From contig NZ_OZ245852.1 of the NCBI RefSeq assembly GCF_965228995.1, positions 2,205,493-2,269,492 on the forward strand: a DNA stretch of 64,000 bases. Direction: 5' to 3'. The position numbers and the translations under genes were made by a program. This stretch comes from Novosphingobium sp. (GTDB lineage: Bacteria > Pseudomonadota > Alphaproteobacteria > Sphingomonadales > Sphingomonadaceae). The notes under the pieces are model-generated. The model had not been told where the DNA came from. It ran no database searches and saw nothing but the letters and a program-made list of their open reading frames with translations. Numbering within the stretch: position 1 is the stretch's first letter; every line of letters starts with the position of its first letter. Positions 1 through 64,000 of this stretch are shown here, in pieces.

Positions 1-219
1 CGGGACGCTTTCGGAAATGGGCATGGTGGTGATATCGAGCACGATCGCGGTCGGCGGTATCGGCCATGCGCTCGATGCCGAAGCCAATCCAACCGGAGAG
101 AGCGGCGCGTCGCTCGAACACGCCTTCCCCCGGTTCGCCGATGATCTCGCCTGGTGGGTGGAGGCTGCCCGCAGCCAGCGCGCGAAGGCCGCGCCGCCCT
201 ACTGATAGGGGTGGGGGCG

Positions 220-1296
220 TTATTCACCCCAGCCTGCAACGTGGTGCCCGCCAAAGACCATGCGGCGAATGGACGGCTGCGCCAATGAGGCGCTGAACCC
301 CGGAACCGGCGCGCTGGCAGTGTCGAGCCGCTGCAGCTGTTCGCCGCTCATGCGTATCTCCGTCGCGGCAATATTGCTTTCCAGTTGCGATAGCTTGCTC
401 GCGCCGATCAGTGTGGACGCTACACCGGGGCGGGCCATTGCCCATGCCAGTGCGACCTGCGCCGGTGGGCGGCCCAGTTCGGCGGCGACCGTTTTCAGGG
501 CACCGAGAATATCCCAATTGCGATCGACGAACTTGCTATTGCCGAAGGGGTTTGCGCCGCTCAAGCGGCCAAGGTTGGCGGTCTTTCCGCGTTCATATTT
601 TCCGGTCAGGAAACCACCGGCAAGCGGGCTCCACGGCATGATTCCCATCGCGCCTTCGCGGGCGACCGGAAAGTGTTCGGCCTCCACGTCACGCGCGACG
701 AGCGAATATTCGAGCTGCATGGCAATCGGCCCGGGAACGCCGCGTTCGCTGGCGATTGTGGCCGCTTTCATCGCCAGCCAGGCAGGCATGTCAGACAAGC
801 CGTAATAGCGGATCTTGCCGGCACGGACGAGATCGCCGAGCGTCCGGACAATCTCCTCCACCGGCGTCACGCCGTCCCAGATATGCATCCAGTAGAGATC
901 GACGTAGTCGGTGCGGAGACGCTTGAGCGAAGCTTCGAGCGCGCGGTGGATATTCTTCGCACCTGCACCGCCGGCATTGGGATTGCCGCCGCCCGCCTGT
1001 GCTGAGACCAGCGGACTTGCCGAGCCGTTGAAGCCGAACTTGGTCGCCAGCACGATCTCGTCGCGGCTTCCGGTTTCCGCGATGAATTGGCCCACCAGCG
1101 TCTCGCTCTCGCCGCCGGAGTAGATATCGGCTGTGTCGATGAAATTGCCCCCGGCAGCGCGATACGCGGCAAAGATTGCGCGGGATGTTGCTTCGTCTGC
1201 ACCCCATTCGCCCGGGCCGAAGGTCATCGTCCCCAGCGCAAGAGGGCTGACCACGAGGCCGGAGCGGCCAAGCGTGCGGAAATCGGTGAGGGACAT
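220..1296 (-). CDS. aldo/keto reductase family oxidoreductase
   Basis: 358-aa ORF with N-terminal MSLTDFRTLGRSGLVVSPLALGTMTFG, a typical AKR (TIM barrel) opening. Full length, with an AGGAAA RBS upstream. Confidence 0.9.
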   Translation of the reverse strand: MSLTDFRTLGRSGLVVSPLALGTMTFGPGEWGADEATSRAIFAAYRAAGGNFIDTADIYSGGESETLVGQFIAETGSRDEIVLATKFGFNGSASPLVSAQAGGGNPNAGGAGAKNIHRALEASLKRLRTDYVDLYWMHIWDGVTPVEEIVRTLGDLVRAGKIRYYGLSDMPAWLAMKAATIASERGVPGPIAMQLEYSLVARDVEAEHFPVAREGAMGIMPWSPLAGGFLTGKYERGKTANLGRLSGANPFGNSKFVDRNWDILGALKTVAAELGRPPAQVALAWAMARPGVASTLIGASKLSQLESNIAATEIRMSGEQLQRLDTASAPVPGFSASLAQPSIRRMVFGGHHVAGWGE

Positions 1297-1375
1297 GAGA
1301 TTGCTTTCCTAGCGTTCGATACGAAAGTCATGTTAGGACCCGTCGGGCAAGTCAATCTAATTCAGAGTGATCACT

Positions 1376-1999
1376 ATGAAAGGTGCCGAAGTTCCGATCA
1401 CCCGAAGCCGCAAGACCGGTCGGCCCTTGTCGTTCGACCGCGATGCGGCGCTTGAGCAAGCGATGCTGACGTTCTGGCGGCATGGCTATGAGACGACCTC
1501 GATCGTCGATCTCACGACGGCGATGGGGGTGACAGCGCCCAGCCTCTACACGGCCTTCGGGGACAAGAAGCGCTTGTTTCTCGAAGCGATGCGCCTTTAC
1601 GCAGGCGACCCCGATGCCATGGCCCGCGATATTCGCGAGGCGCCGAGCGCGTATGAGGCCGCGAATGCGCTTCTGACCAAGGCTGCGGTCGGATACACGG
1701 GAGATAAGACGCCCCGGGGATGTCTACTCGCAAGCGCGGCGGCGACAGGTTCGGCCGCAGCCTGCGATGTTCAAGCCGCGGTGGCGGATATTCGCAGGTT
1801 CATCGCTGCCTGCCTTGAGGCACGGATCAAAGCCGACGTAGCGAACGGCTTGCAGCCCTCCACCACGGACACTGCGGCGCTCGCAGGTCTCGTCATGGCG
1901 GTTACGCAGGGTATGTCTGTGCTGGCGCGTGATGGCACTTCGCGCGCGGCCCTGCTCGCGATTGTCGACGCCACAATGTCCGCATGGCCGAAGCCGTGA
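1376..1999 (+). CDS. TetR/AcrR family transcriptional regulator
   Basis: N-terminal HTH region LEQAMLTFWRHGYETTSIVDLTTAMGVTAPSLYTAFGDKKRLF is TetR-like, about 200 aa. The ORF track starts at GTG 1367; the ATG at 1376 is an alternative start. Confidence 0.85.
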   Translation: MKGAEVPITRSRKTGRPLSFDRDAALEQAMLTFWRHGYETTSIVDLTTAMGVTAPSLYTAFGDKKRLFLEAMRLYAGDPDAMARDIREAPSAYEAANALLTKAAVGYTGDKTPRGCLLASAAATGSAAACDVQAAVADIRRFIAACLEARIKADVANGLQPSTTDTAALAGLVMAVTQGMSVLARDGTSRAALLAIVDATMSAWPKP

Positions 2000-2065
2000 T
2001 GGCGCAGTAGATGCGTTAATGGCCTGAATTTGGCCCAGCGCTGGCTGCTGCAAAAGATCGTCGCC

Positions 2066-2974
2066 TCAAGCCGCCTGCCTGAGCTGCTGGACATAACGCA
2101 CCGGTGACTTGCCGATCACGCGCTTGAATGCGGCACCAAAAGCGCTTTCCGATCCGTAGCCGAATTCCGCGGCTATGCCGGCGATCGGGGCCGGGTCCTG
2201 GCGGAGGCGGTCTGCGGCCAGAAGCATTCGCCAGCGCGTCAGATAGTCGATCGGCGTTTCACCCACCACCGAGCGAAAGCGTTCGGCAAAGCTGGTGCGC
2301 GACATGCCCGCAACGGCGGCCAGCATGGCCAGCGTCCAGCGGCGCCCGGGCTCGGCATGGAGCGCTGCCAGTGCAGGGCGGAGGCGCGGATCGCCCAGTG
2401 CATAAAGCCAGCCGACTCCGCGCTGGTCCGGCGAAGCGAGGTGGAGGCGCAGGGCCTCGATCAGCAGGGTTTGCGCCAGATGCTGGGCGATCAGATCACC
2501 ACCGGGTTGCGGACTGCGCAATTCGCGCATCAGCCGGGTGATCGGCCATTGCAAGTCGTCGGCTCCGCTGCCGGCTCGCAAATGGATCACCGGGGGTAGC
2601 GCTGCCAGCATCCGTTCTGCTTGCCCCCCGGCAAATTTGAAGAACCCGCCCAGACCGCGCACCTCGCCGCCGCCGCCCACTACGGCGGTTTCTCCCGGCG
2701 GCGTCGCTCCGAACAGCGCAATTGCATCGACCGCGGGGACGCGGGCCGTCTGCAGGGAAAACCGCTCCGCCCCGGAAACAAGGGCCAGGTCGCCTGCCTC
2801 AAGCCTGATCGCCGCGTGCTCGCACTGCAGCCAGCATGCGCCGCTTTGCAGGGCATAGCATTTGAGCCCGGGTGCCGGAGGAAAAGCGATTGCCCAGGGG
2901 CCGGCCGCATCCAGCCCGCGCAGGCCATAGCTGCTCGGCTGGAGCAGCCGCAAAATGTCCGACATCGGGTCCAT
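2066..2974 (-). CDS. AraC family transcriptional regulator (cupin N-domain plus C-terminal HTH)
   Basis: 302 aa. The C-terminal part has the AraC HTH signature (SFAERFRSVVGETPIDYLTRWRMLLAADRL...IAAEFGYGSESAFGAAFKRVIGKSPVRY). Confidence 0.85.
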   Translation of the reverse strand: MDPMSDILRLLQPSSYGLRGLDAAGPWAIAFPPAPGLKCYALQSGACWLQCEHAAIRLEAGDLALVSGAERFSLQTARVPAVDAIALFGATPPGETAVVGGGGEVRGLGGFFKFAGGQAERMLAALPPVIHLRAGSGADDLQWPITRLMRELRSPQPGGDLIAQHLAQTLLIEALRLHLASPDQRGVGWLYALGDPRLRPALAALHAEPGRRWTLAMLAAVAGMSRTSFAERFRSVVGETPIDYLTRWRMLLAADRLRQDPAPIAGIAAEFGYGSESAFGAAFKRVIGKSPVRYVQQLRQAA

Positions 2975-3086
2975 CGGCGAAAGTCCGTACGATTGCGATA
3001 GAAAACTGCACCTTCAAGCATGGATCGTACGGATTTGCCAGCATATTTGGGATAAGTGCTGATCATCCCGAAGGACGCCCCTTATC

Positions 3087-4205
3087 ATGACGTTTGAAAA
3101 TCCCGCTCTGTACCTGCCCTGCAAGCGCGGCACCTTCACTCTGGGCGACGCGCCGATGCCGGTGCCGGGCGAACGGCAGGTCGTGGTCCGCGCCCGCGCG
3201 GTAGCGGTCAATCCGTTCGAGCGCCTTATCCGTACTGTGGGCGATATCATCACGCCGTGGATCGATTACCCTGCCGTCCTTGGATCGGATGTCGCGGGCG
3301 ATGTCGTGGCGGTTGGCCCGGGCGTGACGCGGTTTCAGGTTGGGGACCGCGTGTTTGGCTATGCCTGTGGCAGTGAAAAGGGGCGCGGTGCCTCCGAAGG
3401 CGCGTTCCAGACCCATGTTCTGCTGAACGCGCACGTGATTGCACCGATCCCTGAGGCAATGGCCTACGAGGCGGCGGCGGGACTGCCTCTGGCCATTACG
3501 ACAGCAGCTGCGGCCCTGTTTCAGCAAGATTTCCTTGCGCTTTCCTCACCCGGTCCGGCGATTATGCCGCAAAGGCAAACGCTGCTGGTGTGGGGCGGTT
3601 CGACGAGCGTCGGGTACCAGGCGATCCAACTGGCCCTTGCGGCGGGGTATGATGTGGTCACCACAGCATCGCCGACCAACCATGCCCTGTTGCGTGGGCT
3701 AGGCGCGCGCGCGGTGTTCGATCGTCGCGATCCCGGCTGTGTGGCCGCAGTGATCGAGGCCATGCGAGACCGGCAGACGTGCGGCGCGGTGGCTATCGGC
3801 ATTGGCTCCACCCGCGCGTGTATCGACGTACTGGCCGCCTGCACCGGCAACCGCTTTGTCGCCGTGGCGACACCTCCGGTTTCGCTAGACGGCATCCCGG
3901 CCGGGCCCGGGCGCTGGCGCACCCTCTTTCCTGCGCTGGCAAGCATGGGCCTTGTCAACGCAGGTCTTGCCGTGCGGGCGCGGGTCAAGGGCGTGCGGAC
4001 CAAGTTCATCTGGGGCGGAGCGCCGGTCAACAACGCGGTGGGGCCGATGATCTTCGAACACTATCTGCCGGCGGCGCTTGCCGAAGGGCGCCATGCTGCC
4101 GCACCCCGGGTCGAGGTGGTCGGCGAGGACCTGACTGCCATACCACTGGCGCTGGAACGGCAGCGGCAGGGGGTTTCGGCCACCAAGCTGGTGGTGCGCA
4201 TCTGA
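3087..4205 (+). CDS. MDR-superfamily zinc-binding dehydrogenase / quinone oxidoreductase-like
   Basis: 372 aa with a GroES-like N-domain (VVVRARAVAVNPFERL...GSDVAGDVVAVGPGVTRFQVGDRVFG) and a Rossmann region (LVWGGSTSVGYQAIQLALAAGYDVV). Confidence 0.85.
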   Translation: MTFENPALYLPCKRGTFTLGDAPMPVPGERQVVVRARAVAVNPFERLIRTVGDIITPWIDYPAVLGSDVAGDVVAVGPGVTRFQVGDRVFGYACGSEKGRGASEGAFQTHVLLNAHVIAPIPEAMAYEAAAGLPLAITTAAAALFQQDFLALSSPGPAIMPQRQTLLVWGGSTSVGYQAIQLALAAGYDVVTTASPTNHALLRGLGARAVFDRRDPGCVAAVIEAMRDRQTCGAVAIGIGSTRACIDVLAACTGNRFVAVATPPVSLDGIPAGPGRWRTLFPALASMGLVNAGLAVRARVKGVRTKFIWGGAPVNNAVGPMIFEHYLPAALAEGRHAAAPRVEVVGEDLTAIPLALERQRQGVSATKLVVRI

Positions 4206-4207
4206 AC

Positions 4208-4445
4208 GCTCAAGCGTCGATATAAGCAGCAAGTTCTTCGGGACTGCCGGTGGGAAACGCCGCCTGCAGGAAATCGGGAAACGCCCTGACGCGCACACTG
4301 AGCAACCGGCGGGTGGGATAGAGCGCCCACAAGACCGCCGGGGCACTTTCCGCTTCTCCCCACAGCGCCAGCCGGCACTGTTTTACGCCGGTGGCGGAGT
4401 TGGGGGCTATACGGACTATCCGGTCATTTGACCTGGCAGGGATCG
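4208..4445 (-). pseudogene. possible 3' remnant of a truncated gene at the left edge of the TPS island
   Basis: A minus-strand frame has no start codon. It reads about 78 protein-like codons (..AESAPAVLWALYPTRRLLSVRVRAFPDFLQAAFPTGSPEELAAYIDA*) bounded upstream by in-frame stops, convergent with the dehydrogenase gene. The family is not recognised. This is weak. Confidence 0.25.
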
Positions 4446-4760
4446 GCGGATCGGAAATGACTTATCCGCCGGGCCCGGCCTAGCTTGATCGGCAGGCGCT
4501 TATGCGCGGGCAAGGCTGGATATGCTGAAATCCATTCCGCCGAGACAATTTAGACACTCATCATACAGTAATAATGCCCGGCACACCGTTCTGTTGGCCC
4601 TGATATTGGAGATATCCGAAGGGATATTTCGTTTGCTAAAGCAAACTAACTAAGTGAAAGTACATATCGGGGATCGAATCGTGAATTTTGCCCGAGTTGA
4701 AAGCATTTAGCGGCATTCCCCGCTGACTTTGCCTTTGCCCCGGGACCTTGGGGGCATCAA
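4440..4760 (+). promoter_or_regulatory. AT-rich leader and promoter region of the giant tpsA, containing a 7-2-7 inverted repeat GTTTGCTAAAGCAAAC (4631..4646)
   Basis: This non-coding stretch is visibly AT-rich in a GC-rich background and sits immediately 5' of the 17 kb ORF. It contains a perfect inverted repeat. Confidence 0.5.
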
Positions 4761-7700
4761 ATGACGCGCGGTTCGAGCCTCCATCCGAGGGTCCATCATC
4801 TTTACGCGCGGCTCATGGTCGGCGTTTCTATCACGGCGACCGCGGCGCTTGTGCCCGCGCTTGCCAGAGCGCAGTCAATCGATGTCACTGCATCGGCTGG
4901 CGGCCCCTCGAGCGTCGCCTTGCAAAGCGGAGGCAGCGCGGCTGTCGTCACGACGTCCAGGGTCGTTGACGGAACCGGTTTCAACCACTTCGACCATTTC
5001 AATGTGAACACCGGGCAAAGCGCCACGCTGGTCCTGCCCAAGGGCACGAACAATCTCGTCAATCTGATCCGGGACGCATCGACCATCAACGGTTCGGTGC
5101 GCTCCGTGCTTGGCGCGGTGGGAGGGCAGATCGGCGGCAATGTCTTCCTCGTCGTGCCGAGTGGTCTCATCATCGGAGCGACCGGAAGCATCGACACGGG
5201 CCGTCTCATCGTGCGCGGTTCGCCGGGCCTTTACGCAGGTGACGAGCCGACGACGGCAAACGTCTTCGACGGCGGCCGTGCGGCGAGCGTAGTGATCAAC
5301 GGCCGGATATCGGCCCCCGGCGGCGTCGATATCCACACCGCGTCCCTGACCATGGGCTCGAGCGGACAGATCGAGACCGGAGCAGCAGCGCTGGCGCGCA
5401 TCGGCAACACGCTCGACCTGCGCAACAGCCTTGTCTCGACCCAGGGCCTGCCAAGCGGGCAGGCGATCATTACCACCGCCAGCGGCGGGATCGCCATCGT
5501 GGCGGACAGTGTGACGCTTGCCGGGAAGATCGCCGACAATCCGGCGACGACCGCCAATGAGGCAGAGCCCGGTGCATTGCTGGATGCCCGCCCGGTTGCA
5601 AGTTCGCCTGCGCTGGTCGGCGGGGTAACGCTGCAAGGGCCTGCGCTCAATCTTGGCGGCCAGATCATCGCCTGGGACGGGACCGCCTCCGGCCCGGCTG
5701 GCGATATCACCATGACCGCCTCGGACAGCGAGACTTATGGCGGGCTCTTTGCCGCTCAGGTCCCGTACTTCGGCATGCCCAAATCCAATGCCGGGATCAG
5801 CATCGGCGGGGTCATCAGGGGCGGCACCATCGCGATCAGCGCCTCGGCCTCGAGCAGCACCAAACTCGATGATGCGTCCAAGGCCGTTGCCGCACTCGAT
5901 ACGCTCGCCGGAAAGCTCAGTTCCGTCGCGCTCGGCAAGCTGACCGGCAAGGCCGGCCTCGGCATCGGGGCCTTCGTCTCGCTGGCAAGCGCCAATGCCG
6001 CGATCAGCGTGGGTGCCGGGGCCAGCATCACCGCCGCGCGCGATCTCAGCCTGACGGCGGGATCTGCGGCATCGAGCGTCTCGAAGGCATCGGCCAAATC
6101 CGGCGGAACGAGTGCCGGCGGCCTCGCCATTGCGGTGTCGGTGGCGCAGACCACCTCGAACGCAGCGATCACGGTCGGCACTGCGTCAGGCGGCGCTACT
6201 CTTTCGGCGGGCGGTGCGCTGACGATCGGCGCCTCCAGCGATCCGCGCGCCGACGTGCGGGTCAGGGTCGCCTCGAGCGGCAGTGCCGTGGCAGCGGCGG
6301 TTGCGTACAACGAAGTCAATTCCGATGCCGGGGTCACCGTGGCCAAGGGATCGGTGCTCGATGGCACGGCGATTGGCATTTCCGCCAAGACCATCCAGGG
6401 CGACAGCGGCGCTGGCATCCTCACCAGCGCGACCGGCTCGACTTACGACACGAGCCCGGGCGGCGGCGTTGCCGCGGTGACCGAGGAGACGATCCGCAGC
6501 CATGTCAACGTGGCCGGAACGGTCGGCAGCGCGCGCACCGCGACTGTTGCGATCGCGGCCAATACCACGACCCTGTTCAACAAGACGTCCGCGACCACGA
6601 CGGCCGCAACCGGGACCGATACCAGCGGAACGATCCCGACAAGCAAGGCCTCGCTGACCGACCTCATCGGCAATCTTCTGCGGCTTTCAACCGATGACCC
6701 CGCCAAGCCCAAGGTCGGCACGATCGGCACCTCGGCCAATCCCGCCAGCCGCGCGACGGCCTCGGTCGCCGTGCTGCAGGCCGATGAATCGGCCACCGCG
6801 CAGATAACCGGCTCGATCACCGCCACCGGCAAAGTCAGCGTTGGCGGGGTCGTGAGCGACAAGGATGTGCGCAACAACGCACAGGCCAGCACCGCGGCCT
6901 CGCTCGCGGTGAACGGAGCCGCCACTTCCGTATCCGGGGCCGCGGCATGGGGGACGTTTACCTACACCGGGACCGCGGACATCGGCGGCACGGTCAAGGC
7001 CGGCTCGCTCAGCGTGAGTTCGCTGGTGGATCGCCCGGTCGGCCTTGTCGACAACATCGGGACATTGGTCGATCAGGCGGGCACGCTCAACACGCCGGAC
7101 AACTTCAACTCCATCCTCGCCGACCTTTCCTTCGCGAAGGATGTGGTCGCCACCTTGCCGAGTATCCTTGCGCCCAAGTCGGGCCTGTTCGGATCCTATG
7201 CCGGTGCCAGCGGCGATAGCGACAGTTCGGGCAAGGCCGCGATCGGGGGCTCGATCGCCTATGCCCGTATCGATTCAAACAGCCGTGCGTGGATCGATCC
7301 GGCGAGCCAGATCACCATTGCCGGACCGCAGGCCGATGCCTCGACGATTGATGCCGAAACCAACATCGCCCTGCTGAGCATCTCGGGTCCCAAGCTGTTT
7401 GGCACCAAGAGCGGCGGCGCTGCCGGCGGCGGTGCGATCACTTACAATACGATCAATCCGGTCACCCTGGCCGGGATCGGGGATGGGGCGGTCTTCACCG
7501 CACCGGACAAGGCGCTTTCGGTCATTGCCAATGCTGCCATCGATGCACTCACGCTCGCGCCAGTGGCGGGGCGCGGCAAGAGCACCACGCTGAGCGGCGC
7601 TTTCGCGGTCAACCAGATCGAAGGCGCGACCCGGGCCGTTATCTCGAACACCGCCCGGCTCGCCATCGGCGCGGGCGCGCTGCGTCTATCCGCTGCGACT

Positions 7701-10700
7701 GACGAGCAGGTCTGGACCATCGCGGGCACGCTGGCATGGAACAAGGCTGATGGCAGCGCCGGTTCGTCCGATACCTCGGTCGGGATCGCTGGCGCGCTCA
7801 ATTACGTATCCTTGACGACGCAGGCCACCGTCGGCCCCGCGCACGATCTCTTCGATCCCGCATCGCCCGCAGTTGCTGCGGCGGCTTCCGCCGGGATCAC
7901 CTCGGGCAATGTCAGCATCACCGCGCAGACCACCGGTTCGATCAATGCCATCTCGGTCGCCGGGGTGCGCGATAACAGCAATGCGGAAACCACGCCCGAT
8001 TTCCTGAGCAACACCAATGCTCGGTTCAACAAGTTCAAGGGTGCGATCGGGACGGGCATTGTCGATTTCCTGACCGACATGACCACCGGCCTGCTCGCCA
8101 GCTTCGGCGCCAGCACATATTCGCAGCAGCTCAAGACCAATTACGCCTCGCGCAAGGATGCCGGAACAGCCGATGCCGTGACCGCGGGCGATCAGGCCGC
8201 CAAGCCGCCCGCACCGACGGATGGCTGGGGCGTGGCGGGCTCTGCAAGCGTCAACCTCACCGCGCTTGTCACCAAGGTGGATATCGGGCTCGGCCGCTTC
8301 ACCCGGTCTGCCAATGCCACCTCGGCGAGCTTCCTCGCGAAGGCGAGCGAGCGTGCAGATACGCTGGCGATCACTGGCGGTGCGGCGCTTGCCAACGGGG
8401 TCAAATACAGCGGCAGTTCGACGCTGATCGCGGGGGCCTACGGCGTCACCTACAGCAAGAACGCGACAACCCTCACCATCGATCACAGCATTATCGCCGG
8501 GTTCGACGCGATCTCGGCCAATGCCGCAATGAACGGCCTGCGCATCGGTGCAGGCCTTGCGCTTGCGGCGGACACGACCAAGACGCCCGACGGGCGAACC
8601 TTCGCGTCATCCGCCTCGCTGATCATTGCCAACGACAGCGTCGGCGCGAACCTCACCGATGATAGTGTGACCGGCACCGGCAAGGGCGATGTCTCTGTCC
8701 TCGCCTTCGACGGGCGCACGCTCGGCGCGGGTGCTGGCGGGCTTTCGTGGGGCACGCAGAGCGGCTTCGGTGCAGCGCTGACCGTGCTGATCGACAAGAA
8801 CGCCTCGGGCACGCCGACCAGTGCGCTGCTTGCACGCACGCCGGTGGCCGGCTTCGTCAATCTCTCCGTCCAGGCGCTCGATGCAGCGCGGCTTGTCGGC
8901 ATCGCCGCAGCAGGGGCGATCACCACCGGCACGGGCCAGGGCGGCAACGGATTGGCTGCCAGCATCTCGTTCAACGATGTCGCGCTTGGCACCAAGGCGC
9001 TTATCGATCTGGGCGATAACGGCGTGGGATCGGTCAACGTGACCGGCGCGCTTACCGTTGCGGCGGGCGAATATGCTGCAACCAATCCGTCCGCCCAGTT
9101 CGCGCGCATCAGCTGCACCATAAATTGCGATGCCGGCGAGAGCCTGCTGAGCAGTTTCAACATTGCATCGACCACGTTCGGCGCGGATGATCCCGTGCAG
9201 GCGAGCGATCTGCCTTCCGGCGCGGCGATCATCTCGGTGGCGATCCCGGTGGCAGCGGCACGCGGTTCGGCAGGGGGGCTTGGCCTTTCGGTCAACCTCA
9301 TCACCAACGACCGCACCGCCGCGATCATCGGCGGGGCAGCCGCAACCGGATCGACGATCAAGGCAGGCTCGCTCGCGCTGCGGACCGTGGACCGCGCGAC
9401 GATCCTTTCGCTCGCGGCGGGCTTTGCCGGCAGCGACAATGGCAGCGCGGTCATGGGCTCTCTGGCCTATAACCAGATCGGCGGAACCGCGACTGCCAGC
9501 CTTACCCGCTCGGCCGGGGCGACGAAGGGCCCGGTGGTGGAGATCGGCAGCGCTGGTGGCCCTGCGGCGCCGGCTTCGGTCACCGCGCTGGCTGACGGGC
9601 GAATCTACAGCCTCTCGGGCGCCATCGGCAGTGCCAAGAACGCCGCCGGGGGCCTTGCTGTCAGCGTCAATGCGATTGCGCGCCAGGGCTCCGGACCGGC
9701 AGCGGGGATCAACGCGCTGGTGAGCGGTGTGACCCTGGCCGGAAATCCGTCGCTTGCCGTCAACGCCGCGAGCACCGGAACGATCCTCTCGGGCGCGGTT
9801 GCGGGTGCGCTGGGTACGGGCAATGCGCTCGGCGGCTCGGCCTCGACCAACGCCATCGCCCCGACAATCGCGGCGCGGGCAGACGGACTTGCTTATGCCA
9901 ATGCGGTGACCGGAGACCTTGCCGTCACCGCATCGGACAGCGCCTCGATCCGCAGTCTCGCGCTCGCCGCCGCGCTTTCGACCAACCAGAACTCGCTCGG
10001 CGCCGGCATTTCGGTCAACCGGATCAGCACCAATGTGCTCGCCAGCCTTACGCCCGCGAGTGCGATTTCGGTGCGCAATCTCCTCGTCCAGAGCCAGTCT
10101 GCCGCGACCACGCAGCTTGTCGCGGTGGGGCTTGCCCTTGCCGGCAAGTTCGGCGGGGCTGGCTCGATTGCGGTCAACCAGACCAGCGCCGAAGCCGACG
10201 CACTGCTTACGCTCAATGGCTTCAACGTGAACGCGACCGGCTCGGTCGGAGTGCTGGCGACCCGCGATTCCGCGATTGACGCAGCAGCTGGCGCGGCAGG
10301 ATTTGGCGCCAAGTCGGCGGTTGGTGCAGCGCTTGTTCTCAACGACGTGACGGGCGGTGCGCAGGCACTGGTGAGCGGCACCGGCGGCGCGACTGTCACC
10401 GCGCTCGGCCAGGGCGACGGCCTGACGGTGCGGACGGGTGACCTCACCGAAGCGCTCAAGCAGTTCGATTTGCCGGCGCTCGTCCCCGAATCGACGGGCA
10501 CCACAGGCGCCTCGCGCGCGGCGCTAGGCAAGCTCAAGCCCGCCACAACCGTGGTGCACGGAGTGGCCATCAACGCGAACTCCACGCATGCCACCCGTAC
10601 GCTTGCCATTACCGGGGCGATCGCAGGCAACGGCTTTGCGGCGGCGGTGACCGCGGTTGTGGGCAATGTCGGCGGAACGACACTCGCCAAGGCCAGCGGG

Positions 10701-13700
10701 ATACAGTTCAAGGTCGGCAATGTCGCCGCCGCCAAGCCGGTGGCAGAGCCGGTCGCGCTGGATATCCGCGCCGGAACCGCGATCGATACGTCAAGTTTTG
10801 CCGGTGCGGTTGCGGGCAGCAACGGCGTCGGCGTGGGCGCGCCGGTCGTATCGGACGGGCTCACCGCGCAGACCAGTGCGCTGCTGTCAGGCGGCGGTGT
10901 GACGACGACCGGCTCGGTCACCGTGCGCGCAGCCTCGCGACAGGCGGCGACAGCGCTCGTGCTGGCGGGCGCGGTCGGCGGCAACGTGGGCGCGGCGGTC
11001 TCGGGCGTTTCCCCCCGTTTTGCAGCCGTGACGACTGCGGCAGTCGATGATCCGGACACGGTTTCGATCCTCGGCAGCGGCGGCCTTGCGATCAACGCGG
11101 ATAGCGACTCCCGCGGTTTCGCAACTTTCGGTAGCCTCGCGCTCGGCAAGGCTGCGGGCGCGGCAACAGTCGTGGTGGTGACTGACGATGATCAGACCAC
11201 GGCCCGCTACAAGAGCGCCAAACGCATCGCCGTTACCGCGCCCGCCATCAGCGTTTCGGCAAACGGCCGTTTCGATGCGCGGGTTGCGGGAGGATCGGTC
11301 GCCGCCGGGGTTGCCGGGGCGCTGGTCGGCAACGGGGTCGGCGTGGTCAATCGCCAGGTCATCGCGGCGCAGGCAAGCGGGCTCAATTACACCAATGCTG
11401 CGGGCAAGGTTTCGGTCACCGCCGCCCAGATCGCCAATTTCCAGCCGGTGATCGGGCAAGTGGCGGTCACTGCCAGCCTCGCCAGCGGTGCAGGGGCGCT
11501 CGGTGCGGTGGTCGTCCTCTCGCAAGCCAAGGTCGATGCGACGCTGATCGATCCGCTGGTCACTGCGGGCACGGTTTCGGTCAACGCTTATGGCGCGAGC
11601 GGGGTCGATGCGCTGCAGCTCGGTTTTGCCGGTGGGCTTTCCGGCAGTATCGGGGCCAATGTCACTTACATCGGCATCGGCGAAGTCGCTGATACCGGTG
11701 CGCTGTTCTCCAAGAGCGGCGGCAACGATGCCAACAGCCAGGTCGCGGCCAATGCCGGTTCGAGCGGCAGCGGCAATGGCAACCTCGCCATGCTCGGCGG
11801 CGGCAGCGGTGAGACGACTGCGCAGCAGGCCGCCGCAGCGGGGATGGATCAGCTGTCCGGCCCTGCCTCCACGCACCTCGTGACCGGCGCCGACGGCACG
11901 CGCGATGCCACTGGCGCGCTCCAGACAAGCAGCCGCGATCAGTTCATGCAGGTTGGCGCAGTCACCTCTGCACCAAGCGCCGACGACGGCGCCGCCTCCC
12001 GCGTCCGGGCGCAGGTGCTTTCCGCCACGGCCGGGCAGGCAAGCCAGGTAAAAGTCGGCGCGCTCAGCGTTGTGAGCAGCGCCAATCTTGTCAGCAAAAG
12101 CTCCAATTTCCAGGGCGCGGCGAGCCTTGCCAGCGGTTCCGCAGCTATCGCGATCACCCGCAATGCGGCGAACAGCATTGCCCGGATCGGCGCGGGCGTT
12201 ATCGCCGCCGGGCTCGCGGGCAGCAGCACGCTCGACGTTCGCGCGGATACCGGACAGGACGCGAGCCGCCTCACCGGAGGGATCACCAACCCGTCGAAAG
12301 CCGCCGAGGCGCTGGTCGTCTCCGGATCCGTCGGGGCGCTGACCGCCAACATCGGTCTTGCCGATATCAAGCTGCAGACGGTCTCGCTGGCTGAAAGTCT
12401 TGGCGCAGTCGGTTTCGGCACGACGACGATCAAGGCAAGCGACAGCAGCGATGCGGCAGCCAATGTCTACGGCGTTGCGGCAGGCGCCACGGGCGCGCTC
12501 AATGTTGCACTCGCCAATGTCACCAAGCAAGGCACGGTCGGCGCGCAGCTTGCGGGCAAATCGTTCTCGGCCATTACCCGGGTGATCGCAGCCGGCGGAG
12601 GCTCGACCAGCGCATATGCGCTCGCGGCTTCAGGCGGCTATTTCTTCGATGGCAATGCCGCTGTCGCACTCGCGACCGACCAACGCACGATCGATGCGCG
12701 CGTTGGCGAAGGCACGGTTGTCGCCAGCAACACCCTGTTGGTCGATGCTTCGGCTACCCCGCAAATCAGCGCGCAGAGCGATGGCATCGCGGTGAGCGGC
12801 GGGCTCGCCATGGGTGGCAGCGTCGCGCTCGCCACAGCCGATGCCACTATTCTGGCGCGGATCGGGGAAGGCGGCAGGATCACCTGCGTCACATTGCTCG
12901 CGCCCGGGTGTACGCTGACCGTACGGGCGGCATTGTTGCAACCTGCGTCAGGCCCCAACGTGCTCGCCAGCGCAAGGGGCAGCGCGGGCGGCGCGCTGGC
13001 TGCGGCCAATGCGTCCATCGCAACCGCGTCCGATACAGCGGACGTTGCGGCCATTGTCGGTGCCGATCTCAACGGCCAGCCGGGCGCGCCGACGGTTCTT
13101 GCCGGTCCCTCGATCACGATTTCAGCGAGCCGCACACTCGCGCAGACGGCGAGGGCGGACGGCCTCACGATTGCCGGGCTGCTCTCGGTCGGCGTGCAGG
13201 CGGCCAAGGCGCGTTCATCGGGGACGGTCGATGCCGCGCTCCTCAACGTCGATGGTTCGCAGCAGGTGCTGGTTGATGCCGTGACAGGACGTCCGCTGGT
13301 CGATGCATCGGGTGCTTTCGTGCGCAATCCTGATGCGACCGTCACCGCCAGCAGCCTCGATCTCAACACGGCGATTACTCGGGCCGGTGCGGGCGCGCTG
13401 GGCGCTGGCGTCGCGGCGGATGCGGCGACGGATTCGAGCGGGATCGTCACGACCACGATCGCACCTGACGCCGCCTTCGCGTTCCGCGCCGGCAAGCTTA
13501 CCGCGACCGCGACGGCTGCGGCCGACTATCATGCCGAAGCCGATGCAACCCAGGCCTCGGTTGTCGGCGGATCAGGCAGCACGACCGAAAACAGTGTCAA
13601 CACAACCGCGCACGTGGTTATCGGCAAGGCGGGCAAGGGCTCCACCCCGGGCACGAATTCCGTGCTCCGCGCGAGCAGCTTCGTGATCGGCGCGCAGAAC

Positions 13701-16700
13701 ATCGTTGGCCAGACGGGCAACGACGGCGGCTTTTCCAAGGGCGCTGGTGGCGGCGCCGCAACCGGTGCAGCGGCCAAGGTAACCAACCAGGTCACCCAGC
13801 ATGCCGCGGTCGACGTGCTCGCCGGCACCACGCTGCGCCAATACGGCGATGCCAGCCAGAACCTGCTGGCGATGCAGATCAATGCGGGTATCACGACCGC
13901 GCGCAGCGCCTCGACCGCGCTGCAGGTTGGCGGTGTGATGCTGCTGCCCTTCGCCCGTACCGACAGCACGTTCAATGCCGACAGCAAGGTGGCGATCGGG
14001 ACGAATGCGCTGCTACGCGCCGATGGCGGGATCGGCATCGGCACCACCGCACAGCAGACGATCGCCGATAGTTCGGCGGTGCAGATCTACGGCCTGGCCG
14101 GGATCGGCGGTGGCTCGTCCAGCACGACGGCAAACACATCTGGCCTCGTCACTGTCGGCGACGGCGCGACGATTGAATCGCTGTCCGACGTCCTCCTGAC
14201 GCCCGGGATCGGCGCAGACGGGCTGAGCCGCGATAGCATCAGCGTTTCGGACCAGACGGACGTGTTCAACCAGACCGTGGTGCCGATCACGGTCGATCAC
14301 GATGCGCATGCCACAGCCAATCTCTCCAATCGGCTGATCGTGGGCAAGGCGGTTGTCCGTTCTGCGCGCGATGTCACGTTCAGCGCGCTGGCCCAGGGTG
14401 TGACAGCAACGGCGGTGGGTACGGGGCACAATCCCTATCTTTCGATCTTCAGCAAGTCCGACAGCGGCGGCACGGCGGATATGGCCACGTCAGGCGCGAT
14501 TGCGCTCAATGGCAGCCAGATCACCGCTGGCTTCCTCGCCAATCGCAAGATCGGGATCACCGACACCAACGACGGCGGCTGGCAGGTGGTCGAAGCCGAT
14601 TTCGACGGGACCGACAAACTCACCCGCACCATCACTGCCGATGTATCGGGCAGTATCACCGGGGATACTCTGACATCAGGGGCAGGCTTGACGACCGCGG
14701 CGCCCGATCGCGACCGGCTCGGCCTCGCTCAGTTTTCGAGCCGCACCGTCTCTGCGCTCGATGTGGTGGGCCAGCAGATTACCAGCCTCACCGCGCAGGT
14801 TCAGGCTGCGGGCATCGTTGTCCCCTCCGATCCCAACCTGCTGCCCGCTGGTGACGCTCACGATAGTCTGGCGTCCAAGCTCGCGGCAGCGGCGGCGCAA
14901 TCGGCGCTCGTGGCGAAACTTTCCGCCGCTTTTGACACGCGCGCGGCGCTGACAGCTTCCGGCAACACGACCACGGCCGGCATTATGGTCGACAATCTCC
15001 TCGCTGCCGGCGGATCGTTTGCCATCAACACGGATTCGATCACAGGCAGCGGCAGCCGGGTCGTGGCCAATGCCTCGCCCACTATCGCGATCAACAGCAC
15101 CAGCGCGCGCAACCTGCTGCTGGGCAATCTGTTCATTCCGGCCAAGCCAAGCGGCGCGGTCACTTATGGCGGTCAGGCGGGCGAGACCAATCTGAGCACG
15201 ATTGCCACCGTGCAGTCCTCGGGCATTGGCGACACCGTCGAAGGCCTGATCGACGTGACCAACGGCGCGCCGTTCGGCGGGAAGAGCGATCTTCTGGTGT
15301 TCGGCCCGATCGCCAATGTCGGCGGTACCTTCAAGGCGTTGGTCAACAATGGCAATTTCAGCCAGTTCGGCGATGTGCAGGTCGGCAAGTACGATGTGAC
15401 TGTCCCCAACGGCCTGTTCAACGTCTCGACCGACGGCGCCTTCACCAAGGGCGTGCCGATCAATCTCTACTACGGCCATGTCGGCCTGACGCTCAACGAT
15501 CCGCAGTCATCGGGCTGTGCCGGCGGCAGCGGAGAGGGCTGCAAGGCAAACGCCAACGATCTGTCGCTCTTCGTGCAGTCCGCCATCGCCGAACAGGCCG
15601 TGGCGAATTATCTAGTCGACCATCCGGTGCTGACGAACGGCCAGCCCTTGACCGTGGGGAGCGGCATCGACGGACTGCGCAGCGCGCTCAAGCAGCTATT
15701 CAATCTCAGCGATGCGCAGGTTGCCGATCCGATCCGACTGCTGTTCGAGGAAGGGTTCGTCCCCGCCGGGAGCCAGCAGTATTACCACGTCAACAGCGCG
15801 GGGCAGCTGATCGCGGTGGCGACGACATTCGGCATCGCCAAATGGGGCACGGCAAATCACAGCAGCGGCGCAACGATCTTTGCGTCCTGCAGCGCTGTCT
15901 GCGAAGTCGAAAGCAACGATCGCGATCTATCCAATGGCTTCTCAGGGCAGGAATTCCTCTTCCAGACCCACAGCGGCGAGACGGTACGCTTCAACTATCC
16001 GGACAATGACGGCCTCGGCTCTTATTACTCGCTCGGCAGTGCTTTCGTGGATCCTGTCATTACGCGGCAGATCAATGCCAATAGCCAGCTTGGACCTGGC
16101 GATAACCGCACGATCAGCGCCAACCAGGTGCGGATCAATGCCAAGTTCGTGAATATTTCCGGCAGCATTGTCGCCGGTCCTGAAAAGCAGCGGTCGGTAG
16201 ATATCTCCGCGAGATTCACCGACGCGACGGGGATGCTCATCCAGGATTCGATGGCGCTGGATCCGAATGTCCACGTCGGATCGGTTTCGGCCCCTTTGCA
16301 GCTGACCAACGTGGCCACCGGCAACATCGGCGCGCGCTATGTAGTGTCCGGTCTGGTCCGCAACGCCCAGAACCAGGTCATCAGCACCACCGGCTACATC
16401 CAGCTCGATGATGTGGATGCGGGTGCAGGCGGGGTCATTGATATTACCGGCCGCATTCTCAACACCAATCCGCTGGGCGGAGGCGAGCTCAGGGTGCTCG
16501 ACGGCTTTGCCAACATATCGATTATCAACAACGCGCCGGTCGATCTGCATCTCGGCACGATCAATGCAGGCACCGATGTCAGCGGGCTGATCAAGCTGAC
16601 CGATCTCAAAGGCGATGGTTCGGTTGAAACCACCCAGTATCGGGACGTGCCCGGACAGGGCGTGACCATGAGCCACGTCACCAGCATGCCGGTTGCCGGC

Positions 16701-19700
16701 CAGCCGGGGCAATTCACGACCAAGGTCGATGATCTCGTGACCTATGCGGTGGGCGTTGGCGAGACAGGCACGAACACCAGTTCCGACTCCCCGCTCCAGT
16801 ATGATCCGTCCACCCGCGGCGGCGCCTATTTCGTGACGAACGAAACCCGCACGATCACGCGTGAAGTCTCGGTGACCAATGGCACCCAGCTGGACGGTGT
16901 CGACGTCCGCTATGGTGCTGCGAGCCCGTGGAAGTATGGCAACGCGACCCAGCAGCCGCAGGGCGGAACCTTTGTCGATATATCGACGCAGGGTACCGAT
17001 CCAAGGCTGCTGGCCGCGCTAGGCGGCAGCACGCCGGACTTTGTCCAGATGGTCAGCGGCGTCGTTACCGACAAGATCAACGATACCACGCAATTCTCGG
17101 CCGCGCCTGGCCAGAACTATGACGAGAACTTCACCTGGGAGCTTCCCAAGACAATCAACGTCACGCTGACCACTGCGGTGCGCGCGACGTATCCGATCAA
17201 CATCCTGTTCGATCAGGGACACGGCCAGAGCGGGGTCAATGTCGTGTCCACGCAGGGCAGCGTCGTAGTCGGCGGGCGGATTACCTACGGCGGCGGCGAT
17301 GTTGCGATCACTTCGGCGCAGAGCATCCTCGGCACCCCGAGCGGGCTGGTTTACGCGCACGGCTTCCGTGGCTGTGCGAACTCGACCTCGCCTTCGAATT
17401 GCGAGTCCAATGGCCTGACCGGCTCGATCGGTTCGGCTGACCAGCCACTCGCCGTGACAGTCGCCGGCTCGACATTGGGCGATCCGGTTACAGGCCTCGG
17501 CAAGTCTCTGGGCGGAACCGTGAGCGCGCAGACGAGCAATGGCGATGTCTATCTGAAGCTCAATTCGTCGACCGCGACTGCAGGCGATCTTGATGCCGTG
17601 GTGCTTGCGGCCGTCGGCGCCAGCGGCAAGGTGGTCATCACTTCGGGCACAGGGCTGGTCGGGCTTGACGGGCTTGGCCCGAATATCGCGGCAAAGGAAA
17701 TCGATCTCACTTCCGCCGGATCGGTCGGCGGGTTCAATCCCTATTCGGGCAGTGGCAGCGATCCCCTGCTCAAACCCGCGCTCACCGTCGAGGTGGGCGA
17801 GGGCGGCCTGTGGATCAACGCGGGCGGTGATATCACCGTGCAGGGTGCGATGCACCACGATGCAACGGACCTTGCCAATGTTCTGCGGCTTGGTGCCATC
17901 GTATCGACCCGCGATGTGCAAATCCGCGCGCCCGGCTCAATCGTTGCGCTCGATACAACGACGATCGTCAACCAGGACAAGCTCGCGCGTTTCCTTGCAG
18001 CGGCACAGGCGCTCCAACTTGCGCCGAGCGCCAGTTGCAGCGGCGCGGCCTGCAGCGGGACCGATCCGGCGCGGCTCGCCTCGATCACCGACGCACTGCG
18101 CAATCAGGCCCGCACCGCCTATGACACGATCATTCGTTCGGCCGGCCTGCCCACCAGCGAGGCCACCGATATCGCGGCGCGGATCGACAAGCTCAACGCA
18201 CTTTCCGCGGCCGGCGTCGCCATCGGGCGGGACGGGACGCTCGTTTATGACCCGCTGAAGGATACCGGCAAGACGGCGGCGGCCTTTGCTGCCACGCTCA
18301 CCGGGCGCAGCGGACTCAGCACTGCCGACGTAACGAGTGCGCTGCAGACATATGCCAACAGCGTGATCGCGCTTGTCGGCACCCGCCTTCCAAACCTTTC
18401 GGGCAGCGCAGACAAGGCAGCGGCCATATCCGCACTGGTGCAGGCGCAGGGCCGGTCGGCGGCAGAGGCCGATGCGCTTGGCAAGCTGCAACTGGTCGAT
18501 CAGTTGCGCAGCCAGGGCGTCCAGATCGATGCGAGCGGCAAGGTCACGCTCTCAGCGACCGCCACGGTCGCACCGGGCAGCGCGCTCGCCGCTTTGGCGG
18601 TAAGTGCGCTGCAATCGCAGACCAACGCGCTCAAGCCCGCGGCTGGCGCGACTGCGATCACCCCCATTGCCCAGCCGACTCCGGCAGACGTCCAGCGCGG
18701 TCTTCAGGCCTACGTCGATAGCCTCACCACCAGAATAAAGCCGCTGCTTGGCGGTACGCTGCCCACGCTCGCCGGGATTTCGACCGATGCTGCGCAGCTT
18801 GCCTTCATCGACAGCAAGGTGAGCGCCGGCAGCTTCGCGGCCTACGCAGGCGCGCAGACCGCCGATGCGAAAGCCGTCCTGCTGCAGGAATTCGGTGCGC
18901 TTCCGCCTTCGCGCACGAGCATCGATACGCTGGCCTTTGCGCCGGCCTTCCTTGCCGCGCGCACCGACGGGGCGACCTGGCAGCAGACGCAGCTTGATTT
19001 CCAGGTACCCTCGACTGCGTTCGTCCCCGTCGCCGATACCCAGTTCGAGACGCGCAAGGCGGTCATCACCGCGCGCAGCCTTACATTGGTTGCTGGCAAT
19101 TCGATCGGCAACTTCGAGGCACCCAAAGCTTTCCGCTTTACCAGCGCGGGTCTAGTCGATGCGGCTGGCAAGCCGATCACCGATCCGCTTCAGAAGCAGC
19201 TTGCTGCGGCCTATCTCGCCTCTGCCGGACCCGGCGATCTTGTTGCCAGCGTCACCGGCTCGCCGGCCACGCAGGTCACCTTCATCAGCCGTCATGACCA
19301 GCCTTTGCCGCTCGACGTAAGCGGCGTGGTCAATGCCTTTGCCGCAACCAACTACGTCTCGCGCAGCACCACCTGGACCGCCGCTAATGCAGACCAGCTT
19401 TCGGGCGACATCTTCCTGACCGATGTCGGCACGATGACCATCGGCTCGATCGTCAGCCTCAAGCCGGTGACCGGTGCGCGGCGAAACGATTGCAACAGCA
19501 ATCCCGCCGTGCCGCTTTCGGGCTGCGATAGCCGCATCCGCCTTACCGCCAATGCCATCACCGGTGTGACCCAGGGTGCCGTGCAGCTTACTGGCCGAAC
19601 GTTCGTGAACGGCAGTCTGTCGCGCCAGAACGTCACGGACCCCGCTGGCCGTGCTGTGATCATGGGCGGGCTGATCCGGCTCGAAGCCTCGAACGGAAAT

Positions 19701-22019
19701 CTGCAATCGGCGGATGGCAGCGCGATCGGAGTTGATGCGCAGTCGCTCGAAGTGGTGCGTGCAGCGGGCAATGCGCTGCTGTTCAAGCGCGCACCGGCGA
19801 CCATTGGCTCAAGCGATTTCAGTGCAGGGCTGGCCTATATGAATGGCCAGGATCTCACTGTCGGCGATGTGTTTGCGGGCCGCACTTTCGCGCTCGACAA
19901 TCCCTTGGGCTCGCTGCTCGTGGGGGCGGTTCCCTACAGCCTTGCCAGCGAGAACCGCAACGGACGGATCGTTGCCGGGCTGGTGCGACTGCGCGCGGCG
20001 GGCGACATTGGCGGGACCGGGATCACCGCAGCGGGGCTGCCTGCGCGCTTTGACATCCAGACTCCGCAGCTCGACATTCTGGCCGCAGGGTATGACTTTG
20101 CTGCCGCGCCGACAGCCATGCCTGCGGCGACCTTCAGCTTCGATGGCGGCGGCCAGCATATCTTTACCGCGGCCGAGCTGCTCGGCACGGCGGTGATCAG
20201 TCCTGTGACGCCCGCCTACATCAAGATTACCCAGCTGCCGACCGGCGCCAGCCTTGTACTCAACGGGCCCGGCGGCTTGCGTTTCGTCAAGAACGGCTCT
20301 TCGATCCCGGTGTCCGCAATCTCGCAGCTGCAGTTCAATGGTTTCAGCGGATTGGGCACCCAGACGATCGGTTTCCAGCTTGTCCTGCCAGCAGGGGCCA
20401 TCGGCACCGGCCCCGCGCCCAATGGACAAGCTGGCGGCTCGGCCTGGCTCGATCTGCGCAGTCCGGTGCGGATTGGCGGCGGAACAAGCTCGCTCATCGG
20501 CGCGCGCGGCAGCATCGATATCGGCAAGGTTGGAGGCAGCACCGGGCTGGTCGATCTCGAAAGCCCGATCACGGTAGGCGGCACCGCCACTATCGTGACC
20601 GCTGGCCCCTTCGCCATCGGGCAAACGGTGACCGTGGGCGCGAGCGGTATTGCAACGCCGGCTTCCTGCGCCACCGATCCCGGCCCGGCAGCATGCCTGA
20701 TGGACTTGTCGAGGCTCAACCTCACCGTCGGCGGCGCGTTCAACTTCACCACCGGGCGCACTATCGAGTTCGGAGCGTTGGCTGCTGGCGGCGGCACCGT
20801 GGAATCGACCCAAGGCTCGATAACCATCGACCGGAGCCTCATCGGGAGCGCGAACGCTGCTGCGCCCTTCACGCTGAAGGGCAATACCGGCGTGTTCACC
20901 CACGACATTCTCGGCGGCGCACTTGCGCTTGTCTCGGCCAACGGCAACGTTGATGTCGCAGGCACGATGAAGGCCTCCTCGATCACGATGATGGGCAAGA
21001 CGACTGGTGTCGACGGCGCCATCGACACCAGCAACCTCGTGATCGTGGCAGACGGCGACGTGACGCTCGAGAGCACGGTCACGGCAGACTCGCTGCATGT
21101 GACCGCAACCGGCGATCTCGAACTTTCGCATTCGATCACATTGCGCTCGCCCCCGGGCCATACGGCCTCGGCGCTCGTTGCGGGCGGCGAGGTGGCGCTG
21201 GGCGACAATGTCGTGATCAGCGGAACTTCGGACAGCGTCCTCACGGTCACCGGCGCGAGCGTCGCATTCGCTCCGTCCTCGATTATCCGCGGGATCGATA
21301 CCCGGATCGTGGCGACAGAAGGCGGTGTGCGGCTCGGCACGATCGATGGCGGTGCGTTGGCGGTCCGCGCCCCGGGCGATATCGTGCTGGGAAGGCTCTT
21401 TGCGCGCGGTGCCTCGCTTGTCTCGCTAGACGGAAACATCGATTTTGGCGGTCCGGTGCAGATCGGAGGGCCGGGCGTCCATGCTGCGGCGCTGCGCACG
21501 GCAGCAGGGCTGGGCGCTGACGGAAGCCTTTACGCCCGCGCGCCGGGGTCGATCACGATCGAGGGACCGATGGCCGCAGCCGGAGGGATCACGCTTGCCG
21601 CTGGTTCGATCGTCACCACCGGAGAGGGCTATCTCAGCGATAACCTCAACGCCGGAATGCCGATCGTGCTGCGCGGTGACCGCATCGCAATCAGTTTCCG
21701 GGATCCCGCGCTGGGCGCGCAGCCGCTCAACCTCAATGTCGCCGGCTATACCGCGCCCGCAGCGAGATCGGCACGGTTCTTCTTCGACACGGCTCGCCCG
21801 ATCGATTTCACCACGCTCAAGGTCCTGAACGTGCGCGTCGATGCTGGTGGCACCGTTCGCTACGCCCCGTGGAGCGAGTGCAGCATGCTGCCTGTCGCGG
21901 CCGGTAGCTGGCTCGAAGTCTGGGGCGGGCCTGCAGGGCGCTGCGCCCAGCCACCTGCGCTGGACCCCGTTGAAGCCCGGCCGATCGCGCCGCAACCCTC
22001 CTCCCTTTCGCAGCGGTGA
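4761..22019 (+). CDS. giant two-partner-secretion exoprotein TpsA, filamentous-haemagglutinin-like, 5752 aa
   Basis: One uninterrupted 17.3 kb ORF. It has an extended signal peptide followed by a TPS (haemagglutination-activity) domain: NHFDHFNVNTGQSATLVLPKGTNNLVNLIRDASTINGSV...GNVFLVVPSGLIIGATGSIDTGRLIV. A very long Gly/Ala/Ser/Thr/Val-rich repetitive region (beta-helix-like) follows, then a less repetitive C-terminal third with paired cysteines. A TpsB gene lies immediately downstream. Confidence 0.9.
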   Translation: MTRGSSLHPRVHHLYARLMVGVSITATAALVPALARAQSIDVTASAGGPSSVALQSGGSAAVVTTSRVVDGTGFNHFDHFNVNTGQSATLVLPKGTNNLVNLIRDASTINGSVRSVLGAVGGQIGGNVFLVVPSGLIIGATGSIDTGRLIVRGSPGLYAGDEPTTANVFDGGRAASVVINGRISAPGGVDIHTASLTMGSSGQIETGAAALARIGNTLDLRNSLVSTQGLPSGQAIITTASGGIAIVADSVTLAGKIADNPATTANEAEPGALLDARPVASSPALVGGVTLQGPALNLGGQIIAWDGTASGPAGDITMTASDSETYGGLFAAQVPYFGMPKSNAGISIGGVIRGGTIAISASASSSTKLDDASKAVAALDTLAGKLSSVALGKLTGKAGLGIGAFVSLASANAAISVGAGASITAARDLSLTAGSAASSVSKASAKSGGTSAGGLAIAVSVAQTTSNAAITVGTASGGATLSAGGALTIGASSDPRADVRVRVASSGSAVAAAVAYNEVNSDAGVTVAKGSVLDGTAIGISAKTIQGDSGAGILTSATGSTYDTSPGGGVAAVTEETIRSHVNVAGTVGSARTATVAIAANTTTLFNKTSATTTAATGTDTSGTIPTSKASLTDLIGNLLRLSTDDPAKPKVGTIGTSANPASRATASVAVLQADESATAQITGSITATGKVSVGGVVSDKDVRNNAQASTAASLAVNGAATSVSGAAAWGTFTYTGTADIGGTVKAGSLSVSSLVDRPVGLVDNIGTLVDQAGTLNTPDNFNSILADLSFAKDVVATLPSILAPKSGLFGSYAGASGDSDSSGKAAIGGSIAYARIDSNSRAWIDPASQITIAGPQADASTIDAETNIALLSISGPKLFGTKSGGAAGGGAITYNTINPVTLAGIGDGAVFTAPDKALSVIANAAIDALTLAPVAGRGKSTTLSGAFAVNQIEGATRAVISNTARLAIGAGALRLSAATDEQVWTIAGTLAWNKADGSAGSSDTSVGIAGALNYVSLTTQATVGPAHDLFDPASPAVAAAASAGITSGNVSITAQTTGSINAISVAGVRDNSNAETTPDFLSNTNARFNKFKGAIGTGIVDFLTDMTTGLLASFGASTYSQQLKTNYASRKDAGTADAVTAGDQAAKPPAPTDGWGVAGSASVNLTALVTKVDIGLGRFTRSANATSASFLAKASERADTLAITGGAALANGVKYSGSSTLIAGAYGVTYSKNATTLTIDHSIIAGFDAISANAAMNGLRIGAGLALAADTTKTPDGRTFASSASLIIANDSVGANLTDDSVTGTGKGDVSVLAFDGRTLGAGAGGLSWGTQSGFGAALTVLIDKNASGTPTSALLARTPVAGFVNLSVQALDAARLVGIAAAGAITTGTGQGGNGLAASISFNDVALGTKALIDLGDNGVGSVNVTGALTVAAGEYAATNPSAQFARISCTINCDAGESLLSSFNIASTTFGADDPVQASDLPSGAAIISVAIPVAAARGSAGGLGLSVNLITNDRTAAIIGGAAATGSTIKAGSLALRTVDRATILSLAAGFAGSDNGSAVMGSLAYNQIGGTATASLTRSAGATKGPVVEIGSAGGPAAPASVTALADGRIYSLSGAIGSAKNAAGGLAVSVNAIARQGSGPAAGINALVSGVTLAGNPSLAVNAASTGTILSGAVAGALGTGNALGGSASTNAIAPTIAARADGLAYANAVTGDLAVTASDSASIRSLALAAALSTNQNSLGAGISVNRISTNVLASLTPASAISVRNLLVQSQSAATTQLVAVGLALAGKFGGAGSIAVNQTSAEADALLTLNGFNVNATGSVGVLATRDSAIDAAAGAAGFGAKSAVGAALVLNDVTGGAQALVSGTGGATVTALGQGDGLTVRTGDLTEALKQFDLPALVPESTGTTGASRAALGKLKPATTVVHGVAINANSTHATRTLAITGAIAGNGFAAAVTAVVGNVGGTTLAKASGIQFKVGNVAAAKPVAEPVALDIRAGTAIDTSSFAGAVAGSNGVGVGAPVVSDGLTAQTSALLSGGGVTTTGSVTVRAASRQAATALVLAGAVGGNVGAAVSGVSPRFAAVTTAAVDDPDTVSILGSGGLAINADSDSRGFATFGSLALGKAAGAATVVVVTDDDQTTARYKSAKRIAVTAPAISVSANGRFDARVAGGSVAAGVAGALVGNGVGVVNRQVIAAQASGLNYTNAAGKVSVTAAQIANFQPVIGQVAVTASLASGAGALGAVVVLSQAKVDATLIDPLVTAGTVSVNAYGASGVDALQLGFAGGLSGSIGANVTYIGIGEVADTGALFSKSGGNDANSQVAANAGSSGSGNGNLAMLGGGSGETTAQQAAAAGMDQLSGPASTHLVTGADGTRDATGALQTSSRDQFMQVGAVTSAPSADDGAASRVRAQVLSATAGQASQVKVGALSVVSSANLVSKSSNFQGAASLASGSAAIAITRNAANSIARIGAGVIAAGLAGSSTLDVRADTGQDASRLTGGITNPSKAAEALVVSGSVGALTANIGLADIKLQTVSLAESLGAVGFGTTTIKASDSSDAAANVYGVAAGATGALNVALANVTKQGTVGAQLAGKSFSAITRVIAAGGGSTSAYALAASGGYFFDGNAAVALATDQRTIDARVGEGTVVASNTLLVDASATPQISAQSDGIAVSGGLAMGGSVALATADATILARIGEGGRITCVTLLAPGCTLTVRAALLQPASGPNVLASARGSAGGALAAANASIATASDTADVAAIVGADLNGQPGAPTVLAGPSITISASRTLAQTARADGLTIAGLLSVGVQAAKARSSGTVDAALLNVDGSQQVLVDAVTGRPLVDASGAFVRNPDATVTASSLDLNTAITRAGAGALGAGVAADAATDSSGIVTTTIAPDAAFAFRAGKLTATATAAADYHAEADATQASVVGGSGSTTENSVNTTAHVVIGKAGKGSTPGTNSVLRASSFVIGAQNIVGQTGNDGGFSKGAGGGAATGAAAKVTNQVTQHAAVDVLAGTTLRQYGDASQNLLAMQINAGITTARSASTALQVGGVMLLPFARTDSTFNADSKVAIGTNALLRADGGIGIGTTAQQTIADSSAVQIYGLAGIGGGSSSTTANTSGLVTVGDGATIESLSDVLLTPGIGADGLSRDSISVSDQTDVFNQTVVPITVDHDAHATANLSNRLIVGKAVVRSARDVTFSALAQGVTATAVGTGHNPYLSIFSKSDSGGTADMATSGAIALNGSQITAGFLANRKIGITDTNDGGWQVVEADFDGTDKLTRTITADVSGSITGDTLTSGAGLTTAAPDRDRLGLAQFSSRTVSALDVVGQQITSLTAQVQAAGIVVPSDPNLLPAGDAHDSLASKLAAAAAQSALVAKLSAAFDTRAALTASGNTTTAGIMVDNLLAAGGSFAINTDSITGSGSRVVANASPTIAINSTSARNLLLGNLFIPAKPSGAVTYGGQAGETNLSTIATVQSSGIGDTVEGLIDVTNGAPFGGKSDLLVFGPIANVGGTFKALVNNGNFSQFGDVQVGKYDVTVPNGLFNVSTDGAFTKGVPINLYYGHVGLTLNDPQSSGCAGGSGEGCKANANDLSLFVQSAIAEQAVANYLVDHPVLTNGQPLTVGSGIDGLRSALKQLFNLSDAQVADPIRLLFEEGFVPAGSQQYYHVNSAGQLIAVATTFGIAKWGTANHSSGATIFASCSAVCEVESNDRDLSNGFSGQEFLFQTHSGETVRFNYPDNDGLGSYYSLGSAFVDPVITRQINANSQLGPGDNRTISANQVRINAKFVNISGSIVAGPEKQRSVDISARFTDATGMLIQDSMALDPNVHVGSVSAPLQLTNVATGNIGARYVVSGLVRNAQNQVISTTGYIQLDDVDAGAGGVIDITGRILNTNPLGGGELRVLDGFANISIINNAPVDLHLGTINAGTDVSGLIKLTDLKGDGSVETTQYRDVPGQGVTMSHVTSMPVAGQPGQFTTKVDDLVTYAVGVGETGTNTSSDSPLQYDPSTRGGAYFVTNETRTITREVSVTNGTQLDGVDVRYGAASPWKYGNATQQPQGGTFVDISTQGTDPRLLAALGGSTPDFVQMVSGVVTDKINDTTQFSAAPGQNYDENFTWELPKTINVTLTTAVRATYPINILFDQGHGQSGVNVVSTQGSVVVGGRITYGGGDVAITSAQSILGTPSGLVYAHGFRGCANSTSPSNCESNGLTGSIGSADQPLAVTVAGSTLGDPVTGLGKSLGGTVSAQTSNGDVYLKLNSSTATAGDLDAVVLAAVGASGKVVITSGTGLVGLDGLGPNIAAKEIDLTSAGSVGGFNPYSGSGSDPLLKPALTVEVGEGGLWINAGGDITVQGAMHHDATDLANVLRLGAIVSTRDVQIRAPGSIVALDTTTIVNQDKLARFLAAAQALQLAPSASCSGAACSGTDPARLASITDALRNQARTAYDTIIRSAGLPTSEATDIAARIDKLNALSAAGVAIGRDGTLVYDPLKDTGKTAAAFAATLTGRSGLSTADVTSALQTYANSVIALVGTRLPNLSGSADKAAAISALVQAQGRSAAEADALGKLQLVDQLRSQGVQIDASGKVTLSATATVAPGSALAALAVSALQSQTNALKPAAGATAITPIAQPTPADVQRGLQAYVDSLTTRIKPLLGGTLPTLAGISTDAAQLAFIDSKVSAGSFAAYAGAQTADAKAVLLQEFGALPPSRTSIDTLAFAPAFLAARTDGATWQQTQLDFQVPSTAFVPVADTQFETRKAVITARSLTLVAGNSIGNFEAPKAFRFTSAGLVDAAGKPITDPLQKQLAAAYLASAGPGDLVASVTGSPATQVTFISRHDQPLPLDVSGVVNAFAATNYVSRSTTWTAANADQLSGDIFLTDVGTMTIGSIVSLKPVTGARRNDCNSNPAVPLSGCDSRIRLTANAITGVTQGAVQLTGRTFVNGSLSRQNVTDPAGRAVIMGGLIRLEASNGNLQSADGSAIGVDAQSLEVVRAAGNALLFKRAPATIGSSDFSAGLAYMNGQDLTVGDVFAGRTFALDNPLGSLLVGAVPYSLASENRNGRIVAGLVRLRAAGDIGGTGITAAGLPARFDIQTPQLDILAAGYDFAAAPTAMPAATFSFDGGGQHIFTAAELLGTAVISPVTPAYIKITQLPTGASLVLNGPGGLRFVKNGSSIPVSAISQLQFNGFSGLGTQTIGFQLVLPAGAIGTGPAPNGQAGGSAWLDLRSPVRIGGGTSSLIGARGSIDIGKVGGSTGLVDLESPITVGGTATIVTAGPFAIGQTVTVGASGIATPASCATDPGPAACLMDLSRLNLTVGGAFNFTTGRTIEFGALAAGGGTVESTQGSITIDRSLIGSANAAAPFTLKGNTGVFTHDILGGALALVSANGNVDVAGTMKASSITMMGKTTGVDGAIDTSNLVIVADGDVTLESTVTADSLHVTATGDLELSHSITLRSPPGHTASALVAGGEVALGDNVVISGTSDSVLTVTGASVAFAPSSIIRGIDTRIVATEGGVRLGTIDGGALAVRAPGDIVLGRLFARGASLVSLDGNIDFGGPVQIGGPGVHAAALRTAAGLGADGSLYARAPGSITIEGPMAAAGGITLAAGSIVTTGEGYLSDNLNAGMPIVLRGDRIAISFRDPALGAQPLNLNVAGYTAPAARSARFFFDTARPIDFTTLKVLNVRVDAGGTVRYAPWSECSMLPVAAGSWLEVWGGPAGRCAQPPALDPVEARPIAPQPSSLSQR

Positions 22020-23662
22020 AACTCATGCCTTTCCGTCCTAGCTGCGCTTTTGCGGCCATTGTTCTCATCGCCCTCGCTCCGCTCCCGGAAAACGTGCGGG
22101 CGGCGGCTCCGGTGCTTGCCCCCGGTGTCGATCCAGGCCTGATCAACGAGAGCCTCAGGCGCCAGTTCGAGCTTGATCGCCCGGTCGCCCCTCCGCAGCC
22201 GAGCGTCAGCGTGGATGCCGCGCCCCCCGCAGAGCCCAGCACCCGCACCTCCCTGCGCTTTGCGCTCAAGACCATCCAGTTCGATCAGAGCCACTATTTC
22301 GGCCCGGACACGCTCGCCGCGCTCGCACGTCCGCTGGAGGGGCGCGAAGTCGGGATCGATGAGCTTCAGGCGCTCGTTGCGCGGATCAATGCGCTTTATA
22401 CGGCGCGGGGCCTCGCCACAGCGCGTGCGGTCCTCGCTCCGCAAGCAGTCGAGGGCGGGATCGTGAAGATCCGCCTCGTCGAAGGACGGCTCGGCGCTAT
22501 TACGGTCACTGGCGGCAGTGCGCGCAGCCAGCGCCGGGTGCGCGGGGTGATTGCGCTGCGACCGGGCGATCTTGCCGATCCGCGCGATCTCGAGGCGCGG
22601 CTGCGCCAGTTCAACCGCGAAAACGATGGCCACCTGCGCGCTGGGCTGACAGCAGGCCAGGGCCTTGGCCAGACGGATCTCGAGCTGCAGCTGATCGAAC
22701 CGCCCCGGCTTGGCCTTGAGGTGTTTGCCGACAACAACGGCTACCGCTCGACCGGCATGTGGGAGGAAGGCGCGATCATCCGGGCGTACCGCGTGCTGGG
22801 CACGGCTGACCGGGCTTCGCTCGTTGCGGTGCGCTCGCCGGGTGTGAAGTCCGTTTCCGGGGCGTGGTCTGCTCCGATTGGTACAGGCACGCGCTTCGGC
22901 CTCGCCGCCTCTTACGGCGAAACGACCATCCGGCAGAGCACTTCCAATCCGCTCTCGATTGCCGGCCGCTCAAACACCGTCAGCGGCGACCTCGCGTTTG
23001 CCCTGGCCAATCGCAACAGCTTTGCGCTCCATCTCGATACCACCTTGAGCTTCACCCAGTCCGACACCCGCATCAGCGGCGAACGAGTGGTCGACAACCA
23101 GGTAACGACGGCCGGAGCCGCGCTCTTGTTCGATATCTTCACGCCCCACCTCGTCGGCTCGGGCCATATCGAGGCCAATTTCAGTCACGTCGAGGAACGG
23201 GTCTCGGGCAGCGTGGTCGAACCGCTCATCCTGCGCGGGGATTTGCAGCTCAGCCGCCCCGTGGGAAGCCACGGCAACTACATCCGCTTCCGCGGCGATG
23301 GCCAGTGGACCGGAGCGGGGGCGCTGCCCGGCCTGCTTCAATACCAGATCGGCGGCGCACGCTCGGCCCGCGCGCTCGATCCGGGCACCGCGGCGGGGGA
23401 CAGCGGGTTTACCGTGGCTCTGGAAACAGGACACGCGCAGCCGATCGGACGTTGCGCGATCGATGTCGGGTTTTTCCTCGATCACGCTGAAGCTTATGCC
23501 GCTGGTCAGCCAGCCGAACGCGCGACCGATATCGGCACCTCGCTCACCTTTTCGCTCAACAACCGCATCAGCATTCGCGGACAATATGCCTTGGCGGTTG
23601 ATCATTCCGGACCCGGCGTGATGCCAAGGCGGGGATACCTCTCGGTCTCGGCGCGTTTCTAG
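22016..23662 (+). CDS. TpsB outer-membrane transporter (ShlB/FhaC/HecB family; POTRA plus 16-strand barrel)
   Basis: 548 aa with a signal peptide (MKLMPFRPSCAFAAIVLIALAPL). The POTRA-like region reads LKTIQFDQSHYFGPDTLAALARPLEGREVGIDELQALVARINALYTARGLATARAVLAPQAVEGGIVKIRLVEGRLGAITVTG. The C-terminal barrel ends ...LSVSARF. Its start overlaps the tpsA stop (GTGA), or it uses the ATG at 22025. Confidence 0.9.
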   Translation: MKLMPFRPSCAFAAIVLIALAPLPENVRAAAPVLAPGVDPGLINESLRRQFELDRPVAPPQPSVSVDAAPPAEPSTRTSLRFALKTIQFDQSHYFGPDTLAALARPLEGREVGIDELQALVARINALYTARGLATARAVLAPQAVEGGIVKIRLVEGRLGAITVTGGSARSQRRVRGVIALRPGDLADPRDLEARLRQFNRENDGHLRAGLTAGQGLGQTDLELQLIEPPRLGLEVFADNNGYRSTGMWEEGAIIRAYRVLGTADRASLVAVRSPGVKSVSGAWSAPIGTGTRFGLAASYGETTIRQSTSNPLSIAGRSNTVSGDLAFALANRNSFALHLDTTLSFTQSDTRISGERVVDNQVTTAGAALLFDIFTPHLVGSGHIEANFSHVEERVSGSVVEPLILRGDLQLSRPVGSHGNYIRFRGDGQWTGAGALPGLLQYQIGGARSARALDPGTAAGDSGFTVALETGHAQPIGRCAIDVGFFLDHAEAYAAGQPAERATDIGTSLTFSLNNRISIRGQYALAVDHSGPGVMPRRGYLSVSARF

Positions 23663-23707
23663 GCGCTTTGGCCAAACTGGGTACCGTCAGGGGATTGCAC
23701 CAGAGCG

Positions 23708-24184
23708 GTGAACTTCGGGTCGATCGAGGAGTGCACGCTCGAAAGTTTTCGATTCGTGAATTCGGCCATGTCCGAGGGCACATTCCTCGGGTGCCATACC
23801 GCGATCCCGCTGATGAAAGCTGGCGGCGGCGGCTCAATCATCAACATGGGATCGATTGCCGGGATAAAGGGCGTCAGCCAGATTCCCGGCTATTGCGCTG
23901 CCAAGGGCGCCATCCACGCCCTGACGCGCTGCGTTGCGGTCTATTGCCGCGAGCAAGGCAACGGCATCCGCTGCAACACGATCGTGGCCGGTTCGATCCG
24001 CACCCCGATGACCATGCGCGCGCTCTCGGAGATGCCCGAGGACAGCCCGAGCTTCGAGGAACTGGAAGTCCACGGTCAGGGCCAGCCCTCTGACGTGGCC
24101 AACATGGTCCTCTACCTGGCCTCGGACGAGGCGCGCCATGTCAACGGGGCGTCGCTGGTCATCGATAATGGGGAGACGGCCTGA
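23708..24184 (+). pseudogene. N-terminally truncated short-chain dehydrogenase/reductase (SDR) fragment
   Basis: 158 aa that align to the C-terminal two-thirds of an SDR (NFGSIEECTLESFRFVNSAM...MGSIAGIKGVSQIPGYCAAKGAIHALTRC, with the active-site YxxxK). Compare the intact paralogue at 37991. The Rossmann TGxxxGxG N-terminus is absent. The frame is closed by the tpsB stop codon TAG at 23660. Confidence 0.7.
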
Positions 24185-25583
24185 CCTTCGGGCCATTGGT
24201 TGCGGGCAGTCCAAGCCAGCGCGCGATCCGGGGTAATCGCCGCAGGAGCGTAAACTCGATCAGGACCATCGCCGCCATCGAGATCGCCAGCATCGGCAGC
24301 AGCGCAGCAAGTGCCAGAACGATCAGCACTACGCCGCCCATGCGCGGGGGCATGGCGGTCGGCGCGGGGGCGCCGAGCCGGTCTGACGGTTTGCGCCTGC
24401 GCCACAGGATGAAGCCGGTGACCGAGAGTGTCACAAGCATCAGCGCGGTGACGACACCGATCAGCTGGTTGACGAGGCCAAACAGCTGCCCCTCGTGCCA
24501 GGCGACGCCGTAGCCAACGACGCGGTCTATCACATGCTTGTCTGCAAAGTCCTCGTGGCTGGTCTCGCGGCCCGTCATCGGATCGAAGGTGTAGGAGACG
24601 CGCAAGGGCCGGTTCTGCGTGTCGGAACGGACCGACCATTGGCTCATTGCCCTGCCTCCGGAACCCGGCGCGGTACCGGGCGGCGTCACGATTACCGGGA
24701 AGGGGAGATGGCGGCCCTTTGCCTCGGCGACGATTTCGCTGAGCGAGACGCCTGACATTGCCATCAGCGTCCCGTCCGGCATGCGGTGGGTGCCCATCGG
24801 CATGGGCGAGGTCGCCATGGCCATTGCGCCGTGCTGGTGTTCGGCGTGCTCGTCGCCGTCCGCCGGCGCGCCGCCGATGGTCCAGTCCTGCTTGCCCTTT
24901 ACCCAGCCCAGTTCGGTCCGCACCGCCTTGAAAGCGCTTCCCCAGACATCGGCCCAGGGCAGCCCGGTTACGAGCAGCACCAGGGCGAGCCCAGAAACCC
25001 AGAAGCCCGTTACCGCATGGAGATCGCGCCACATCACCTTTCGCCCGCCGCCAAGCCGTGGCCAGACCACCCCGGCCAATCCGCGCCCCGCCGGCCACCA
25101 CAGGTAGAGCCCGGTCAGGATCATCACGATGGCCCAGCTGGCCGCGAGTTCGACCAGCCAGCTGCCGCGCTTGCCGAGCATGAGCTGCCCGTGAATATCG
25201 TGCGCCACCTGCATGATCCGCCACTCCGGATCGAGCGTGCCGAGCACTCTGCCATCGGGCGAGACGAAGACATCGCGCATGGCCTTGCCCGGTAAGGCAA
25301 GGTGGACGAGTGCCGCATCGTGCTCCGCTTCCGGCAGGCGGTAGGAGCTGAAACTGCTGCCGGGGAAGGCGGCGATCGCGGCCTTGACCTGCTGATCGGC
25401 GGAAACAGTCCCGGTCACCGCGAGGCCTCGCCATGCGCGCTCCTCCCAGGCATCGACTTGCGGCTTGAACAGATAGGCTGCGCCCGTGAGCGCGAGCACC
25501 ATCACCATCGGCATCACGAACAGCCCGGCATAGAAATGCCAGCGCCAGATCGTGCGATAGAGAAGCGTACGGTCCATCGTCAT
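24159..25583 (-). CDS. PepSY-associated TM-helix (PiuB-like) membrane protein
   Basis: MTMDRTLLYRTIWRWHFYAGLFVMPMVMVLALTGAAYLF... has four TM segments and the LxxxHxxxG/WHExxLFG-like motifs (VAWHEGQLFGLVNQLIG) of PepSY_TM proteins. The true start is at ATG 25583, overlapping the upstream TonB-receptor stop (ATGA); the ORF track extends it further 5'. Confidence 0.8.
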   Translation of the reverse strand: MTMDRTLLYRTIWRWHFYAGLFVMPMVMVLALTGAAYLFKPQVDAWEERAWRGLAVTGTVSADQQVKAAIAAFPGSSFSSYRLPEAEHDAALVHLALPGKAMRDVFVSPDGRVLGTLDPEWRIMQVAHDIHGQLMLGKRGSWLVELAASWAIVMILTGLYLWWPAGRGLAGVVWPRLGGGRKVMWRDLHAVTGFWVSGLALVLLVTGLPWADVWGSAFKAVRTELGWVKGKQDWTIGGAPADGDEHAEHQHGAMAMATSPMPMGTHRMPDGTLMAMSGVSLSEIVAEAKGRHLPFPVIVTPPGTAPGSGGRAMSQWSVRSDTQNRPLRVSYTFDPMTGRETSHEDFADKHVIDRVVGYGVAWHEGQLFGLVNQLIGVVTALMLVTLSVTGFILWRRRKPSDRLGAPAPTAMPPRMGGVVLIVLALAALLPMLAISMAAMVLIEFTLLRRLPRIARWLGLPATNGPKVRPSPHYR

Positions 25584-27904
25584 AGTCTCCAACCGGCTTC
25601 GAGCAGGAACGTGCGCTGGGGATAGGGGTGGAATACCCACGCGCGGTCGTTGGTGAGATTGTCGACGCCTGCCGAAACACGCAGTTGTTCGGTCAGTTGC
25701 CAGTTTAGCCGTAGATCCAGTGCGAAGAGCTCGGAGGTGAAGCCGAACGTGTCGCCGCGCTGCTGGCCGAAGAGATCCGTATTGGGGCGGCTGGCGTAGC
25801 GCAGCCCGAGCGAGCCTTGCAGCGTGCGCGTCAGGTCGTAGCGGAGGTTGGCGTTGACCCGCCATTTGGGAATGCGCGGGAATTGCACGCCTTCTGCCGC
25901 CGATGCGGCGGCATTCCGCAAGGTCCTGGAATCGATGTAGGCCGCGTTGAAATCGATGTTCATGCCCTCGACCGGCCAATTGTGCGTCTCGGCAATGCCT
26001 TCGAAGCCGAACTGGCGGGTGAGATCGATGTTCTTGAACGAGGAGGTCGTCACCCCGTTCTGGTTGAAGCCGACGAAAGAGAAGATGGTGTCGTTCACGC
26101 GCTGGAAAAAGGCCGAACCAGTGAGCTTCACCCAGCCAAAATCGTGTGCGACAACGAGGTTGGCATCCTTGCTGCGCTCCGGCTTCAGCGCGGGATCGAA
26201 GCTGTCGGGATTGAAGCTGCCGTCGCCGTTGAGGCTGCCCTGGAACAGTTCGCCCACGGTAGGGTAGCGCGTGGCCATGGCGAGGCTGAGCTGCAGCGAG
26301 GTTCCATCGCCGAGGCGGTACTCGAACGACAGGCTGCCATTCACCCCGTCGCTGCTGCGCGCGGCATAGGCATTGGCGACAGGCTGGCCCGCCAGCGGCC
26401 CCGTGCCGAGCCGCGCCAGCCCACCATCATACGCGCGCCAGTTGTCATACCGGGCACCGAGCGTGACGGTGAGCGGATCGAGGAACACTTGCGCCTCGCC
26501 CCAGGCCGAGAGCTGCCGGGTCTTGCCGAAGGTGCGTGAGGCGAAGGTCTTGCCCGCAGCACTGGACCAGTCGGCCAGATTGGAGCGGGTCTGATCGGTG
26601 CGATAGGCATTGGCGGTAACTCCCAGCGCGAGGGCGCGGCGGCTTGTCTTGTTTTCCAGCGTGAGATCGCCAGTCCACCAGCCGGTCGGGCCTTGCGCCG
26701 CCAGAGTGCCGCTGCCGCGGTTCTGGCCTGCGAGATAGCCGTTCGAGGTGAAAACGTCGGTGCGCGGGACCTGATAGGTCGAGATGGCGAGGCGCGCGGT
26801 GGTGTTATCCCCGATGGGCGCGGCGAGCTTGAGCCCGGCAAGGTACTCGTCACGCAGCGTCCGCGACCAGTTGGCGCCCGAGGCGGTGTAGCTCTGCCCG
26901 CCAATGCTCACGCGCCCTTCGCAAACGGCATTGCCTGCCGCATCGCGCAAGTAGCAGTCCGGCGCGGTCTGGCTGTCCTCGTTGTGCCAGAAGGCGAAGA
27001 GGAACTGGCCGGTCACTTGGCCGTCATCGTAGCCGATCTTGAGCTTGGCCTGCTCCTGCGTGATCTTTGCCGGCGATTGTGCCGCGAAATAGGGATTTGT
27101 GGCGTTGCCCGGCGCGCCGGGGATGCCCGTTCCTGCGGCGGTAGCACGAACGTGTTCGGGATCCACGATTGCTCCGGTGACCGGTGTTCCGCCTGAGCCC
27201 TTGGCCGGCACAAGGCCGAGGAAAGTCATCGGCTGCCCGGTGTTGCGGAAATAGCGGCCCGTCAGGCGCAGCGACCAGGGGCCGGCCTTCTGCTTGAGGC
27301 CGATACCGGCCTCGGCCGAGAACCCGTAGTAGTCATCGTGCGTCGCGAACTGGCGGTAAGGCTGGACGAAGCCCTGCACGGTCGCAAAAGCCTCTGTCCG
27401 CTCCGGATCGCGCGTTGTGATGTTGACAATGCCGCCCATCGAATTGCCGATGTAGCGCGACGAGTAAGGGCCGTAGACCACATCGAACTGCTTGACCTCG
27501 CCCGGGCCGACCACGCCCCACTTGGGCGCAAACGAGAAGCTGTTGCCGAGGAAATTAGAGACGACGAAGCCGTCGACCATCACCAGCGTGCGCGCGCTCT
27601 GTGTCGAGTGCGTGCCCCGAAATCCGGGGACGCCGTTGCTGTCACCGGCATAGCGTTTGCGCACGAAGAAGTCGGGCGCGTACTTGATCAGGTCTTCGGT
27701 GTTGAAGGCGTTCACGGCCTCGAGTTGCTCGGCGCCCAGGCTGACAGTGAGCCCACGAGGCGCGATCTCGATCGGAGCATCGCGCTGGCCGACGACGAGG
27801 ATCGAGGATTGCGGCGCTTCGGTGTCGGGGGTGCTGGTGTCCTGCGCCCGTGCGGACGCGGAGAAGCTCAGCGCAAGGCTGAGCGCAATCAGGGATGTCT
27901 TCAT
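25580..27904 (-). CDS. TonB-dependent outer-membrane receptor
   Basis: About 775 aa with a signal peptide (MKTSLIALSLALSFSASARAQD) and plug and barrel regions (LVMVDGFVVSNFLG...). Its neighbourhood with PepSY and DUF2946 genes fits a metal-uptake receptor. Confidence 0.9.
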   Translation of the reverse strand: MKTSLIALSLALSFSASARAQDTSTPDTEAPQSSILVVGQRDAPIEIAPRGLTVSLGAEQLEAVNAFNTEDLIKYAPDFFVRKRYAGDSNGVPGFRGTHSTQSARTLVMVDGFVVSNFLGNSFSFAPKWGVVGPGEVKQFDVVYGPYSSRYIGNSMGGIVNITTRDPERTEAFATVQGFVQPYRQFATHDDYYGFSAEAGIGLKQKAGPWSLRLTGRYFRNTGQPMTFLGLVPAKGSGGTPVTGAIVDPEHVRATAAGTGIPGAPGNATNPYFAAQSPAKITQEQAKLKIGYDDGQVTGQFLFAFWHNEDSQTAPDCYLRDAAGNAVCEGRVSIGGQSYTASGANWSRTLRDEYLAGLKLAAPIGDNTTARLAISTYQVPRTDVFTSNGYLAGQNRGSGTLAAQGPTGWWTGDLTLENKTSRRALALGVTANAYRTDQTRSNLADWSSAAGKTFASRTFGKTRQLSAWGEAQVFLDPLTVTLGARYDNWRAYDGGLARLGTGPLAGQPVANAYAARSSDGVNGSLSFEYRLGDGTSLQLSLAMATRYPTVGELFQGSLNGDGSFNPDSFDPALKPERSKDANLVVAHDFGWVKLTGSAFFQRVNDTIFSFVGFNQNGVTTSSFKNIDLTRQFGFEGIAETHNWPVEGMNIDFNAAYIDSRTLRNAAASAAEGVQFPRIPKWRVNANLRYDLTRTLQGSLGLRYASRPNTDLFGQQRGDTFGFTSELFALDLRLNWQLTEQLRVSAGVDNLTNDRAWVFHPYPQRTFLLEAGWRL

Positions 27905-27996
27905 GAAACGGGTATCCGGCATGGCCCACATGCGCCTCAACGGGCGCGGGGCGATCTGTCAGGGGGCCTCGCTCAGGGGCGAGGCCGCTCAATCTG

Positions 27997-28389
27997 TCAG
28001 ATCAGCGCCGGTGGTCCGCGTAGTGGCGGGCGGGCGTGGGTAAAGCCTGCAAGGATCGGTGTGCGTACGGGCGCAAATCCGAGCAGGAGCAGGAACGCGA
28101 TCGCCAGAGCAACGAATGCGGGAAGCCCTGCATCGAGCGAGGCAAAGGAAAGCGAGGCGTAAGGGCAGGCCGCGCTGGTCCTGGCCTTGCCCTCGGCCTT
28201 TCCGGGAATCGTGATCTGCTTGGTCAGATGGTCGCCAGAGACGTCACCGCAAATGAGGATCGTCAGCGCCTTTTCCTGGGTGCCAATCATGTATCCGGTG
28301 GGCACCAGGGCCTTGATCACGAGCGCTAACGCGACCAGCGCCATGGCCAGCCGGAAGTGGTCGCGGAGAAATGCGCGAAGAGCCCCCAT
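27997..28389 (-). CDS. DUF2946-family small membrane/periplasmic protein
   Basis: 130 aa with an N-terminal TM, two conserved Cys (ILICGD, AACPYAS) and a Pro/Arg C-terminus (RPPLRGPPALI). DUF2946 proteins usually precede TonB-receptor/PepSY pairs. Confidence 0.6.
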   Translation of the reverse strand: MGALRAFLRDHFRLAMALVALALVIKALVPTGYMIGTQEKALTILICGDVSGDHLTKQITIPGKAEGKARTSAACPYASLSFASLDAGLPAFVALAIAFLLLLGFAPVRTPILAGFTHARPPLRGPPALI

Positions 28390-28698
28390 AGGAAAGTCAT
28401 AGGCGTACAGCGCCAGTCTGTCACCCTGTTTGGATACCGGAAGGTTCGGTTGTCTCTGCGATCGCGGCCTGGCGGATATCGACTAGGTGGACTGTGTCCT
28501 TGTCGAAGGCTTTGTAATAGCTCGGAGACTTGGTCGGCACCGGAGTTTTTTTGAGCAAGCTCGCCCAGCCTTGCCTCGTGTGCCGCAGCGCCCGCCTCAC
28601 GGACCTGCTGCCATGGTCCGTTTCGGCGTGCCGGGCGCTTGTCAACCGCGCATCAAGCTGCAACCAAGGTGCGTGGGGCGGGGGATCGGGATCACTGC

Positions 28699-29790
28699 AT
28701 GGCTGACGAGTCCGGAGCGGGGAAAGATTTCGTCGGCGATTTCGTCTTTGATGGGACCTTGCGCGAGTTTGCGGGGATCGCCTTCGTCAATCTGCTGCTC
28801 ACGATTGCCACTCTCGGCCTCTACCGGTTCTGGGCGACGACGCGGGTACGCCGCTACTTGTGGTCGCGCACCGCGATCATGGGAGATCGCCTTGAATGGT
28901 CGGGCACTGGGCAGGAATTGTTCCGCAGCGCGGTCATGGCCTTGTTGCTGGTACTGCTGCCGCTCGCGATGGCAAACCTGCTGATCCGGTATCTGATGAC
29001 CCATGACTATACGGTCCCGGGCCAGATCCTTTCGCTTGTCGTCTTGCTCCTCTTCTACACACTGGCCGGCACCGCCATCTTCCGGGGCCTGCGCTACCGG
29101 CTCTCACGCACCACCTGGCGCGGCATTCGCGGGGGCAGTCACGATCAGGGCATTGCGTTTGGCCTTGCCTATACCTGGAAGAATCTCCTCGGCCTGCTTC
29201 CCCTCGGGGTGCTGTTTCCCTGGGCCATGGCCAGCCTGTGGAACCAGCGCTGGAATGCCATGAGTTTCGGACCCTACCCGTTCGTCGCGCGAGGCAGGGT
29301 GCGCGGGCTGTGGCTGCCCTATCTCTGGTGTTACATCGCGCCGATCGTGGTCACCGGCCTTGTCCTGTTCGCACTGCGGTCGGGTGCGACGCTCACTCTG
29401 TTCGGCTATGAACCACGCAGCCCGCTCGAATGGGTGTTGATCCGTCTGCCCGCGCTCTTTGGCCTGATCCTGCTGTTCTCGCTGATCACGCTGGCCTACT
29501 ACGCCAGCTTCTTCCGCCAGATGGTCGGCAGCACGACGCTCGGCGAGGTCAACTTCCGTTTCAACGCCGGCGCGCTCGACTGGATGGAGTTATATCTCGT
29601 CGACGTGCTGCTGGTGGTTTTCACGCTGGGGATCGGATCCATTTTCATCAGCTATCGGCACTGGGTCTTCTACTTGCGCCATGTGCAAACCGATGGCGGA
29701 ATTGAAACCGATGCAATGACGCAATCGACCACACCGGCACCCCGGCAGGGCGAAGGCCTGCTGGATGCTTTCGATATGGGGGCTCTTTGA
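28699..29790 (+). CDS. DUF898 (YjgN-like) polytopic inner-membrane protein
   Basis: Repeated FxxxxLxTxxTLG(I/L)YxxW-type motifs (FVNLLLTIATLGLYRFWATTRVRRY; FTLGIGSIFISYRHWVFY) across multiple TM segments. The ORF opens at 28639; MADESG at 28699 is a plausible start. Confidence 0.65.
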   Translation: MADESGAGKDFVGDFVFDGTLREFAGIAFVNLLLTIATLGLYRFWATTRVRRYLWSRTAIMGDRLEWSGTGQELFRSAVMALLLVLLPLAMANLLIRYLMTHDYTVPGQILSLVVLLLFYTLAGTAIFRGLRYRLSRTTWRGIRGGSHDQGIAFGLAYTWKNLLGLLPLGVLFPWAMASLWNQRWNAMSFGPYPFVARGRVRGLWLPYLWCYIAPIVVTGLVLFALRSGATLTLFGYEPRSPLEWVLIRLPALFGLILLFSLITLAYYASFFRQMVGSTTLGEVNFRFNAGALDWMELYLVDVLLVVFTLGIGSIFISYRHWVFYLRHVQTDGGIETDAMTQSTTPAPRQGEGLLDAFDMGAL

Positions 29791-30878
29791 TGACCGCCGA
29801 GATCGACGCGGGTACCGAGGCCGTCGCCGCCTGGCTCTATGACGGTTTCACCGCCAACCGCCACCTCGTTACCGCTGAGGTGGATAGGGAAGGTCTTGCG
29901 CTCACTGGCGCGGATCTGGCCGACCACGTTCCCTGGATCAGCCTCACTGCGATCGATATCTTGCCCGAAGGCATCCGGCTTGGTCGCAGCGACCGGCCGG
30001 GGTGGCGCCTCATCGTTCCTGCCGATGCTCCGCCGGCGCTTCTGGCGCGCCTGCCGGCCCCGCCGCGCTATGGCCGCTGGATTGACCGGTTCGGCTTCTT
30101 CCCGATGCTGCTGGTCTTTGCGCTCATCAGTAGCGGGGTTGCCTACGTTGCGGTCAATACGCCCAATTGGCTCGGCCAACGTCTGCCGGTATCCTGGGAA
30201 ACCGGAATGAGCGACGATGGCCTCAAGGATCTCGCTGCCAACACCTGCCACACGCCCGAAAGCGATGCCGCGCTCGCGGCGCTCGTGGCAGAGCTCGATG
30301 AGGCTCCCTCCGGCGGTGATCAGGCCACCATCAGGATCGAGCTGATCAAGGCCGATATCGCCAACGCCGTTGCTCTTCCGGGCGGGCACGTGCTGCTCTT
30401 CGATGGTCTCGCCGAAGGGCTCGATTCCCCTGACGCACTTGCCGGCGTCATCGGGCACGAGATCGGGCACGTCCGCAAGCGCCACGTCATGCAGGCCATG
30501 CTGCGCGAATTCGGGATCTCGATGGTGCTCAGCGGCCTCAAGTCCGGGGTGACCAACACGCTCGGCCGAATGGCCACGCTGCGCTATTCGCGCGAGGCGG
30601 AGACCGAGGCGGACCAGTTCGCCCGCACCCGCCTCTCCGCCGCCGCCATCTCACCCATGCCTACCGCGCGGTTCTTCGAGACGCTTGCCGAACAGGACAG
30701 GAGCGAGGGCCTGGCTACGGCCGCCTACCTCAACAGCCATCCCGATCCTGCTGCGCGGGGCGCTGCTTTTCGCGAAGCGTATCGCCGCAACATTGCGTAC
30801 CGTCCCGCCTTGGATGCAGCTGGCTTTCGCGCCATCCAGCTCGCTTGTGCCAAGGATCGGGGCGCCAAGCCGCTCTAG
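29787..30878 (+). CDS. M48-family zinc metalloprotease (HtpX/Ste24-like) with an N-terminal extension
   Basis: HEXXH zinc motif HEIGHVRKRH with a downstream E (EADQFA) and one TM. It overlaps the DUF898 stop by 4 bp. Confidence 0.85.
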   Translation: MMTAEIDAGTEAVAAWLYDGFTANRHLVTAEVDREGLALTGADLADHVPWISLTAIDILPEGIRLGRSDRPGWRLIVPADAPPALLARLPAPPRYGRWIDRFGFFPMLLVFALISSGVAYVAVNTPNWLGQRLPVSWETGMSDDGLKDLAANTCHTPESDAALAALVAELDEAPSGGDQATIRIELIKADIANAVALPGGHVLLFDGLAEGLDSPDALAGVIGHEIGHVRKRHVMQAMLREFGISMVLSGLKSGVTNTLGRMATLRYSREAETEADQFARTRLSAAAISPMPTARFFETLAEQDRSEGLATAAYLNSHPDPAARGAAFREAYRRNIAYRPALDAAGFRAIQLACAKDRGAKPL

Positions 30879-30998
30879 CCATTTCGCCACTGCGGTCGGA
30901 AATGCGTAGCCCCGATGACCGGTTCCGCTGGAAGGTCGCCCCTGCCGGGTCTAGAATGATCCCGGCCGCGCGATCATGCGGCGGCACCGGGGTGTAAC

Positions 30999-33002
30999 AT
31001 GGACGAATTGTTCTGGTATGCGGCATGTGCCGCAGCGCTTCTTGCTTTCATTTTCCTGATCTGGGTTTCCGGCGTCATCCGCTACGTCGGCAACAACAGG
31101 GTCGCCATCGTCGAAAAGCTCTGGAGCGGCAGCGGCTCGATCACCGGCGGCCTCATCGCGCTCGGCGGCGAAGCAGGCTTTCAGCCTGAAGTGCTGCGCG
31201 GCGGCTTTCACTTCTTCGTGCCGTTCCAGTACCGGGTGCACATCCAGTCGCTGGTGACCATCCCGCAAGGGCAGATCGGCTATGTCTTCGCCCGCGACGG
31301 CCAGCCGCTGGGCCCCACGCAAACGCTCGCCAGCAATATCACTGCCGGCGATTTCCTCGATGTGCGCGCCTTCCTCACCTCTGGCGGGCAGAAGGGCCCG
31401 CAGCGCGCGATCCTGCGTGAAGGCACGTATGCGATTAATCTCGCCCAGTTCGTGATCATCACGCGCGAGCGCATCTACGGCCTGTTGATGGAAGCAGCCG
31501 ACGCCGCGTTGTTCACGGAAATGGCCAACGTGATCCAGAGCCGCTCGGGCTTCGACGCTGTCGTGATCAAGGATGCGGATGATGTCATCGGCATTGTCAC
31601 TGTCCACGATGGCCCCGCGCTTCCCTCGGACCAGATCATCGCCCCTTCCGTGGGTGCCGATCCGCACAATGCGGCGACCTTCCACAACAGCTTCCAGGAT
31701 CCGGAGAAGTTCATCGCCGCCGGTGGCTGCCGTGGCCGCCAGCTGCAGGTGCTTGTCGAGGGCAGCTATTTCATCAACCGCCTCTTCGCCACGGTCGAGA
31801 AGGTCCGCAAGACGATTGTCGAGGTCGGCCATGTCGGCGTCGTGATCTCCTATACCGGGGAAGCCGGAGCCGATACCTCGGGCTCGGAATACCGCCACGG
31901 CGAGCTCGTCGCCCGCGGCAATCGCGGCGTGTGGAGCGAACCCCTGCTGCCCGGCAAGTACGCGTTCAACACGTATGCCGCCGGCATTCTGATGGTCCCC
32001 ACCACCAACTTCATCCTGAAGTGGGACCAGTCCAACGTCGGTCCGCACAAGTTCGACGAGAACCTTTCGGAAGTCTCGCTCATCACCAAGGACGCGTTCG
32101 AGCCGATCCTCCCCCTCTCGGTCGTCGTCCATATCGACTACCGCAAGGCGCCGCTCGTCGTGCAGCGCTTCGGCGATATCAAGCGTCTTGTCGAACAGAC
32201 GCTCGATCCGATGGTTTCGGCCTACTTCAAGAACATCGCCCAGAAGCGCACCCTGATCGAGCTGCTGCAGGAGCGCAGCGACATCCAGGAGCTTTCGGGC
32301 ACCGAGATGCGCAGCAAGTTCGCCGCCTACAATCTCGAACTGCAGGAAGTGCTGATCGGCACCCCGCGCGCCGCGCAGGGCAATGACCAGATCGAGCAGA
32401 TTCTCCAGCAGCTGCGCCAGCGCCAGCTGGCCGACGAGAAGGTGGGCACTTACGAGCGCCAGGTCATCGCGGCCCAGAAGGAGCGCGAATTGCGCGAGGC
32501 CGAGGCGCAAGCCAAGCAGCAGACTGCAATCACCGAATCCGTCCTTTCCATTCAGGTGCAGGAGAACCAGGGCAAGGCCAACCTCGCCCGCTCACAACAG
32601 GAAGCCGCACAGACCCGCACGCTTGCGCAGGCCGAGGCGGACCGCATCCAGCTGCTGGGCGAAGGCGAGGCGAAGAAGGTTGTCGCTCTGGCCTCTGCCG
32701 AGGCGGAAAAGGTCACCAAGGTCGGACTCGCGCAGGCAGAGGCGATCGAGAAGCAGGCGGCTGCCTCCGGCGGTGCGCGCTATCAGCTCACCCGCCAGAT
32801 TGCCGAACGTTTTGCTGAAGCTCTCGAGAAGTCGGGTGTCGACATCGTCCCGCGTATCCAGGTCTCGACCGGCGGGGGCAGCGGGTCCGATCCATCCGCG
32901 ATGGGCGGCCCGCTGCTCCAGACCCTGATGGCCATGCTCGTCGCAGAGCGTGCCGAAACGCTGGTGCCGTCCGATAAGGCCGGGACGAAGGCGGACGCGT
33001 AA
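30999..33002 (+). CDS. flotillin-family SPFH/band-7 protein (YqiK-like) with a long C-terminal coiled coil
   Basis: 667 aa with an N-terminal TM (AACAAALLAFIFLIWVSGVI) and an SPFH domain. The Ala/Glu/Gln-rich coiled-coil tail (..EAEAQAKQQTAITESV..AQAEADRIQLLGEGEAKK..) is typical of bacterial flotillins. The opposite-strand 519-aa ORF is low-complexity and treated as spurious. Confidence 0.85.
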   Translation: MDELFWYAACAAALLAFIFLIWVSGVIRYVGNNRVAIVEKLWSGSGSITGGLIALGGEAGFQPEVLRGGFHFFVPFQYRVHIQSLVTIPQGQIGYVFARDGQPLGPTQTLASNITAGDFLDVRAFLTSGGQKGPQRAILREGTYAINLAQFVIITRERIYGLLMEAADAALFTEMANVIQSRSGFDAVVIKDADDVIGIVTVHDGPALPSDQIIAPSVGADPHNAATFHNSFQDPEKFIAAGGCRGRQLQVLVEGSYFINRLFATVEKVRKTIVEVGHVGVVISYTGEAGADTSGSEYRHGELVARGNRGVWSEPLLPGKYAFNTYAAGILMVPTTNFILKWDQSNVGPHKFDENLSEVSLITKDAFEPILPLSVVVHIDYRKAPLVVQRFGDIKRLVEQTLDPMVSAYFKNIAQKRTLIELLQERSDIQELSGTEMRSKFAAYNLELQEVLIGTPRAAQGNDQIEQILQQLRQRQLADEKVGTYERQVIAAQKERELREAEAQAKQQTAITESVLSIQVQENQGKANLARSQQEAAQTRTLAQAEADRIQLLGEGEAKKVVALASAEAEKVTKVGLAQAEAIEKQAAASGGARYQLTRQIAERFAEALEKSGVDIVPRIQVSTGGGSGSDPSAMGGPLLQTLMAMLVAERAETLVPSDKAGTKADA

Positions 33003-33016
33003 CACTGTCTCGCGAT

Positions 33017-33061
33017 GAGGCCCGGGTGCCAGCCTTGCGCTGCATCCGGGCCCTCTTTTTT
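33017..33061 (+). terminator. Rho-independent terminator after the flotillin gene
   Basis: A GC-rich stem GAGGCCCGG...CCGGGCCCTC is followed by TTTTTT, 15 nt after the stop codon. Confidence 0.55.
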
Positions 33062-33170
33062 CGCGCGGTATAGATGCAGCGGTCTGCGAGGCGCTGCGGG
33101 GTGTTGACCACGCTCGGCTTCCGTGCCCCGAAGCTCGTTCAAGAGCAGATCTTCAGGATTTTAAGTCGCA

Positions 33171-34001
33171 ATGAATTATCGCCATTCCTTCCATGCGGGC
33201 AATAGCGCCGACGTCGTGAAGCACAGCCTGCTGATCGCGCTCGTGCGGGCCTTGCAGCAGAAGCAGGGCGCGCTGACCCTGATCGACACCCATGCCGGTT
33301 GCGGTCTTTATGACCTTGGCGGCGAGGAGGCCCAGCGGACGGGCGAGTCCACGCAGGGCGTGCTGCAGGCGTTTGCTGACTCCAATCCCTTGCTCAACGA
33401 CTACCGCGCTGCAGTTCAGGCAGTGAATGCCGCGGATGAGCCGCGCTTCTACCCGGGCTCCCCTCGAATTCTCGCGCAGCTTCTGCGCCCGCATGATTTC
33501 CTGATCCTCAACGAAAAGCATCCCGAGGACGCCTCTGCCTTGCGGGGCGCGATGCGTGGCACACCCGCTGCGGTGCATGAGCGCGATGCCTACGAGTTTT
33601 GGCTGGCGCTGCTGCCGACCCGAACGCCGCGCGGTGTGGTGGTGGTAGACCCGCCATATGAGCAGCTGGACGAACGCGCCCGGATCACTGCCACGCTCGC
33701 CGCCGCTCACCGCAAATGGGCGCATGGCGTGACGGTGATCTGGTATCCGCTGAAAGACCGCGCCACGCACTCGCGGTGGAAGGAGCAGTTGCGGGCGCTT
33801 GGCATCCCGAAAATGCTGGGGGTCGAGCATTGGCTGTACGATGCCGATCAGCCCGGCATTTATAACGGCGCGGGCCTTTTTTTCGTCAATCCGCCCTACG
33901 CCTTCACGCAGGCACTGCCGCCTCTGCTGGAAGCCCTGCGTGCCGCACTGGCTCCGGAAGGGCATAGCGGCGAAATCACCGCCCATTGGTTGCGCGACTG
34001 A
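33171..34001 (+). CDS. rlmJ: 23S rRNA (adenine2030-N6)-methyltransferase RlmJ
   Basis: The N-terminus MNYRHSFHAGNSADVVKHSLL closely matches the conserved RlmJ start, and the size (276 aa) fits. Confidence 0.9.
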   Translation: MNYRHSFHAGNSADVVKHSLLIALVRALQQKQGALTLIDTHAGCGLYDLGGEEAQRTGESTQGVLQAFADSNPLLNDYRAAVQAVNAADEPRFYPGSPRILAQLLRPHDFLILNEKHPEDASALRGAMRGTPAAVHERDAYEFWLALLPTRTPRGVVVVDPPYEQLDERARITATLAAAHRKWAHGVTVIWYPLKDRATHSRWKEQLRALGIPKMLGVEHWLYDADQPGIYNGAGLFFVNPPYAFTQALPPLLEALRAALAPEGHSGEITAHWLRD

Positions 34002-34039
34002 CATTTCCTCCTCGCAGGTAGCGGCGGAGCTGCCACAGC

Positions 34040-34660
34040 AGGTGTGCGCATCGCTCTGGTAGCGAAGCCGCAACTTGATCGGCGATGCCACTGAGCGTTC
34101 GCAAGCTGAATTGTGGTTAAAGCACGACTTTGCCGGCCAGCGATGACAGAGCACTCTCGAAGATTTGAAGCGCGATAAAAGCTGGCCCAGTCTGATTTCG
34201 ATTATATTTCAGCGATGCTAACTGCGGTTATAGTATTGCTGGTAGGACAGCATTTACACTCAATGTCACTGATTTATATCAGGAATAATCATGCCGGTAG
34301 CGCTGCTGGTTAACGCTCAGTCTTAATCGCATCATGAAATTACGGCTATTCAATCGGCACGTAACGCGGAATACTCGTACCGCACTCAACGCTGATTCGT
34401 TTCAGCCGCGTAACGCGGTTCTGTTGGCAGGTGCCAATTGCGTGGTCGCAATGATCCAAGGGAGCGTCCGGCGAATTTTCGCTCTCCCTTTGATCATTCG
34501 AGAACCGAACCACCTAACTCCGTCGTCGTCGTCACGAGAATGATGTTCATTCCCGGTGTCCTCAATCCGATGCAGGCTTGGACTTATTCAAGACATGGGT
34601 CAGGCGATAAGTGCCTGAATGGCCGCAATGTACGACCCGAGAAACTTCACAAGGGAGATG
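34040..34660 (+). promoter_or_regulatory. long AT-rich non-coding leader upstream of the GH25 gene pair
   Basis: About 600 bp with no convincing ORF and visibly low GC. It carries a direct repeat CGTAACGCGG (34360..34369 and 34409..34418) and a terminator-like hairpin (34459..34495, AGGGAGCG-loop-CGCTCTCCCT then TTTGATCATT). Confidence 0.45.
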
Positions 34661-34663
34661 GAA

Positions 34664-35695
34664 ATGTCAGTCGGGATCCGCAGTTTGACAATGATGGCTG
34701 CATTTACACTTACCGCCGCGGCGCTGCCGGCAGTTGCGCAGGAGCCCGATACGGCACCTACCGACGCTGCCTCCCTTGGCCTGACCGAATTGACCGACGA
34801 CCTGTCCCGGCAGGAGCTCTTTGGAGAGATCCAGGCAGTGGACCGCCTGAGCGGTAATGTCGCGCGTGCCGATGCGGCGATCCAGAGCTTCAACCTCAAC
34901 GGCCCGTTCCGCTTCCCGGGCGATACCAAGTATGATTCGATGCTTGGTCAACCGCGCGTCAATTCGTTCTTCGGCGTGGATATCAGCCACTATACGAGCG
35001 CGTCCTTCCCGATCGAGCTCCTCAAGGCCCGCAATGTGCGGTTCCTGTACATGAAGGCAACTCAGGGCGCTGAGGGGCTTGATGGCAAGTTTGCCGGCTT
35101 CTGGAAGCGCACGGGTGCGCTGCCTGCGGGCAAGCAGGTCCATCGCGGCGCCTATCACTTTCTGTCCGCCTGCGAACACGGTGACTGCCATAGCGACCCC
35201 GTGAAATGGGGGAAACGGCAGGCTGACACCTTCATCAAGGTGGTCATGGCCAATGGCGGGCTCCTGCCGACGGACATGCCGCCAGTCGTCGACCTCGAAT
35301 GGGACAAGGCAAGCGCCAACGCGCCAGACCGCTGGGCCAGCCGTACTCCGCAGGAGATCGTGAAGGTCGTCGATGCATTCCTGATTGAAGTGAAGGAACA
35401 GCTCCACCGGACACCGATGATTTATACGGCGAATGCGTGGTGGAGCGGGCAGATGAAGAGCACGCCATTTTCGGCCACGATGAAAGCGTCGCCAATCTGG
35501 CTTGCGGACTATTCCAAATCCTCGCGGGCCAGCGAAAACCCTCGCTCGATTGGAACGGCCAAATGGGCGTTGTGGCAGTTCACCGAAAAGGGAGTGATGG
35601 CGACCGGTTTTACTGATGGCTTCGATGCGAATATCTACAAGGGATCGCTGCCCGCCCTCTATCAGACGCTTGGCGTGCGGGAGTTCGCACAATGA
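34664..35695 (+). CDS. secreted GH25-family muramidase (lysozyme)
   Basis: Signal peptide MSVGIRSLTMMAAFTLTAAALPAVAQ. GH25 motifs: FGVDISHYTS...FLYMKATQGAEGLDGKF...GAYHF...VVDLEWD...WALWQFTEKG...FDANIYKGS. RBS AAGGGAG upstream. The ORF track starts earlier, at 34619. Confidence 0.8.
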   Translation: MSVGIRSLTMMAAFTLTAAALPAVAQEPDTAPTDAASLGLTELTDDLSRQELFGEIQAVDRLSGNVARADAAIQSFNLNGPFRFPGDTKYDSMLGQPRVNSFFGVDISHYTSASFPIELLKARNVRFLYMKATQGAEGLDGKFAGFWKRTGALPAGKQVHRGAYHFLSACEHGDCHSDPVKWGKRQADTFIKVVMANGGLLPTDMPPVVDLEWDKASANAPDRWASRTPQEIVKVVDAFLIEVKEQLHRTPMIYTANAWWSGQMKSTPFSATMKASPIWLADYSKSSRASENPRSIGTAKWALWQFTEKGVMATGFTDGFDANIYKGSLPALYQTLGVREFAQ

Positions 35696-37794
35696 CGCCA
35701 GGCATGAGGCGGCTGTGGTGCATAGTCTCACCGGTGCTTGGGCTGTGCCTGGCGCTGCTCGCTCCGGCTGCCGCCCATGCGCAGCCGGTGCCACCGGCTT
35801 ATAGCGGCACCTGCCCCAACGGCGCGCCCGCGCGAGAGGAGCGTTATTGCCGGTTCATCGTGCATTACGACAACAGCGATCGGCCGCTACCCACCGAAGT
35901 TGGTGATTTCCTTGGCGTGACCCATTCCTCGGATACGCGAACGATCGGCTTCGTCATTGCCGTCGACGAATATCCGGGCCTGCCCGGCCACGACATTTCC
36001 GCAGCCAAAGTGGACGCGGCGAACCTGCAGGCGTTCTTGATGAGCCAGCAGTTCGACGAGATCATCATGCTGCGGAACGCCGACGCCTCCATCGACAATA
36101 TCAATTACTTTCTGACTGACTATCTGGTCAATCACGGCAACGACTATCGCGGGCCCGATGGAGATCAGCCGAAAGCCCGGCTGTTGATCGCCTATAGCGG
36201 GCATGGCCGCGCGCAGACTCCGGACGTGGACGCCGCCTTCATTCTCAATGCTGCGACCGATCCCAACGGTTCGAGCGGCGTGTACAAGATGACCGATTTT
36301 ACCGGCAATGTTTCGCACCTTGCCTCGCATTACTTCCATGTGCTGACGCTTGTGAATGCCTGCTTCGGGGGCAATCTTTTCGTCAATGGCAACCCCGGCG
36401 CAGCGGCCACACCCACCGGGCAGGGCTCCTTCATGATCACTGCCGGTTCGCCCAAGAACGAGGTGCAGGCACTGATTCCGGAGCGCGGCAGCCTGTTTTT
36501 TGATCTCGTGATCAACGGCGTGCTCAACGGCGATGCAGATAAGACGAGCGCGAGCTATTACCTTACGGACGGCAATACGACGACAAAGTCCCGGGAAATC
36601 CTGACGCTCAGCCTGCCCTTGTACAATTACCTGTCGGGTGCGTTCTTCAAGATCAACGCGGTCCAGAAGCATTCTGATCCCGGCTTCCGGTCATTGAGTC
36701 CGCCATTTTTTGGTCCCGTGCAGTCCGGCATGGCGCAGGGGGGCTTCTTCTTTGTAAGCACGGCGCCTGAACAACTTGCCGACAGTATGGGGCCATACCT
36801 CATACCGCTCGCACCGGGCGCGGTGGTCGAGACGGCCGGTATCACGCCGCAGCCCGTGTTTGCGCACCTGACGCACACCGCAAGCCCGCACCTGACGCAC
36901 ACTGCGAGCGCGCATCTGGCGAGCCCGGTAGTCATGCCGGCGCAGGCCATTTCGCATATCGAAGCTGCCGAGGTTGCGGCCCCGCCGCCGGTCAAGCCAG
37001 CACAACCTGAAGCAAAGCAGCTGCCCTTCGGCCCGATCAGCAGCATCAAGGGCCATCCCGACATCAAGATCTTCAAGCTGCCGGCCATCTACCCGATCAA
37101 GGGATATGACTTTTCCTCGGCGGACGGCAAAATCGACTGGGGCAAGTTCAAATCGAGCGCATTGCCCCGGTTCGTCTATCTGCGGGCCCTGGGCTGGGCA
37201 GGGCACGATCCGCGTTTCACTGCGAACTGGGCCAGCTCCGCCACAATTCCCGTCGACCGCGGCGTCTATCTGAAGTTCAACTTCTGCCAGACGGTAGCCG
37301 AGCAAGTCAGCCAACTGCGCCAATTGGCGCCGCCAGTTCCAAGCCTCCTGCCTGTCGGCATCGAACTTGTGACGCCGAGCGCCGATCAGGCCCGCGGCAC
37401 TGAACAACTAGCCTGCTATCAGAAACTGGGCGCAACGCATGTGGCGGCACTGGCCGAAGCACAGAAGCGGATTCTCGATCTGGCGGCATCGATCGAGACA
37501 CAATGGGGCAAAGTCCCCATCCTGTTCGGCAACAGCTACAATCTCTCAGTCCTGACCGATGCCCGTTCGGACCGCTATATGATCTGGCTGAATGCCTATG
37601 GCGATCCGGGCAAAATCGGCGAGAGAATGAAACTGCAAGGGCGCAACCCTTGGACAATGTGGCAATATTCAGGGACGCTCGATGTTGCCGGTGTGGGCTC
37701 CAGGACGACCGGCGAGGTCTTCTTTGGCACGCCTCAGCAATACGACGCATTTCGCAGCGGAAGTCACAACGTGGCGCTGAAGGCGGTTCAGTGA
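35692..37794 (+). CDS. secreted fusion protein: caspase-like peptidase C14 domain plus C-terminal GH25-like domain
   Basis: Signal peptide, then a caspase fold with an intact His-Cys dyad (RTIGFVIAVDEY...ARLLIAYSGHG...HVLTLVNACFGGN). A Pro/Ala linker carries an HLTHTAS tandem repeat. The C-terminal about 260 aa align to the GH25 protein next door (IKGYDFSSADGKIDWGKFK..RFVYLRALGWAGHDPRF..RGVYLKFNF...WTMWQYSGTLDVAG). The start overlaps the previous stop (ATGA). Confidence 0.7.
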   Translation: MTPGMRRLWCIVSPVLGLCLALLAPAAAHAQPVPPAYSGTCPNGAPAREERYCRFIVHYDNSDRPLPTEVGDFLGVTHSSDTRTIGFVIAVDEYPGLPGHDISAAKVDAANLQAFLMSQQFDEIIMLRNADASIDNINYFLTDYLVNHGNDYRGPDGDQPKARLLIAYSGHGRAQTPDVDAAFILNAATDPNGSSGVYKMTDFTGNVSHLASHYFHVLTLVNACFGGNLFVNGNPGAAATPTGQGSFMITAGSPKNEVQALIPERGSLFFDLVINGVLNGDADKTSASYYLTDGNTTTKSREILTLSLPLYNYLSGAFFKINAVQKHSDPGFRSLSPPFFGPVQSGMAQGGFFFVSTAPEQLADSMGPYLIPLAPGAVVETAGITPQPVFAHLTHTASPHLTHTASAHLASPVVMPAQAISHIEAAEVAAPPPVKPAQPEAKQLPFGPISSIKGHPDIKIFKLPAIYPIKGYDFSSADGKIDWGKFKSSALPRFVYLRALGWAGHDPRFTANWASSATIPVDRGVYLKFNFCQTVAEQVSQLRQLAPPVPSLLPVGIELVTPSADQARGTEQLACYQKLGATHVAALAEAQKRILDLAASIETQWGKVPILFGNSYNLSVLTDARSDRYMIWLNAYGDPGKIGERMKLQGRNPWTMWQYSGTLDVAGVGSRTTGEVFFGTPQQYDAFRSGSHNVALKAVQ

Positions 37795-37865
37795 TCAAGT
37801 TTGGCGGGGCGATCGATCACGCCATATCCAGCGTGCTCTTGACGGCAGTAAGGATTGCCGAGACC

Positions 37866-37894
37866 GCCAATGGCGCGGCAACTGCGCCATTGGC
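37866..37894 (+). other. perfect 11-bp inverted repeat hairpin GCCAATGGCGC-ggcaact-GCGCCATTGGC
   Basis: Located 70 nt after the stop of the fusion gene. No T-tract follows. Confidence 0.4.
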
Positions 37895-37990
37895 AGCGGC
37901 CTAGCAATTTGCACAAGTGGACTAGCTCGGGCTTGTGGAGGAGTTTGCTTCCCAAGGCGCCTCCTGAGTGCCGAATGAGGAAGCTTCGCA

Positions 37991-38770
37991 ATGCCTTACC
38001 AGCCCTTCGACCTTGGCGGGAAAGTAGCGCTCGTGACCGGAGTGAACGGCGGCATCGGCCTCGGCATGGCGGAGGCGCTTGCGCAGGCGGGGGCGTCCGT
38101 GATCATATGGGGAACCAACCCGGCGAAGAATGCTGCTGCCATGAGCAGGCTGGAGGCGGCCGGGCAGCGCATTGCCAGCGAGATCGTGGACGTTTCGGAC
38201 GAGCATGCGGTGCGCGCAGCCATGGAAAAGGCCGTCGCCGAATTTGGCCGGGTTGATACGGTGATTGCCAATGCCGGGGTTGGCGGTGGTTCTTTGTTTG
38301 CCGAGTTTCCGACCGAGCAATGGCGCAAGGTCATGGCGGTCAATCTCGACGGCGTATTCTTCACATTGCGCGAGGCATGCAAGCACATGCAGGCGCGCGC
38401 CGAAGCGGGCGATCCGGGCGGGTCGCTGATCGCGATCTCGTCGACCTCGGCCATTCACGGCGCGGCGCGCAATCAGGCCTATGGCGCGGCCAAGGGGGCA
38501 CTGTGTTCGCTGGTCCGTGCGACAGCGGTCGAGTTTGCTCGCTACGGCGTGCGCGCCAACGCGGTTCTTCCGGGCTGGACGGTGAGCGAAATGACCGAGG
38601 CCGCGCAAGCGAACGAGAAGTTCAACCGGCAAGTGATTTCCCGCGTGCCGTTCAGGCAGTGGATCGAGCCTGAGGATTTCGGCGGGATTGCGGTCTACCT
38701 CGCCTCCGATGCATCGCGGTTCCACACCGGAGACAGCTTGGTGCTCGATGGCGGGTACACGATTTTCTGA
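37991..38770 (+). CDS. short-chain dehydrogenase/reductase (SDR), full length
   Basis: GKVALVTGVNGGIGLG Rossmann motif, NAG motif (VIANAGVGGG) and S...YxxxK (SSTSAIHGAARNQAYGAAKGA). Confidence 0.9.
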   Translation: MPYQPFDLGGKVALVTGVNGGIGLGMAEALAQAGASVIIWGTNPAKNAAAMSRLEAAGQRIASEIVDVSDEHAVRAAMEKAVAEFGRVDTVIANAGVGGGSLFAEFPTEQWRKVMAVNLDGVFFTLREACKHMQARAEAGDPGGSLIAISSTSAIHGAARNQAYGAAKGALCSLVRATAVEFARYGVRANAVLPGWTVSEMTEAAQANEKFNRQVISRVPFRQWIEPEDFGGIAVYLASDASRFHTGDSLVLDGGYTIF

Positions 38771-38789
38771 CCGTGCTGGAGCTGCCCAA

Positions 38790-39638
38790 ATGGAAGATGC
38801 GTCCTCGTCGTTGGTGCTGAGCGACACGCCGCGAGCCGGCATCCGCCGGTTGACGCTCAACCGTCCGGAGAAGCGCAACGCGCTTTCTAATGCGCTGAGG
38901 ATGGAGCTGTTCGCGGCGCTCGAGGATGCGGACAGGGACGCCGACGTTCGGGTGATCGTCTTGCGCGGGGCCGGTTCATGCTTTTCTGCCGGCTATGACC
39001 TTTCGCCGGAGGCCGGCCGCCAGCCGCCGCCCTATCATACCGCAGGCGGCGCGGGTTTCTGGCCGCGGCACGTCGTTGAAGGGGTGTTCCGGATCTGGGA
39101 TCTGGCAAAGCCTGTCATCGCGCAAGTTCACGGATGGTGCCTCGCCGGGGCGACGGAACTCGCGACGGCCTGCGACCTCGTTTACCTGAGCGAAGATGCC
39201 CAGATCGGCTACCCGCCGGTGCGCGGAATGAGCCCGCCCGATACCCAGTTCCATCCGTGGCTGTGCGGCTTCCGCTCCGCAATGGAGCAGATGCTGACCG
39301 GTGATGCGCTCTCTGCCCAGGAAGCGGTGCGCGTGGGCTTCGCCAACCGGGCGTTTCCGGCCGAAGACCTTGAAAGCGAAGTCCTCAAGATCGCTGAGCG
39401 GGTCGCGAAGATCCCTCCCGAGGTCCAGCAGATCAACAAGCGATCGGTGCACCGGGCGATGGAAGCGATGGGGCTGCGGTCCGCCATCCGGGCGGGCACG
39501 GAAATGCAGGCTCTGGCGATGACCACGGAGGCCTCCCGGCAGACCTTCGCCGGCTTCCGCGCCGGAGACGTGCGCGGGGCGCTTGATGCTCGCGACGGGT
39601 CATTCGGCGATTACCGCACGTCAGGATCGGATAAATAA
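38790..39638 (+). CDS. enoyl-CoA hydratase/isomerase (crotonase) family protein
   Basis: IRRLTLNRPEKRNALSNALRMELFAALEDADRDADVRVIVLRGAGSCFSAGYDL is the crotonase oxyanion-hole region. The ORF opens at 38688, inside the SDR; ATG 38790 is the likely start. Confidence 0.85.
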   Translation: MEDASSSLVLSDTPRAGIRRLTLNRPEKRNALSNALRMELFAALEDADRDADVRVIVLRGAGSCFSAGYDLSPEAGRQPPPYHTAGGAGFWPRHVVEGVFRIWDLAKPVIAQVHGWCLAGATELATACDLVYLSEDAQIGYPPVRGMSPPDTQFHPWLCGFRSAMEQMLTGDALSAQEAVRVGFANRAFPAEDLESEVLKIAERVAKIPPEVQQINKRSVHRAMEAMGLRSAIRAGTEMQALAMTTEASRQTFAGFRAGDVRGALDARDGSFGDYRTSGSDK

Positions 39639-39797
39639 TCCAGCCTCAGGTTGGCCAATCGCCGCTCTGCACCCCGGCTAAATGAGGGCCTGTGATCCGC
39701 ATTTTGGCTAGTCTGAGAGTGCCCGCATGGGGCGTAAGGTTCGGCAGGCATCTCGTGTGCCTTGGGGCACCTGACGTGCTCCCCTGATTGTTACCAG

Positions 39798-40696
39798 TCA
39801 GAGGTAGAGTCTCGCTCCTTCATGATGGGTGTTTGAGGGGATGGCAACGTGTCTGGGGGCATGCCCCCAGACACGTTGGCCGGCGATCTCGGCGGGGGTC
39901 TTCCCGCCCAGTTTGGAGTGTGGCCTGACCGTATTGTAATCGTGCCGCCAGGCAGCGAGCACGAACCGGGCATGAGCTAGCGAGGTAAACAGCGTCTCGT
40001 TGAGACATTCGTCGCGCAGGCGCCCGTTGAAGCTCTCGACGAAGCCGTTCTGCATCGGCTTGCCCGGCGCGATGTAGTGCCACTCGACCCGGCGCTCCTG
40101 CGACCAGCGCAGGATGGCCGACGAGGTCAGCTCGGTGCCATTGTCGCTGACCACCGTATGCGGCTTCCCCCGGATGCCCATCAGGCCGGTCAGTTCCCGG
40201 GCCACCCGTGCACCCGACAGTGATGTATCGGCCACCAGCGCCAGGCACTCGCGTGTGTAGTCATCGACCACGCACAGGATGCGGAAGCGCCGACCGCAGA
40301 TCAGGCTGTCAGAGACGAAGTCGAGCGACCAGCGCTGGTTCGGGCCATCGGGCAACACCATTGGCCTGCGTGTGCCCAGAGCGCGCTTGCGCCCGCCACG
40401 ACGGCGCACGCGCAGCCCTTCCTCCCGGTAGATGCGCAGCAGCTTCTTGTGATTGGGTGCGATGCCCTCCCGCGCCAGCAGATAGCCCAGGCGGCGATAG
40501 CCGAACCGGCGACGCTCCGCCGCCAGCTCGCGCAACCGTTGCCGCAGCGTGCCGTCATCCGGCCGTGTCGGCTCGTAACGGATCACCCTGCGGCTCACGC
40601 CAACCAATGCACACGCCCGACGCTCGCTCACCCCGTGATGCTCCCGGGCATGGGCGACGGCTTCCCGCTTGGCGCCGGGCGTTACCATTTTTTTGA
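39798..40696 (-). CDS. IS3-family transposase OrfB (integrase core, DDE), made as an OrfAB fusion by -1 frameshift
   Basis: rve-type catalytic core (...[23 protein letters not shown]...[42 protein letters not shown]). The frame is entered at the AAAAAAA site near 40690. Confidence 0.85.
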
Positions 40697-40948
40697 TGCC
40701 AGATCCTTCAACACGGCATTGTCGAGCATCGCCTCGGCCAAGAGCTTCTTCAGCCGGGAGTTCTCCTCCTCGAGCGTTCGCAACCGCCGGGCCTCGGACA
40801 CCTCCAGCCCGCCGAACTTCGACTTCCACTTGTAGAACGTCGCCGAGCTGATCCCGTGGCGGCGGCAAACCTCCGCCGTCGGCAATCCGCCCTCCTGCTC
40901 CTTCAAGATCGCTATGATCTGCTCTTCGTTGAACCTGCTTCGCTTCAT
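40682..40948 (-). CDS. IS3-family transposase OrfA (HTH)
   Basis: [63 protein letters not shown] is the IS3/IS911 OrfA signature. It ends ...AAAAAAATGGTAA, the slippery site. Confidence 0.85.
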
Positions 40949-41042
40949 ATCGTCCGACTCCTTGCGCCAGACTCTACCAAAAAGCGGTCACATTTCAGGG
41001 GAGCACGTCACACCCGAGCCCCCTTGATCAAGGAGTGATCGC

Positions 41043-41603
41043 ATGACCCGGTCCTACCCGCTGTTCCAATACGCCTACTTCGTGAAAAGCATCGACGCGG
41101 CGGCCGAAAAGTGGGCGAGGGCGTTCGGCGCCGGGCCTTTCTTCATGGCGCGCCATCACCGCTGCGAGGACTTCACCTATCGCGGCACCGCGGTCGAGGC
41201 TGACGTTTCCTATGCCTTCGGCTATCTTGGCGACACGATGATCCAGTTCATCGAGCAGCATGACGACCAGCCTTCGATCTACCGCGACATGTACAAGGAC
41301 GGCGAGGAAGGCTTCCACCACATCGCCTATCTCGTCTCCGACTTCGCCGCAGAACGCCAGCGCTGGCTCGACATGGGCTACGCTCTTGCGACCGAGCTCT
41401 ATGCCGATGAGGTGAACGCCGCTTACTTCGATACCCGCGCGTTGAACGGTGGTTTCACCGAAATCCACGGGGATCCGCCCCACATCATGGGCATGTTCGG
41501 CGTGTGGAAGCGCGCGCATGAAGCCCGCCATGCCGGGACTCCGCCGACGATCGAGACAACGGACATCAAGACCTATCAGCGCGCGCCGCTACTGCCGAAA
41601 TAA
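41043..41603 (+). CDS. VOC-family (glyoxalase/bleomycin-resistance/dioxygenase fold) protein
   Basis: 186 aa with paired beta-alpha-beta-beta-beta modules and HH and E metal ligands (FHHIAYLV..., FTEIHGD). AAGGAG RBS. The IS element's right end lies about 30 bp upstream. Confidence 0.7.
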   Translation: MTRSYPLFQYAYFVKSIDAAAEKWARAFGAGPFFMARHHRCEDFTYRGTAVEADVSYAFGYLGDTMIQFIEQHDDQPSIYRDMYKDGEEGFHHIAYLVSDFAAERQRWLDMGYALATELYADEVNAAYFDTRALNGGFTEIHGDPPHIMGMFGVWKRAHEARHAGTPPTIETTDIKTYQRAPLLPK

Positions 41604-41738
41604 GCTGTCGGCCATGGCAGGGAAGGATGCCGCTTTTCTGGCACGCTGACGGCGGGATGCGGGGATGGGTGGACTGTGGGCAGTCTGCTTGCCATTGATG
41701 CATATCTTCGCCGTGTGTGCCGGAGCGCTGGATTGCCA

Positions 41739-42815
41739 ATGAACCGCCTTCTTTCGCTGCTAGGGGTCCGCCTGCCGTTGATCCAGGCACCAATGGCCGG
41801 GGTATCGTCCCCGGAGATGGCCGCGGCCGTCTGCGAGGCAGGGGCCCTTGGCTCGCTTGCCGTGGGCGCGGGCGATGCCGATGCGGCGCGCGTACTGATT
41901 GCCTCGGTGCGGGCACGCACGGCCCGGCCCTTCAACGTAAACCTGTTCTGCCACGCGCCGGCAGTGGCCGATCCGGCAAGGGAAGCGGCGTGGATCAAGC
42001 GGTTTGCCCCGTTGTTCGAGGGCTGGGGGGCATCCCCGCCGCAGGCGCTGCGCGAAATCTACCGCAGCTTTCTTGCCGATGACGCGATGCTGCGCCTGCT
42101 GCTGGACGAGCGGCCAGCGGTGGTGAGCTTTCACTTCGGCTTGCCCTCGGCAGAAATCATCGCAGCGCTCCGCGGCGCGGGCATCGTTTTGCTGGCCACG
42201 GCGACCAGTCTGGCAGAAGCGCAAGCCGTCGCAGCTGCGGGTATCGACGCGGTGGTCGCGCAAGGTTGGGAAGCCGGCGGTCATCGCGGCGTGTTCGATG
42301 CGGACGCGCCGGATGAAAAGCTCGGGACCATGGCGCTCGTTCGCCTGATCACCGCAACCATCGACAAGCCGGTTATCGCCGCTGGTGGCATCATGGACGG
42401 GCAAGGCATCGCCGCCGCGCTGGCGCTTGGCGCTTCAGCCGCGCAGCTCGGCACCGCCTTTCTTGCCATCGACGAAAGCCTTGCCGATGCAGGCTACCGC
42501 GCCGTGCTGGCCGAGAGCGGAGGTCGGCACACCTTGATGACCCGGGTGGTCTCAGGACGCCCCGCGCGGATCCTGCCCAATCGCATTGCGGCGCTGGATG
42601 GCAGCTACGCTCCTGCCGAGGTTCCCGCTTATCCCATCGCCTACGATCTCGGCAAAGCCTTGAATGCTGCGGCCAAGGCGCGCGGGGAGCATGGCTATGG
42701 CGCGCATTGGGCGGGCCAGGGCGCGCCTTTGGTGCGGACCATGTCGGCAGGCGAACTGGTCCGCACGCTGGAAGCCGAACTCGGGCAAGCGATGCCGGAA
42801 AGGGATGAGGCATGA
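41739..42815 (+). CDS. nitronate monooxygenase (NMO, 2-nitropropane dioxygenase-like FMN enzyme)
   Basis: LPLIQAPMAGVSSPEMAAAVCEAGALGSL... and GADAVVAQGWEAGGHRG are NMO hallmarks. The ORF opens at 41676; MNRLLS at 41739 is the likely start. Confidence 0.85.
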   Translation: MNRLLSLLGVRLPLIQAPMAGVSSPEMAAAVCEAGALGSLAVGAGDADAARVLIASVRARTARPFNVNLFCHAPAVADPAREAAWIKRFAPLFEGWGASPPQALREIYRSFLADDAMLRLLLDERPAVVSFHFGLPSAEIIAALRGAGIVLLATATSLAEAQAVAAAGIDAVVAQGWEAGGHRGVFDADAPDEKLGTMALVRLITATIDKPVIAAGGIMDGQGIAAALALGASAAQLGTAFLAIDESLADAGYRAVLAESGGRHTLMTRVVSGRPARILPNRIAALDGSYAPAEVPAYPIAYDLGKALNAAAKARGEHGYGAHWAGQGAPLVRTMSAGELVRTLEAELGQAMPERDEA

Positions 42816-43300
42816 TCACCTTTGAAACGGCACTGGCAGAGCTCGGCCCGGTCAGGACGCAGCCGCTGTTCGTCATGCAAGTCGGCGTGGAGCGCAGCCA
42901 TGCCCTTGGCGCGCCGGGCGGGGCGGACCAGCGCGTGGGCGACATGGTGGCAGGCCGCTTTGCAGGTGAGCGGCTGGCGGGCGCGGTGCTGCCGGGGGGC
43001 TCTGACTGGCAGACCATCCGCGCGGATGGCACCGTCCTGCTCGATGCGCGGGTTGTCCTGCGCACCGACGATGGCGCGGCGATCGGCATGACCTACGAGG
43101 GCATCCGCACCGGCCCTGCCGATGTGCTGGCCAGTCTGGCCCGGGGCGAACCGGTCGATCCGCAGGCCTATTACTTCCGCACCACCGCGCGGTTCACGAC
43201 CTCGGCGGCGCAGTACGACTGGCTCAACCGCGTGATCGCGATCGGTATCGGCTACCGCCTGCCGACCGGGCCGCTCTACAGCCTTCACGAAATCCTTTGA
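42812..43300 (+). CDS. DUF3237-like small beta-barrel protein
   Basis: 162 aa whose size and pattern (..YEGIRTG..YYFRTTARFTTS..) resemble DUF3237. It overlaps the NMO stop by 4 bp. This is tentative. Confidence 0.45.
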   Translation: MITFETALAELGPVRTQPLFVMQVGVERSHALGAPGGADQRVGDMVAGRFAGERLAGAVLPGGSDWQTIRADGTVLLDARVVLRTDDGAAIGMTYEGIRTGPADVLASLARGEPVDPQAYYFRTTARFTTSAAQYDWLNRVIAIGIGYRLPTGPLYSLHEIL

Positions 43301-43372
43301 GCGTCACAGCTTGATAGCGGCCTGCGCAACTGCCTCCGGCGCTTCCCGGGGAAAGTTGTGGCCGATCCCGCC

Positions 43373-43828
43373 TCAATCATCCACCGGCCGGTTGACGCGG
43401 GTTATCACCACTGCGGCGAGCGCAAGCAGCAGGATCGCGCTGGCTTCGAACACGATGTTCTCCGGCGCCATGTTCTTGCTTTGCAGCACGATCAGACGCG
43501 CGAGTGCGGTGATCGCGATGAAGATGGGATAGATGAAGGTCGCGCCCTTGCCGGTGTAGAACACGCTGACCATGCCGATCACTTCGGTATAGAGAAACAT
43601 CAGCAGGATATCGGCCAGCGTGATCGACCGCGTCTGGAAGATGTCGATGATTTCCGCGATCGCGCCGCCTACTGTCATCAGCGCGACGAGCAGGAGCAGG
43701 ATCCGTTCGACCATGTGAAAGCCGGTCGTGGCGATGGCGCTTTCAGTCCTGCCGACAGGCGGACGGTAATCGCTTTCGGCGGGCAGATTGCCTTCAGCTG
43801 GCGGTTCGGGAGTGGACGGCTGCTCCAT
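43373..43828 (-). CDS. psiE: phosphate-starvation-inducible PsiE-family membrane protein
   Basis: Four-TM small protein with the PsiE-like core (ERILLLLVALMTVGGAIAEIIDIF...LMFLYTEVIGMVSVFY). The ORF opens at 43936; MEQPST at 43828 is likely. Confidence 0.65.
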   Translation of the reverse strand: MEQPSTPEPPAEGNLPAESDYRPPVGRTESAIATTGFHMVERILLLLVALMTVGGAIAEIIDIFQTRSITLADILLMFLYTEVIGMVSVFYTGKGATFIYPIFIAITALARLIVLQSKNMAPENIVFEASAILLLALAAVVITRVNRPVDD

Positions 43829-43898
43829 GGTCAGCGGGACTATACCACAGCCGGCAGGCAACGGTGAAACGGAACCCACCCTGCGGTGCTGCAGAAAT

Positions 43899-45344
43899 TC
43901 ACGGCTGCGAAGCGGGTCGCGCTCCGGAAAAATCATCGCCGCCCAGCGCGCGGTAGAGCGCGACCATGTTGCTGGCCCGCAAGAGCCTCGCGTTGATCAG
44001 CGAGCGCTCGGAGGCATAAAGCGCCCGCTGCGCATCGAGGCTCTCGAGAAAGGAGGCCACGCCGCCGCGATACCGCTCGCCGGTGAGAAAGGCGGTGTCG
44101 CGCGCTGCTGCCTCGAGCGCTGTTTGCGCGGCGATCTGATCGGCAATCGTTGCCCGGCGCGCAAGGGCATCGGAGACGTCGCGAAAGGCGAGCTGGATCG
44201 CGCGCTGGTAAGTTGCTGTTGCGGCCTCGGCCTGTGCGCGTGCGGCCGCGAGATTGCCGCTGTTGGCCCCTCCGGCGAAGATCGGAACGCTCGCCGAAGC
44301 CCCGGCGTTATAAGCGAACGCGCCGCCGGTGAAGAGCCCGGACAGCGCCGAACTGGCAAGGCCGCCCACGGATGTCAGCGAAATGCGCGGGAAGAAGGCT
44401 GCGCGCGCAGCACCGATGCGGGCATTGGCGGCGCGCAGCTGGTATTCGGCCTCCACCACGTCCGGGCGGCGCAGCAGGATGCTGGAGGAAATCCCGACCG
44501 GAACCGGCCCGACCTGATCGTCCACGCTCTCGATCGCGCCGGGCAGATCGGCATCGGTAACCGGCCCGCCAATCAGGAGTTCGAGTGCGTTGCGATCCTG
44601 CTCCACAATCGTGGTGAGGTTGGCCACATCGGAACGCGCCGTGGCCTCGATCGTTTCGGCCTGTCGCAGATCGGTGCGGGGGGCGATGCCACCCTTCAGG
44701 CGCGCGCTCGTGAGCGCCACGCTGCGCTGCGCGCTGGCGGCGGTCTGCTTGGCGATGGCCAGCAGGCTGCGGTCGGCCGCGAGAGTGAAGTAGGCGTCGG
44801 CGATGTCGGCGGCGAGGGTCAGCCGCGTCGCGCGCGCTGCTTGTTCGGTGGCAAGATAGGCGTTCAGCTGCGCGTCGCTCAGGCTGCGCAGCCGTCCGAA
44901 GAGATCGAGTTCGAAAGCCGATGCGCCGAGGTTGACGCTGTAGTTCTCACGCTGACCACCGCTGGTTGCGCCGCCATTCACGCCGGCATTGCCGTTGCCG
45001 CTCTCGCTCACGCTGGCGGCAGCCGAGCCGTTGATCGCGGGGAGCAGCGCGGCTCGCTGAACGCGGTACAAGGCGCGCGCGGCGGTAACGTTGGCAAGAG
45101 CCGCCTTGAGGTTCTGGCTGTGGTCAAGGCTGCGCCCGATCAGTGCTTGCAGCCGGGGCTCGCGAAAGATCGCGCGGTAGCTGAGTGAGGCGAGATCGGT
45201 CTCGCTCGCCAGCAGAGCCGGATCGGCGATGCGCCAGCCTGCTGGAACAGCCGGCAGGGGCCGCACGTATTTTGGCTGCAGGCTGCATGCGCCGAGCGTG
45301 CCCGCAAGCGATGCGATCAGCAGGAGCGGAGCGGCGCGCTTCAT
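43899..45344 (-). CDS. RND efflux outer-membrane factor lipoprotein (NodT/OprM family)
   Basis: Lipobox LGACS, 481 aa, TolC-like repeated coiled-coil structure. It is the last gene of the MFP-RND-OMF operon. Confidence 0.9.
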   Translation of the reverse strand: MKRAAPLLLIASLAGTLGACSLQPKYVRPLPAVPAGWRIADPALLASETDLASLSYRAIFREPRLQALIGRSLDHSQNLKAALANVTAARALYRVQRAALLPAINGSAAASVSESGNGNAGVNGGATSGGQRENYSVNLGASAFELDLFGRLRSLSDAQLNAYLATEQAARATRLTLAADIADAYFTLAADRSLLAIAKQTAASAQRSVALTSARLKGGIAPRTDLRQAETIEATARSDVANLTTIVEQDRNALELLIGGPVTDADLPGAIESVDDQVGPVPVGISSSILLRRPDVVEAEYQLRAANARIGAARAAFFPRISLTSVGGLASSALSGLFTGGAFAYNAGASASVPIFAGGANSGNLAAARAQAEAATATYQRAIQLAFRDVSDALARRATIADQIAAQTALEAAARDTAFLTGERYRGGVASFLESLDAQRALYASERSLINARLLRASNMVALYRALGGDDFSGARPASQP

Positions 45345-48300
45345 GCGGGTTTGTGCTTTCGGCTGAATGTCCGGCGCACGAGCACGAAGAACAGCGGTAC
45401 GAAGAAGATCGCCAGCGCGGTTGCCGTCAACATGCCGCCCATCACGGCGGTGCCGATCTCGACCCGGCTCCTGGCCCCCGCGCCAGTCGAAAGCGCGAGG
45501 GGGAGTACGCCGAAGATGAAGGCAAGGCTGGTCATGACGATTGGACGCAGCCGCAGCCGTGCCGCTTCGAGCGCGGCATCCACCGCCGATTTGCCTGACT
45601 TTTGGGCCTGTTCGGCAAATTCGATGATGAGGATCGCGTTCTTGGCCGAAAGACCCATGGTGGTCAGCAAGCCGACCTGGAAGAACACGTCATTGTCCAG
45701 TCCGCGCAGCCAAACCGCCAGCGCTGCGCCAAGCAGGCCGACCGGGATCACGAGCATGACTGCGAAGGGGATCGACCAGCTTTCATAAAGCGCGGCGAGG
45801 CACAGGAACACGACGAGCAGCGAGATCGCATACAGGAACGGAGCCTGATTGCCTGACAGTCGCTCCTGATAGGACAGATCCGACCATGCCACCGACGTTC
45901 CGGCTTGCTTTGCCGCCAGCGCGGCAATCGCGTTCATCGCCTCGCCCGAACTGTGCCCGGGCGCGGCCTGTCCCTGGATCTGGTACGCCGGCGTCGCGTT
46001 GAAGCGGGAAAGGTTCGAGGGTGCCTGACCCCAGCTCACTTTCGCGAAGGAAGAGAAGGGCGCCATGGTCCCCGTGCTGCCGCGCACGAACCAGTTGGCA
46101 AGGTCTTCCGGCCGGCTGCGATAGGGTGCGTCACCCTGGACATAGACGCGCTTGACCCGGCCGCGGTCGATGAAATCATTCACGTAAGTGCCGCCCCACG
46201 CGGTGGCGAGCGTCTGGTCTACTTGCGCGGATGTCAGCCCCAGCGCGCCGATTTTCTCGTCGTCCAGCGTGACGGCAAGCGTCGGATTGTCCTCGAGCGC
46301 GCCGAGGCGGACAGCGGCAAGCGCGGGATCGCTTTGTGCGTCCTGCAGCAGGGCATCGCGCCGGGCCTTGAAGTCCGCGCGGCTGAGGCCCCCGGTGTTG
46401 AGGAATTGCATCGTGAAACCGTTCGACTGGCCCAGGCCGCGGACGGCTGGCGGTGCCAGCGCAAAGAATTCGGCGTCGCGCAGTTGCTTGCCCAGTTCGC
46501 CGGTCGCGCGCTTGGTGATCGCATCGGAGCTCAGCGCGCTTCCCGTGCGCTGGTCCCACGGTTTCAGCAGGATGAAGCCGCGCCCGGCATTCTGCCCGCC
46601 GCCACCGCCGCCGCCCTGGCCAGACACGGTATAGACCGCCTCGACCCCGTCGCGCATCGCTGTGTGGAAGTAGTCCTGAATGATCTTGGCAACAGCCTCG
46701 GTGCGCGGCAGCGTCGCGCCCGGCGGCAGCGTATACTGAAGCTGCGCGCGGCCTTGATCCTCGACCGGCAGGAAGCTGGAGGGGAGGAAGTTGAACACCA
46801 GCACCAGCAGGCCGACGATCGCGGCATAAGCAGCCATCGCCTGCCCCGAGCGGGCGATCGTTTTCGCAACGCGTTCCCGGTAGCGATCCGATGTCCGGGC
46901 GAACCATGCGTTGAAGCGCTCGCCCTGCTGCGCAGCCCATCCGCCGATGCCGCTCCGGGGTTTCGCTGAGGCATCGGGACGTTTCAGCAAGGTCGAGGTG
47001 AGCGCCGGCGTCAACACCAGCGCGACCACGACCGAAAGCGCCATGGAGGCGACGATGGTGATCGAAAACTGCTTGTAGATGACGCCAACCGAACCGCCGA
47101 AAAACGCCATGGGCAGGAACACCGCCGAAAGCACGAGTGCAATCGCGATGAGCGCTGTCTGGATCTCGCCCATCGACTTGATCGTGGCATCGTGCGCGGA
47201 GATATCGGGGTCCTCATCCATCACCCGTTCGACATTCTCGACCACCACGATCGCATCGTCGACGAGGAGGCCGATCGAAAGCACCATGCCGAACAGCGTC
47301 AACGTGTTGATGCTGAAGCCCGCGATGGCCAGCACGCCGAACGTGCCCAGCAGCACGACCGGCACCGCGATGGCGGGGATCAGCGTCGCCTTCCAGCTCT
47401 GCAGGAAGACAAACATTACGATGACCACCAGGACGATGGCCTCGAACAGGGTCTTGACGACTTCTTCGACCGAGAGGCGGATGAAAGTCGTGCTATCGAC
47501 CGGGTAGGCGAACTTGAAGCCCTCGGGGAAGGTCGCGGATTGGGCCTGGACTTCGGCCTTGACCAGCTCGGCTGTCTTGAGCGCGTCCGCACCCGGCGCG
47601 AGCTGCACGGCAAGGCCAGCGGCGGGGTGGCCGTTGAACCGGCTGACGATGCTGTAGTTTTCCGCGCCCAGTTCGATCCGCGCCACGTCCTGCAGCAGCA
47701 CGCGCGATCCGTCGCTTTTGGTCTTGAGCACGATCTTGCGGAATTCCTCGGGCGTGGTCAGCCGCGAGCGCGCCGTGACCGTGGCGGTCAGACGCTGCTC
47801 TTCGGAGGAGGGCGGGGCGCCGATCTGGCCCGCCGCAACCTGCGTGTTCTGCGCCTGGATCGCGATTGTCACGTCTGAGGGCATGAGGCCGACTGCGGCC
47901 AGCTTGAAGGGATCGAGCCAGATCCGCATCGCATACTGCGATCCGAACACGCTGACATCGCCTACGCCATCAATCCGCCCGATCCGGTCCTGCAGGTTCG
48001 AGACGAGGAAGTCCGAGACGTCGTTGTTGGTCACCTGGTCGGTCGAATCGTAGACCGAGACGATCATCAGGAAGTCCGAACTGGCCTTGGTGACTGTCAG
48101 CCCTTGCTGCTGGACCTGCTGCGGAAGGCGGGCCAGGGCTTGCTGCACCTTGTTCTGGACCTGCACTTGCGCAATGTCCGGGTTGATGCCCTTTCTGAAG
48201 GTTGCGGTGATCGCAGCCGAGCCGGATGAGCTCGACGACGAGGTGAAATAGAGCAGGCCATCGATGCCGGTCAGCTGTTGCTCGATGATCTGGGTGACGC

Positions 48301-48481
48301 TGGATTCGAGCGTTTCCGCCGAAGCGCCGGGATAGTTCGCGCGGATGTTGACCGCTGGCGGCGCGATATCGGGATATTGCTCGATCGGCAGGGTGTAGAC
48401 CGCGCCAAGGCCGCCCAGCATGATGACGATCGCGATCACCCACGCAAAGATCGGACGGTCGATGAAGATGCGGGAGATCAT
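45341..48481 (-). CDS. RND multidrug efflux permease (AcrB/MexB family)
   Basis: MISRIFIDRPIFAWVIAIVIMLGG is the canonical AcrB start, with 12 TM segments and about 1045 aa. The ORF track uses an upstream TTG at 48598. Coordinates approximate to ±1. Confidence 0.95.
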   Translation of the reverse strand: MISRIFIDRPIFAWVIAIVIMLGGLGAVYTLPIEQYPDIAPPAVNIRANYPGASAETLESSVTQIIEQQLTGIDGLLYFTSSSSSSGSAAITATFRKGINPDIAQVQVQNKVQQALARLPQQVQQQGLTVTKASSDFLMIVSVYDSTDQVTNNDVSDFLVSNLQDRIGRIDGVGDVSVFGSQYAMRIWLDPFKLAAVGLMPSDVTIAIQAQNTQVAAGQIGAPPSSEEQRLTATVTARSRLTTPEEFRKIVLKTKSDGSRVLLQDVARIELGAENYSIVSRFNGHPAAGLAVQLAPGADALKTAELVKAEVQAQSATFPEGFKFAYPVDSTTFIRLSVEEVVKTLFEAIVLVVIVMFVFLQSWKATLIPAIAVPVVLLGTFGVLAIAGFSINTLTLFGMVLSIGLLVDDAIVVVENVERVMDEDPDISAHDATIKSMGEIQTALIAIALVLSAVFLPMAFFGGSVGVIYKQFSITIVASMALSVVVALVLTPALTSTLLKRPDASAKPRSGIGGWAAQQGERFNAWFARTSDRYRERVAKTIARSGQAMAAYAAIVGLLVLVFNFLPSSFLPVEDQGRAQLQYTLPPGATLPRTEAVAKIIQDYFHTAMRDGVEAVYTVSGQGGGGGGGQNAGRGFILLKPWDQRTGSALSSDAITKRATGELGKQLRDAEFFALAPPAVRGLGQSNGFTMQFLNTGGLSRADFKARRDALLQDAQSDPALAAVRLGALEDNPTLAVTLDDEKIGALGLTSAQVDQTLATAWGGTYVNDFIDRGRVKRVYVQGDAPYRSRPEDLANWFVRGSTGTMAPFSSFAKVSWGQAPSNLSRFNATPAYQIQGQAAPGHSSGEAMNAIAALAAKQAGTSVAWSDLSYQERLSGNQAPFLYAISLLVVFLCLAALYESWSIPFAVMLVIPVGLLGAALAVWLRGLDNDVFFQVGLLTTMGLSAKNAILIIEFAEQAQKSGKSAVDAALEAARLRLRPIVMTSLAFIFGVLPLALSTGAGARSRVEIGTAVMGGMLTATALAIFFVPLFFVLVRRTFSRKHKPA

Positions 48482-48488
48482 GCCTCGA

Positions 48489-49709
48489 TCAGGGCTTTGG
48501 CGAACGCGCGGAGGGGGCGCGGCCTGCCGCCGGCCTTGAACCGGCCGGTACCGGTACGATCTTGCCGTCGGGCTTGATCTTGCCCAGTCCTTCGACAATC
48601 ACCCGGTCGCCCGGCTTCAGCCCGGCGGTTACCAGCCACTTGTCTCCGATGGTCTGCTCGGCCGTGATGCTGGCCCGCTTTGCGGTGTTGGCGGGGCCGA
48701 CGAGCATGACTGTGGCGACACCCCGCGCATCACGCGAAACGCCCGCTTGCGGCACGAGCATGCCGCGCGCGACCGTCGCCTGCGAGAGCACCGCGCGCAC
48801 GTACATGCCGGGAAGCAGGAGGCCGGCGGGATTGGGAAAGCGCGCGCGCAAGGTCACTGTTCCGGTCGTGGGATCGACCATCGCTTCGGCAAACTGGAGC
48901 GTGCCGGTATAGCCATAGCTGCTGCCATCCTCGAGCGTGAGGCTGACGGCCGCCGACGACGGCGAGGTCGTGCCCGATGCGAGCGAGCGGCGCAGTTTGA
49001 GCAGATCCACGCTTGATTGCTGGATATCGACATAGATCGGATCGAGCCGCTGGATCGTGGTGAGCGGGTCGGCCTGGTTTGCGGTCACCAGCGCGCCAGT
49101 GGTGGCGAGCGAGCGGCCGATCCGCCCGGTGATCGGTGCGGGCACGCGCGTGAAGCGCAAGTTGATCTGCGCGGTATCGAGCTGCGCGCGCGATTGCGCG
49201 ACACTGGCGGCTGCCTGACGCGAAGCGGCAAGCGCGTCGGTGTAGTCCTGCTTGCTCACAGCTTCGATGTCGGCCAGCGGCCGCAGCCGTTCTGCCTTCT
49301 GGGCAGCCGAGCTGCGCGCCGCGTTCGCGCTGGCGAGATTGGCTTCGGCCTGCGCCGCAGCGGCGCGGTAGAGGCTGGGGTCGATCTGGTAGAGCGTCTG
49401 CCCGGCGCGGACCAGCGTACCTTCGGTAAACAGCCTTTCGCGGATCACGCCCGAAACCTGTGGCCGGACTTCGGATACTTCATACGCCGCAGTGCGGCCT
49501 GCCAGTACGATCGGGAGCGCCACCGCTTCCTCGCGTACGACGACATAGCCTGCTTCAGGCGTGGGCGGCATACGCTTTGCAGGCTGCCCCGAGCATCCGG
49601 CGAGGAGAGCGCTGAAGCTCAATGCGGAGCAAACTGCGAGGCGAAAGGAGCCATTGCGGCCCGCAGGGTGGCTGGCCGAAACCGTGGTCCGCCAATGTCC
49701 GGGTATCAC
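48489..49709 (-). CDS. RND efflux periplasmic adaptor (membrane fusion protein, AcrA/MexA family)
   Basis: Lipobox LLAGCSG, then lipoyl/beta-barrel MFP motifs (..VSGVIRERLFTEGTLVRAGQTLYQIDP..). Confidence 0.9.
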   Translation of the reverse strand: MIPGHWRTTVSASHPAGRNGSFRLAVCSALSFSALLAGCSGQPAKRMPPTPEAGYVVVREEAVALPIVLAGRTAAYEVSEVRPQVSGVIRERLFTEGTLVRAGQTLYQIDPSLYRAAAAQAEANLASANAARSSAAQKAERLRPLADIEAVSKQDYTDALAASRQAAASVAQSRAQLDTAQINLRFTRVPAPITGRIGRSLATTGALVTANQADPLTTIQRLDPIYVDIQQSSVDLLKLRRSLASGTTSPSSAAVSLTLEDGSSYGYTGTLQFAEAMVDPTTGTVTLRARFPNPAGLLLPGMYVRAVLSQATVARGMLVPQAGVSRDARGVATVMLVGPANTAKRASITAEQTIGDKWLVTAGLKPGDRVIVEGLGKIKPDGKIVPVPAGSRPAAGRAPSARSPKP

Positions 49710-49929
49710 GTTGGAGCGGCGCCTTTCTTACTTGCAATCGACCATGGCGCGCACTCCAATGCGCGGCGGGTCCGCACAGGCGAAAACCCGCCGGCAGACC
49801 CGGCGTTCCCATTGTACCATCACCTTTTTTTGGAGGGCGCGCAATCTCCCAACTTGTATCAGCAGCGCAAGCAACACGATCGCCGGATGAAGCCGCTAAA
49901 GCTTCGATCCCCTGCGCCCGGATCAGGTT

Positions 49930-50517
49930 CTACAGCGCAAGGCGCCTCTTGATCGCCTCGCGCGAGACCGCCAGCATGGCAACGGCATCGTCGCCTTCGC
50001 CCATCGCGCGCGCCAGTGCCATGGCGCCAACCATTTCCGCGACGACCGAAGCTGCCACGGCTTCGGCGGCTTCGGGGCTGTGCCCGGACGCCTTCAGGAC
50101 CCTCGCAAAGGCGGCGCGCATTGCAGCGATACCGGATTGAAAACGCGTCCGGGCAGCGGGCGGCATGCGCAGCACTTCGCCCGACAGCCAGGGCAGGGGG
50201 CAACCCCGATCATGGCGGCGCATGGCACTTTCCGAGAGATAGGCGTCGACCAAGCCGGCTGGATCCGGGGCTTTTGTGTCCCCCGAAAGATGCTTTGCCC
50301 AGAGCTTGGTGCTGTCCTCGAACATGCGATCAACGGCATGAACCACCAGATCGTCCCGGTTCTCGAAGTGCGCATAAAAGCCGCCATGCGTCAGGCCGGC
50401 GCGCTGCATCAGATTGGACACGCTGAGGCCCTCGGTGCCACTACTGCGCAAGGCGCGTGCGGCCTCGTCGAGAATGCGGGCGCGGACTTTGGCCTTGTGG
50501 GCGCTCTTGTCAGCCAT
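49930..50517 (-). CDS. TetR-family regulator adjacent to the efflux operon
   Basis: ARILDEAARALRSSGTEGLSVSNLMQRAGLTHGGFYAHFENRDDL is a TetR HTH. The start may be at 50538. Confidence 0.85.
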   Translation of the reverse strand: MADKSAHKAKVRARILDEAARALRSSGTEGLSVSNLMQRAGLTHGGFYAHFENRDDLVVHAVDRMFEDSTKLWAKHLSGDTKAPDPAGLVDAYLSESAMRRHDRGCPLPWLSGEVLRMPPAARTRFQSGIAAMRAAFARVLKASGHSPEAAEAVAASVVAEMVGAMALARAMGEGDDAVAMLAVSREAIKRRLAL

Positions 50518-50644
50518 GTCGCTCAGCTCTCCTCGCATACCCGCCGCCCATCGCCGGTGCTACGGCATATACCGGCGGGGCAGCGGAGGCCAAAGGCGGC
50601 GTCGGCGCAATCCGGATGGCTGCAATTCGCATCGTCATGCTCCT

Positions 50645-52180
50645 TCAATGTGCTGCATCGGCCGGGGGCGGGGCACCGCGATCGATCTTGCAGAACGGCA
50701 CCAGCACGAGCGCTACGACGAACATCCACGCCATGATGCGAAACACCTCGTCGAATCCGATCGTCAGCGCCTCGCGTCCGATCAAGCGGCCGAGCAGAGC
50801 CTGCGCCATGAGCGCGCCGTGGGCGCTGTCTGGCCCGGCCCGGGCGGCAAGCGCGTTGACGAGTTCCGCTGCAGCGTGGCCCGAATGCCCGAGCGATTCC
50901 GAGAGCCTTGCGGCGGCGATGTGCGTGTCGTCCTGAAGCCAGCTGTTGACCACCGCGATGCCGATTGCGCCGCCCAGATTGCGCATGAGATTGAACAGGC
51001 CCGATGCCGCGCCAAGGTCTTGCGGCGGCACCCCCTGAAGCGCCATGTTCACCGATGGCACGATGCACAGCATCAGCGCAAACCCGCGCACCAGCTGCGG
51101 CAAGAGCAGTTCAGCAAAGCCCCACTCGCTGGTCATGCCCGAGGTCATCCACAGGCTGAGCGCAAACAGCGAGAGACCCACCGCGATCATCCAGCGCAAG
51201 TCGATCCGCATCGCCAGCGAGGCGGCGACGACCGTTGATGCGAGTTGCGCGATCCCGACCACGAAGATGGTCTGCCCGATCTGCAGCGCGCTGAACCCGC
51301 GCACCTGGGCAAGATAGACCGGCACGAGATAGATCGAGGAATAGAGACCGAACCCGATCACCAGATTGAACAGGCAGGCAAAGGCAAAGATGGGGCGCCG
51401 GAACGGACGCAGGCTCACAATCGGCGTGGGGGAGAATACCGCCCGCTCAACAAACAGGGCAAATCCCACGAGCGAAGCCCAGGCGGCAATCGCGATCTTG
51501 TCGTCGCCAAGCCAATCGTGCCGGGGCCCTTCCTCGAGCACATATTCCAGCGCGCCGAGGAACACCGCCATGGCGCCGAGGTGTGCCCAATCAATCCGGC
51601 GCAGCAGGGCGGGGCTCGCGTGGTCGATCCGCAGCAGGACGGCGCATGAAGTCGCGACCACAAAGCCTGGCAGCACATTCACGAAGAACAGCCAGCGCCA
51701 ATCGAGTACGTCGGTGATGAGGCCGCCCGCCGAAGGTCCCAGCGCCGGGGCCAGCACGCCGACAGTGCCAAGGATCGCCGGGATCATTGCGCGCTGCTTG
51801 CCCTCAAACAGAGTGTAGCCGACCGCGAAGACCAGTGGCACCATGGCCCCGCCGGTAAACCCCTGCAGCGCCCGGAACGCCACCATTGATCCGATCGACC
51901 ACGACAGCCCGCACAGCAGACTGAACAGCGTGAACAGCGCAGCCGAACCCACGAACAGCCAGCGGGTGGAAAGCGCGCGGGCGAGAAAGCCCGAAAGCGG
52001 GATCATCACGAGTTCGGCCATGAGATAGGCTGTCTGCACCCAGCTCACCTCGTCGGCGCCGGCCGAAAGCCCTGCGGCAAGTTCGCGCTGCGAGGCGGAG
52101 ACGATCTGGATGTCGAACAGCGCCAGAAACTGCCCGAACGCCATCAGCCCGAAGATCAGGAACTTGCGGCGCGCTGGCAT
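50645..52180 (-). CDS. MFS transporter, DHA2/EmrB-QacA family (14 TMS)
   Basis: FLIFGLMAFGQFLALFDIQIVSAS...MIPLSGFLARALSTRWLFVGSA...ALQGFTGGAMVPL are EmrB-type motifs. Confidence 0.9.
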   Translation of the reverse strand: MPARRKFLIFGLMAFGQFLALFDIQIVSASQRELAAGLSAGADEVSWVQTAYLMAELVMIPLSGFLARALSTRWLFVGSAALFTLFSLLCGLSWSIGSMVAFRALQGFTGGAMVPLVFAVGYTLFEGKQRAMIPAILGTVGVLAPALGPSAGGLITDVLDWRWLFFVNVLPGFVVATSCAVLLRIDHASPALLRRIDWAHLGAMAVFLGALEYVLEEGPRHDWLGDDKIAIAAWASLVGFALFVERAVFSPTPIVSLRPFRRPIFAFACLFNLVIGFGLYSSIYLVPVYLAQVRGFSALQIGQTIFVVGIAQLASTVVAASLAMRIDLRWMIAVGLSLFALSLWMTSGMTSEWGFAELLLPQLVRGFALMLCIVPSVNMALQGVPPQDLGAASGLFNLMRNLGGAIGIAVVNSWLQDDTHIAAARLSESLGHSGHAAAELVNALAARAGPDSAHGALMAQALLGRLIGREALTIGFDEVFRIMAWMFVVALVLVPFCKIDRGAPPPADAAH

Positions 52181-52257
52181 GGCGGTCGGATTGGCCGACC
52201 AATCTTCGCCGCTTGCAAGGATCCGCGCAGGAATCATTCGGGGAGGGCGCCTCTGGA

Positions 52258-52289
52258 CATATGAGGTAGGTCATATATATGATGATCAT
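52258..52289 (+). promoter_or_regulatory. cluster of ATGA/TCAT palindromes in the divergent emrB-like/emrA-like intergenic region
   Basis: CATATGAGGTAGGTCATATATATGATGATCAT contains a perfect TCATATATATGA and ATGATCAT. This is a candidate operator. Confidence 0.35.
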
Positions 52290-52313
52290 AATTTCAACAA
52301 GAGCCGATCCCCC

Positions 52314-53426
52314 ATGTCGACAAGCAGCGCAGACCCCGCTTTGGAAACGCCGCCCGCGAGGTCTTCGCGCATTGGGCGGGGCGTGCTTGCGGCCGGCACG
52401 GCGCTGATCGTGGCAGGGCTCGGTGCGGCGTGGATCCTTGCCGAGCCATCCAGCCAGACCACCGAGGACGCATACCTTACGGCTGATTCAACCACTGTCG
52501 CGCCGCGGGTGAAGGGTTTTGTCAGCGCTGTGCTGGTGCGTGAAAACCAGCCGGTGCAGGCGGGGCAGCCGCTCTTGCGCATTGATGCGGAGGAATTTGC
52601 CGCGCGCGCTGCCGGTGCTGCTGCCGATCTGGCTTTGGCCGATGCAGAAGTGGCGTCCGCGCGTGCCGCACTTGCGCGCCAGCAGGATGAAGAGGCACTT
52701 GCCGCTGCGCAGACCCTTGCGGCTACCACTGCCATTCGCGCAAGCGAGGCCAGCAACGGTCAGGCTCAGGCCGATGAACGGCGCTTTGGCGCGCTGGCTG
52801 CAACTGGTGCTGTCGCCGTGCGGGAGGCCGAAAGTTATCGCACCGCCGCGATCGGCGCGCAGCAGGCAAAGGCGCGCGCGCAGGCAGACCTTGTCGTCGC
52901 GCAGCGTCAGGCGGCGGTGACGCACGCGCGCCGTGCCGATCTGCTCGCGGCGCTGGCCCGCGCCGAAGCCGGCAAGGAGAAGGCCCGCGCGGCGGCCGAT
53001 CTGGCGGGGCAAGACTTGCGCCACGCGGTGATCACCGCACCGATTGCCGGTGTCGTCGCCAATCGGCAAGTGCGCGTGGGCGACTATGTGCAGCCGGGCA
53101 CGCGCGCGCTCACGCTGGTTCCGCTGGACACGATCTACGTCACGGCCAATTTCAAGGAAACGCAGACCCGGCACATGCACGCCGGCCAGCCTGCCAGGGT
53201 CAGCATCGATGCACTTGGCAGCGAGAGCCTGAGCGGGACGGTCGAGAGCCTCGCGCCGGGCTCAGCTTCCACTTTTGCGCTGCTGCCCTTCGAGCCGGGC
53301 ACCGGCAATTACACCAAGATCGTCCAGCGCGTGCCGGTGCGCATCAGGCTCGATGCCGGGCAACCGGGCCTTGCGAACCTGCGCCCCGGCCTATCCGCCA
53401 CTGCAACGGTGCGCGTGGCTGGATAA
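52314..53426 (+). CDS. HlyD-family secretion adaptor (EmrA-like)
   Basis: N-terminal TM, long coiled-coil (repeated AxARAxLA segments) and beta-barrel (VITAPIAGVVANRQVRVGDYV). It is divergent from the EmrB-like gene. Confidence 0.85.
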   Translation: MSTSSADPALETPPARSSRIGRGVLAAGTALIVAGLGAAWILAEPSSQTTEDAYLTADSTTVAPRVKGFVSAVLVRENQPVQAGQPLLRIDAEEFAARAAGAAADLALADAEVASARAALARQQDEEALAAAQTLAATTAIRASEASNGQAQADERRFGALAATGAVAVREAESYRTAAIGAQQAKARAQADLVVAQRQAAVTHARRADLLAALARAEAGKEKARAAADLAGQDLRHAVITAPIAGVVANRQVRVGDYVQPGTRALTLVPLDTIYVTANFKETQTRHMHAGQPARVSIDALGSESLSGTVESLAPGSASTFALLPFEPGTGNYTKIVQRVPVRIRLDAGQPGLANLRPGLSATATVRVAG

Positions 53427-53431
53427 AAGCC

Positions 53432-55150
53432 CTAGCGCGCCGTTCCTTCAGGCACGGCAAAGACCTGCTCGCCCGCGATGTAGGTTGCCAGCACCTTGGT
53501 TGCGTGAATCTCGCCGACCGGCACGGTCAGCGGATTGCGATCGAGAATGATGAGATCGGCAAGTTTGCCCGGCTCCAGCGTGCCGCCGCGATCGAGCCGG
53601 CCCATTTCCGCCGCGCCATTGCGGGTGAGGAGCGCCATGGCCTCCTCCCGCGTGATGCGCTGCCCGGCATTGATGGGATCGCCGGTAGCGCCCGGCACCT
53701 GCCGCGTGACCAGCGTTTCAAAGGCGATCCACGGGTTGACGGAGGGCACGACCGGCCAGTCCGATCCCACGACCACGTTGGCCCCGCTATCGAGGGCATC
53801 ACGCATGGGCCAGAGGCGCTTCATCCGCTCCGGCCCCACGGCCTTGGCGATATCGACAGAGGTGATCGGGGTCGGCCACCAGATGTAGGGCGAGAGTTCC
53901 CATGTGAAATGAAGCTCGCGGCCTTTGGGCACGTCAGCCACGGCGATGAAGGTGTTGTGGCCGATCTCGTGGTGCGGGCCGCTATCGCCATTGGCCTTGC
54001 GCGCGGCGGCAATGGCCTCGACCGCCTCGCGCACCGCGCCGTCGCCCGCGGCGTGGAACTTGACCTGAATGCCCTGCCGGTCGAACGCGGTGACGGCGGG
54101 GAACAGCGTGTCCCCGGGGATGAGCTTGAGGCCATGTCCTTCGCCCGGCCCCTGATCGTCGTGCGGGCCGCCGCGGTGTTCATAGGGCGCGAGCATCACG
54201 GCGGTGCGGCCCTCGAGCGGTACGCCGTCGAGGAACATCTTCACACAATCGAACTTGAGGCGCCCCGTGCTCCACCCCTGACGCTGCGCGATCAGGCCCT
54301 CGCTGCCGCCCGAATTGGGCCCCCAGACGATGCAGCCGCGCGCATATTGCTTGAGCCCGCCGGAGCGGGCGTAGCCGGACAGGCCCTCGATCATCTCGCG
54401 CCGCACGGCGGCATCGGTGAAGCCGACGATGCCGTAGGACAGCATCTCGTCGGTCGCGACCTTGATCGCGGTCATCTGGTCTTCGGCGGAGACCTTGGGG
54501 ATGAAACGCTCTATGTCCCGCGCGGCGACTTCGCGCAGCACGCCGGTGGGTTCGCCCTTGGCATCACGGTCTATCACGCTTCCGGACGTATCCCTCGTGG
54601 CGCCGGTGATCCCGGCTATGGCGAGGACCCTCGAGTTGACCCAGACGCTGTGCAGGCTCTCATCGTTGAGCATGACGGGGTTGTTCGGTGCGGCGGCATC
54701 GAGCAGGCGGCGGTGCTGCTCGCCCGGCTTGAACGCGGCGCCGACCCAGCTGCCGCCGATGATCCATTCACCGGGCTTGGCCTTGGCCGCGCAGGCCTTG
54801 ACGGCGAGGACGATGGCCTGCGCTCCGGCGCCTTGCGCGAAGCGGCAGGAAAGCTTGTCGCGCCCGGCGAAATAGGTGTGGACGTGCATGTCGTAAAGTC
54901 CGGGCATGATCGTGCGCCCGGCAAGATCGACCTTGCGCGCGGCAGGCGGGGCGATGGCCTCGATCTCGGCATCGGTGCCGACTGCGACGATCGTGTCGCC
55001 CGCCACCGCCAGAGCCTGCGCCGCGCCCGCCGGGGTGAGCACGGTGCCGTGTTCGAACACCAGAGTGATCGGCACAGGCTGGGCCCTGGCCGGGCCGCAG
55101 GCGGCGCCAAGTGCGACAAGCGAGGCGGTGAACAGGCTGGCGCGGCTCAT
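53432..55150 (-). CDS. amidohydrolase-3 family metal-dependent hydrolase (paralogue 1)
   Basis: Signal peptide, then TIMPGLYDMHVHTYFAG (the HxH metal site) and a C-terminal composite domain. The ORF track extends to 55408. Confidence 0.8.
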   Translation of the reverse strand: MSRASLFTASLVALGAACGPARAQPVPITLVFEHGTVLTPAGAAQALAVAGDTIVAVGTDAEIEAIAPPAARKVDLAGRTIMPGLYDMHVHTYFAGRDKLSCRFAQGAGAQAIVLAVKACAAKAKPGEWIIGGSWVGAAFKPGEQHRRLLDAAAPNNPVMLNDESLHSVWVNSRVLAIAGITGATRDTSGSVIDRDAKGEPTGVLREVAARDIERFIPKVSAEDQMTAIKVATDEMLSYGIVGFTDAAVRREMIEGLSGYARSGGLKQYARGCIVWGPNSGGSEGLIAQRQGWSTGRLKFDCVKMFLDGVPLEGRTAVMLAPYEHRGGPHDDQGPGEGHGLKLIPGDTLFPAVTAFDRQGIQVKFHAAGDGAVREAVEAIAAARKANGDSGPHHEIGHNTFIAVADVPKGRELHFTWELSPYIWWPTPITSVDIAKAVGPERMKRLWPMRDALDSGANVVVGSDWPVVPSVNPWIAFETLVTRQVPGATGDPINAGQRITREEAMALLTRNGAAEMGRLDRGGTLEPGKLADLIILDRNPLTVPVGEIHATKVLATYIAGEQVFAVPEGTAR

Positions 55151-55257
55151 GACTTGCGGTTCCTCCGTGAAGGGGCCTTTGCCCCGACCTCTGCCGCAAT
55201 AGGCAGGGCCCGCGGCCTGACCGGCTTGGCCGATGCGGCCAAACTGGCGCCGCGCCA

Positions 55258-56382
55258 TTGAAACTGGCCGCCGCGGCATGGATGGTCGCTCCGCAATGGA
55301 TGCAAGGGGGTATGCGTGCCGCCGGTACCACCGATCATGAACCAGCCCGGAAGTGGCCCCCCGTGCTGAGGCCGACCATCTCGGTGCTCGTGCTGCGCCA
55401 TGTGGCAAACTGCCTCGATCTGGTCGGCTGCGATCCCGAGCCGATTCTCGCGCGGTTGAGCCTGAGGCGCGATGATCTGGACAATGCCAGGGCGGTCATG
55501 TCGTTGGCCGATTTTCTCGACTTTCTGGAAATGGCCGCCGAGCTTGCCGACAATCCCTACCTCGGACTGCAGGCGGGGCGGCTCGGCGCGCTCAACAGTC
55601 TGGGTGCGTTGGGCTTTCTGTTCCTGAGTGCGCCTTCGCTGCGGGCCGCCTTCATTGGCTTCGACGCCTATCTCGCAGCGATCCAGGACGCGGTACGCAA
55701 CCGGTTTTCCACCCATGCCGGGATCGCGACGTTCGAATACATGATCACCGATCAGACGCTGCTGGCGCGGCGGCAGGACGCCGAGTTTTCGATCGCATTG
55801 ATGCACAACATGTGCCGCAACTATGTCGGCGGCGATTTCGAGCTGATCGAGGTGCGCTTCGAACATGCCTGCCAGGGTGACGAGCGGGTGTACCGGGAGT
55901 TTTTCCGCTGCGAGGTGTTCTTCGATCAGGAGACCAATGCGTTTTCCTTTGAGGAGCAGTTCCTCGATCGCGCCAGTCCGGTGATCGATCCCGAACTCTA
56001 CCCGATTGTCGAGGAGCACTTGCGGCGGCGGATCGCGGAGAGCACGCGGCGCGCGCGGTCGCACAAGGAGATCGTGCGCGCACTGGAAGATAGCCCGCTG
56101 GATCGGACGCCCAGCCTGGAGGATGTGGCTGCCGTAATGGGCGTTTCGGCAGCGACGTTGAGCCGAAGGCTGCGCGCGGAAGGACTGCGCTGGCGCGATC
56201 TCGTGAGCGACCGGCGCATGCACGCCGCGGCGCGGCTCTTGCGGCAAAGCCAGCGGGATATTGGCGATATTGCGCTGGCGGTGGGCTTTGCCGAAAGTTC
56301 CAGCTTCGTCCGCTGTTTCGGCCGCCATTTCGGTACGACGCCGCAGCGCTATCGCAAGGGCGAAGGTATCAAGGCAGGGTAA
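55258..56382 (+). CDS. AraC-family transcriptional regulator (AraC-binding-like N-domain)
   Basis: C-terminal HTH: LEDVAAVMGVSAATLSRRLRAEGLRWRDLVSDRRMHAAARLLRQSQRDIGDIALAVGFAESSSFVRCFGRHFGTTPQRY. Confidence 0.8.
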   Translation: MKLAAAAWMVAPQWMQGGMRAAGTTDHEPARKWPPVLRPTISVLVLRHVANCLDLVGCDPEPILARLSLRRDDLDNARAVMSLADFLDFLEMAAELADNPYLGLQAGRLGALNSLGALGFLFLSAPSLRAAFIGFDAYLAAIQDAVRNRFSTHAGIATFEYMITDQTLLARRQDAEFSIALMHNMCRNYVGGDFELIEVRFEHACQGDERVYREFFRCEVFFDQETNAFSFEEQFLDRASPVIDPELYPIVEEHLRRRIAESTRRARSHKEIVRALEDSPLDRTPSLEDVAAVMGVSAATLSRRLRAEGLRWRDLVSDRRMHAAARLLRQSQRDIGDIALAVGFAESSSFVRCFGRHFGTTPQRYRKGEGIKAG

Positions 56383-58312
56383 ACGCGACCATGGCATCGC
56401 TGAGGCGCGTGCCGAAGCCGCCATGACCGCCCGCCGAGACGACGACATACTGGCGTCCATCGCTATGGCGGAAGGTCATCGGTGTCGCCGTGGCCGGTGC
56501 AGGGACGGGGGCATTCCAGACTTGCCGTCCGGTCTGGATATCGAAGGCGCGCAGCTGGCTATCGAGACTGGCCCCGATGAACACGAGGCCGCCGCGCGTG
56601 ACGATCGGCCCGCCCTGGTTGGGCGCACCCCAGCTTGTCGGCGTGAGCAGCCCGGTCGAAAGCTGCAAGCGGCCGAACGGCACTTGCCAACGCGTAAGTC
56701 CGGTCTTCATGTCGATGGCGGTGAGCTGGCCCCAGGGCGGCGGATTGCACGGCGCACCAAGCGGCGACATCAGCACCTCGCGCAGCATCACATAGGGCGA
56801 GCCTTGCATCTCGTAGTACGAGACTCCGGGGTGCAGATCGCGCTTGGCATCGAACTTCGCGCGCGGCACGAGCCGGACTGAAGCGGCGAGGTTCGAGGAA
56901 TTGACCACCGCGAGGCCGGTGGTGGGATCATAGGCCACACCGCCCCAGTTGGTGCCGCCGAGGAAGCTGGGGTGAAGCAGCGAGCCCCTGATACCGGGCG
57001 GAGTGAACGGGCCTTCGTTGCGCAGCTGGCGAATGCGCGTGCGGCAGGCCGCCGTATCGAACCACAGCAGGCCCCATGCATCATCAGCCTTGAGCAACTG
57101 CGAGGTCACGGGCCTCGGCAGGACGGGCATGGGCTGGGTGAGGGCCGCTTGTTCGCCCGGCATGTCGCTGCGCGGCACGGGGCGCTCTTTCACCGGAAAC
57201 AGCGGCTGGCCGGTCTGGCGATCGAGCACGAAAATATTGCCGGTCTTGGTGCCCTGAATCACCGCTTCGACCGGGCGTCCCCGATGGTCGATCGTGGCGA
57301 GCGTGGGCGCGGCGGGAAGGTCGTAGTCCCACAGATCGTGGTGCACGGTCTGATAGGACCACACCTTGCGCCCGGTGCGCATATCGAGCGCGACCACGGC
57401 ATTGGCATCGGGAATGCGGCCGATCCGGTTCACGCCGAGCGTATCCCAGCTTGCGCTGCCAGTGGGCAGGAACAGCCAGCCGCGCTTGGCATCGACCGAA
57501 AGCGGAGCCCATGCGTTCGCTGCGCCGGTCACGGCGGAGAGATCATCCGGGATCGGGTTCCAGTTCCAGACTTCCTTGCCCGTCACCACATCGAAGCCCC
57601 GCACGATGCCGTCGAGCGAATTGCGGTACATGTTGTCCTGCACCGCAGTGCCGAGCGCGACGACATTGCCCCAGACGGCGGGCGGCGAGGTGTTGGCCGG
57701 TTTGCCTTCGCCCTTGTAATCGAGCGCGGCGAGATCGACATGGCCGCCCGCGCCGAACCCGGTGCAGGCACGGCCGGTATCCGCGTCGAGCGCGTGAAGC
57801 ACCGCGTTCTGCGCGGCATAGAGAATGCGCTTGCCGCAAGTCTGCGCGCGGGCCTCGGCGCTATCGGCCTGCCAGTAGGCGACACCGCGGCAGTAGTTTT
57901 CGTGGTACATGTTGCCGCTGCGGGGCTTGTGCGGATCGAATGACCACAGCTCGCGGCCCGAAGCAGGATCGAGCGCCACCGCGCGGCCGAACGGGGTGCA
58001 GCCATAGAGCCGGGCATTGGCATAGATCGGTGTCATCTCGCCAACGGTCACATCGACATCCGCGCTGCCCGGCGCGATTTCGCCCGAGTGCCATGTCCAC
58101 GCCACCCGCAGATTGCGCACTGACTTGAGATTGATCTGGTCGAGAGCCGAATACTTGGTCGACGAGGCCTGCCCGCCATAGCTTGGCCAGCCCGCCGCAT
58201 CGGCTTCGACACTGGCCACCTGCGGGCTGGCGCGCAGCGCCGCCGGATCCGGCGCGGGCCGACACGCCGCAGCGGCGAGCGCAAGCAGGGCAATCGCAAG
58301 GGCCGGCCGCAT
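56369..58312 (-). CDS. PQQ-dependent dehydrogenase (quinoprotein, 8-bladed beta-propeller)
   Basis: Signal/lipoprotein-like N-terminus, then GWPSYGGQASSTKYSALDQINLKSVRNLRVAWTW and repeated W-motifs. It has no haem c motif. Confidence 0.75.
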   Translation of the reverse strand: MRPALAIALLALAAAACRPAPDPAALRASPQVASVEADAAGWPSYGGQASSTKYSALDQINLKSVRNLRVAWTWHSGEIAPGSADVDVTVGEMTPIYANARLYGCTPFGRAVALDPASGRELWSFDPHKPRSGNMYHENYCRGVAYWQADSAEARAQTCGKRILYAAQNAVLHALDADTGRACTGFGAGGHVDLAALDYKGEGKPANTSPPAVWGNVVALGTAVQDNMYRNSLDGIVRGFDVVTGKEVWNWNPIPDDLSAVTGAANAWAPLSVDAKRGWLFLPTGSASWDTLGVNRIGRIPDANAVVALDMRTGRKVWSYQTVHHDLWDYDLPAAPTLATIDHRGRPVEAVIQGTKTGNIFVLDRQTGQPLFPVKERPVPRSDMPGEQAALTQPMPVLPRPVTSQLLKADDAWGLLWFDTAACRTRIRQLRNEGPFTPPGIRGSLLHPSFLGGTNWGGVAYDPTTGLAVVNSSNLAASVRLVPRAKFDAKRDLHPGVSYYEMQGSPYVMLREVLMSPLGAPCNPPPWGQLTAIDMKTGLTRWQVPFGRLQLSTGLLTPTSWGAPNQGGPIVTRGGLVFIGASLDSQLRAFDIQTGRQVWNAPVPAPATATPMTFRHSDGRQYVVVSAGGHGGFGTRLSDAMVAFTLP

Positions 58313-58316
58313 CTGA

Positions 58317-60035
58317 TCAGCCCTTCGGCCGCGCGAACACTTGCTCGCCGCCGATCCACGTTTCGAGCACGCGGGTATCATGGATTTGCGTGACGGGAAT
58401 GGCGAAAGGATCACGGTCAAGCACGAGGAAATCGGCCACCTTGCCGACTTCGAGCGAACCGGCCTTGCGGCCCATGCCCATGCGCTTTGCGGCATCGATG
58501 CTGAACATGGTCACGGCCTGGGGGAGGGTGATCGCCTCCTTGAGGCCATAGCTGCGCGCGCTGCCGCCGGGGTTGCGCCGGGTGACGGCGGTTTCGATCC
58601 CGATCCACGGGTTCGGCACCGGGACCACCGCCCAGTCCGAACCGGCAATGACCAGTGCGCCCGCCTCGAACCCTTCGCGGATCGGCCAGACGCGGTCGAT
58701 GCGGGGGCTGCCGACGGCACTGGTGATGTCATCGTTGATCGGCTGCGGATCCCACAGATAGGGGGAATACTCGACCGCCGCGTTGAGCGCCTTGAAGCGC
58801 GGCATGTCTGCCGGGTCGACGAACGTGGAATGGCCGACCTGATGGATCGGGCCGCCCATGCCATTGGCCTTGCGCGCTGCCTCGATCGCATCGAGCGCGG
58901 CGCGGACCGCGCGGTCTCCCGCGGCGTGGAACAGAACCGTCACGCCCAGCTTGTCCCACCGGGTCACGTTTGCCGCCATTGCTGGCGGATCGAACAGCAG
59001 GAGGCCGCGCGCCGGGGCATTGGGCTGGCCTGCCTGGTAGTCCGCCAGCATCGCGCCTGTATGGCTTTCGGTGGGCACGCCATCGGCGAAAACCTTGACG
59101 CAATCGGGGTTGAACGTGGGCCTTGCGAACTGCTTGCGATCCGCCAGCGTCCGTTCGAACTCCGGATTGGGGCGCCCTGATTCAGAATAGGCGATGCAGG
59201 CCTGAACCCGCTGCTTGAGCACGCCCTTGTCGGCCAACGCCGCATAGACCGTGAGATCGTCGCGGTAGGCCATTGCCTCGACATAACCGACGACACCGAA
59301 GCCAGCGAGCATGGCAAGGTGCGCGGTCAATTGCCGTTCGGTTTCGGCAAGAGGCTGGGGCGGCACTTTCATGCTGATAAGCCGGCTCGCCGTCTCGCGC
59401 AGCACGCCAGTGGGGTTTCCGGCGCTGTCACGCTCGATGATCCCGCCTTCCGGGTTGGCTGTGCTGCGGTCGATCCCCGCTGTGGCCAGTGCGCGCGAAT
59501 TGGCCCAGACGCTGTGGCCGCTGACATCGAAGAGCATGACGGGATTATCGGGCGATACGGCATCGAGAGTCGCGGCCGTGATCGGAGTGCCAGCCAGCAG
59601 CGAGGACTGCCATTGCCCGCCGCTGACCCATTCACCGGGCTTGGCCGCCTTGACGCAGGCCGCCACCAACTCGAGCAGGCGCTGCGGGCCGGCATCCTGC
59701 GGAATGCGGCAACGCCCTTCATCGCCCTTGGCCTGAAGCACGGGGTGGATGTGCATGTCGTAGAGGCCCGGAAACACGGTCCGGCCCTTGAGGTCGATCA
59801 CTTTTGCGCCGCCGCGTGGCCACTTGCCCGCCTCGGCCCGCGTGCCGATCCGCTCGATCCGCGTCCCGCGCACGTCCATCGCGCTGCGCCAGCCCTGCGG
59901 GGTGTAGATATGTCCGTTGATGAAGCGCAGCGCGGGCTTTGGCGCCGCCTCTGCTGCAGGGGGCAGGGCGCAGGCCGCAAGGACAATGCCTGCGGCGGAA
60001 AGGAATCGGCCAAGGCCGCGGCGCATGGATGTCAT
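58317..60035 (-). CDS. amidohydrolase-3 family metal-dependent hydrolase (paralogue 2)
   Basis: MTSMRRGLGRFLSAAGIVLAACALPPAAEA signal, then TVFPGLYDMHIHPV. It aligns well with the 53432 gene. Confidence 0.8.
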   Translation of the reverse strand: MTSMRRGLGRFLSAAGIVLAACALPPAAEAAPKPALRFINGHIYTPQGWRSAMDVRGTRIERIGTRAEAGKWPRGGAKVIDLKGRTVFPGLYDMHIHPVLQAKGDEGRCRIPQDAGPQRLLELVAACVKAAKPGEWVSGGQWQSSLLAGTPITAATLDAVSPDNPVMLFDVSGHSVWANSRALATAGIDRSTANPEGGIIERDSAGNPTGVLRETASRLISMKVPPQPLAETERQLTAHLAMLAGFGVVGYVEAMAYRDDLTVYAALADKGVLKQRVQACIAYSESGRPNPEFERTLADRKQFARPTFNPDCVKVFADGVPTESHTGAMLADYQAGQPNAPARGLLLFDPPAMAANVTRWDKLGVTVLFHAAGDRAVRAALDAIEAARKANGMGGPIHQVGHSTFVDPADMPRFKALNAAVEYSPYLWDPQPINDDITSAVGSPRIDRVWPIREGFEAGALVIAGSDWAVVPVPNPWIGIETAVTRRNPGGSARSYGLKEAITLPQAVTMFSIDAAKRMGMGRKAGSLEVGKVADFLVLDRDPFAIPVTQIHDTRVLETWIGGEQVFARPKG

Positions 60036-60100
60036 TGCGGCATTCTCCCAGGGTCCGTTTGCGCCGCCCGCCTTCGAGGCGGATCGGCGCGCACGGCTCA

Positions 60101-62413
60101 TCAGTAACGGTACGATGCGGTCAGGCCGAAGGTGCGCGGCCGTAGCGTTTCGCGGCGGAAGAACTCGAACGGGTTCTGCGCCCGCTCGCGCCGGGTCCAG
60201 GTGGACTTGTCGAGGATGTTGTTGACGAAAAGCGAGATATCGAAATTGCCGGGCTTGACGCCGAGCCGCGCCGACCAGAACGCGACGGCTGGGGGAAGCG
60301 TCAGAGCAGTGTCGATCGCGCCGTTCGCAGGGTTGAGGTAAGGCGGCAGCTTGCTCTGCTTCGAGCGGTAGTCGAAGTCGGAGCGGACATAACCGCCCTT
60401 CGCGCGGAATGCGTCGAAATCGTACTGCGCGTGGAACGAGGCCGTCCACGGCGCGCCGAGCACGGCATCACCCTTGCTGACGAACGGCGCCGCCGCGGTC
60501 GGGCCGCCCTTGATCGTGTCGAGGAACTTCGCATCGACATAGCCGACTTCGGCCTGCAGGGTCAGGCGGTCGGTCGGGTGCACTTCGACCTGCAAGTCGA
60601 AACCGCGGCTGCGCGCCTTGCCGAGGTTGGACGTGAACTGGAAGCCGCAGCTGTTGAGCGCCACGGCCTGCTGGATGTCGCTCCAGTCGATCTGGTAGAC
60701 GCTCGCCTGCACGCTGCCGCGCCCGCCGAACTTGCTCTTCACGCCCAGTTCGTAGCTCCACACCGAGTCCGACTTGAAGTTGGTCGGGCGGCCATTGGGA
60801 TAACCGATGCTCGCAAGCTCCGGACCGCAGAAGGTGCCGACTTGCGGGTTGTAGCCGCCGACGCGGAAACCGCGCGAGGCTGAGCCATAGATCAGCGTAT
60901 CGGGCGTGACCTGGAAGTTCAGACCGAACTTGGGCGTAATCGGATTTTCGCTCTGGCGGCCGCGGTCATCCACCAGCGGGCCGACGACGAACCCTTGCGC
61001 GATGTCCTTGATGGTGAAGACGGTGTGGCTGTAGCGCAGGCCCGCCAGCACCGAGATCCGGTCGGTGAGCTTGTAGGTAACCTGACCGAACAGGGCTGCT
61101 TGCTCGTCCGTCGATACCGCATTTTGATCATAGACCGAGTAACCCGGAACCGGGGCCTCGCCGCCGAACAGGTAGACCGGCAGATAGGGGTCGGTCACGA
61201 TCTGGATCGAGGTCTGCTGCGCGTGGCTGTAGAACCCGCCGAGCACCCAGGTCAGCGGGCTGGAGGCATTGCTTGATTGCAGCCGCAGCTCGCCGGTCCA
61301 GTTCTTCTGCGCGACAAGGAAGTCCGACGGCGCATTCTGCTGGGGGAAGAAGGGCAGGGCATTGACGCCGGTAAACAGCGTCTGGTCGAAGTTGGTATAG
61401 TCCTGCACGAAGGACTGCTTGCGATCGAAGTAGGAACCGACCGCAATCACATCGACAGCGCCGAGCCCGACGCTGACATTGAGCGAGGCGAGGGTGAAGC
61501 GGTCCTTGCTCGTTTCGGCCAGCTGGTTGGCGTTGATGAAGACGTGCTTGTCGTAGTCCGAATACTTCTCCCAGCTCTCGCCGCTGTCTCCGGTCTTGAC
61601 GTTCTGATAGAACACGGCCGGCGTTATCTTGACGTTGTCGACTGGCTGCCAGGTGAGCGCGATGCGGGCGACATAGCTATCGGCCGAGTTGGCGTTCTTT
61701 TGCACGACCTTGCTGGTGAACGAGCTGATCCGATCGACATAGCCGCCGTCGCGGCGGTAGTAGCCGCTGGCGACGAGACCGAGCTTGCCCGGGATGAGCG
61801 GCGCGCTGATCGATACGCCGCCTTCACCGTTGGCCGCGCCGTGCTGGGTGGCGCTGCCTTCGGTGCGGGCATAGACCTTGAGCGTGTCGAGCCCGGGCTG
61901 CTGGGTGATGAAGCGCACGGTGCCGCCTTCCGAACCGGCGCCGAAGAGAGTGCCTTGCGGGCCGCGCAGCACTTCGACGCGGTCGAGGTCGAACACCACC
62001 GGATAAGCGTTGCCGCCGCCATAGCCGAGCTGGCGGATCTGGATCGGCACGTCGTCGATGTAGATGCCGGTGGTTGCTGCGCCAACCGAGGAATTGACGC
62101 CGCGTATGGCGATGTTCGTCGTGGTGTTCGATTTCTCGAAGCTGACGCCCGGGGTCTGGCGGATCACGTCGCTGAAATTGCGGATGCCGCGGCTGTCGAG
62201 CGCCTCGCGCGAGAGGGCGCTGACGCTCAGCGGAACCTTGTTGATGCTCTCACTCTTGCGGGTGGCTGTGACGATGATCTCACCGCCGTTCTGGTTGTCC
62301 GCAGCTGCTGTGTCGGCCTGCGGAGCGGCAGACTGAGCTGCGGCGGACTGGGCGACGAAAAGCATGGCAAGTGCCGTACTGCCAGCCAGAAGGTGTGCGC
62401 TGCGGCTGCTCAT
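60101..62413 (-). CDS. TonB-dependent outer-membrane receptor
   Basis: Signal peptide, plug (EIIVTATRKSESINKVPLSVSAL...IRQTPGVS) and C-terminal barrel ending ...LTASYRY. Confidence 0.9.
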   Translation of the reverse strand: MSSRSAHLLAGSTALAMLFVAQSAAAQSAAPQADTAAADNQNGGEIIVTATRKSESINKVPLSVSALSREALDSRGIRNFSDVIRQTPGVSFEKSNTTTNIAIRGVNSSVGAATTGIYIDDVPIQIRQLGYGGGNAYPVVFDLDRVEVLRGPQGTLFGAGSEGGTVRFITQQPGLDTLKVYARTEGSATQHGAANGEGGVSISAPLIPGKLGLVASGYYRRDGGYVDRISSFTSKVVQKNANSADSYVARIALTWQPVDNVKITPAVFYQNVKTGDSGESWEKYSDYDKHVFINANQLAETSKDRFTLASLNVSVGLGAVDVIAVGSYFDRKQSFVQDYTNFDQTLFTGVNALPFFPQQNAPSDFLVAQKNWTGELRLQSSNASSPLTWVLGGFYSHAQQTSIQIVTDPYLPVYLFGGEAPVPGYSVYDQNAVSTDEQAALFGQVTYKLTDRISVLAGLRYSHTVFTIKDIAQGFVVGPLVDDRGRQSENPITPKFGLNFQVTPDTLIYGSASRGFRVGGYNPQVGTFCGPELASIGYPNGRPTNFKSDSVWSYELGVKSKFGGRGSVQASVYQIDWSDIQQAVALNSCGFQFTSNLGKARSRGFDLQVEVHPTDRLTLQAEVGYVDAKFLDTIKGGPTAAAPFVSKGDAVLGAPWTASFHAQYDFDAFRAKGGYVRSDFDYRSKQSKLPPYLNPANGAIDTALTLPPAVAFWSARLGVKPGNFDISLFVNNILDKSTWTRRERAQNPFEFFRRETLRPRTFGLTASYRY

Positions 62414-62679
62414 TGTCTGTGACTCCCCTGAAATGGCGGCCGCCGGCATGTTTGCCGCACGGCCCTGTCGGGGAGGAAGCTATGGGTTGGGGCAGGATTG
62501 CCGTTGACCGGAACGGACAACATGCCGCGCGCTTGCCAGATAGGGCACATTCTGGGCGGCGCAGGGATGGGTTGGCCACATTTGCCAAGGTCGCGCCGGG
62601 GGAGTTGCCTGGGCGCGAAGGCCGAACAGGAGAGCCGTCAGCACCGGGCTGACGGCTCTCCCCATTGGGCTGCCGATGT

Positions 62680-64000
62680 TCAGCGCTGCGCCAGAGCCTT
62701 GTCCTCGTTGGCGCGCTTGATGATATACATCCGGATGGCCTCGGCATCATCCGGCTTCAGCGCCGACTTGAACGAGACCATGCCCATCTGGTGTAGTTGG
62801 CCGCCGATCACGATCGCCTTCACGGCCTCGGCCGAGCCGATCACGCCAGAGTGGCGCAAGTCGGGGTTGAGGCTTCCGGAGATTGCGGCATCGCCGTGGC
62901 ACATGGCGCAATAGCGGCCGTAAAGCTGCCCGCCGTGTGTCGCCTGCGCTACCGTGCCGGTGAAGGGCGGCGGATCGAGGACCATCTGGTTCATCGGCGG
63001 CGGCGCAGGCAGCTGGCCTGATGCGCCGAGCTTGAACACCAGCAGACGGCTGATATTGCGTCCGGCACCGCCCTTGTTCGCGAGCACACCGGTGGCGACG
63101 TCCCACACACCGCCCCAGCCGACGAGGATCGCGACATACTGCTCACCGCCGATCGCATAAGTCATCGGTGCGGCGATGATGCCGCTCTGTGCGGGGAACG
63201 ACCACAGCTTCTCGCCCTTGTCGGCGGTATAGGCCACGAAATCGCCGCTTGAAGTGCCCTGGAACACGAGATTGCCCGCAGTCGAAAGCACGCCGCCGTT
63301 CGAGGGGCCGACCAGATCGATCTTCCACGCGGCCTTCTTGTTCGCGACGTCCCACGCGACCAACTGGCCCTTGGTCGCCGCCTTGGCGCCTTCCTGGATC
63401 TTGAGGTTGGCCGGCATCGACACCGCATAGCCATCCATGCCGATCTTCCAGCCGATCGAGGTCGGCTTCCAGTCCTTGGCCGCAAGGTAGGGCCAGCCGG
63501 CAAGGTTGGTCGGGATGTAGAGATAGCCGGTCTTGGGGCTGTAGCTCTGCGGCTGCCAGCTATGCGCGCCAACCGCGCCGGGGAGGCTGACGAAAGCCTT
63601 GCCGGTTTTCTCATAGCGGGCGTCGGGATTGACGTTCGGACGACCGGTTTCCGGATCGAGGCCGGTTGCCCAGTTGACGGGCACCCACGGCGTCCCGGAA
63701 ATGAACTTGCCGGTCTTCACGTCGAGCACATAGACATGCCCGTTCTTGGGTGCGTGCATGGCAACGTGGCGCTTCTCGCCGCCGATGTTCACGTCCGCGA
63801 TGGTGATCTGCTGGTCGGAATCGAAGTCCCAGCGGTCTTCCGGCGTCTCTTGATAATGCCAGGCATATTGGCCGGTGTCAGCGTTCACCGCCACGATCGA
63901 GGAGGTGTAGAGGCTGTCTCCCTCACGCCCGTTCGCTGCCGGGTTCCACGGCTCGGCATTGCCGGTGCCGAAGAGCACGAGATTGGTCTCGGGATCGTAG
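62680..64000 (-). CDS. PQQ-dependent alcohol dehydrogenase, quinohemoprotein type (propeller plus C-terminal cytochrome c), 5' end outside the window
   Basis: PQQ-ADH W-motifs (WSFPAQSGIIAAPMTY, VAILVGWGG) and a C-terminal CAMCHG haem-c site. The frame remains open to the window edge. Confidence 0.85.
   Translation of the reverse strand, partial: YDPETNLVLFGTGNAEPWNPAANGREGDSLYTSSIVAVNADTGQYAWHYQETPEDRWDFDSDQQITIADVNIGGEKRHVAMHAPKNGHVYVLDVKTGKFISGTPWVPVNWATGLDPETGRPNVNPDARYEKTGKAFVSLPGAVGAHSWQPQSYSPKTGYLYIPTNLAGWPYLAAKDWKPTSIGWKIGMDGYAVSMPANLKIQEGAKAATKGQLVAWDVANKKAAWKIDLVGPSNGGVLSTAGNLVFQGTSSGDFVAYTADKGEKLWSFPAQSGIIAAPMTYAIGGEQYVAILVGWGGVWDVATGVLANKGGAGRNISRLLVFKLGASGQLPAPPPMNQMVLDPPPFTGTVAQATHGGQLYGRYCAMCHGDAAISGSLNPDLRHSGVIGSAEAVKAIVIGGQLHQMGMVSFKSALKPDDAEAIRMYIIKRANEDKALAQR

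What the first reader, a model, noticed from the sequence alone, without database searches (positions are those of the whole stretch)
4208..24184. The TPS locus is bounded by two 5'-truncated gene remnants, an island-like replacement of a divergent promoter region
On the right, the SDR ORF at 23708..24184 lacks its entire Rossmann N-terminus (about 90 aa) and its frame is closed exactly by the tpsB stop codon. On the left, a minus-strand frame (4208..4445) reads like the C-terminal 75 codons of a protein with no start and in-frame stops upstream. Both missing 5' ends would point into the 4.45-23.7 kb segment. That segment also begins with an atypically AT-rich 300 bp. Together this suggests the roughly 19 kb tpsAB segment was inserted, or recombined in, at the expense of two divergently transcribed genes.
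Basis: inference. Interest (0 to 1): 0.55.

Follow-up and report, generated by a model that had tools for sequence, protein, structure and literature searches.

The report
Gene stumps flanking a secretion operon
A giant-adhesin secretion operon (tpsAB) in a Novosphingobium chromosome lies between two real gene stumps, and a related species shows the right-hand gene was cut in place, but this looks like ordinary illegitimate recombination in a variable chromosome region rather than a mobile island dropped between two divergent genes.

Summary
Both remnants are real. Window 23708-24184 is the last 158 codons of a 247-aa SDR (93-97% aa identity to full-length orthologues), and homology starts abruptly at 23707. 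Window 4213-4377 (minus strand) is the C-terminal 55 codons of a LysR-type regulator.

Novosphingobium sediminis has the intact SDR in the same place, convergent with the same PepSY_TM/TonB-receptor module. So the SDR was truncated in situ, and recently: dN/dS is 0.02-0.04 and the remnant shows no decay.

The intact SDR is always divergent from a P450 gene (EthD/P450/sulfotransferase cluster), never from a LysR gene. The two stumps were therefore not a divergent pair, and more than a promoter region was lost.

No island hallmarks were found. There is no integrase, tRNA, IS end, target duplication or terminal repeat at the junctions. tpsAB has host-like codon usage, and its closest TpsB relatives (67%) are in other Novosphingobium.

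The flank of the PepSY module differs in all five Novosphingobium lineages examined.

Best reading: an illegitimate-recombination junction (deletion or replacement) in a plastic region, with the LysR stump possibly a separate scar. This is ordinary genome plasticity of low interest. One by-product is that RefSeq annotates the SDR fragment as a normal protein.

The parts
3087..4205 (+). Zn-dependent alcohol dehydrogenase gene (left flank). It forms a conserved divergent pair with the AraC regulator gene at 2066-2974.
   Evidence: Pfam ADH_N/ADH_zinc_N. The AraC-ADH pair is conserved at 55-65% aa in Sphingomonas pruni and others, without a LysR or SDR gene next to it. RefSeq WP_421846403.1.
4210..4377 (-). 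LysR-type regulator remnant: the C-terminal 55 codons plus the TGA stop (4210-4212). It has no start codon and no HTH domain.
   Evidence: It is 66-75% identical to LysR C-termini (consensus ...LWALYPTRRLLSARVSAFLDYL...ELAAY...). It has Pro where all eight aligned homologues have Leu (AFPDFL).
4378..4452 (-). Possible decayed continuation of the LysR remnant. It aligns only if a 12-codon deletion is assumed, and it ends at an in-frame stop at 4453-4455.
   Evidence: The BLASTP alignment extends through it. A profile of this block from homologues does not score it above background in the six-frame translation of the window.
4453..4760 (+). Non-coding AT-rich region upstream of tpsA (GC 0.51 overall, 0.43 over 4520-4720). 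Presumed tpsAB promoter/leader; its origin is unknown.
   Evidence: No Rfam family, no sigma-70 consensus hit, no similarity in plasmids and no repeated copies in the window.
4761..22019 (+). tpsA: a 5752-aa exoprotein with a signal peptide and an N-terminal TPS domain; the remainder has no Pfam domain.
   Evidence: Pfam TPS E = 4.8e-7, 30.4 bits, below the gathering score of 33.5. The motif GFNHFDHFNV...NLVNLIR...S.INGS is present. Residues ~10-370 are 26-39% identical to TPS-domain proteins in metagenomes. No other Pfam family. RefSeq WP_421846405.1, 'beta strand repeat-containing protein'.
22025..23662 (+). tpsB: an Omp85-type transporter (545 aa from the ATG at 22025; stop TAG at 23660-23662).
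   Evidence: Pfam POTRA_2 and ShlB. The exact 545-aa product is RefSeq WP_421846407.1. The closest relatives (67%) are in other Novosphingobium.
23663..23706 (+). 44-bp linker between the tpsB stop and the start of SDR homology. Its origin is unknown, and its right end is the junction.
   Evidence: Alignment to four SDR orthologues shows homology starting at 23707, with at most 1-3 nt of microhomology. No terminator-like site lies between tpsB and the remnant.
23707..24184 (+). 5'-truncated SDR gene (codons 90-247 of 247). It lacks the Rossmann TGxxxGxG and NNAG motifs and retains Ser/YxxxK.
   Evidence: RefSeq annotates it as the ordinary 158-aa protein WP_421846409.1.
24159..25577 (-). PepSY_TM membrane protein gene (native right flank). 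Its last ~15 codons are lineage-specific and are read from the antisense of the SDR 3' end, giving a 26-bp gene overlap.
   Evidence: RefSeq WP_421846411.1.
25580..28389 (-). TonB-dependent receptor gene plus a small DUF2946 gene. Together with PepSY_TM they form a 4.2-kb module that is 84-86% nt identical in related Novosphingobium.

Best explanation
The window is part of a Novosphingobium sp. chromosome. The tpsAB operon sits in a recombination-prone, lineage-variable region next to a conserved DUF2946/TonB-receptor/PepSY_TM module.

RIGHT JUNCTION (shown). The ancestor carried an intact 247-aa SDR gene convergent with PepSY_TM and divergent from a P450 gene (an EthD/P450/sulfotransferase cluster), as N. 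sediminis still does.

RIGHT JUNCTION (inferred). A single illegitimate (non-homologous) recombination event joined the DNA just downstream of tpsB to codon 90 of that SDR. This removed the first 89 SDR codons, its promoter and the P450 cluster. The event was evolutionarily recent, because the stump shows no neutral decay.

IMPORT OR DELETION (unresolved). I cannot tell whether the tpsAB DNA was imported from another Novosphingobium or was already nearby and brought next to the SDR by a deletion. I rate the two about equally.

LEFT STUMP (inferred). The LysR stump is a scar of an illegitimate breakpoint. It may stem from a separate and possibly older event. It is not the former divergent partner of the SDR.

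PRESENT-DAY FUNCTION (inferred). tpsAB is probably transcribed from the AT-rich region at 4.45-4.76 kb. Both stumps are non-functional. The SDR stump may be co-transcribed by read-through from tpsB.
For: - Organism: exact window proteins are RefSeq Novosphingobium sp. entries on a 4,108,413-bp contig.
- Synteny: window 24206-28389 is 84-86% nt identical to N. sediminis (L022) and to L020 and L024. In N. sediminis and in Logan contig L023, PepSY is followed by an intact 247-aa SDR, then a divergent P450, a sulfotransferase, EthD and a TBDR.
- Truncation point: N. sediminis SDR residues 90-247 match window 23708-24181 at 95% aa. Residues 1-89 and the P450 gene have no counterpart in the window.
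- SDR partner: the same SDR/P450 divergent pair is seen in L001-L004 and in GCA_041445565.1.
- Sharp breakpoint: homology starts at 23707 in all comparisons.
- Recent truncation: dN/dS is 0.02-0.04, there are 4 synonymous and 2 nonsynonymous window-specific changes, and no stops or frameshifts.
- No mobile-element marks: cross-junction repeats are no better than shuffles (38-40 of 200 shuffles reach the observed score), junction sequences are unique in the window, the window has no tRNA, and the flanking ORFs scanned hold only enzymes and regulators.
- Host-like tpsAB: GC3 is 0.76-0.78, and RSCU correlates at r = 0.98 (tpsA) and 0.94 (tpsB) with the right-hand genes. The nearest TpsB relatives (67%) are in Novosphingobium.
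- Plastic region: the PepSY 3' neighbour differs in all five lineages examined (truncated SDR plus tpsBA, SDR plus P450 cluster, an MCP, a 1232-aa protein, and 792/631/352-aa proteins). Homology stops a few nt after codons RWLGL in every case.
- Probably not an assembly artefact: the 158-aa stump product is recorded on 2 contigs. A separate 5,848-bp ENA contig carries the TpsA C-terminus and a 98%-identical TpsB piece.
Against: - No close relative with an 'empty' left site was found. ADH orthologues are at most 65% identical, and AKR, AraC and ADH are singleton clusters. The origin of the LysR stump and of the whole left block is therefore unknown, and a single event creating both scars cannot be excluded.
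- The apparent greater decay of the LysR stump may partly reflect the lack of a close orthologue (best 75% over 52 aa).
- The spacer between the SDR stop and the PepSY homology is ~21 nt in the window and ~96 nt in N. sediminis, and the two are barely alignable. Descent of the SDR-PepSY adjacency from one ancestor is parsimonious but not proven.
- The window SDR is closer to orthologues in other contexts (88% nt to L018/L019) than to N. sediminis (83%).
- The rest of the 4.1-Mb chromosome could not be searched for the missing halves.
Confidence: 0.6

Rival explanations
1. One reading: one event inserted a ~19-kb tpsAB island into, and replaced, the shared promoter region of a divergently transcribed LysR/SDR gene pair. 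This clipped both 5' ends.
For: Both stumps are real, and their missing 5' ends face the tpsAB segment. LysR regulators are commonly divergent from their target genes (general knowledge). tpsAB is absent at this site in four related Novosphingobium lineages.
Against: In every contig with a close intact orthologue, the SDR lacks a LysR neighbour. It is divergent from a P450 gene in L001-L004, GCA_041445565.1, L022 and L023, and it follows an amidohydrolase gene in L018/L019. The genome that shares the PepSY-SDR adjacency has the P450 cluster where tpsAB now lies. The two stumps appear to differ in decay. Orthologues of the left-flank AraC-ADH pair never have this LysR or SDR beside them.
Confidence: 0.1
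2. Reciprocal rearrangement (inversion or translocation) within the chromosome. The breakpoints fell inside the SDR and/or LysR genes, and the missing 5' halves, with the P450 cluster, survive elsewhere in the same genome. No DNA was gained or lost.
For: The junction is blunt and lacks mobile-element marks. tpsAB composition is host-like. The region is rearranged differently in each relative.
Against: No SDR 5' part, P450 or LysR 5' part was found anywhere in the 64-kb window. The remainder of the chromosome could not be searched, so this is untested rather than contradicted. No inverted repeats or IS copies that would drive an inversion lie at the junctions. The only IS in the window (39772-41010) has no end copies there.
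Confidence: 0.15
3. A dedicated mobile element (an integrase-type genomic island or an IS/composite transposon) delivered tpsAB, and its hallmarks have since been lost or lie outside the window to the left.
For: The AT-rich 5' region is unusual for this genome. The left block (AKR, TetR, AraC, ADH) consists of singleton clusters with no close orthologues, so the acquired segment could extend beyond the window's left edge. An intact IS3-family element lies 15.6 kb away.
Against: None of the ORFs scanned between 1 and 28.4 kb matched an integrase or transposase domain. The window has no tRNA. There are no terminal inverted or direct repeats at the junctions. No copies of the IS ends lie there. 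Codon usage is host-like. A junction inside an ORF with at most 1-3 nt of microhomology is not what site-specific recombinases or transposases leave.
Confidence: 0.1
4. Assembly artefact: a chimeric join in the genome assembly creates the apparent truncations.
For: None specific. It is only the generic possibility for any abrupt junction.
Against: The 158-aa stump product is recorded on two contigs. An independent 5,848-bp ENA contig carries the identical TpsA C-terminal 350 aa and a 98%-identical TpsB fragment, and its length fits tpsA'-tpsB-SDR'-PepSY-TBDR'. The source contig is a 4.1-Mb chromosome-scale sequence.
Confidence: 0.03

Closest known systems
Illegitimate recombination and homology-facilitated illegitimate recombination (HFIR) producing gene replacement with truncated flanking genes
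   Same: The junction falls inside an ORF with essentially no homology (at most 1-3 nt). Resident DNA is lost and no recombinase or transposase signatures are present. [quoted passage not shown] Here the SDR 3' end and the PepSY module could have been the homologous anchor.
   Different: Neither a donor sequence nor a recipient 'before' state is available, so the anchor, the amount of DNA imported and whether any DNA was imported at all are not shown. HFIR as described integrates small linear DNA molecules (abstract of PMC3240628), whereas this segment is at least 19 kb.
Regions of genomic plasticity (variable segments flanked by conserved genes)
   Same: A conserved module (DUF2946-TBDR-PepSY_TM, 84-86% nt) is followed by a different gene set in each of five Novosphingobium lineages. 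Accessory cargo and gene remnants sit at the border.
   Different: The flank on the other side of the module also varies. The module is therefore not a fixed core anchor in the usual sense, and no tRNA or integrase marks the spot.
Two-partner secretion (type Vb) loci such as FhaB/FhaC, ShlA/ShlB and CdiA/CdiB (the cargo of the segment)
   Same: The TpsB protein has POTRA_2 and the ShlB barrel. The TpsA protein has a signal peptide and an N-terminal TPS domain motif. The two genes are adjacent on the same strand.
   Different: The gene order is A then B. TpsA is very large (5752 aa) with no recognisable Pfam repeats and a sub-threshold TPS score. No immunity-like gene lies between or after the genes, so nothing points to a CDI system. 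TpsB is at most 30% identical to plasmid-borne ShlB/FhaC homologues.
Classical tRNA-associated, integrase-mediated genomic islands
   Same: Accessory cargo that is absent from relatives at this site, with an AT-rich stretch at one end.
   Different: No integrase domain in the ORFs scanned, no tRNA, no flanking direct repeats and no compositional deviation were found.

Membership tests
Two-partner secretion system (type Vb) | TpsB: an Omp85-family transporter with POTRA domain(s) and a ShlB/FhaC beta-barrel | tested here: met
   Pfam POTRA_2 (68 bits) and ShlB (45 bits), both above their gathering scores. RefSeq name ShlB/FhaC/HecB family.
Two-partner secretion system (type Vb) | TpsA: an N-terminal signal peptide followed by a TPS secretion domain | tested here: inconclusive
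   Pfam TPS scores 30.4 bits, below the cut-off of 33.5. Supporting signs are a hydrophobic leader ending ARA/QS, the NxFxxFNV-type motif and 26-39% identity to TPS-domain proteins over residues 10-370.
Two-partner secretion system (type Vb) | tpsA and tpsB adjacent and co-oriented | tested here: met
   The tpsA stop is at 22017-22019 and the tpsB ATG is at 22025, on the same strand.
Integrase-type genomic island | An integrase/recombinase gene at one end | tested here: not met
   The flanking genes are AKR, TetR, AraC, ADH, PepSY_TM and TBDR. The only rve-domain gene is the IS3-family element at 39.8-40.9 kb. DNA to the left of the window was not available.
Integrase-type genomic island | Insertion at a tRNA/tmRNA gene, with flanking direct repeats (att sites) | tested here: not met
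   ARAGORN finds no tRNA or tmRNA in 64 kb. The best direct repeat across the junctions is 12 nt with 1 mismatch, and 38 of 200 shuffles do as well.
Integrase-type genomic island | Base composition or codon usage deviating from the host | tested here: not met
   tpsA/tpsB have GC 0.66 and GC3 0.76-0.78, within the range of the window's genes. RSCU correlates at r = 0.98 and 0.94 with the right-hand genes. Only the 300-bp upstream region is AT-rich.
Integrase-type genomic island | Absent from the same site in related genomes | tested here: met
   N. sediminis, L020, L024 and N. fuchskuhlense have other genes next to PepSY_TM.
IS element / composite transposon | Terminal inverted repeats, a target-site duplication and a transposase | tested here: not met
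   Searches find no inverted repeats or target duplications at the junctions. No copies of the IS3-family ends lie there.
Classical short-chain dehydrogenase/reductase (right remnant) | An N-terminal Rossmann fold with TGxxxGxG and NNAG | tested here: not met
   The remnant starts right after NNAG-V of the orthologues. Profile positions 1-86 are missing. It is a gene fragment, not a functional member of the family.
Classical short-chain dehydrogenase/reductase (right remnant) | The catalytic Ser...YxxxK region | tested here: met
   GSIAG...YCAAK are retained, with 93-97% aa identity to full-length orthologues.
LysR-type transcriptional regulator (left remnant) | An N-terminal HTH_1 DNA-binding domain | tested here: not met
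   No LysR-like sequence in any frame upstream of ~4446. In-frame stop at 4453-4455.
LysR-type transcriptional regulator (left remnant) | A C-terminal LysR_substrate domain | tested here: inconclusive
   Only the last ~33 profile positions match Pfam (176-208 of 209, E = 0.02, below the cut-off). However, 22 homologues at E down to 1e-15, nearly all carrying PF03466, match the stump end to end. It is a fragment of a family member.
Illegitimate / homology-facilitated illegitimate recombination product | A junction without extended homology between the joined sequences | tested here: met
   Aligning the junction with four SDR orthologues shows identity ending at 23707, with at most 1-3 nt of possible microhomology.
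Illegitimate / homology-facilitated illegitimate recombination product | A homologous anchor on one side, shared with the donor DNA | not testable with these tools
   No donor or close tpsAB-bearing relative could be fetched. The context look-ups and collection scans were exhausted.

The most novel reading that the evidence does not exclude
The 3' end of the PepSY_TM gene, just after codons R-W-L-G-L, may be a preferred recombination or integration site in Novosphingobium where unrelated cargo is swapped by a mechanism with no recognisable integrase. Five lineages carry five different neighbours, with homology ending within a few nucleotides of the same point and the protein's C-terminal tail rewritten each time. 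The SDR end of the P450 cluster likewise ends homology exactly at its stop codon in three different contexts. On this reading the tpsAB/SDR' arrangement would be one product of a modular exchange system, not a random scar.
Probability: 0.08. Interest if true: 0.5.

Novelty: new member of a known kind. Interest (0 to 1): 0.2.

Why it matters
The value is mainly in annotation and interpretation.
1. The 158-aa 'SDR family oxidoreductase' WP_421846409.1 is a 5'-truncated pseudogene fragment, and an unannotated LysR fragment lies at 4210-4377.
2. The tpsAB operon of this Novosphingobium is accessory DNA in a plastic chromosomal region. It belongs to a lineage of TPS systems found in the genus (67% TpsB relatives).
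3. The case shows that two facing gene stumps need not be former neighbours. Comparative synteny showed that the SDR's original divergent partner was a P450 gene.

No new mechanism or system is implied.

Tried and rejected
- Target-site duplications or terminal inverted repeats across the two junctions: best matches were 9-12 nt, no better than shuffles.
- Repeated copies of the junction sequences in the window or in the fetched loci: none.
- tRNA/tmRNA: none in the window.
- Rfam families in the tpsA upstream region: none.
- Promoter and terminator consensus scans at both junctions: nothing informative.
- Plasmid collection: no near match to window 1-25000. Only module-level distant matches (AKR-TetR, AraC-ADH) were found. 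The upstream region gave no match. TpsB is at most 30% identical to plasmid homologues.
- Search for an empty left site with the ADH protein in 185,579 species genomes: the best hit was 65% identical and none had a LysR or SDR beside it.
- Search for close tpsA relatives in JGI metagenomes: only 26-39% TPS-domain relatives were found, so the ends of a putative island could not be defined.
- Contexts of the short LysR hits P0002 and P0016: unrelated and uninformative.
- Exact look-ups of ADH and of the 548-aa TpsB found nothing. For TpsB the start codon was wrong (the recorded product is 545 aa). ADH is in the protein collection but has no gene position on record.
- tblastx of loci against the window was too noisy to use.
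- Extension of the LysR remnant beyond 4378: suggestive in BLASTP but not significant with a block profile.
- TAG read-through producing a TpsB-SDR fusion was rejected, because the same-frame coincidence is expected about one time in four.

Full report
LAYOUT. The window has about 65% GC. Exact protein look-ups show it comes from a Novosphingobium sp. chromosome: a 4,108,413-bp contig with RefSeq proteins WP_421846397 to WP_421846411 across the region. From left to right the genes are:
- an aldo/keto reductase (220-1296, minus strand);
- a TetR regulator (1367-1999, plus);
- an AraC regulator (2066-2974, minus);
- a Zn-dependent alcohol dehydrogenase (3087-4205, plus);
- the left remnant;
- a non-coding AT-rich stretch;
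- tpsA (4761-22019, 5752 aa) and tpsB (22025-23662, 545 aa);
- the right remnant (23708-24184);
- PepSY_TM (24159-25577, minus), a TonB-dependent receptor (25580-27904, minus) and a small DUF2946 gene.

TpsB has POTRA_2 and ShlB domains. TpsA has a signal-peptide-like leader and an NxFxxFNV-type TPS motif, but its Pfam TPS score is below threshold and no other family matches. So this is a two-partner secretion locus with an unusually large, otherwise unannotatable exoprotein.

THE RIGHT REMNANT. The ORF 23708-24184 matches SDR profiles only from position 87 onward. It is 93-97% identical in protein to many full-length 247-aa SDRs. At DNA level, homology to seven such genes starts at 23707-23708 and ends at the stop codon. 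The missing 89 residues carry the TGxxxGxG and NNAG motifs, so the product cannot bind its cofactor. The frame is open back to 23663 and is closed by the tpsB TAG. That is true, but it is a coincidence I estimate at about 1 in 4. RefSeq annotates the fragment as a normal 158-aa protein.

THE LEFT REMNANT. The minus-strand frame ending in TGA at 4210-4212 is a genuine LysR-type C-terminus. It gave 22 hits down to E = 1e-15 in 5.8 billion proteins, nearly all carrying PF03466. A weak Pfam match falls at the very end of LysR_substrate. Secure homology covers 55 codons (4213-4377, 66-75% identity). The next 23 codons align only if a 12-codon deletion is assumed, and they are not significant by themselves. 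Upstream there is an in-frame stop, no LysR-like sequence in any frame, and no usable start codon. A position that is Leu in all eight aligned homologues is Pro here.

THE AT-RICH STRETCH. GC is 0.43 over 4520-4720. This is one of only two such regions in the 64-kb window.

THE KEY COMPARISON. PepSY_TM has 88-89% identical orthologues in N. sediminis and in other Novosphingobium genomes and metagenome contigs. The module DUF2946-TBDR-PepSY_TM (window 24206-28389) is 84-86% nt identical in N. sediminis (L022), L020 and L024, and the same three genes are present in N. fuchskuhlense.

In N. sediminis and in Logan contig L023, PepSY_TM is followed, convergently, by an intact 247-aa SDR. Residues 90-247 of that SDR match the window remnant at 95%. 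That SDR is divergently transcribed from a P450 gene, which is followed by sulfotransferase, EthD and TonB-receptor genes. The same SDR/P450 divergent pair occurs in four further contigs. One more context (L018/L019) has an amidohydrolase gene upstream. A LysR gene is never next to this SDR.

Neither the SDR 5' part nor the P450 gene occurs anywhere in the window. So the SDR was truncated in place. What was lost was its 5' end, its promoter and the P450 cluster, not a promoter shared with the LysR gene.

AGE OF THE SCARS. The SDR stump has dN/dS of 0.02-0.04 against its orthologues, the same as orthologue-versus-orthologue pairs. It has 4 synonymous and 2 nonsynonymous private changes and no stops or frameshifts. 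The truncation is therefore recent relative to a dS of 0.6 or more to the nearest sampled orthologue. The LysR stump looks more worn (possible 36-bp deletion, Leu-to-Pro change). Without a close orthologue this is only suggestive.

IS IT AN ISLAND? No integrase or transposase domain was found in the flanking ORFs scanned. The window has no tRNA. Direct or inverted repeats across the junctions are no better than chance. The junction sequences are not repeated elsewhere. The one intact IS in the window is an IS3-family element at 39772-41010 with perfect 16-bp inverted repeats, and it has no end copies near tpsAB.

GC, GC3 and codon usage of tpsA and tpsB are indistinguishable from the neighbouring genes. 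The nearest TpsB relatives (67%) are in other Novosphingobium, the next is at 47%, and the rest are at or below 41%. Plasmid homologues are at most 30% identical. TPS-domain relatives in JGI metagenomes are at most 39% identical. The right junction has at most 1-3 nt of microhomology.

All of this fits illegitimate recombination rather than a site-specific or transpositional insertion.

A PLASTIC NEIGHBOURHOOD. The gene set next to the PepSY_TM 3' end differs in each of the five lineages examined:
- the window (SDR' plus tpsBA);
- N. sediminis (SDR plus the P450 cluster);
- L020 (a chemoreceptor);
- L024 (a 1232-aa protein);
- N. fuchskuhlense (792/631/352-aa proteins).

Homology ends a few nucleotides after codons RWLGL in every case, and the C-terminal tails differ. 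In the window the tail is read from the antisense of the SDR 3' end, giving a 26-bp gene overlap. The other flank of the module also varies. The AraC-ADH and AKR-TetR pairs on the left occur as independent two-gene modules in distant taxa. They are singleton clusters here, so whether the left block is native cannot be told.

CONCLUSION. There is a real replacement or deletion scar at the SDR. However, the two stumps were not a divergent pair, no island hallmarks exist, and one event is not required.

The best explanation (confidence about 0.6) is an illegitimate-recombination junction that placed the 3' flank of a genus-typical tpsAB operon against codon 90 of the SDR and removed the P450 cluster. 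Whether tpsAB DNA was imported or merely brought adjacent by deletion is unresolved. The LysR stump may be a separate scar.

An assembly artefact is unlikely. The stump product is recorded on two contigs, and an independent 5,848-bp ENA contig carries the TpsA C-terminus and a TpsB fragment. That contig could not be fetched.

This is ordinary genome plasticity. The practical outcome is a corrected annotation and a clearer picture of the locus.

Noticed in passing
window 23708-24184: RefSeq lists the 5'-truncated SDR fragment as an ordinary 158-aa protein (WP_421846409.1, 'SDR family oxidoreductase'). It lacks the cofactor-binding Rossmann motifs and should be a pseudogene. The exact product is recorded on two contigs.
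   Followed up: yes
window 24159-24210: The PepSY_TM gene overlaps the SDR 3' end by 26 bp. Its last ~15 codons (PATNGPKVRPSPHYR*) are lineage-specific. In five Novosphingobium genomes, homology stops just after codons RWLGL, and each genome has a different tail and a different neighbour.
   Followed up: partly
window 39772-41010: An intact IS3-family insertion sequence (rve/HTH_21 transposase ORF at 39798-40868, minus strand) with perfect 16-bp terminal inverted repeats TGACGTGCTCCCCTGA. Parts of it are 80-85% identical to L018/L019, contigs that also carry a close SDR orthologue.
   Followed up: partly
window 4761-22019: TpsA is 5752 aa. It has no Pfam family beyond a sub-threshold TPS domain, and no immunity-like gene lies nearby. 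At 90% identity its cluster holds only itself and one 350-aa metagenome fragment. It is a poorly characterised giant beta-strand-repeat exoprotein lineage.
   Followed up: partly
window 34061-34460 and 34619-37794: The second AT-rich spot of the window (the minimum, GC 0.425 over 200 bp) lies upstream of two consecutive GH25 lysozyme-like genes (358 and 700 aa). It follows a 333-aa ORF (33153-34154, minus strand) with no Pfam family.
   Followed up: no
window 220-4205: AKR-TetR and AraC-ADH are two regulator-enzyme pairs that recur as units in distant taxa (Burkholderia, Palleronia, Polymorphobacter and Sphingomonas pruni; 64-73% nt or 55-65% aa). All three proteins looked up (AKR, AraC, ADH) are singleton clusters at 90% identity, so the left flank may itself be accessory DNA.
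   Followed up: partly
L001-L004, L022, L023 (loci, not the window): A conserved EthD / P450 / SDR / sulfotransferase / glyoxalase-like / P450 / SDR cluster occurs in several sphingomonad contigs in different surroundings. Homology to the window always ends exactly at the terminal SDR stop codon. In L002 and L004, transposase fragments follow directly.
   Followed up: partly
(LysR hits): All 22 database hits to the LysR stump are themselves short (74-145 aa) LysR C-terminal ORFs, some on long contigs (70 kb and 164 kb). This may be an effect of the word-index search or of fragmented assemblies. It was not resolved.
   Followed up: partly

Follow-up and report, generated by a model that had tools for sequence, protein, structure and literature searches.

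The tpsAB locus of the window (the whole 64,000-nucleotide stretch of DNA that was analysed) very probably comprises the two genes of a type Vb (two-partner) secretion system, and a long surface fibre is its most likely product. The tpsA gene is real and selected, its TPS domain and the partner TpsB are identified, and the A-then-B linkage is conserved. The core of the initial annotation, a TpsA exoprotein with a ShlB/FhaC-type TpsB and antisense ORFs that are artefacts, is backed by several independent tests. Neither of the outcomes that would have overturned it, a missing Haemagg_act/TPS match at residues about 40–300 or a frameshift or stop that splits the ORF, is seen. The locus is an unexceptional type Vb pair of a branch that has been little studied.

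The tpsA gene (4761..22019, + strand) forms the proposed single 17.3 kb ORF, with 5,752 codons and no internal stop. Its product is identical to RefSeq WP_421846405.1 (Novosphingobium sp.), a record labelled generically as "beta strand repeat-containing protein". Over its final 1,613 codons, tpsA can be aligned gap-free with a Sphingomonadales MAG; identity is 80.6% for nucleotides and 81% for amino acids, and dN/dS is 0.18. GC3 in the sense frame is 0.76–0.80 over the full gene, similar to the neighbouring genes. The gap-free alignment, dN/dS and GC3 values therefore identify tpsA as a selected coding frame, as opposed to an ORF open by chance, and purifying selection acts on the gene. The long antisense ORFs across tpsA do not retain their boundaries in the MAG, in agreement with the view that they are by-products of composition.

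The AT-rich stretch (48% GC) upstream of tpsA (4500..4760, + strand) is presumed to contain the promoter and 5′ UTR; it holds no sigma-70 consensus and no Rfam match, and it is not conserved at homologous loci. TpsA residues 1–37 (4761..4871, + strand) compose a predicted Sec-type signal peptide, judged by eye from a basic n-region, a hydrophobic core and the ending ALARA↓QS. The start and cleavage region align with those of the homologs P0001 and P0002 (homologs aligned from their own start codons). The signal peptide is directly followed by a TPS secretion domain of approximately 250 residues (residues ∼38–300; 4872..5660, + strand), as anticipated for the N-terminus. Residues 63–153 match the NCBIfam LktA-type (FxxPxG) model NF012204 with 68.4 bits against a cut-off of 60. 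PF05860 also matches (E=3e-7), although its 31 bits lie under the gathering cut-off of 33.5. A five-sequence family profile of the domain matches the HxuA secretion domain (4I84, E=9e-6), and the predicted model of residues 38–420 is β-helix-like. Conserved TPS motifs include NxFxxFNV, an ILNxV...SxIxG block and NPNG, definitions drawn in part from the names of the NCBIfam models adhes_NPXG and adhes_FxxPxG. TpsA contains FNHFDHFNV (4980-5006, + strand) and LVNLIRDASTINGSV (5055-5099, + strand), and GGNVFLVVPSGLIIG (5133-5177, + strand) occupies the NPNG place with VPSG. The same column reads NPNG in Thalassospira and DSHG in Terrarubrum. By its sequence, the domain is assigned to the LktA/FxxPxG type, not the FhaB type.

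The tpsB gene (22016..23662, + strand; 548 codons) encodes an Omp85-family transporter. TpsB proteins of type Vb systems combine POTRA domains with an Omp85-type 16-strand barrel, in which an F/GxDxG motif is the partner of loop L6. Consistent with the proposed ShlB/FhaC type, TpsB matches PF08479 (POTRA_2, 68.4 bits) and PF03865 (ShlB, 45.3 bits) above the cut-offs, and its best relatives in the PDB are CdiB (1e-10) and FhaC (4e-6). The ShlB-type POTRA domain spans residues 82–157 (22259..22486, + strand). In a five-sequence alignment, the L6 motif GGARSARALDPG (23351..23386, + strand) reads ARAL in place of VRGY, and the partner motif GFFLDHAEA (23468-23494, + strand) keeps its Asp. R452 of L6 and D489 of the barrel are invariant, and the Val, Gly and Tyr positions of VRGY are changed. 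The MAG homolog carries the same motif variants as this tpsAB pair. VRGY is essential in FhaC according to a review (PMC5422565).

The tpsA-tpsB junction can be read in two ways. The GTG codon at 22016 shares its TG with the TGA stop of tpsA, as first described, and would give a 4-bp overlap. An ATG at 22025, nine nucleotides after the GTG, would leave a 5-nt gap; it is preceded by a conserved GGTGA-N6 in which the Shine-Dalgarno-like GGTGA contains the tpsA stop codon. The conserved GGTGA-N6-ATG arrangement makes the 4-bp overlap doubtful and points to 22025; the ATG is the likely tpsB start, at least as probable as the GTG. Tight linkage and probable co-transcription are backed by conserved gene order, and the 4-bp overlap from which strict co-expression was first deduced is uncertain. 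The two genes are probably co-transcribed and may be translationally coupled.

On the right side, tpsB is followed by a 5′-truncated short-chain dehydrogenase gene (23708..24184, + strand) that covers profile positions 87–234 of 236. Full-length homologs have approximately 90 more N-terminal residues, including TGAASGLG. Similarity to these dehydrogenases begins at window position 23700-23707 and similarity to the tpsAB-bearing MAG stops at 23660, and the truncated gene marks the right edge of the tpsAB block. On the left side, a weak LysR_substrate match (4213..4452, − strand; profile positions 163–208 of 209, E=0.016, below threshold) may be what is left of the 3′ end of a LysR-type regulator gene. 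The genes flanking tpsAB have catabolic and transport functions. Flanking gene remnants and the degenerate hallmarks VPSG and ARAL would suit a decaying or non-functional relic, or a false frame produced by assembly or ORF calling in GC-rich DNA. That reading is effectively refuted by the stop-free 17.3 kb frame, by its gap-free, selectively constrained match to a relative of 80% DNA identity, by the shared motif variants of the MAG homolog and by a length that is kept across homologs of 35–73% identity.

These homologs form a rare clade of full-length, collinear TpsA proteins (5,709–5,885 aa), each followed by tpsB. The closest full-length member is from Novosphingobium sp. FKTRR1 (WP_255630995.1 / WP_226018902.1, locus L011), which is 73% identical and collinear over its whole length and which PGAP annotates as 'leukotoxin LktA family filamentous adhesin'. 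The metagenomic homologs P0003, P0004 and P0005 are likewise collinear over the whole length at 35–45% identity. All four resemble the present pair in length, in a tpsB directly downstream and in paired cysteines, and differ from it in all flanking genes; the distant members also lack the C-terminal Cys pair. Some loci of the clade include an adjacent 624–699-aa Trans_reg_C protein that is absent here. Giant LktA-type TpsA proteins with a paired tpsB are also encoded on plasmids of the Alphaproteobacteria Terrarubrum flagellatum (WP_342363801.1, 6,361 aa), Thalassospira marina (WP_101286506.1, 8,765 aa) and Gemmobacter aquarius (>6,427 aa). These three have the same TPS-domain type (30–37% identity), the A-then-B order, G/A/S/T/V-rich passengers (56–61%) with few, paired cysteines, and collinear weak matches to the central region of TpsA. 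They differ in length, and except in the TPS domain and a few patches their similarity to TpsA is very low; the canonical VRGY is retained in two of the three transporters. The size of 5,752 aa, initially called unusual, is therefore normal within the clade and below that of all three plasmid-borne relatives. In all eight related loci examined (L006, L007/L008, L009, L010, L011, Terrarubrum, Thalassospira and Gemmobacter), tpsA lies next to tpsB and ahead of it in the same orientation; the two overlap by 1 nt at one extreme and are 88 nt apart at the other, and the flanks differ at each locus.

As described at the outset, TpsA is dominated by Gly, Ala, Ser, Thr and Val, which compose 57% of its residues (in 250-aa tiles, 54–69% as far as residue 3500 and 44–60% beyond). 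The accompanying claim of degenerate repeats holds only weakly: a few ancient duplications and an irregular ∼41-aa motif exist, but no regular repeat array. Composition-corrected self-BLAST detects no internal repeats, and autocorrelation is weak, with a periodicity at lag 17 (z=3.3). An iterated home-made HMM finds 13 copies of the ∼41-aa motif core at irregular spacing and not as a tandem array, and profile-profile self-comparison places the duplications within residues ∼816–2300. All 18 cysteines form nine pairs whose partners are 4–21 residues apart, a spacing equalled by none of 200,000 random placements and repeated in the homologs. Short disulfide loops are of the kind tolerated by type V translocation, as known from autotransporter work. 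The paired cysteines were counted as an extracytoplasmic signature.

The passenger is divided into regions of different conservation. The Gly/Ala/Ser/Thr/Val-rich shaft (residues 301–3400; 5661..14960, + strand) is conserved position by position among homologs, and its family profile finds no relative in the PDB. The tandem-repeat model LktA_tand_53 (NF012206) reaches 32.4 and 26.3 bits at best on TpsA, below the cut-off of 50. The following central region (residues 3401–4250; 14961..17510, + strand) is not of low complexity and has no Pfam or PDB match; its AlphaFold model (residues 3381–4250) is unusable, with a pLDDT of 43 and no meaningful fold match. Two of its sub-modules (residues ∼3407–3580 and ∼3850–3985, the latter with ITGRILNTNPLGGG at 16443-16484, + strand) recur in other proteins. 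Between them lies a hypervariable, indel-prone module (residues 3601–3800; 15561..16160, + strand), with an identity of 0.14–0.30 and 21–43% gaps against distant homologs and an identity of 0.49–0.55 against the 73% homolog. The majority of the indels in the latter alignment fall within residues 3601–4200.

Downstream of the central region, an Ala/Leu/Gln-rich stretch (residues 4435–4700; 18063..18860, + strand) contains about three ∼115-aa units (hhalign probabilities of 43–67%) and, from its composition, looks helical. It leads into the block that is conserved most in TpsA (residues 4701–5100; 18861..20060, + strand; dN/dS of 0.10), which contains TWQQTQLDFQVPSTAFVPVADTQFETR (18975-19055, + strand) and AYLASAGPGDL (19209-19241, + strand) and has no PDB relative. 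The C-terminal region (residues 5101–5752; 20061..22016, + strand) ends with Arg in all TpsA homologs and harbours a Cys5707/Cys5728 pair (21879-21944, + strand) that is restricted to the Novosphingobium sub-clade and absent from the homologs of 35–45% identity. Fil_haemagg repeats, for which a search of the C-terminal part had been proposed, are not found: no TpsA tile matches Fil_haemagg or Fil_haemagg_2 at E≤0.01, and the signal at residues ∼5412–5456 has an E value of 0.94 (a weak 0.0052 in one homolog). Pfam searches of the C-terminal 2,350 residues return no family even at E≤10. No part of TpsA beyond residue ∼300, approximately 95% of the protein, matches a Pfam family or solved structure, family profiles included. 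Analogy and composition are therefore the grounds for reading TpsA as a fibre and adhesin, and a fibre shape for most of the passenger and a role as adhesin are only plausible. The relative-free passenger, the sub-cut-off PF05860 score and the VPSG and ARAL hallmark changes were counted against the best explanation.

By analogy with two-partner systems, TpsA is inferred to be secreted through TpsB. A Sec signal peptide of 37 residues would direct the newly made protein to the periplasm, and the unfolded 5,700-residue chain would be threaded through the TpsB barrel to fold outside the cell. The product would be a very long fibre, attached to the surface or released, with a rigid, length-constrained scaffold and an exposed variable module at residues ∼3600–3800. 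Such a fibre may serve in adhesion, aggregation or other cell-surface contact.

A different topology, resembling those of FhaB and CdiA, is possible but unlikely. The N-terminal ∼3,500–4,200 residues would make up the filament outside the cell, tipped by the variable module, and the conserved C-terminal 1,300–2,000 residues would remain periplasmic as a prodomain or as a secretion-arrested half, there to control release or to be delivered at a later stage. This arrangement would suit an indel-rich module in mid-sequence between highly conserved halves and a C-terminal part that differs in composition, with its helical-looking repeat and its dN/dS 0.10 block. Some TpsA proteins stay attached to the transporter via a small, disulfide-bonded periplasmic domain (PMC5422565), which the terminal Cys5707/Cys5728 pair recalls. 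However, that pair is missing from the distant homologs, Pfam searches detect no FhaB prodomain, proline-rich region, FHA-2 or pretoxin domain, and sequence cannot reveal topology. The clade could also represent a distinct TPS passenger architecture, which is a rather doubtful proposal: an essentially non-repetitive, length-conserved scaffold, 95% of it lacking relatives in Pfam or among solved structures, with a single hypervariable mid-module, followed by a helical repeat and the very conserved C-terminal block. In one version, a toxin-free hairpin or secretion-arrested topology as in CdiA may present the variable module as a ligand-binding tip, and the paired cysteines may act as obligatory short disulfide staples.

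The preferred surface fibre also has to be weighed against toxin functions. LktA of Fusobacterium necrophorum is about 3,241 aa long, and its transporter gene lies upstream in the lktBAC operon. A cytolysin or leukotoxin that acts like LktA or ShlA/HpmA, and not as an adhesin, is very unlikely here. The likeness consists of the type Vb pathway and a TPS domain that passes the LktA-named model NF012204, and LktA is a T5b-secreted leukotoxin (bioRxiv 10.1101/534297). TpsA differs in failing the tandem 53-aa repeat model NF012206, in its A-B order instead of lktB-A-C and in the absence of an lktC-like gene; the NCBI family name is 'filamentous adhesin', and leukocyte toxicity is not expected of a soil or water sphingomonad with catabolic and transport genes in the flanks. 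Contact-dependent inhibition by a CdiA-like toxin-delivery protein is still more improbable. CdiB is the closest solved relative of TpsB, and a variable module midway in a long conserved protein recalls the receptor-binding domain of CdiA. However, no PT-VENN/pretoxin motif or toxin domain is found at any threshold, no immunity ORF is present (tpsB directly follows tpsA and the truncated dehydrogenase follows tpsB), the order is A-B and not B-A-I, and the C-terminus is conserved in the clade (62–77% identical to the MAG homolog) instead of polymorphic. Compared with Bordetella FhaB/FhaC and Haemophilus HMW1/HMW1B, the pair lacks Fil_haemagg repeats and the canonical NPNG and VRGY motifs, and TpsA is 1.6 to 3.7 times longer than FhaB or HMW1. 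No HMW1C-type glycosyltransferase, SphB1-type protease or fimbrial gene is observed near tpsAB.

Little changes in principle: secretion by the type Vb route is well known for very large fibre-like exoproteins, this very protein has a RefSeq record, and its nearest relatives bear the name of LktA-family filamentous adhesins. The comparison supports replacing the generic label of WP_421846405.1 by one that identifies it as an LktA-type TpsA whose cognate TpsB is present. In this clade, a passenger of 5,700 residues that looks low in complexity is nevertheless conserved by position and length, and the confinement of variation to one central module provides a tractable target for work on the display of binding sites by TPS passengers. 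The natural change of the 'essential' VRGY to ARAL and that of NPNG to VPSG are useful natural experiments on the mechanism of TpsB and the TPS domain.

The tpsA gene (window 4761..22019, + strand) forms a single open reading frame of 5,752 codons, and its translation contains no internal stops, in agreement with the initial annotation. A TpsB query retrieved one relative from the genome collection, a contig of a Sphingomonadales metagenome-assembled genome (MAG), which matches window 17184-23660 with 80.6% nucleotide identity. The TpsA proteins of the window and the MAG align over 1,613 codons without gaps at 81% identity, with a dS of 0.67, a dN of 0.12 and a dN/dS of 0.18. The gap-free alignment and this dN/dS ratio establish tpsA as a selected coding frame and contradict the explanation that it is a pseudogene or an artefact, which is scarcely credible. 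Gly, Ala, Ser, Thr and Val dominate TpsA, as first noted, and compose 57% of its residues. Their share is 54-69% per 250-residue tile up to approximately residue 3500 and 44-60% thereafter; Asn, Asp, Cys and the aromatic residues are commoner in this later part. GC3 in the sense frame is 0.76-0.80 throughout, similar to that of the flanking genes (0.74-0.82). The boundaries of the many antisense ORFs are not conserved in the MAG, and these ORFs are thus by-products of composition, as had been proposed.

The N-terminal region of TpsA contains the two-partner secretion (TPS) domain that was originally assigned to it. The region reaches 68.4 bits (cut-off 60) with NCBIfam model NF012204, which is named 'adhes_FxxPxG, leukotoxin LktA family filamentous adhesin', and the Pfam TPS model matches with an E-value of 3e-7 and 31 bits, slightly below its 33.5-bit gathering score. 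A TPS-domain profile built from five sequences (window TpsA, a metagenomic homolog and three plasmid-borne relatives) matches the crystallised HxuA secretion domain (E=9e-6). An AlphaFold model of residues 38-420, built from only two sequences (mean pLDDT 42.6), gave no significant Foldseek match. The FNHFDHFNV...LVNLIRDASTINGSV block is typical of TPS domains. The position of the NPNG motif is occupied by VPSG in the window TpsA, whereas the Thalassospira marina TpsA retains NPNG in the same column. That TpsA is an LktA-like cytolysin, akin to the Fusobacterium necrophorum leukotoxin, is very unlikely; the family name is the sole point that speaks for it.

The ShlB/FhaC-type transporter identity of TpsB (a 548-codon ORF, window 22016..23662, + strand) is confirmed by POTRA_2 (68.4 bits) and ShlB (45.3 bits) matches, both above the curated cut-offs. 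Among solved structures, CdiB (E=1e-10) and FhaC (E=4e-6) come closest to TpsB. In loop 6 (window 23351-23386), ARAL replaces the hallmark VRGY motif, whose importance is described in a review (PMC5422565), and the partner motif is located at 23468-23494. The loop-6 Arg residue and the barrel Asp residue, its partner in FhaC, are invariant in the alignment. The MAG TpsB shares ARAL with the window TpsB, whereas the Terrarubrum flagellatum and Gemmobacter aquarius proteins keep VRGY and the Thalassospira protein has MRAY. We consider tpsAB, with good confidence, to be a two-partner secretion system, and the system type named in the initial annotation, an LktA-type pair in a sphingomonad, was correct.

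The 4-bp overlap reported between the two genes is present, as GTG 22016 overlaps the tpsA TGA, but it probably does not mark the start of tpsB. A second in-frame start, ATG 22025, is located 9 nt 3' of the GTG and is preceded by GGTGA at a 6-nt spacing. ATG 22025 is judged the likelier start because the GGTGA-N6-ATG arrangement is conserved (window 22014-22027, MAG contig ~4839-4853 and Novosphingobium sp. FKTRR1 locus 17432-17445) and because a 40%-identity homolog lacks an overlapping start and has TAA, a 9-nt spacer containing GGGA, and ATG at its junction. The gene caller also picked the ATG start for the FKTRR1 tpsB. With this start, the ribosome-binding site of tpsB would span the stop codon of tpsA. 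The two genes are tightly linked with either start codon, and translational coupling is plausible. In the region 5' of tpsA, no Rfam match (riboswitches included), sigma-70 consensus or conservation across loci was found.

TpsA belongs to a small family of proteins of similar size. A HMMER search with residues 3401-4600 against 1.84 billion representatives returned only 29 proteins at E<=1e-3, five of which (P0002-P0006) are long homologs collinear along the whole length. P0002 (5,740 aa) is 73% identical to TpsA, and the metagenomic proteins P0003 (5,885 aa), P0004 (5,765 aa) and P0005 (5,812 aa) are ~43%, ~40% and ~35% identical, respectively; P0006 (4,164 aa) is N-terminally truncated. A word-indexed homolog search with residues 1-1200 gave at least one match; with residues 3481-4680 and 1-350 it gave none among 8,000 candidates dominated by low-complexity words. 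Alphaproteobacterial plasmids carry more remote relatives that share the TPS-domain type and the A-then-B order: a 6,361-aa protein in Terrarubrum flagellatum, which is annotated as an LktA-family filamentous adhesin, one of >6,427 aa in Gemmobacter aquarius and one of 8,765 aa in Thalassospira marina. Given the similar length of the collinear homologs and the longer plasmid-borne relatives, 5,752 residues is the norm of the clade and is not extreme in the wider group, and the size described as unusual is not so. Exact-sequence look-up places the window TpsA on a 4.1-Mb contig, under the RefSeq accession WP_421846405.1 and the name 'beta strand repeat-containing protein [Novosphingobium sp.]'; P0002 is WP_255630995.1, which bears the name 'leukotoxin LktA family filamentous adhesin [Novosphingobium sp. 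FKTRR1]'. The window protein is therefore already in RefSeq under a generic name, and LktA-type TPS pairs are already known; full-text literature searches yielded no publication about LktA-family proteins from genera other than Fusobacterium.

In all readable homologous loci, tpsA is followed by tpsB, and the flanks differ in each. A 624-699-aa protein with an OmpR/PhoB-type Trans_reg_C domain adjoins tpsAB in two distant loci (L007, 27009-29108, and L010, 5916-7790), with faint TPR matches as well in L007. It may be a dedicated regulator; the window contains none. In several loci (L009, 777-7744; L010, 1-5904; L005, 21343-27000), tpsAB is accompanied by genes for glycosyltransferases or DUF2827 proteins and by another very large ORF (1,389 aa, >1,808 aa). 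These neighbours hint that some lineages have glycosylation or an additional large surface protein, and neither gene type is present in the window.

The passenger is conserved along its entire length, with identities of typically 0.30-0.50 to three distant homologs in the family alignment. This whole-length conservation indicates that the GAST-rich shaft (residues ~300-3400) does not evolve freely as an array of low complexity. The degenerate repeats ascribed to TpsA exist as irregular cores and a few ancient duplications but not as a regular array. An iterated HMM found 13 copies of a ~41-aa core (LAGSIAVNQ...) at irregular spacing, and profile-profile self-comparison detected the duplications inside residues ~816-2300 (probabilities 82-95%). 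Regular tandem repeats were rejected because composition-corrected self-BLAST found none and the autocorrelation is weak. The LktA 53-residue repeat model scored below threshold on TpsA.

Residues 3401-4250 are not of low complexity. Two sub-modules of this region recur in other, mostly fragmentary, metagenomic proteins, and no Pfam domains were found in the shorter proteins carrying them. Residues 3601-3800 (window 15561-16160) are hypervariable, with 0.14-0.30 identity and 21-43% gaps against the distant homologs, and their identity to P0002 falls to 0.49-0.55. Most indels in the P0002 alignment are located in residues 3601-4200, and residues 1201-3500 contain only two gap positions. An Ala/Leu/Gln-rich stretch of about three ~115-aa units lies downstream of the central region. 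Residues 4701-5100, with the motifs TWQQxQLDFxVPSTAFVPVADTQFETR and AYLASAGPGDL, form the most conserved block (dN/dS 0.10), and the C-terminal 650 residues are more variable than this block. A second variable patch is observed at residues ~5500-5700. The final residue is Arg in every clade member (window 22014-22016; P0002-P0005, the homolog P0007 and the MAG contig), and the preceding ~50 residues are divergent.

Residues 300-5752 matched neither Pfam nor solved structures, singly or as family profiles. PDB searches with both TpsA halves as single sequences and with family profiles of residues 300-1500, 3381-4250, 4250-5110 and 5100-5752 found no relatives, and Pfam found no domain on C-terminal tiles at E<=10 or on homolog members. 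For residues 3381-4250, AlphaFold gave no usable model. A CDI toxin is highly improbable, as the pretoxin/toxin domain and the immunity gene are absent; glycosyltransferase, protease, acyltransferase and immunity genes were sought in the 64-kb window, and none were found.

All 18 Cys residues of TpsA are arranged in nine pairs, 4-21 residues apart (1452/1456, 2709/2717, 3586/3594, 3710/3714, 4205/4214, 4426/4431, 4911/4922, 5303/5312 and 5707/5728), an arrangement reproduced in none of 200,000 random placements. The homologs show the pattern too, with four or five of the pairs in conserved columns, as do the plasmid-borne giants. Cys residues are rare in type V passengers, and closely spaced pairs are compatible with passage through a narrow barrel. 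The pairing fits the secretion model. The Cys5707/5728 pair, present only in the Novosphingobium sub-clade, is reminiscent of the periplasmic anchor with a disulfide that some TpsA proteins have (PMC5422565). A topology like that of FhaB or CdiA, with the conserved C-terminal third of TpsA retained in the periplasm, is compatible with the main reading and is rather unlikely.

In the favoured two-partner secretion mechanism, TpsA would be exported via Sec, and its LktA-type TPS domain would be recognised by the POTRA domains of TpsB. TpsA would then be translocated through the TpsB barrel and fold outside the cell into a long surface fibre, with the central variable module as the likely ligand-binding part. 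If TpsA is a beta-helix, filaments of about 100 nm would be expected, by extrapolation from the FHA rod of ~50 nm. An adhesin or aggregation role is plausible, at roughly even odds. Noteworthy in the clade are a length-conserved passenger that lacks structural relatives, one hypervariable module, paired Cys residues and variant hallmark motifs; these passenger and motif features would not surprise a specialist.

The tpsAB block appears to have been inserted into a resident gene or to have replaced part of one. A short-chain dehydrogenase (SDR) gene (window 23708-24184, + strand) starts 46 nt past the tpsB stop and retains only Pfam positions 87-234 of 236; some 90 codons are missing from its 5' end, and with them the TGxxxGxG motif for NAD(P) binding. 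Its metagenomic homologs (78% identity) are full length and contain the motif as TGAASGLG. Because similarity to the MAG ends at 23660 and similarity to the full-length dehydrogenases starts at 23700-23707, sequence comparison places the right edge of the block inside a ~45-nt interval, cutting the resident gene. Neither edge of the block has direct or inverted repeats, no tRNA or compositional anomaly was found, and the GC3 of the block matches that of its neighbours. Taken with the differing neighbourhoods in all relatives, these results suggest that tpsA and tpsB move or are replaced together as one block.

At the left edge, an 80-codon open frame (window 4213-4452, - strand) shows faint similarity to the C-terminal 45 residues of a LysR substrate-binding domain (E=0.016, sub-threshold and not relied on) and may be a second gene remnant. 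Replacement of the shared 5' ends of a divergent LysR-SDR pair is not supported despite the confirmed SDR truncation, because the LysR remnant is sub-threshold and the full-length SDR homologs have other neighbours.

Elsewhere, the GC content falls to 0.58-0.60 (versus ~0.65) in window 34000-41000, a stretch that may have been acquired separately. Two genes of the GH25 lysozyme family (34619-35695 and 35692-37794) and one for an IS3-type transposase (39798-40868, - strand) lie there. An RND efflux operon (43899-49709, - strand; outer-membrane factor, AcrB-family pump and membrane-fusion protein) and an MFS transporter with an HlyD-family gene (50645-53426) are ordinary.

Follow-up and report, generated by a model that had tools for sequence, protein, structure and literature searches.

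The streptococcal phage lysins B30 and PlyGBS are bifunctional peptidoglycan hydrolases that combine a CHAP domain with a GH25 domain. GH25 domains themselves are common in phage lysins. In E. coli, the amidases AmiA, AmiB, and AmiC are switched on by EnvC and NlpD through LytM domains that have lost catalytic activity. The subtilisin-like Csp proteases activate pro-SleC in Clostridium spores, and prolysostaphin is matured by a cysteine protease. The bacterial C14 homologues (orthocaspases) carry a His-then-Cys dyad and place an N-terminal protease before an interchangeable recognition domain. Orthocaspases that have been characterised, such as MaOC1, reside in the cytoplasm (PMC7935541). A 2012 survey lists fusions of metacaspases with PG-binding and Amidase_2 domains; its main text makes no mention of GH25.

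We analysed a two-gene cassette on a Novosphingobium chromosome, in a window of 64,000 nucleotides (the whole stretch of DNA studied here). As a preliminary description of this DNA had stated, the cassette lies between rlmJ (left) and an SDR gene (right). The first gene (ORF A) encodes a GH25 muramidase and the second (ORF B) a caspase-fold domain joined by a linker to a GH25-like domain (Table 1). Like the CHAP + GH25 lysins, ORF B links a cysteine peptidase to a GH25 domain in one polypeptide that would be aimed at the wall. However, its peptidase belongs to clan CD and is neither a papain-like CHAP nor an NlpC/P60 domain, the genes are chromosomal genes of Gram-negatives with predicted Sec export, the fused GH25 domain is mostly non-canonical across the family, and a tblastn search of 50,697 phage records found no phage relatives of the N-domain. 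ORF B shares dyad order and domain layout with the orthocaspases but differs from them in its GH25-derived partner domain, its predicted signal sequence, its probable disulfides, and the separate GH25 gene that always precedes fusions of this type. We give about an even chance to the reading that the locus is an operon of two genes, self-contained and laterally mobile, for an exported cell-wall-lytic module. A secreted protease and peptidoglycan-hydrolase pair acting as a lytic or wall effector had already been proposed; our analysis supports that proposal, and neither of the outcomes named beforehand as refuting it (an N-domain outside the caspase fold, or a C-domain outside GH25) was seen. 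The proposal needs amending in four respects: the fused GH25-like domain lacks the catalytic D-x-E and several further active-site residues, the architecture recurs elsewhere, the third-codon-position argument is weak, and the C14 assignment is indirect.

Table 1. Positions of the cassette features in the window
Feature	Coordinates	Strand	Description
AT-rich leader	34002..34663	+	rlmJ stop to ORF A start, GC about 0.51
ORF A, longest ORF	34619..35695	+	358 aa
ORF A	34664..35695	+	GH25 muramidase, predicted exported, 343 aa
ORF A Sec signal peptide, predicted	34664..34741	+	aa 1-26, ...LPAVAQ/EP; sequence pattern
ORF A N-terminal extension, conserved	34742..34963	+	aa 27-100, outside Pfam GH25
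ORF A GH25 catalytic barrel	34964..35692	+	aa 101-343; Asp106, Asp210-Leu-Glu212, Asp321
ORF B	35692..37794	+	C14-like peptidase + linker + GH25-like domain, 700 aa, predicted exported
ORF B Sec signal peptide, predicted	35692..35781	+	aa 1-30, ...AAAHA/QP; sequence pattern
Caspase-fold (clan CD, C14-like) peptidase domain	35782..36771	+	His171 codon 36202-36204, Cys224 codon 36361-36363
Pro/Ala/Ser-rich flexible linker	36772..37023	+	aa ~361-444
GH25-like domain, remodelled active site	37024..37791	+	aa 445-700
Stem-loop	37857..37900	+	about 65-75 nt 3' of ORF B stop, strong, without U-tract

The stop codon of ORF A and the start codon of ORF B overlap as ATGA, as the preliminary description had it, and a GGGAG lies 8 nt 5' of the ORF B ATG. 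ORF A probably starts at 34664 and not at the first codon of the longest ORF. The AT-rich leader of about 600 bp described earlier was recovered as 617 bp (34002-34618) with a GC of 0.514, versus 0.649 for the window. It matched nothing in Rfam (the best hit was glmS, E 0.43) and no sigma-70-like candidate from a promoter scan of it exceeded chance expectation. Positions 33995-34013 form an inverted repeat of 19 nt (17/19) with 34655-34673, the second arm spanning the Shine-Dalgarno sequence and ATG of ORF A; this repeat may be due to chance. The stem-loop behind ORF B folds at -31.4 kcal/mol (z = -3.7; none of 200 shuffles equalled it) and was not called in a consensus terminator scan; it is a possible 3' end of the transcript.

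The architecture is not unique to this locus: public data hold at least 77 full-length fusion clusters, our family sample, in which proteins are named automatically as "GH25 family lysozyme" or "caspase family protein". The earlier view that a caspase-GH25 architecture is uncharacterised stands insofar as we found no published characterisation of C14-GH25 fusions. Wherever upstream sequence was available (14 of 14 loci), a GH25 gene preceded the fusion gene, and the stop and start codons often overlapped (the loci L004-L007 and L014 show the same overlap as the window). The pair occurs across Alpha-, Beta-, and Gammaproteobacteria with different flanks at every locus, and a pattern scan found it in only 4 of 185,579 species genomes. 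Beyond the pair, no further gene (for instance one encoding an immunity protein) is conserved across the loci.

Is the cassette mobile? The preliminary description had called it horizontally acquired, arguing from A/T-rich third codon positions. That argument is weak: GC3 is 0.733 and 0.732 in the two genes, only about one standard deviation below the window median (0.775, sd 0.041), and several other genes in the window are equally low. The overall GC of the genes is 0.60 (window, 0.649), with the deficit mainly in first codon positions. Horizontal transfer is better argued from a patchy distribution that is incongruent with taxonomy, from the differing flanks, and from the mobile-element contexts. 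The Nevskia relative (68%) is closer than that of Novosphingobium capsulatum (62%), the N. capsulatum module adjoins a transposase and a relaxase, and the module also occurs on rhizobial megaplasmids. In the window, the mobile element closest to the pair is a transposase of the IS3 type that lies 2 kb downstream; a search for insertion scars found no notable direct repeats flanking the locus.

ORF A is, by its sequence, a canonical GH25 muramidase with all catalytic residues intact, as first described. It matches the Pfam family, and its Asp106, Asp210-Leu-Glu212, and Asp321 align to those of cellosyl (1jfx) and SleM (5jip) and are invariant in 75 homologues. The D-x-E motif is catalytic in GH25, its Glu being the general acid across the family (PMC7954357). 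ORF A differs from the Chalaropsis-type muramidases (cellosyl 1jfx, BaGH25c 2wag, SleM 5jip) by its conserved N-terminal extension of ~75 residues. All partner genes encode this extension in conserved form, including the blocks LGLxxLTDDLSRQxLF and FNLxGPFRFPxDxxYD...PR; L52, F82, D87, and R98 never vary, and 71 of 75 sequences have R49. In the predicted model, pLDDT exceeds 90 at aa ~31-40 and ~81-90 and is low in the variable helical part between them.

An active periplasmic muramidase without an evident immunity partner calls for some control mechanism, a point that counts against our favored reading. We therefore considered that ORF A could be a latent pro-muramidase from which ORF B removes an inhibitory ~75-residue extension; the GH25-like domain would bring ORF B to its partner or to the wall. 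Such latency would account for the producer tolerating the enzyme without an immunity gene. It would resemble Csp/pro-SleC and prolysostaphin, in which a protease is likewise coupled to a wall hydrolase bearing an N-terminal extension, but the protease family differs here, the cleavage is putative, and the hosts are non-sporulating Gram-negatives. SleM, which by sequence is the closest relative of ORF A in the PDB, is a spore cortex-lytic enzyme and fits this idea, as do the strict co-inheritance and translational coupling of the two genes and the position of the invariant Arg98 and near-invariant Arg49 on either side of the variable, low-confidence segment. On the contrary, the parts of the extension modelled with high confidence may be structural rather than a removable propeptide, and activation alone leaves a highly conserved GH25-derived domain on the protease unexplained. 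We consider this explanation rather unlikely.

The N-terminal domain of ORF B shows the caspase-hemoglobinase alpha/beta fold of clan CD, and the caspase/metacaspase-like assignment first proposed, with its catalytic His and Cys, is supported. The dyad lies in LLIAYSGHG (His171) and LVNACFGG (Cys224), in the order His then Cys after beta3 and beta4, with a Gly after the His: LLIAYSGH171G follows the strand 133-139 and VLTLVNAC224 the strand 186-192 (N-domain numbering). Both residues are invariant in the 77 fusions and in 73 distant relatives. A check against the C14 HMM, suggested with the preliminary description, gave a different picture: ORF B is too divergent to match PF00656 (Peptidase_C14) directly, even at E≤1, and when four close homologues were combined into a profile, a PDB sequence search with it retrieved no caspase. 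The C14 assignment thus comes from the fold and from homologues. Two close homologues match PF00656 (P0001 with 30.5 bits and P0003 with 32.2 bits; cutoff 21.4), 61 of the 73 distant relatives do so (best E 2.4e-21), and a broad N-domain profile reaches the yeast metacaspase 4f6o (E 0.008). Fold matches in BFVD are giant-virus caspases only. We infer that the domain is a C14-like cysteine peptidase with predicted activity.

Two residues ahead of the catalytic Cys, ORF B has Asn222 (Asn in 75 of 77 sequences) instead of the Asp that is typical of the acidic S1 pocket of the Arg/Lys-specific meta- and orthocaspases, so the sequence gives no prediction of specificity. The invariant Asp108, in the helix after beta1, is at most a candidate S1-pocket residue. 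The relatives of the N-domain are Pfam C14 proteins with swappable C-terminal domains (FGE-sulfatase, Sel1, PG_binding_1, PDZ, TPR, WD40, and GH25); those at E about 1e-40 are Peptidase_C14 domains fused to FGE-sulfatase, Sel1, PG_binding_1, PDZ, and WD40. This fits the logic of a protease combined with a targeting domain.

The Pro/Ala linker noted earlier is indeed rich in Pro, Ala, and Ser. In ORF B it contains a 24-nt tandem duplication (36863-36910, HLTHTAS x2), and across the family it varies from 14 to 135 aa (15% P, 12.5% A, 12% S). The domain behind it is GH25, as first described: it matches PF01183 with 36.7 bits (cutoff 27) over aa 473-668 and 2wag with an E of 1.6e-8, "gielv" standing opposite "vidve". 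The alignment with ORF A, which had been described as running along the whole domain, holds at the profile level (hhalign, 98.4% probability, 214 columns, 20% identity), whereas pairwise BLASTP aligned short segments only (27% over 67 aa, E 2e-4).

The active site of this domain is remodelled. Asp473 is retained, but the D-x-E motif has become E558-L-V560 (37363-37371) and the beta8 Asp has become Thr673. Of about nine polar active-site residues that are invariant in the partner family, six have changed, several of them to hydrophobic or small amino acids (from ORF A to the C-domain: Q134 to G, H165 to L, D210 to E/L, E212 to V, D282 to A, D321 to T). Compared with the GH25 enzymes 1jfx, 2wag, and 5jip, the domain is missing four conserved polar residues in addition to the catalytic Asp-x-Glu. 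The position of the D-x-E Glu holds Val or Ile in 57 of the 77 fusions, the Asp position holds Leu in nine, and the E. marmotae motif is L-L-V, without any acid; about 13 of the 77 keep a canonical D-x-E. The domain is therefore probably not a second muramidase. Since it has lost the D-x-E and yet is conserved as strongly as the protease core (mean pairwise identity: 0.54 for the GH25-like domain within its clade, 0.51 for the C14 core, and 0.17 for the linker), we propose that it probably serves as a wall-binding module, constrained but non-catalytic. The fusions with an intact D-x-E imply that a purely binding role is neither ancestral nor universal.

A gained acid may also speak against a binding-only role. 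Position 675 is Glu/Asp in 53 of 57 altered-clade sequences and Asn where the D-x-E is intact, and the position of Asp473 is conserved in 70 of the 77 fusions. The C-domain could then be a glycosidase that uses another acid pair, for example Asp473 (beta1) and Glu675 (beta8). This would make ORF B a peptidase-muramidase of the CHAP + GH25 lysin type and give the operon three catalytic activities. The covariation of residue 675 with the motif, the retention of Asp473, and the strong constraint on the domain favor such a rewired enzyme, and the fusions with a canonical site make a catalytic ancestor probable. Yet no GH25 enzyme rewired in this way is known to us. Given the extent of the replacements and the D-x-E general-acid Glu held to be catalytic across GH25 (PMC7954357), we think a bifunctional hydrolase unlikely.

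By analogy with EnvC and NlpD, the altered domain might instead bind ORF A, not the wall, and switch it on allosterically, with caspase-like self-cleavage as regulation. As in those factors, a hydrolase fold is retained under strong constraint after catalytic loss and has a genetic link to an active wall hydrolase, the link here being obligate and the partner of the same fold; in contrast to them, ORF B carries a GH25 barrel, not LytM, and is fused to a protease. However, the clade with an intact D-x-E also pairs a GH25 gene with the fusion, so the pairing is older than the degeneration, and we judge this activator role quite improbable.

Both proteins are probably exported, judging from signal-like N-termini and near-invariant Cys pairs. 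The signal-peptide patterns, read by eye, are MSVGIRSLTMMAAFTLTAAALPAVAQ before EP in ORF A and MTPGMRRLWCIVSPVLGLCLALLAPAAAHA before QP in ORF B. Cys41 and Cys53, just after the ORF B signal peptide, are kept in 76 of 77 sequences, and Cys532 and Cys575 in the GH25-like domain are invariant; these two pairs fit an extracytoplasmic location of ORF B. The earlier claim of two signal peptides thus holds by pattern, but a crude hydropathy test also passed the cytoplasmic RlmJ and was non-discriminating. These features argue against a cytoplasmic suicide or defence orthocaspase that would lyse the cell through the lysozymes upon phage infection or stress. Moreover, neither protein matched a PADLOC model at E≤0.01, the flanking genes vary from locus to locus and none has a defence role, and there is no sensor or NTPase domain. 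Such a death effector seems to us barely plausible.

Taken together, the folds, the state of the catalytic residues, the conserved operon, and its patchy distribution in varied contexts lead us to favor the exported lytic module. ORF A would be the glycan-cutting enzyme, while the C-domain of ORF B would dock the peptidase on the glycan strands of peptidoglycan or on the partner enzyme, and the peptidase would cleave some wall-located peptide or protein. The candidate substrates are peptidoglycan-attached proteins or stem peptides in the first place, and then the N-terminal extension of ORF A (zymogen activation). The module could serve to attack competitors or to remodel the producer's own wall.

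More tentatively, and with rather low confidence, we suggest that the caspase-fold domain is a peptidoglycan-directed peptidase: docked on glycan by the pseudo-muramidase, it would cut stem peptides, cross-links, or sacculus-tethered proteins while the partner GH25 enzyme cuts the glycan. We know of no clan CD enzyme that acts on peptidoglycan. If true, clan CD would gain its first enzyme with the bacterial cell wall as its target, and an extracytoplasmic bacterial caspase homologue would for the first time have a defined biochemical role. The cassette is thus a possible route to the role of bacterial caspase relatives outside the cell.

The two genes, ORF A (a GH25 muramidase gene) and ORF B (encoding a C14-like peptidase, a linker and a GH25-like domain), lie on the same strand with rlmJ on one side and a short-chain dehydrogenase gene on the other. 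We confirmed that they are coupled by an ATGA overlap, as the preliminary description had noted. The ORF B start has a GGGAG 8 nt upstream. Within ORF A, the ATG at 34664 has a GGGAG 6 nt upstream and gives a product identical to the public gene call P0224; on these features it is most likely the true start. The 358-aa form is on record as WP_421846425.1 ("GH25 family lysozyme [Novosphingobium sp.]"), and exact look-up found no public-collection record of the ORF B sequence from either candidate start.

In the leader upstream of ORF A, scans for Rfam families, sigma-70-like promoters and consensus terminators turned up no signal above chance. The leader is bracketed by an inverted repeat, one arm of which covers the rlmJ stop codon and the other the Shine-Dalgarno sequence and start codon of ORF A. 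In read-through transcripts the repeat could hide the ribosome-binding site of ORF A; by a rough estimate, ∼0.1 repeats of such quality are expected by chance in the region. The hairpin predicted 3' of ORF B may be where the transcript ends; it was not among the calls of the consensus terminator scan.

Coordinates of features in the window and in homologous loci (L numbers) from other genomes and metagenomes
Sequence	Feature	Position	Strand	Remark
Window	5752-aa ORF	4761-22019	+	N-terminus TPS-domain-like, 30.4 bits, just under the 33.5 cutoff
Window	RlmJ methyltransferase gene	33171-34001		Pfam RsmJ, 184.5 bits
Window	Inverted repeat, 19 nt	33995-34013 and 34655-34673		17/19 complementary, 13 nt perfect
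Window	AT-rich leader	34002-34618		GC 0.514 (window 0.649)
Window	ORF A	34619-35695	+	Longest ORF, 358 aa; likelier start ATG 34664, 343 aa
Window	ORF B	35692-37794	+	700 aa; start overlaps ORF A stop by ATGA
Window	Linker tandem duplication, 24 nt	36863-36910		HLTHTAS(P/A) encoded twice
Window	Hairpin	37857-37900		-31.4 kcal/mol, z -3.7, 13 consecutive bp in predicted fold; no U-tract
Window	Short-chain dehydrogenase gene	37991-38770		Right flank of ORF B
Window	IS3-family-like transposase, two ORFs	39798-40948	-	88-aa helix-turn-helix, then 356-aa integrase-like
L001 (metagenomic)	Split fusion	9118-11161		
L002 (metagenomic)	Split fusion	2771-4459		
L008 (Rhizobium ruizarguesonis)	Cassette neighbourhood	1-13055		
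L011 (Escherichia marmotae)	Cassette neighbourhood	3262-11016		
L013 (Novosphingobium capsulatum, CP140000.1)	Cassette neighbourhood	815-14082		
L013	Third GH25 gene	9177-10334		385 aa

A single-sequence search returned only 4 relatives, and the extreme rarity that this suggested was produced by the word index: a profile search returned 91, and an HMMER search of 1.84 billion cluster representatives yielded 4042 relatives of the N-terminal domain, 262 with E<=1e-30. Of the 91 profile matches, about 80 are C14-GH25 fusions of 600-770 aa. They occur in Alphaproteobacteria (Novosphingobium, Sphingomonas, Lichenihabitans, Mesorhizobium, Rhizobium), Betaproteobacteria (Burkholderia, Caballeronia, Ralstonia, Achromobacter) and Gammaproteobacteria (Nevskia, Dyella, Atlantibacter, Escherichia marmotae); where databases name them, it is as "GH25 family lysozyme", "lysozyme" or "caspase family protein". 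At all 14 loci with upstream sequence available (the window, L001, L002, the contig of public protein P0001, L004-L008 and L010-L014), an ORF A-type gene lies directly upstream of the fusion on the same strand. The partners share the N-terminal extension of ORF A and often overlap the fusion start. At the Duganella locus (L014), where the search began at the partner gene, the fusion was present too. No conserved third gene, such as one for an immunity protein, was found across the loci of this two-gene cassette. Three metagenomic contigs (L001, L002 and that of P0001) carry the fusion in split form: one has overlapping ORFs of 308 and 386 aa with an apparent frameshift, and two have separate C14 and linker plus GH25-like genes, the second of which has no signal sequence of its own in L002. 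The split could be genuine, or it could reflect pseudogenes or errors in sequencing.

The N-terminal domain of ORF B had been described as caspase-like from its candidate His and Cys. ORF B itself does not match Pfam Peptidase_C14, even at E<=1; profiles of its close family reached no caspase in the PDB, and only a broad N-domain profile reached Yca1 there, weakly. Homologues with 38-47% identity match PF00656 at 30.5 and 32.2 bits (gathering score 21.4), and PF00656 is also hit by 61 of 73 more distant N-domain relatives (best E 2.4e-21). In the model, two consecutive hydrophobic strands end in His171 (LLIAYSGHG) and Cys224 (LVNACFGG), the layout of clan CD, and neither residue varies among the 77 full-length family members or the 73 distant relatives. 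The assignment stands: this is a clan CD (C14) domain of caspase fold and not another kind of His/Cys hydrolase. The residue two before the catalytic Cys is Asn in 75 of the 77 fusions; this position is Asp in Arg/Lys-specific metacaspases. We found no phage relatives of the domain, and a phage origin was rejected on that ground. Among the distant relatives, the domain is joined to FGE-sulfatase, Sel1, PG_binding_1, PDZ, TPR, WD40 or GH25 modules at its C-terminal side, and metacaspase fusions to PG-binding and Amidase_2 domains were already noted in a 2012 survey (PMC3501461). Such interchangeable modules, together with the surveyed fusions, suggest that the C-terminal domain supplies recognition or targeting.

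By sequence, ORF A is a canonical GH25 muramidase, in agreement with the preliminary description. It matches Pfam Glyco_hydro_25 at 86.6 bits (cutoff 27), and among solved structures its nearest relatives by sequence are SleM, cellosyl and fungal muramidases. It is accepted that GH25 enzymes use the Asp and Glu of the D-x-E motif for catalysis (PMC7954357). The beta1 Asp D106, D210-L-E212 and the beta8 Asp D321 of ORF A align with the catalytic residues of the solved enzymes and are invariant across 75 homologues. Between the signal-like N-terminus and the barrel, outside Pfam coverage, lies an extension of ∼75 residues. It consists of two conserved blocks, LGLxxLTDDLSRQxLF and FNLxGPFRFPxDxxYD...PR, that are modelled with high confidence, and a variable, gap-rich stretch between them that is not; Arg98 is invariant and Arg49 nearly so. 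It is possible, if unlikely, that ORF A is latent and that the ORF B protease matures it by cutting off this extension.

The C-terminal domain of ORF B is a remodelled GH25 domain. Its family membership, proposed earlier, holds (Pfam GH25 at 36.7 bits over aa 473-668; best PDB relative the Bacillus anthracis GH25 2wag, E 1.6e-8), but the catalytic D-x-E is missing. When "vidve" of 2wag is aligned to "gielv" of ORF B, the Asp becomes Glu558 and the general-acid Glu becomes Val560; the beta8 Asp becomes Thr673. The two GH25 domains of the window are only distantly related (27% over 67 aa), which rules out a recent tandem duplication.

The 77 fusions fall into two clades. Thirteen have an intact D-x-E and a D-x-N on beta8. 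The Glu position holds Val or Ile in 57, and the former Asp position holds Glu in 48 and Leu, hence no acid, in 9, including the Escherichia marmotae and Atlantibacter fusions. In a profile-profile alignment, the altered C-domains match the ORF A family over 214 columns (98.4% probability, E 7e-15). In ORF A family numbering, D106, D140, Q186, W279, W304 and Q305 are retained, and K131 is changed to R, Q134 to G, H165 to L, D210 to E, E212 to V, D214 to P, D282 to A, D321 to T and N323 to E. Mean pairwise identity in the altered clade is 0.54 for the GH25-like domain, 0.51 for the protease core and 0.17 for the linker, and Cys532 and Cys575 are invariant. The remodelled domain is thus not decaying, because it is as conserved as the protease core and far more so than the linker. 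The linker duplication in ORF B is consistent with a rapidly evolving linker of variable length (14-135 aa across the family).

A division of labour in which partner muramidases occur only beside degenerate fusions was rejected: partners also accompany intact D-x-E fusions (L008, L010 and L012). The canonical clade has Asn at position 675, where 53 of the 57 altered sequences have Glu or Asp; Asp473 is kept. The C-domain might accordingly still be a glycosidase with a relocated acid pair, which we regard as improbable. By analogy with dLytM factors, it might instead be an allosteric activator of ORF A, a role that we consider quite doubtful.

Both proteins begin with a basic-hydrophobic-AxA segment, and ORF B has two near-invariant Cys pairs; our crude hydropathy test for signal peptides was nonspecific, with RlmJ passing as well. 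These features would fit export of both products to the periplasm or beyond. We favor, giving it about an even chance of being right, an exported two-protein wall-lytic module: ORF A would cut the glycan strands, and ORF B would act as a caspase-fold peptidase kept at the wall or at its partner by its mostly non-catalytic GH25-derived domain. Of these elements, the folds, the state of the catalytic residues and the conserved operon are established by the analysis; export, the binding role and the activity and substrate of the protease are inferred. Maturation of ORF A, a relocated acid pair and allosteric activation are each compatible with this module. An intracellular role in death or defense appears very improbable; neither protein matches a defense-system model in PADLOC, and membership in such a system was rejected.

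Horizontal acquisition of the pair had been proposed largely from composition. The GC dip is real, in the leader as well as in the two genes (GC 0.60), but the argument from third codon positions is weak: GC3 is 0.733 in ORF A and 0.732 in ORF B, ∼1 sd below the window median (0.775, sd 0.041), several other genes in the window are equally low, and the deficit of the pair arises chiefly at first codon positions. Lateral mobility is far better supported by distribution, flanks and mobile elements. The flanking genes differ at every locus, and the Novosphingobium fusion is closer to that of Nevskia (68% identity) than to that of N. capsulatum (62%). In 185,579 species genomes, a pattern scan located just four loci. 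Rhizobial cassettes lie on megaplasmids, one metagenomic cassette follows a phage-type integrase, and the window has an IS3-family-like transposase 2 kb downstream; no insertion scars were found there. The N. capsulatum cassette has an IS3-type transposase on one side and a MobA/TraI relaxase on the other, and is followed by two small ORFs and a third GH25 gene. This arrangement suggests that an integrative or conjugative element carries it and that the module may have additional components in some hosts.

Some neighborhoods deserve mention in their own right. In E. marmotae, the cassette adjoins MR_MLE, Peptidase_M14 and SBP_bac_5 genes and precedes an MscS-type channel gene; the Pfam domains resemble those of the E. 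coli murein-peptide recycling cluster, and the genes are putatively ycjG, mpaA, mppA and ynaI. None of 5,426 complete E. coli genomes carries the E. marmotae version of the cassette. The neighbors in R. ruizarguesonis include secreted-type proteases (Peptidase_S8 and Trypsin_2) and a 1200-aa TPR-CHAT protein, CHAT being another caspase-fold family. The 5752-aa ORF of the window, judged by its N-terminus, is probably a giant FHA/CdiA-like exoprotein. Metagenomic locus L001 has a TPS/ESPR exoprotein ∼9 kb from the cassette; its recurrence may be coincidence.

Full-text literature searches found no paper on a caspase or metacaspase joined to a GH25 or muramidase domain. Each building block is familiar, and databases already list the proteins with generic names. 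What goes beyond these annotations is the strict operon pairing, the caspase fold missed by Pfam in many members and the conserved remodelling of the fused GH25 site. Bacterial caspase homologues are numerous and their discussion has centered on intracellular cell death; to our knowledge, very few have a known substrate or role. The present family is set apart by its probable export, its tie to cell-wall-recognizing domains and its genetic lock to a predicted active lysozyme, three features that point to a definite cell-wall function that can be assayed. Genetics should be feasible because hosts such as Escherichia marmotae, Achromobacter, Ralstonia, Rhizobium and Novosphingobium are tractable, and if the pair is bacteriolytic it may be of interest for enzybiotic research. 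The intact clade and the larger remodelled clade offer a natural experiment on the conversion of glycoside hydrolases into pseudo-enzymes that bind or regulate. What makes the family interesting is that an extracytoplasmic, wall-linked role of a bacterial caspase homologue can be tested in it, and that its GH25 domains form a natural series of active and pseudo-enzymatic versions.
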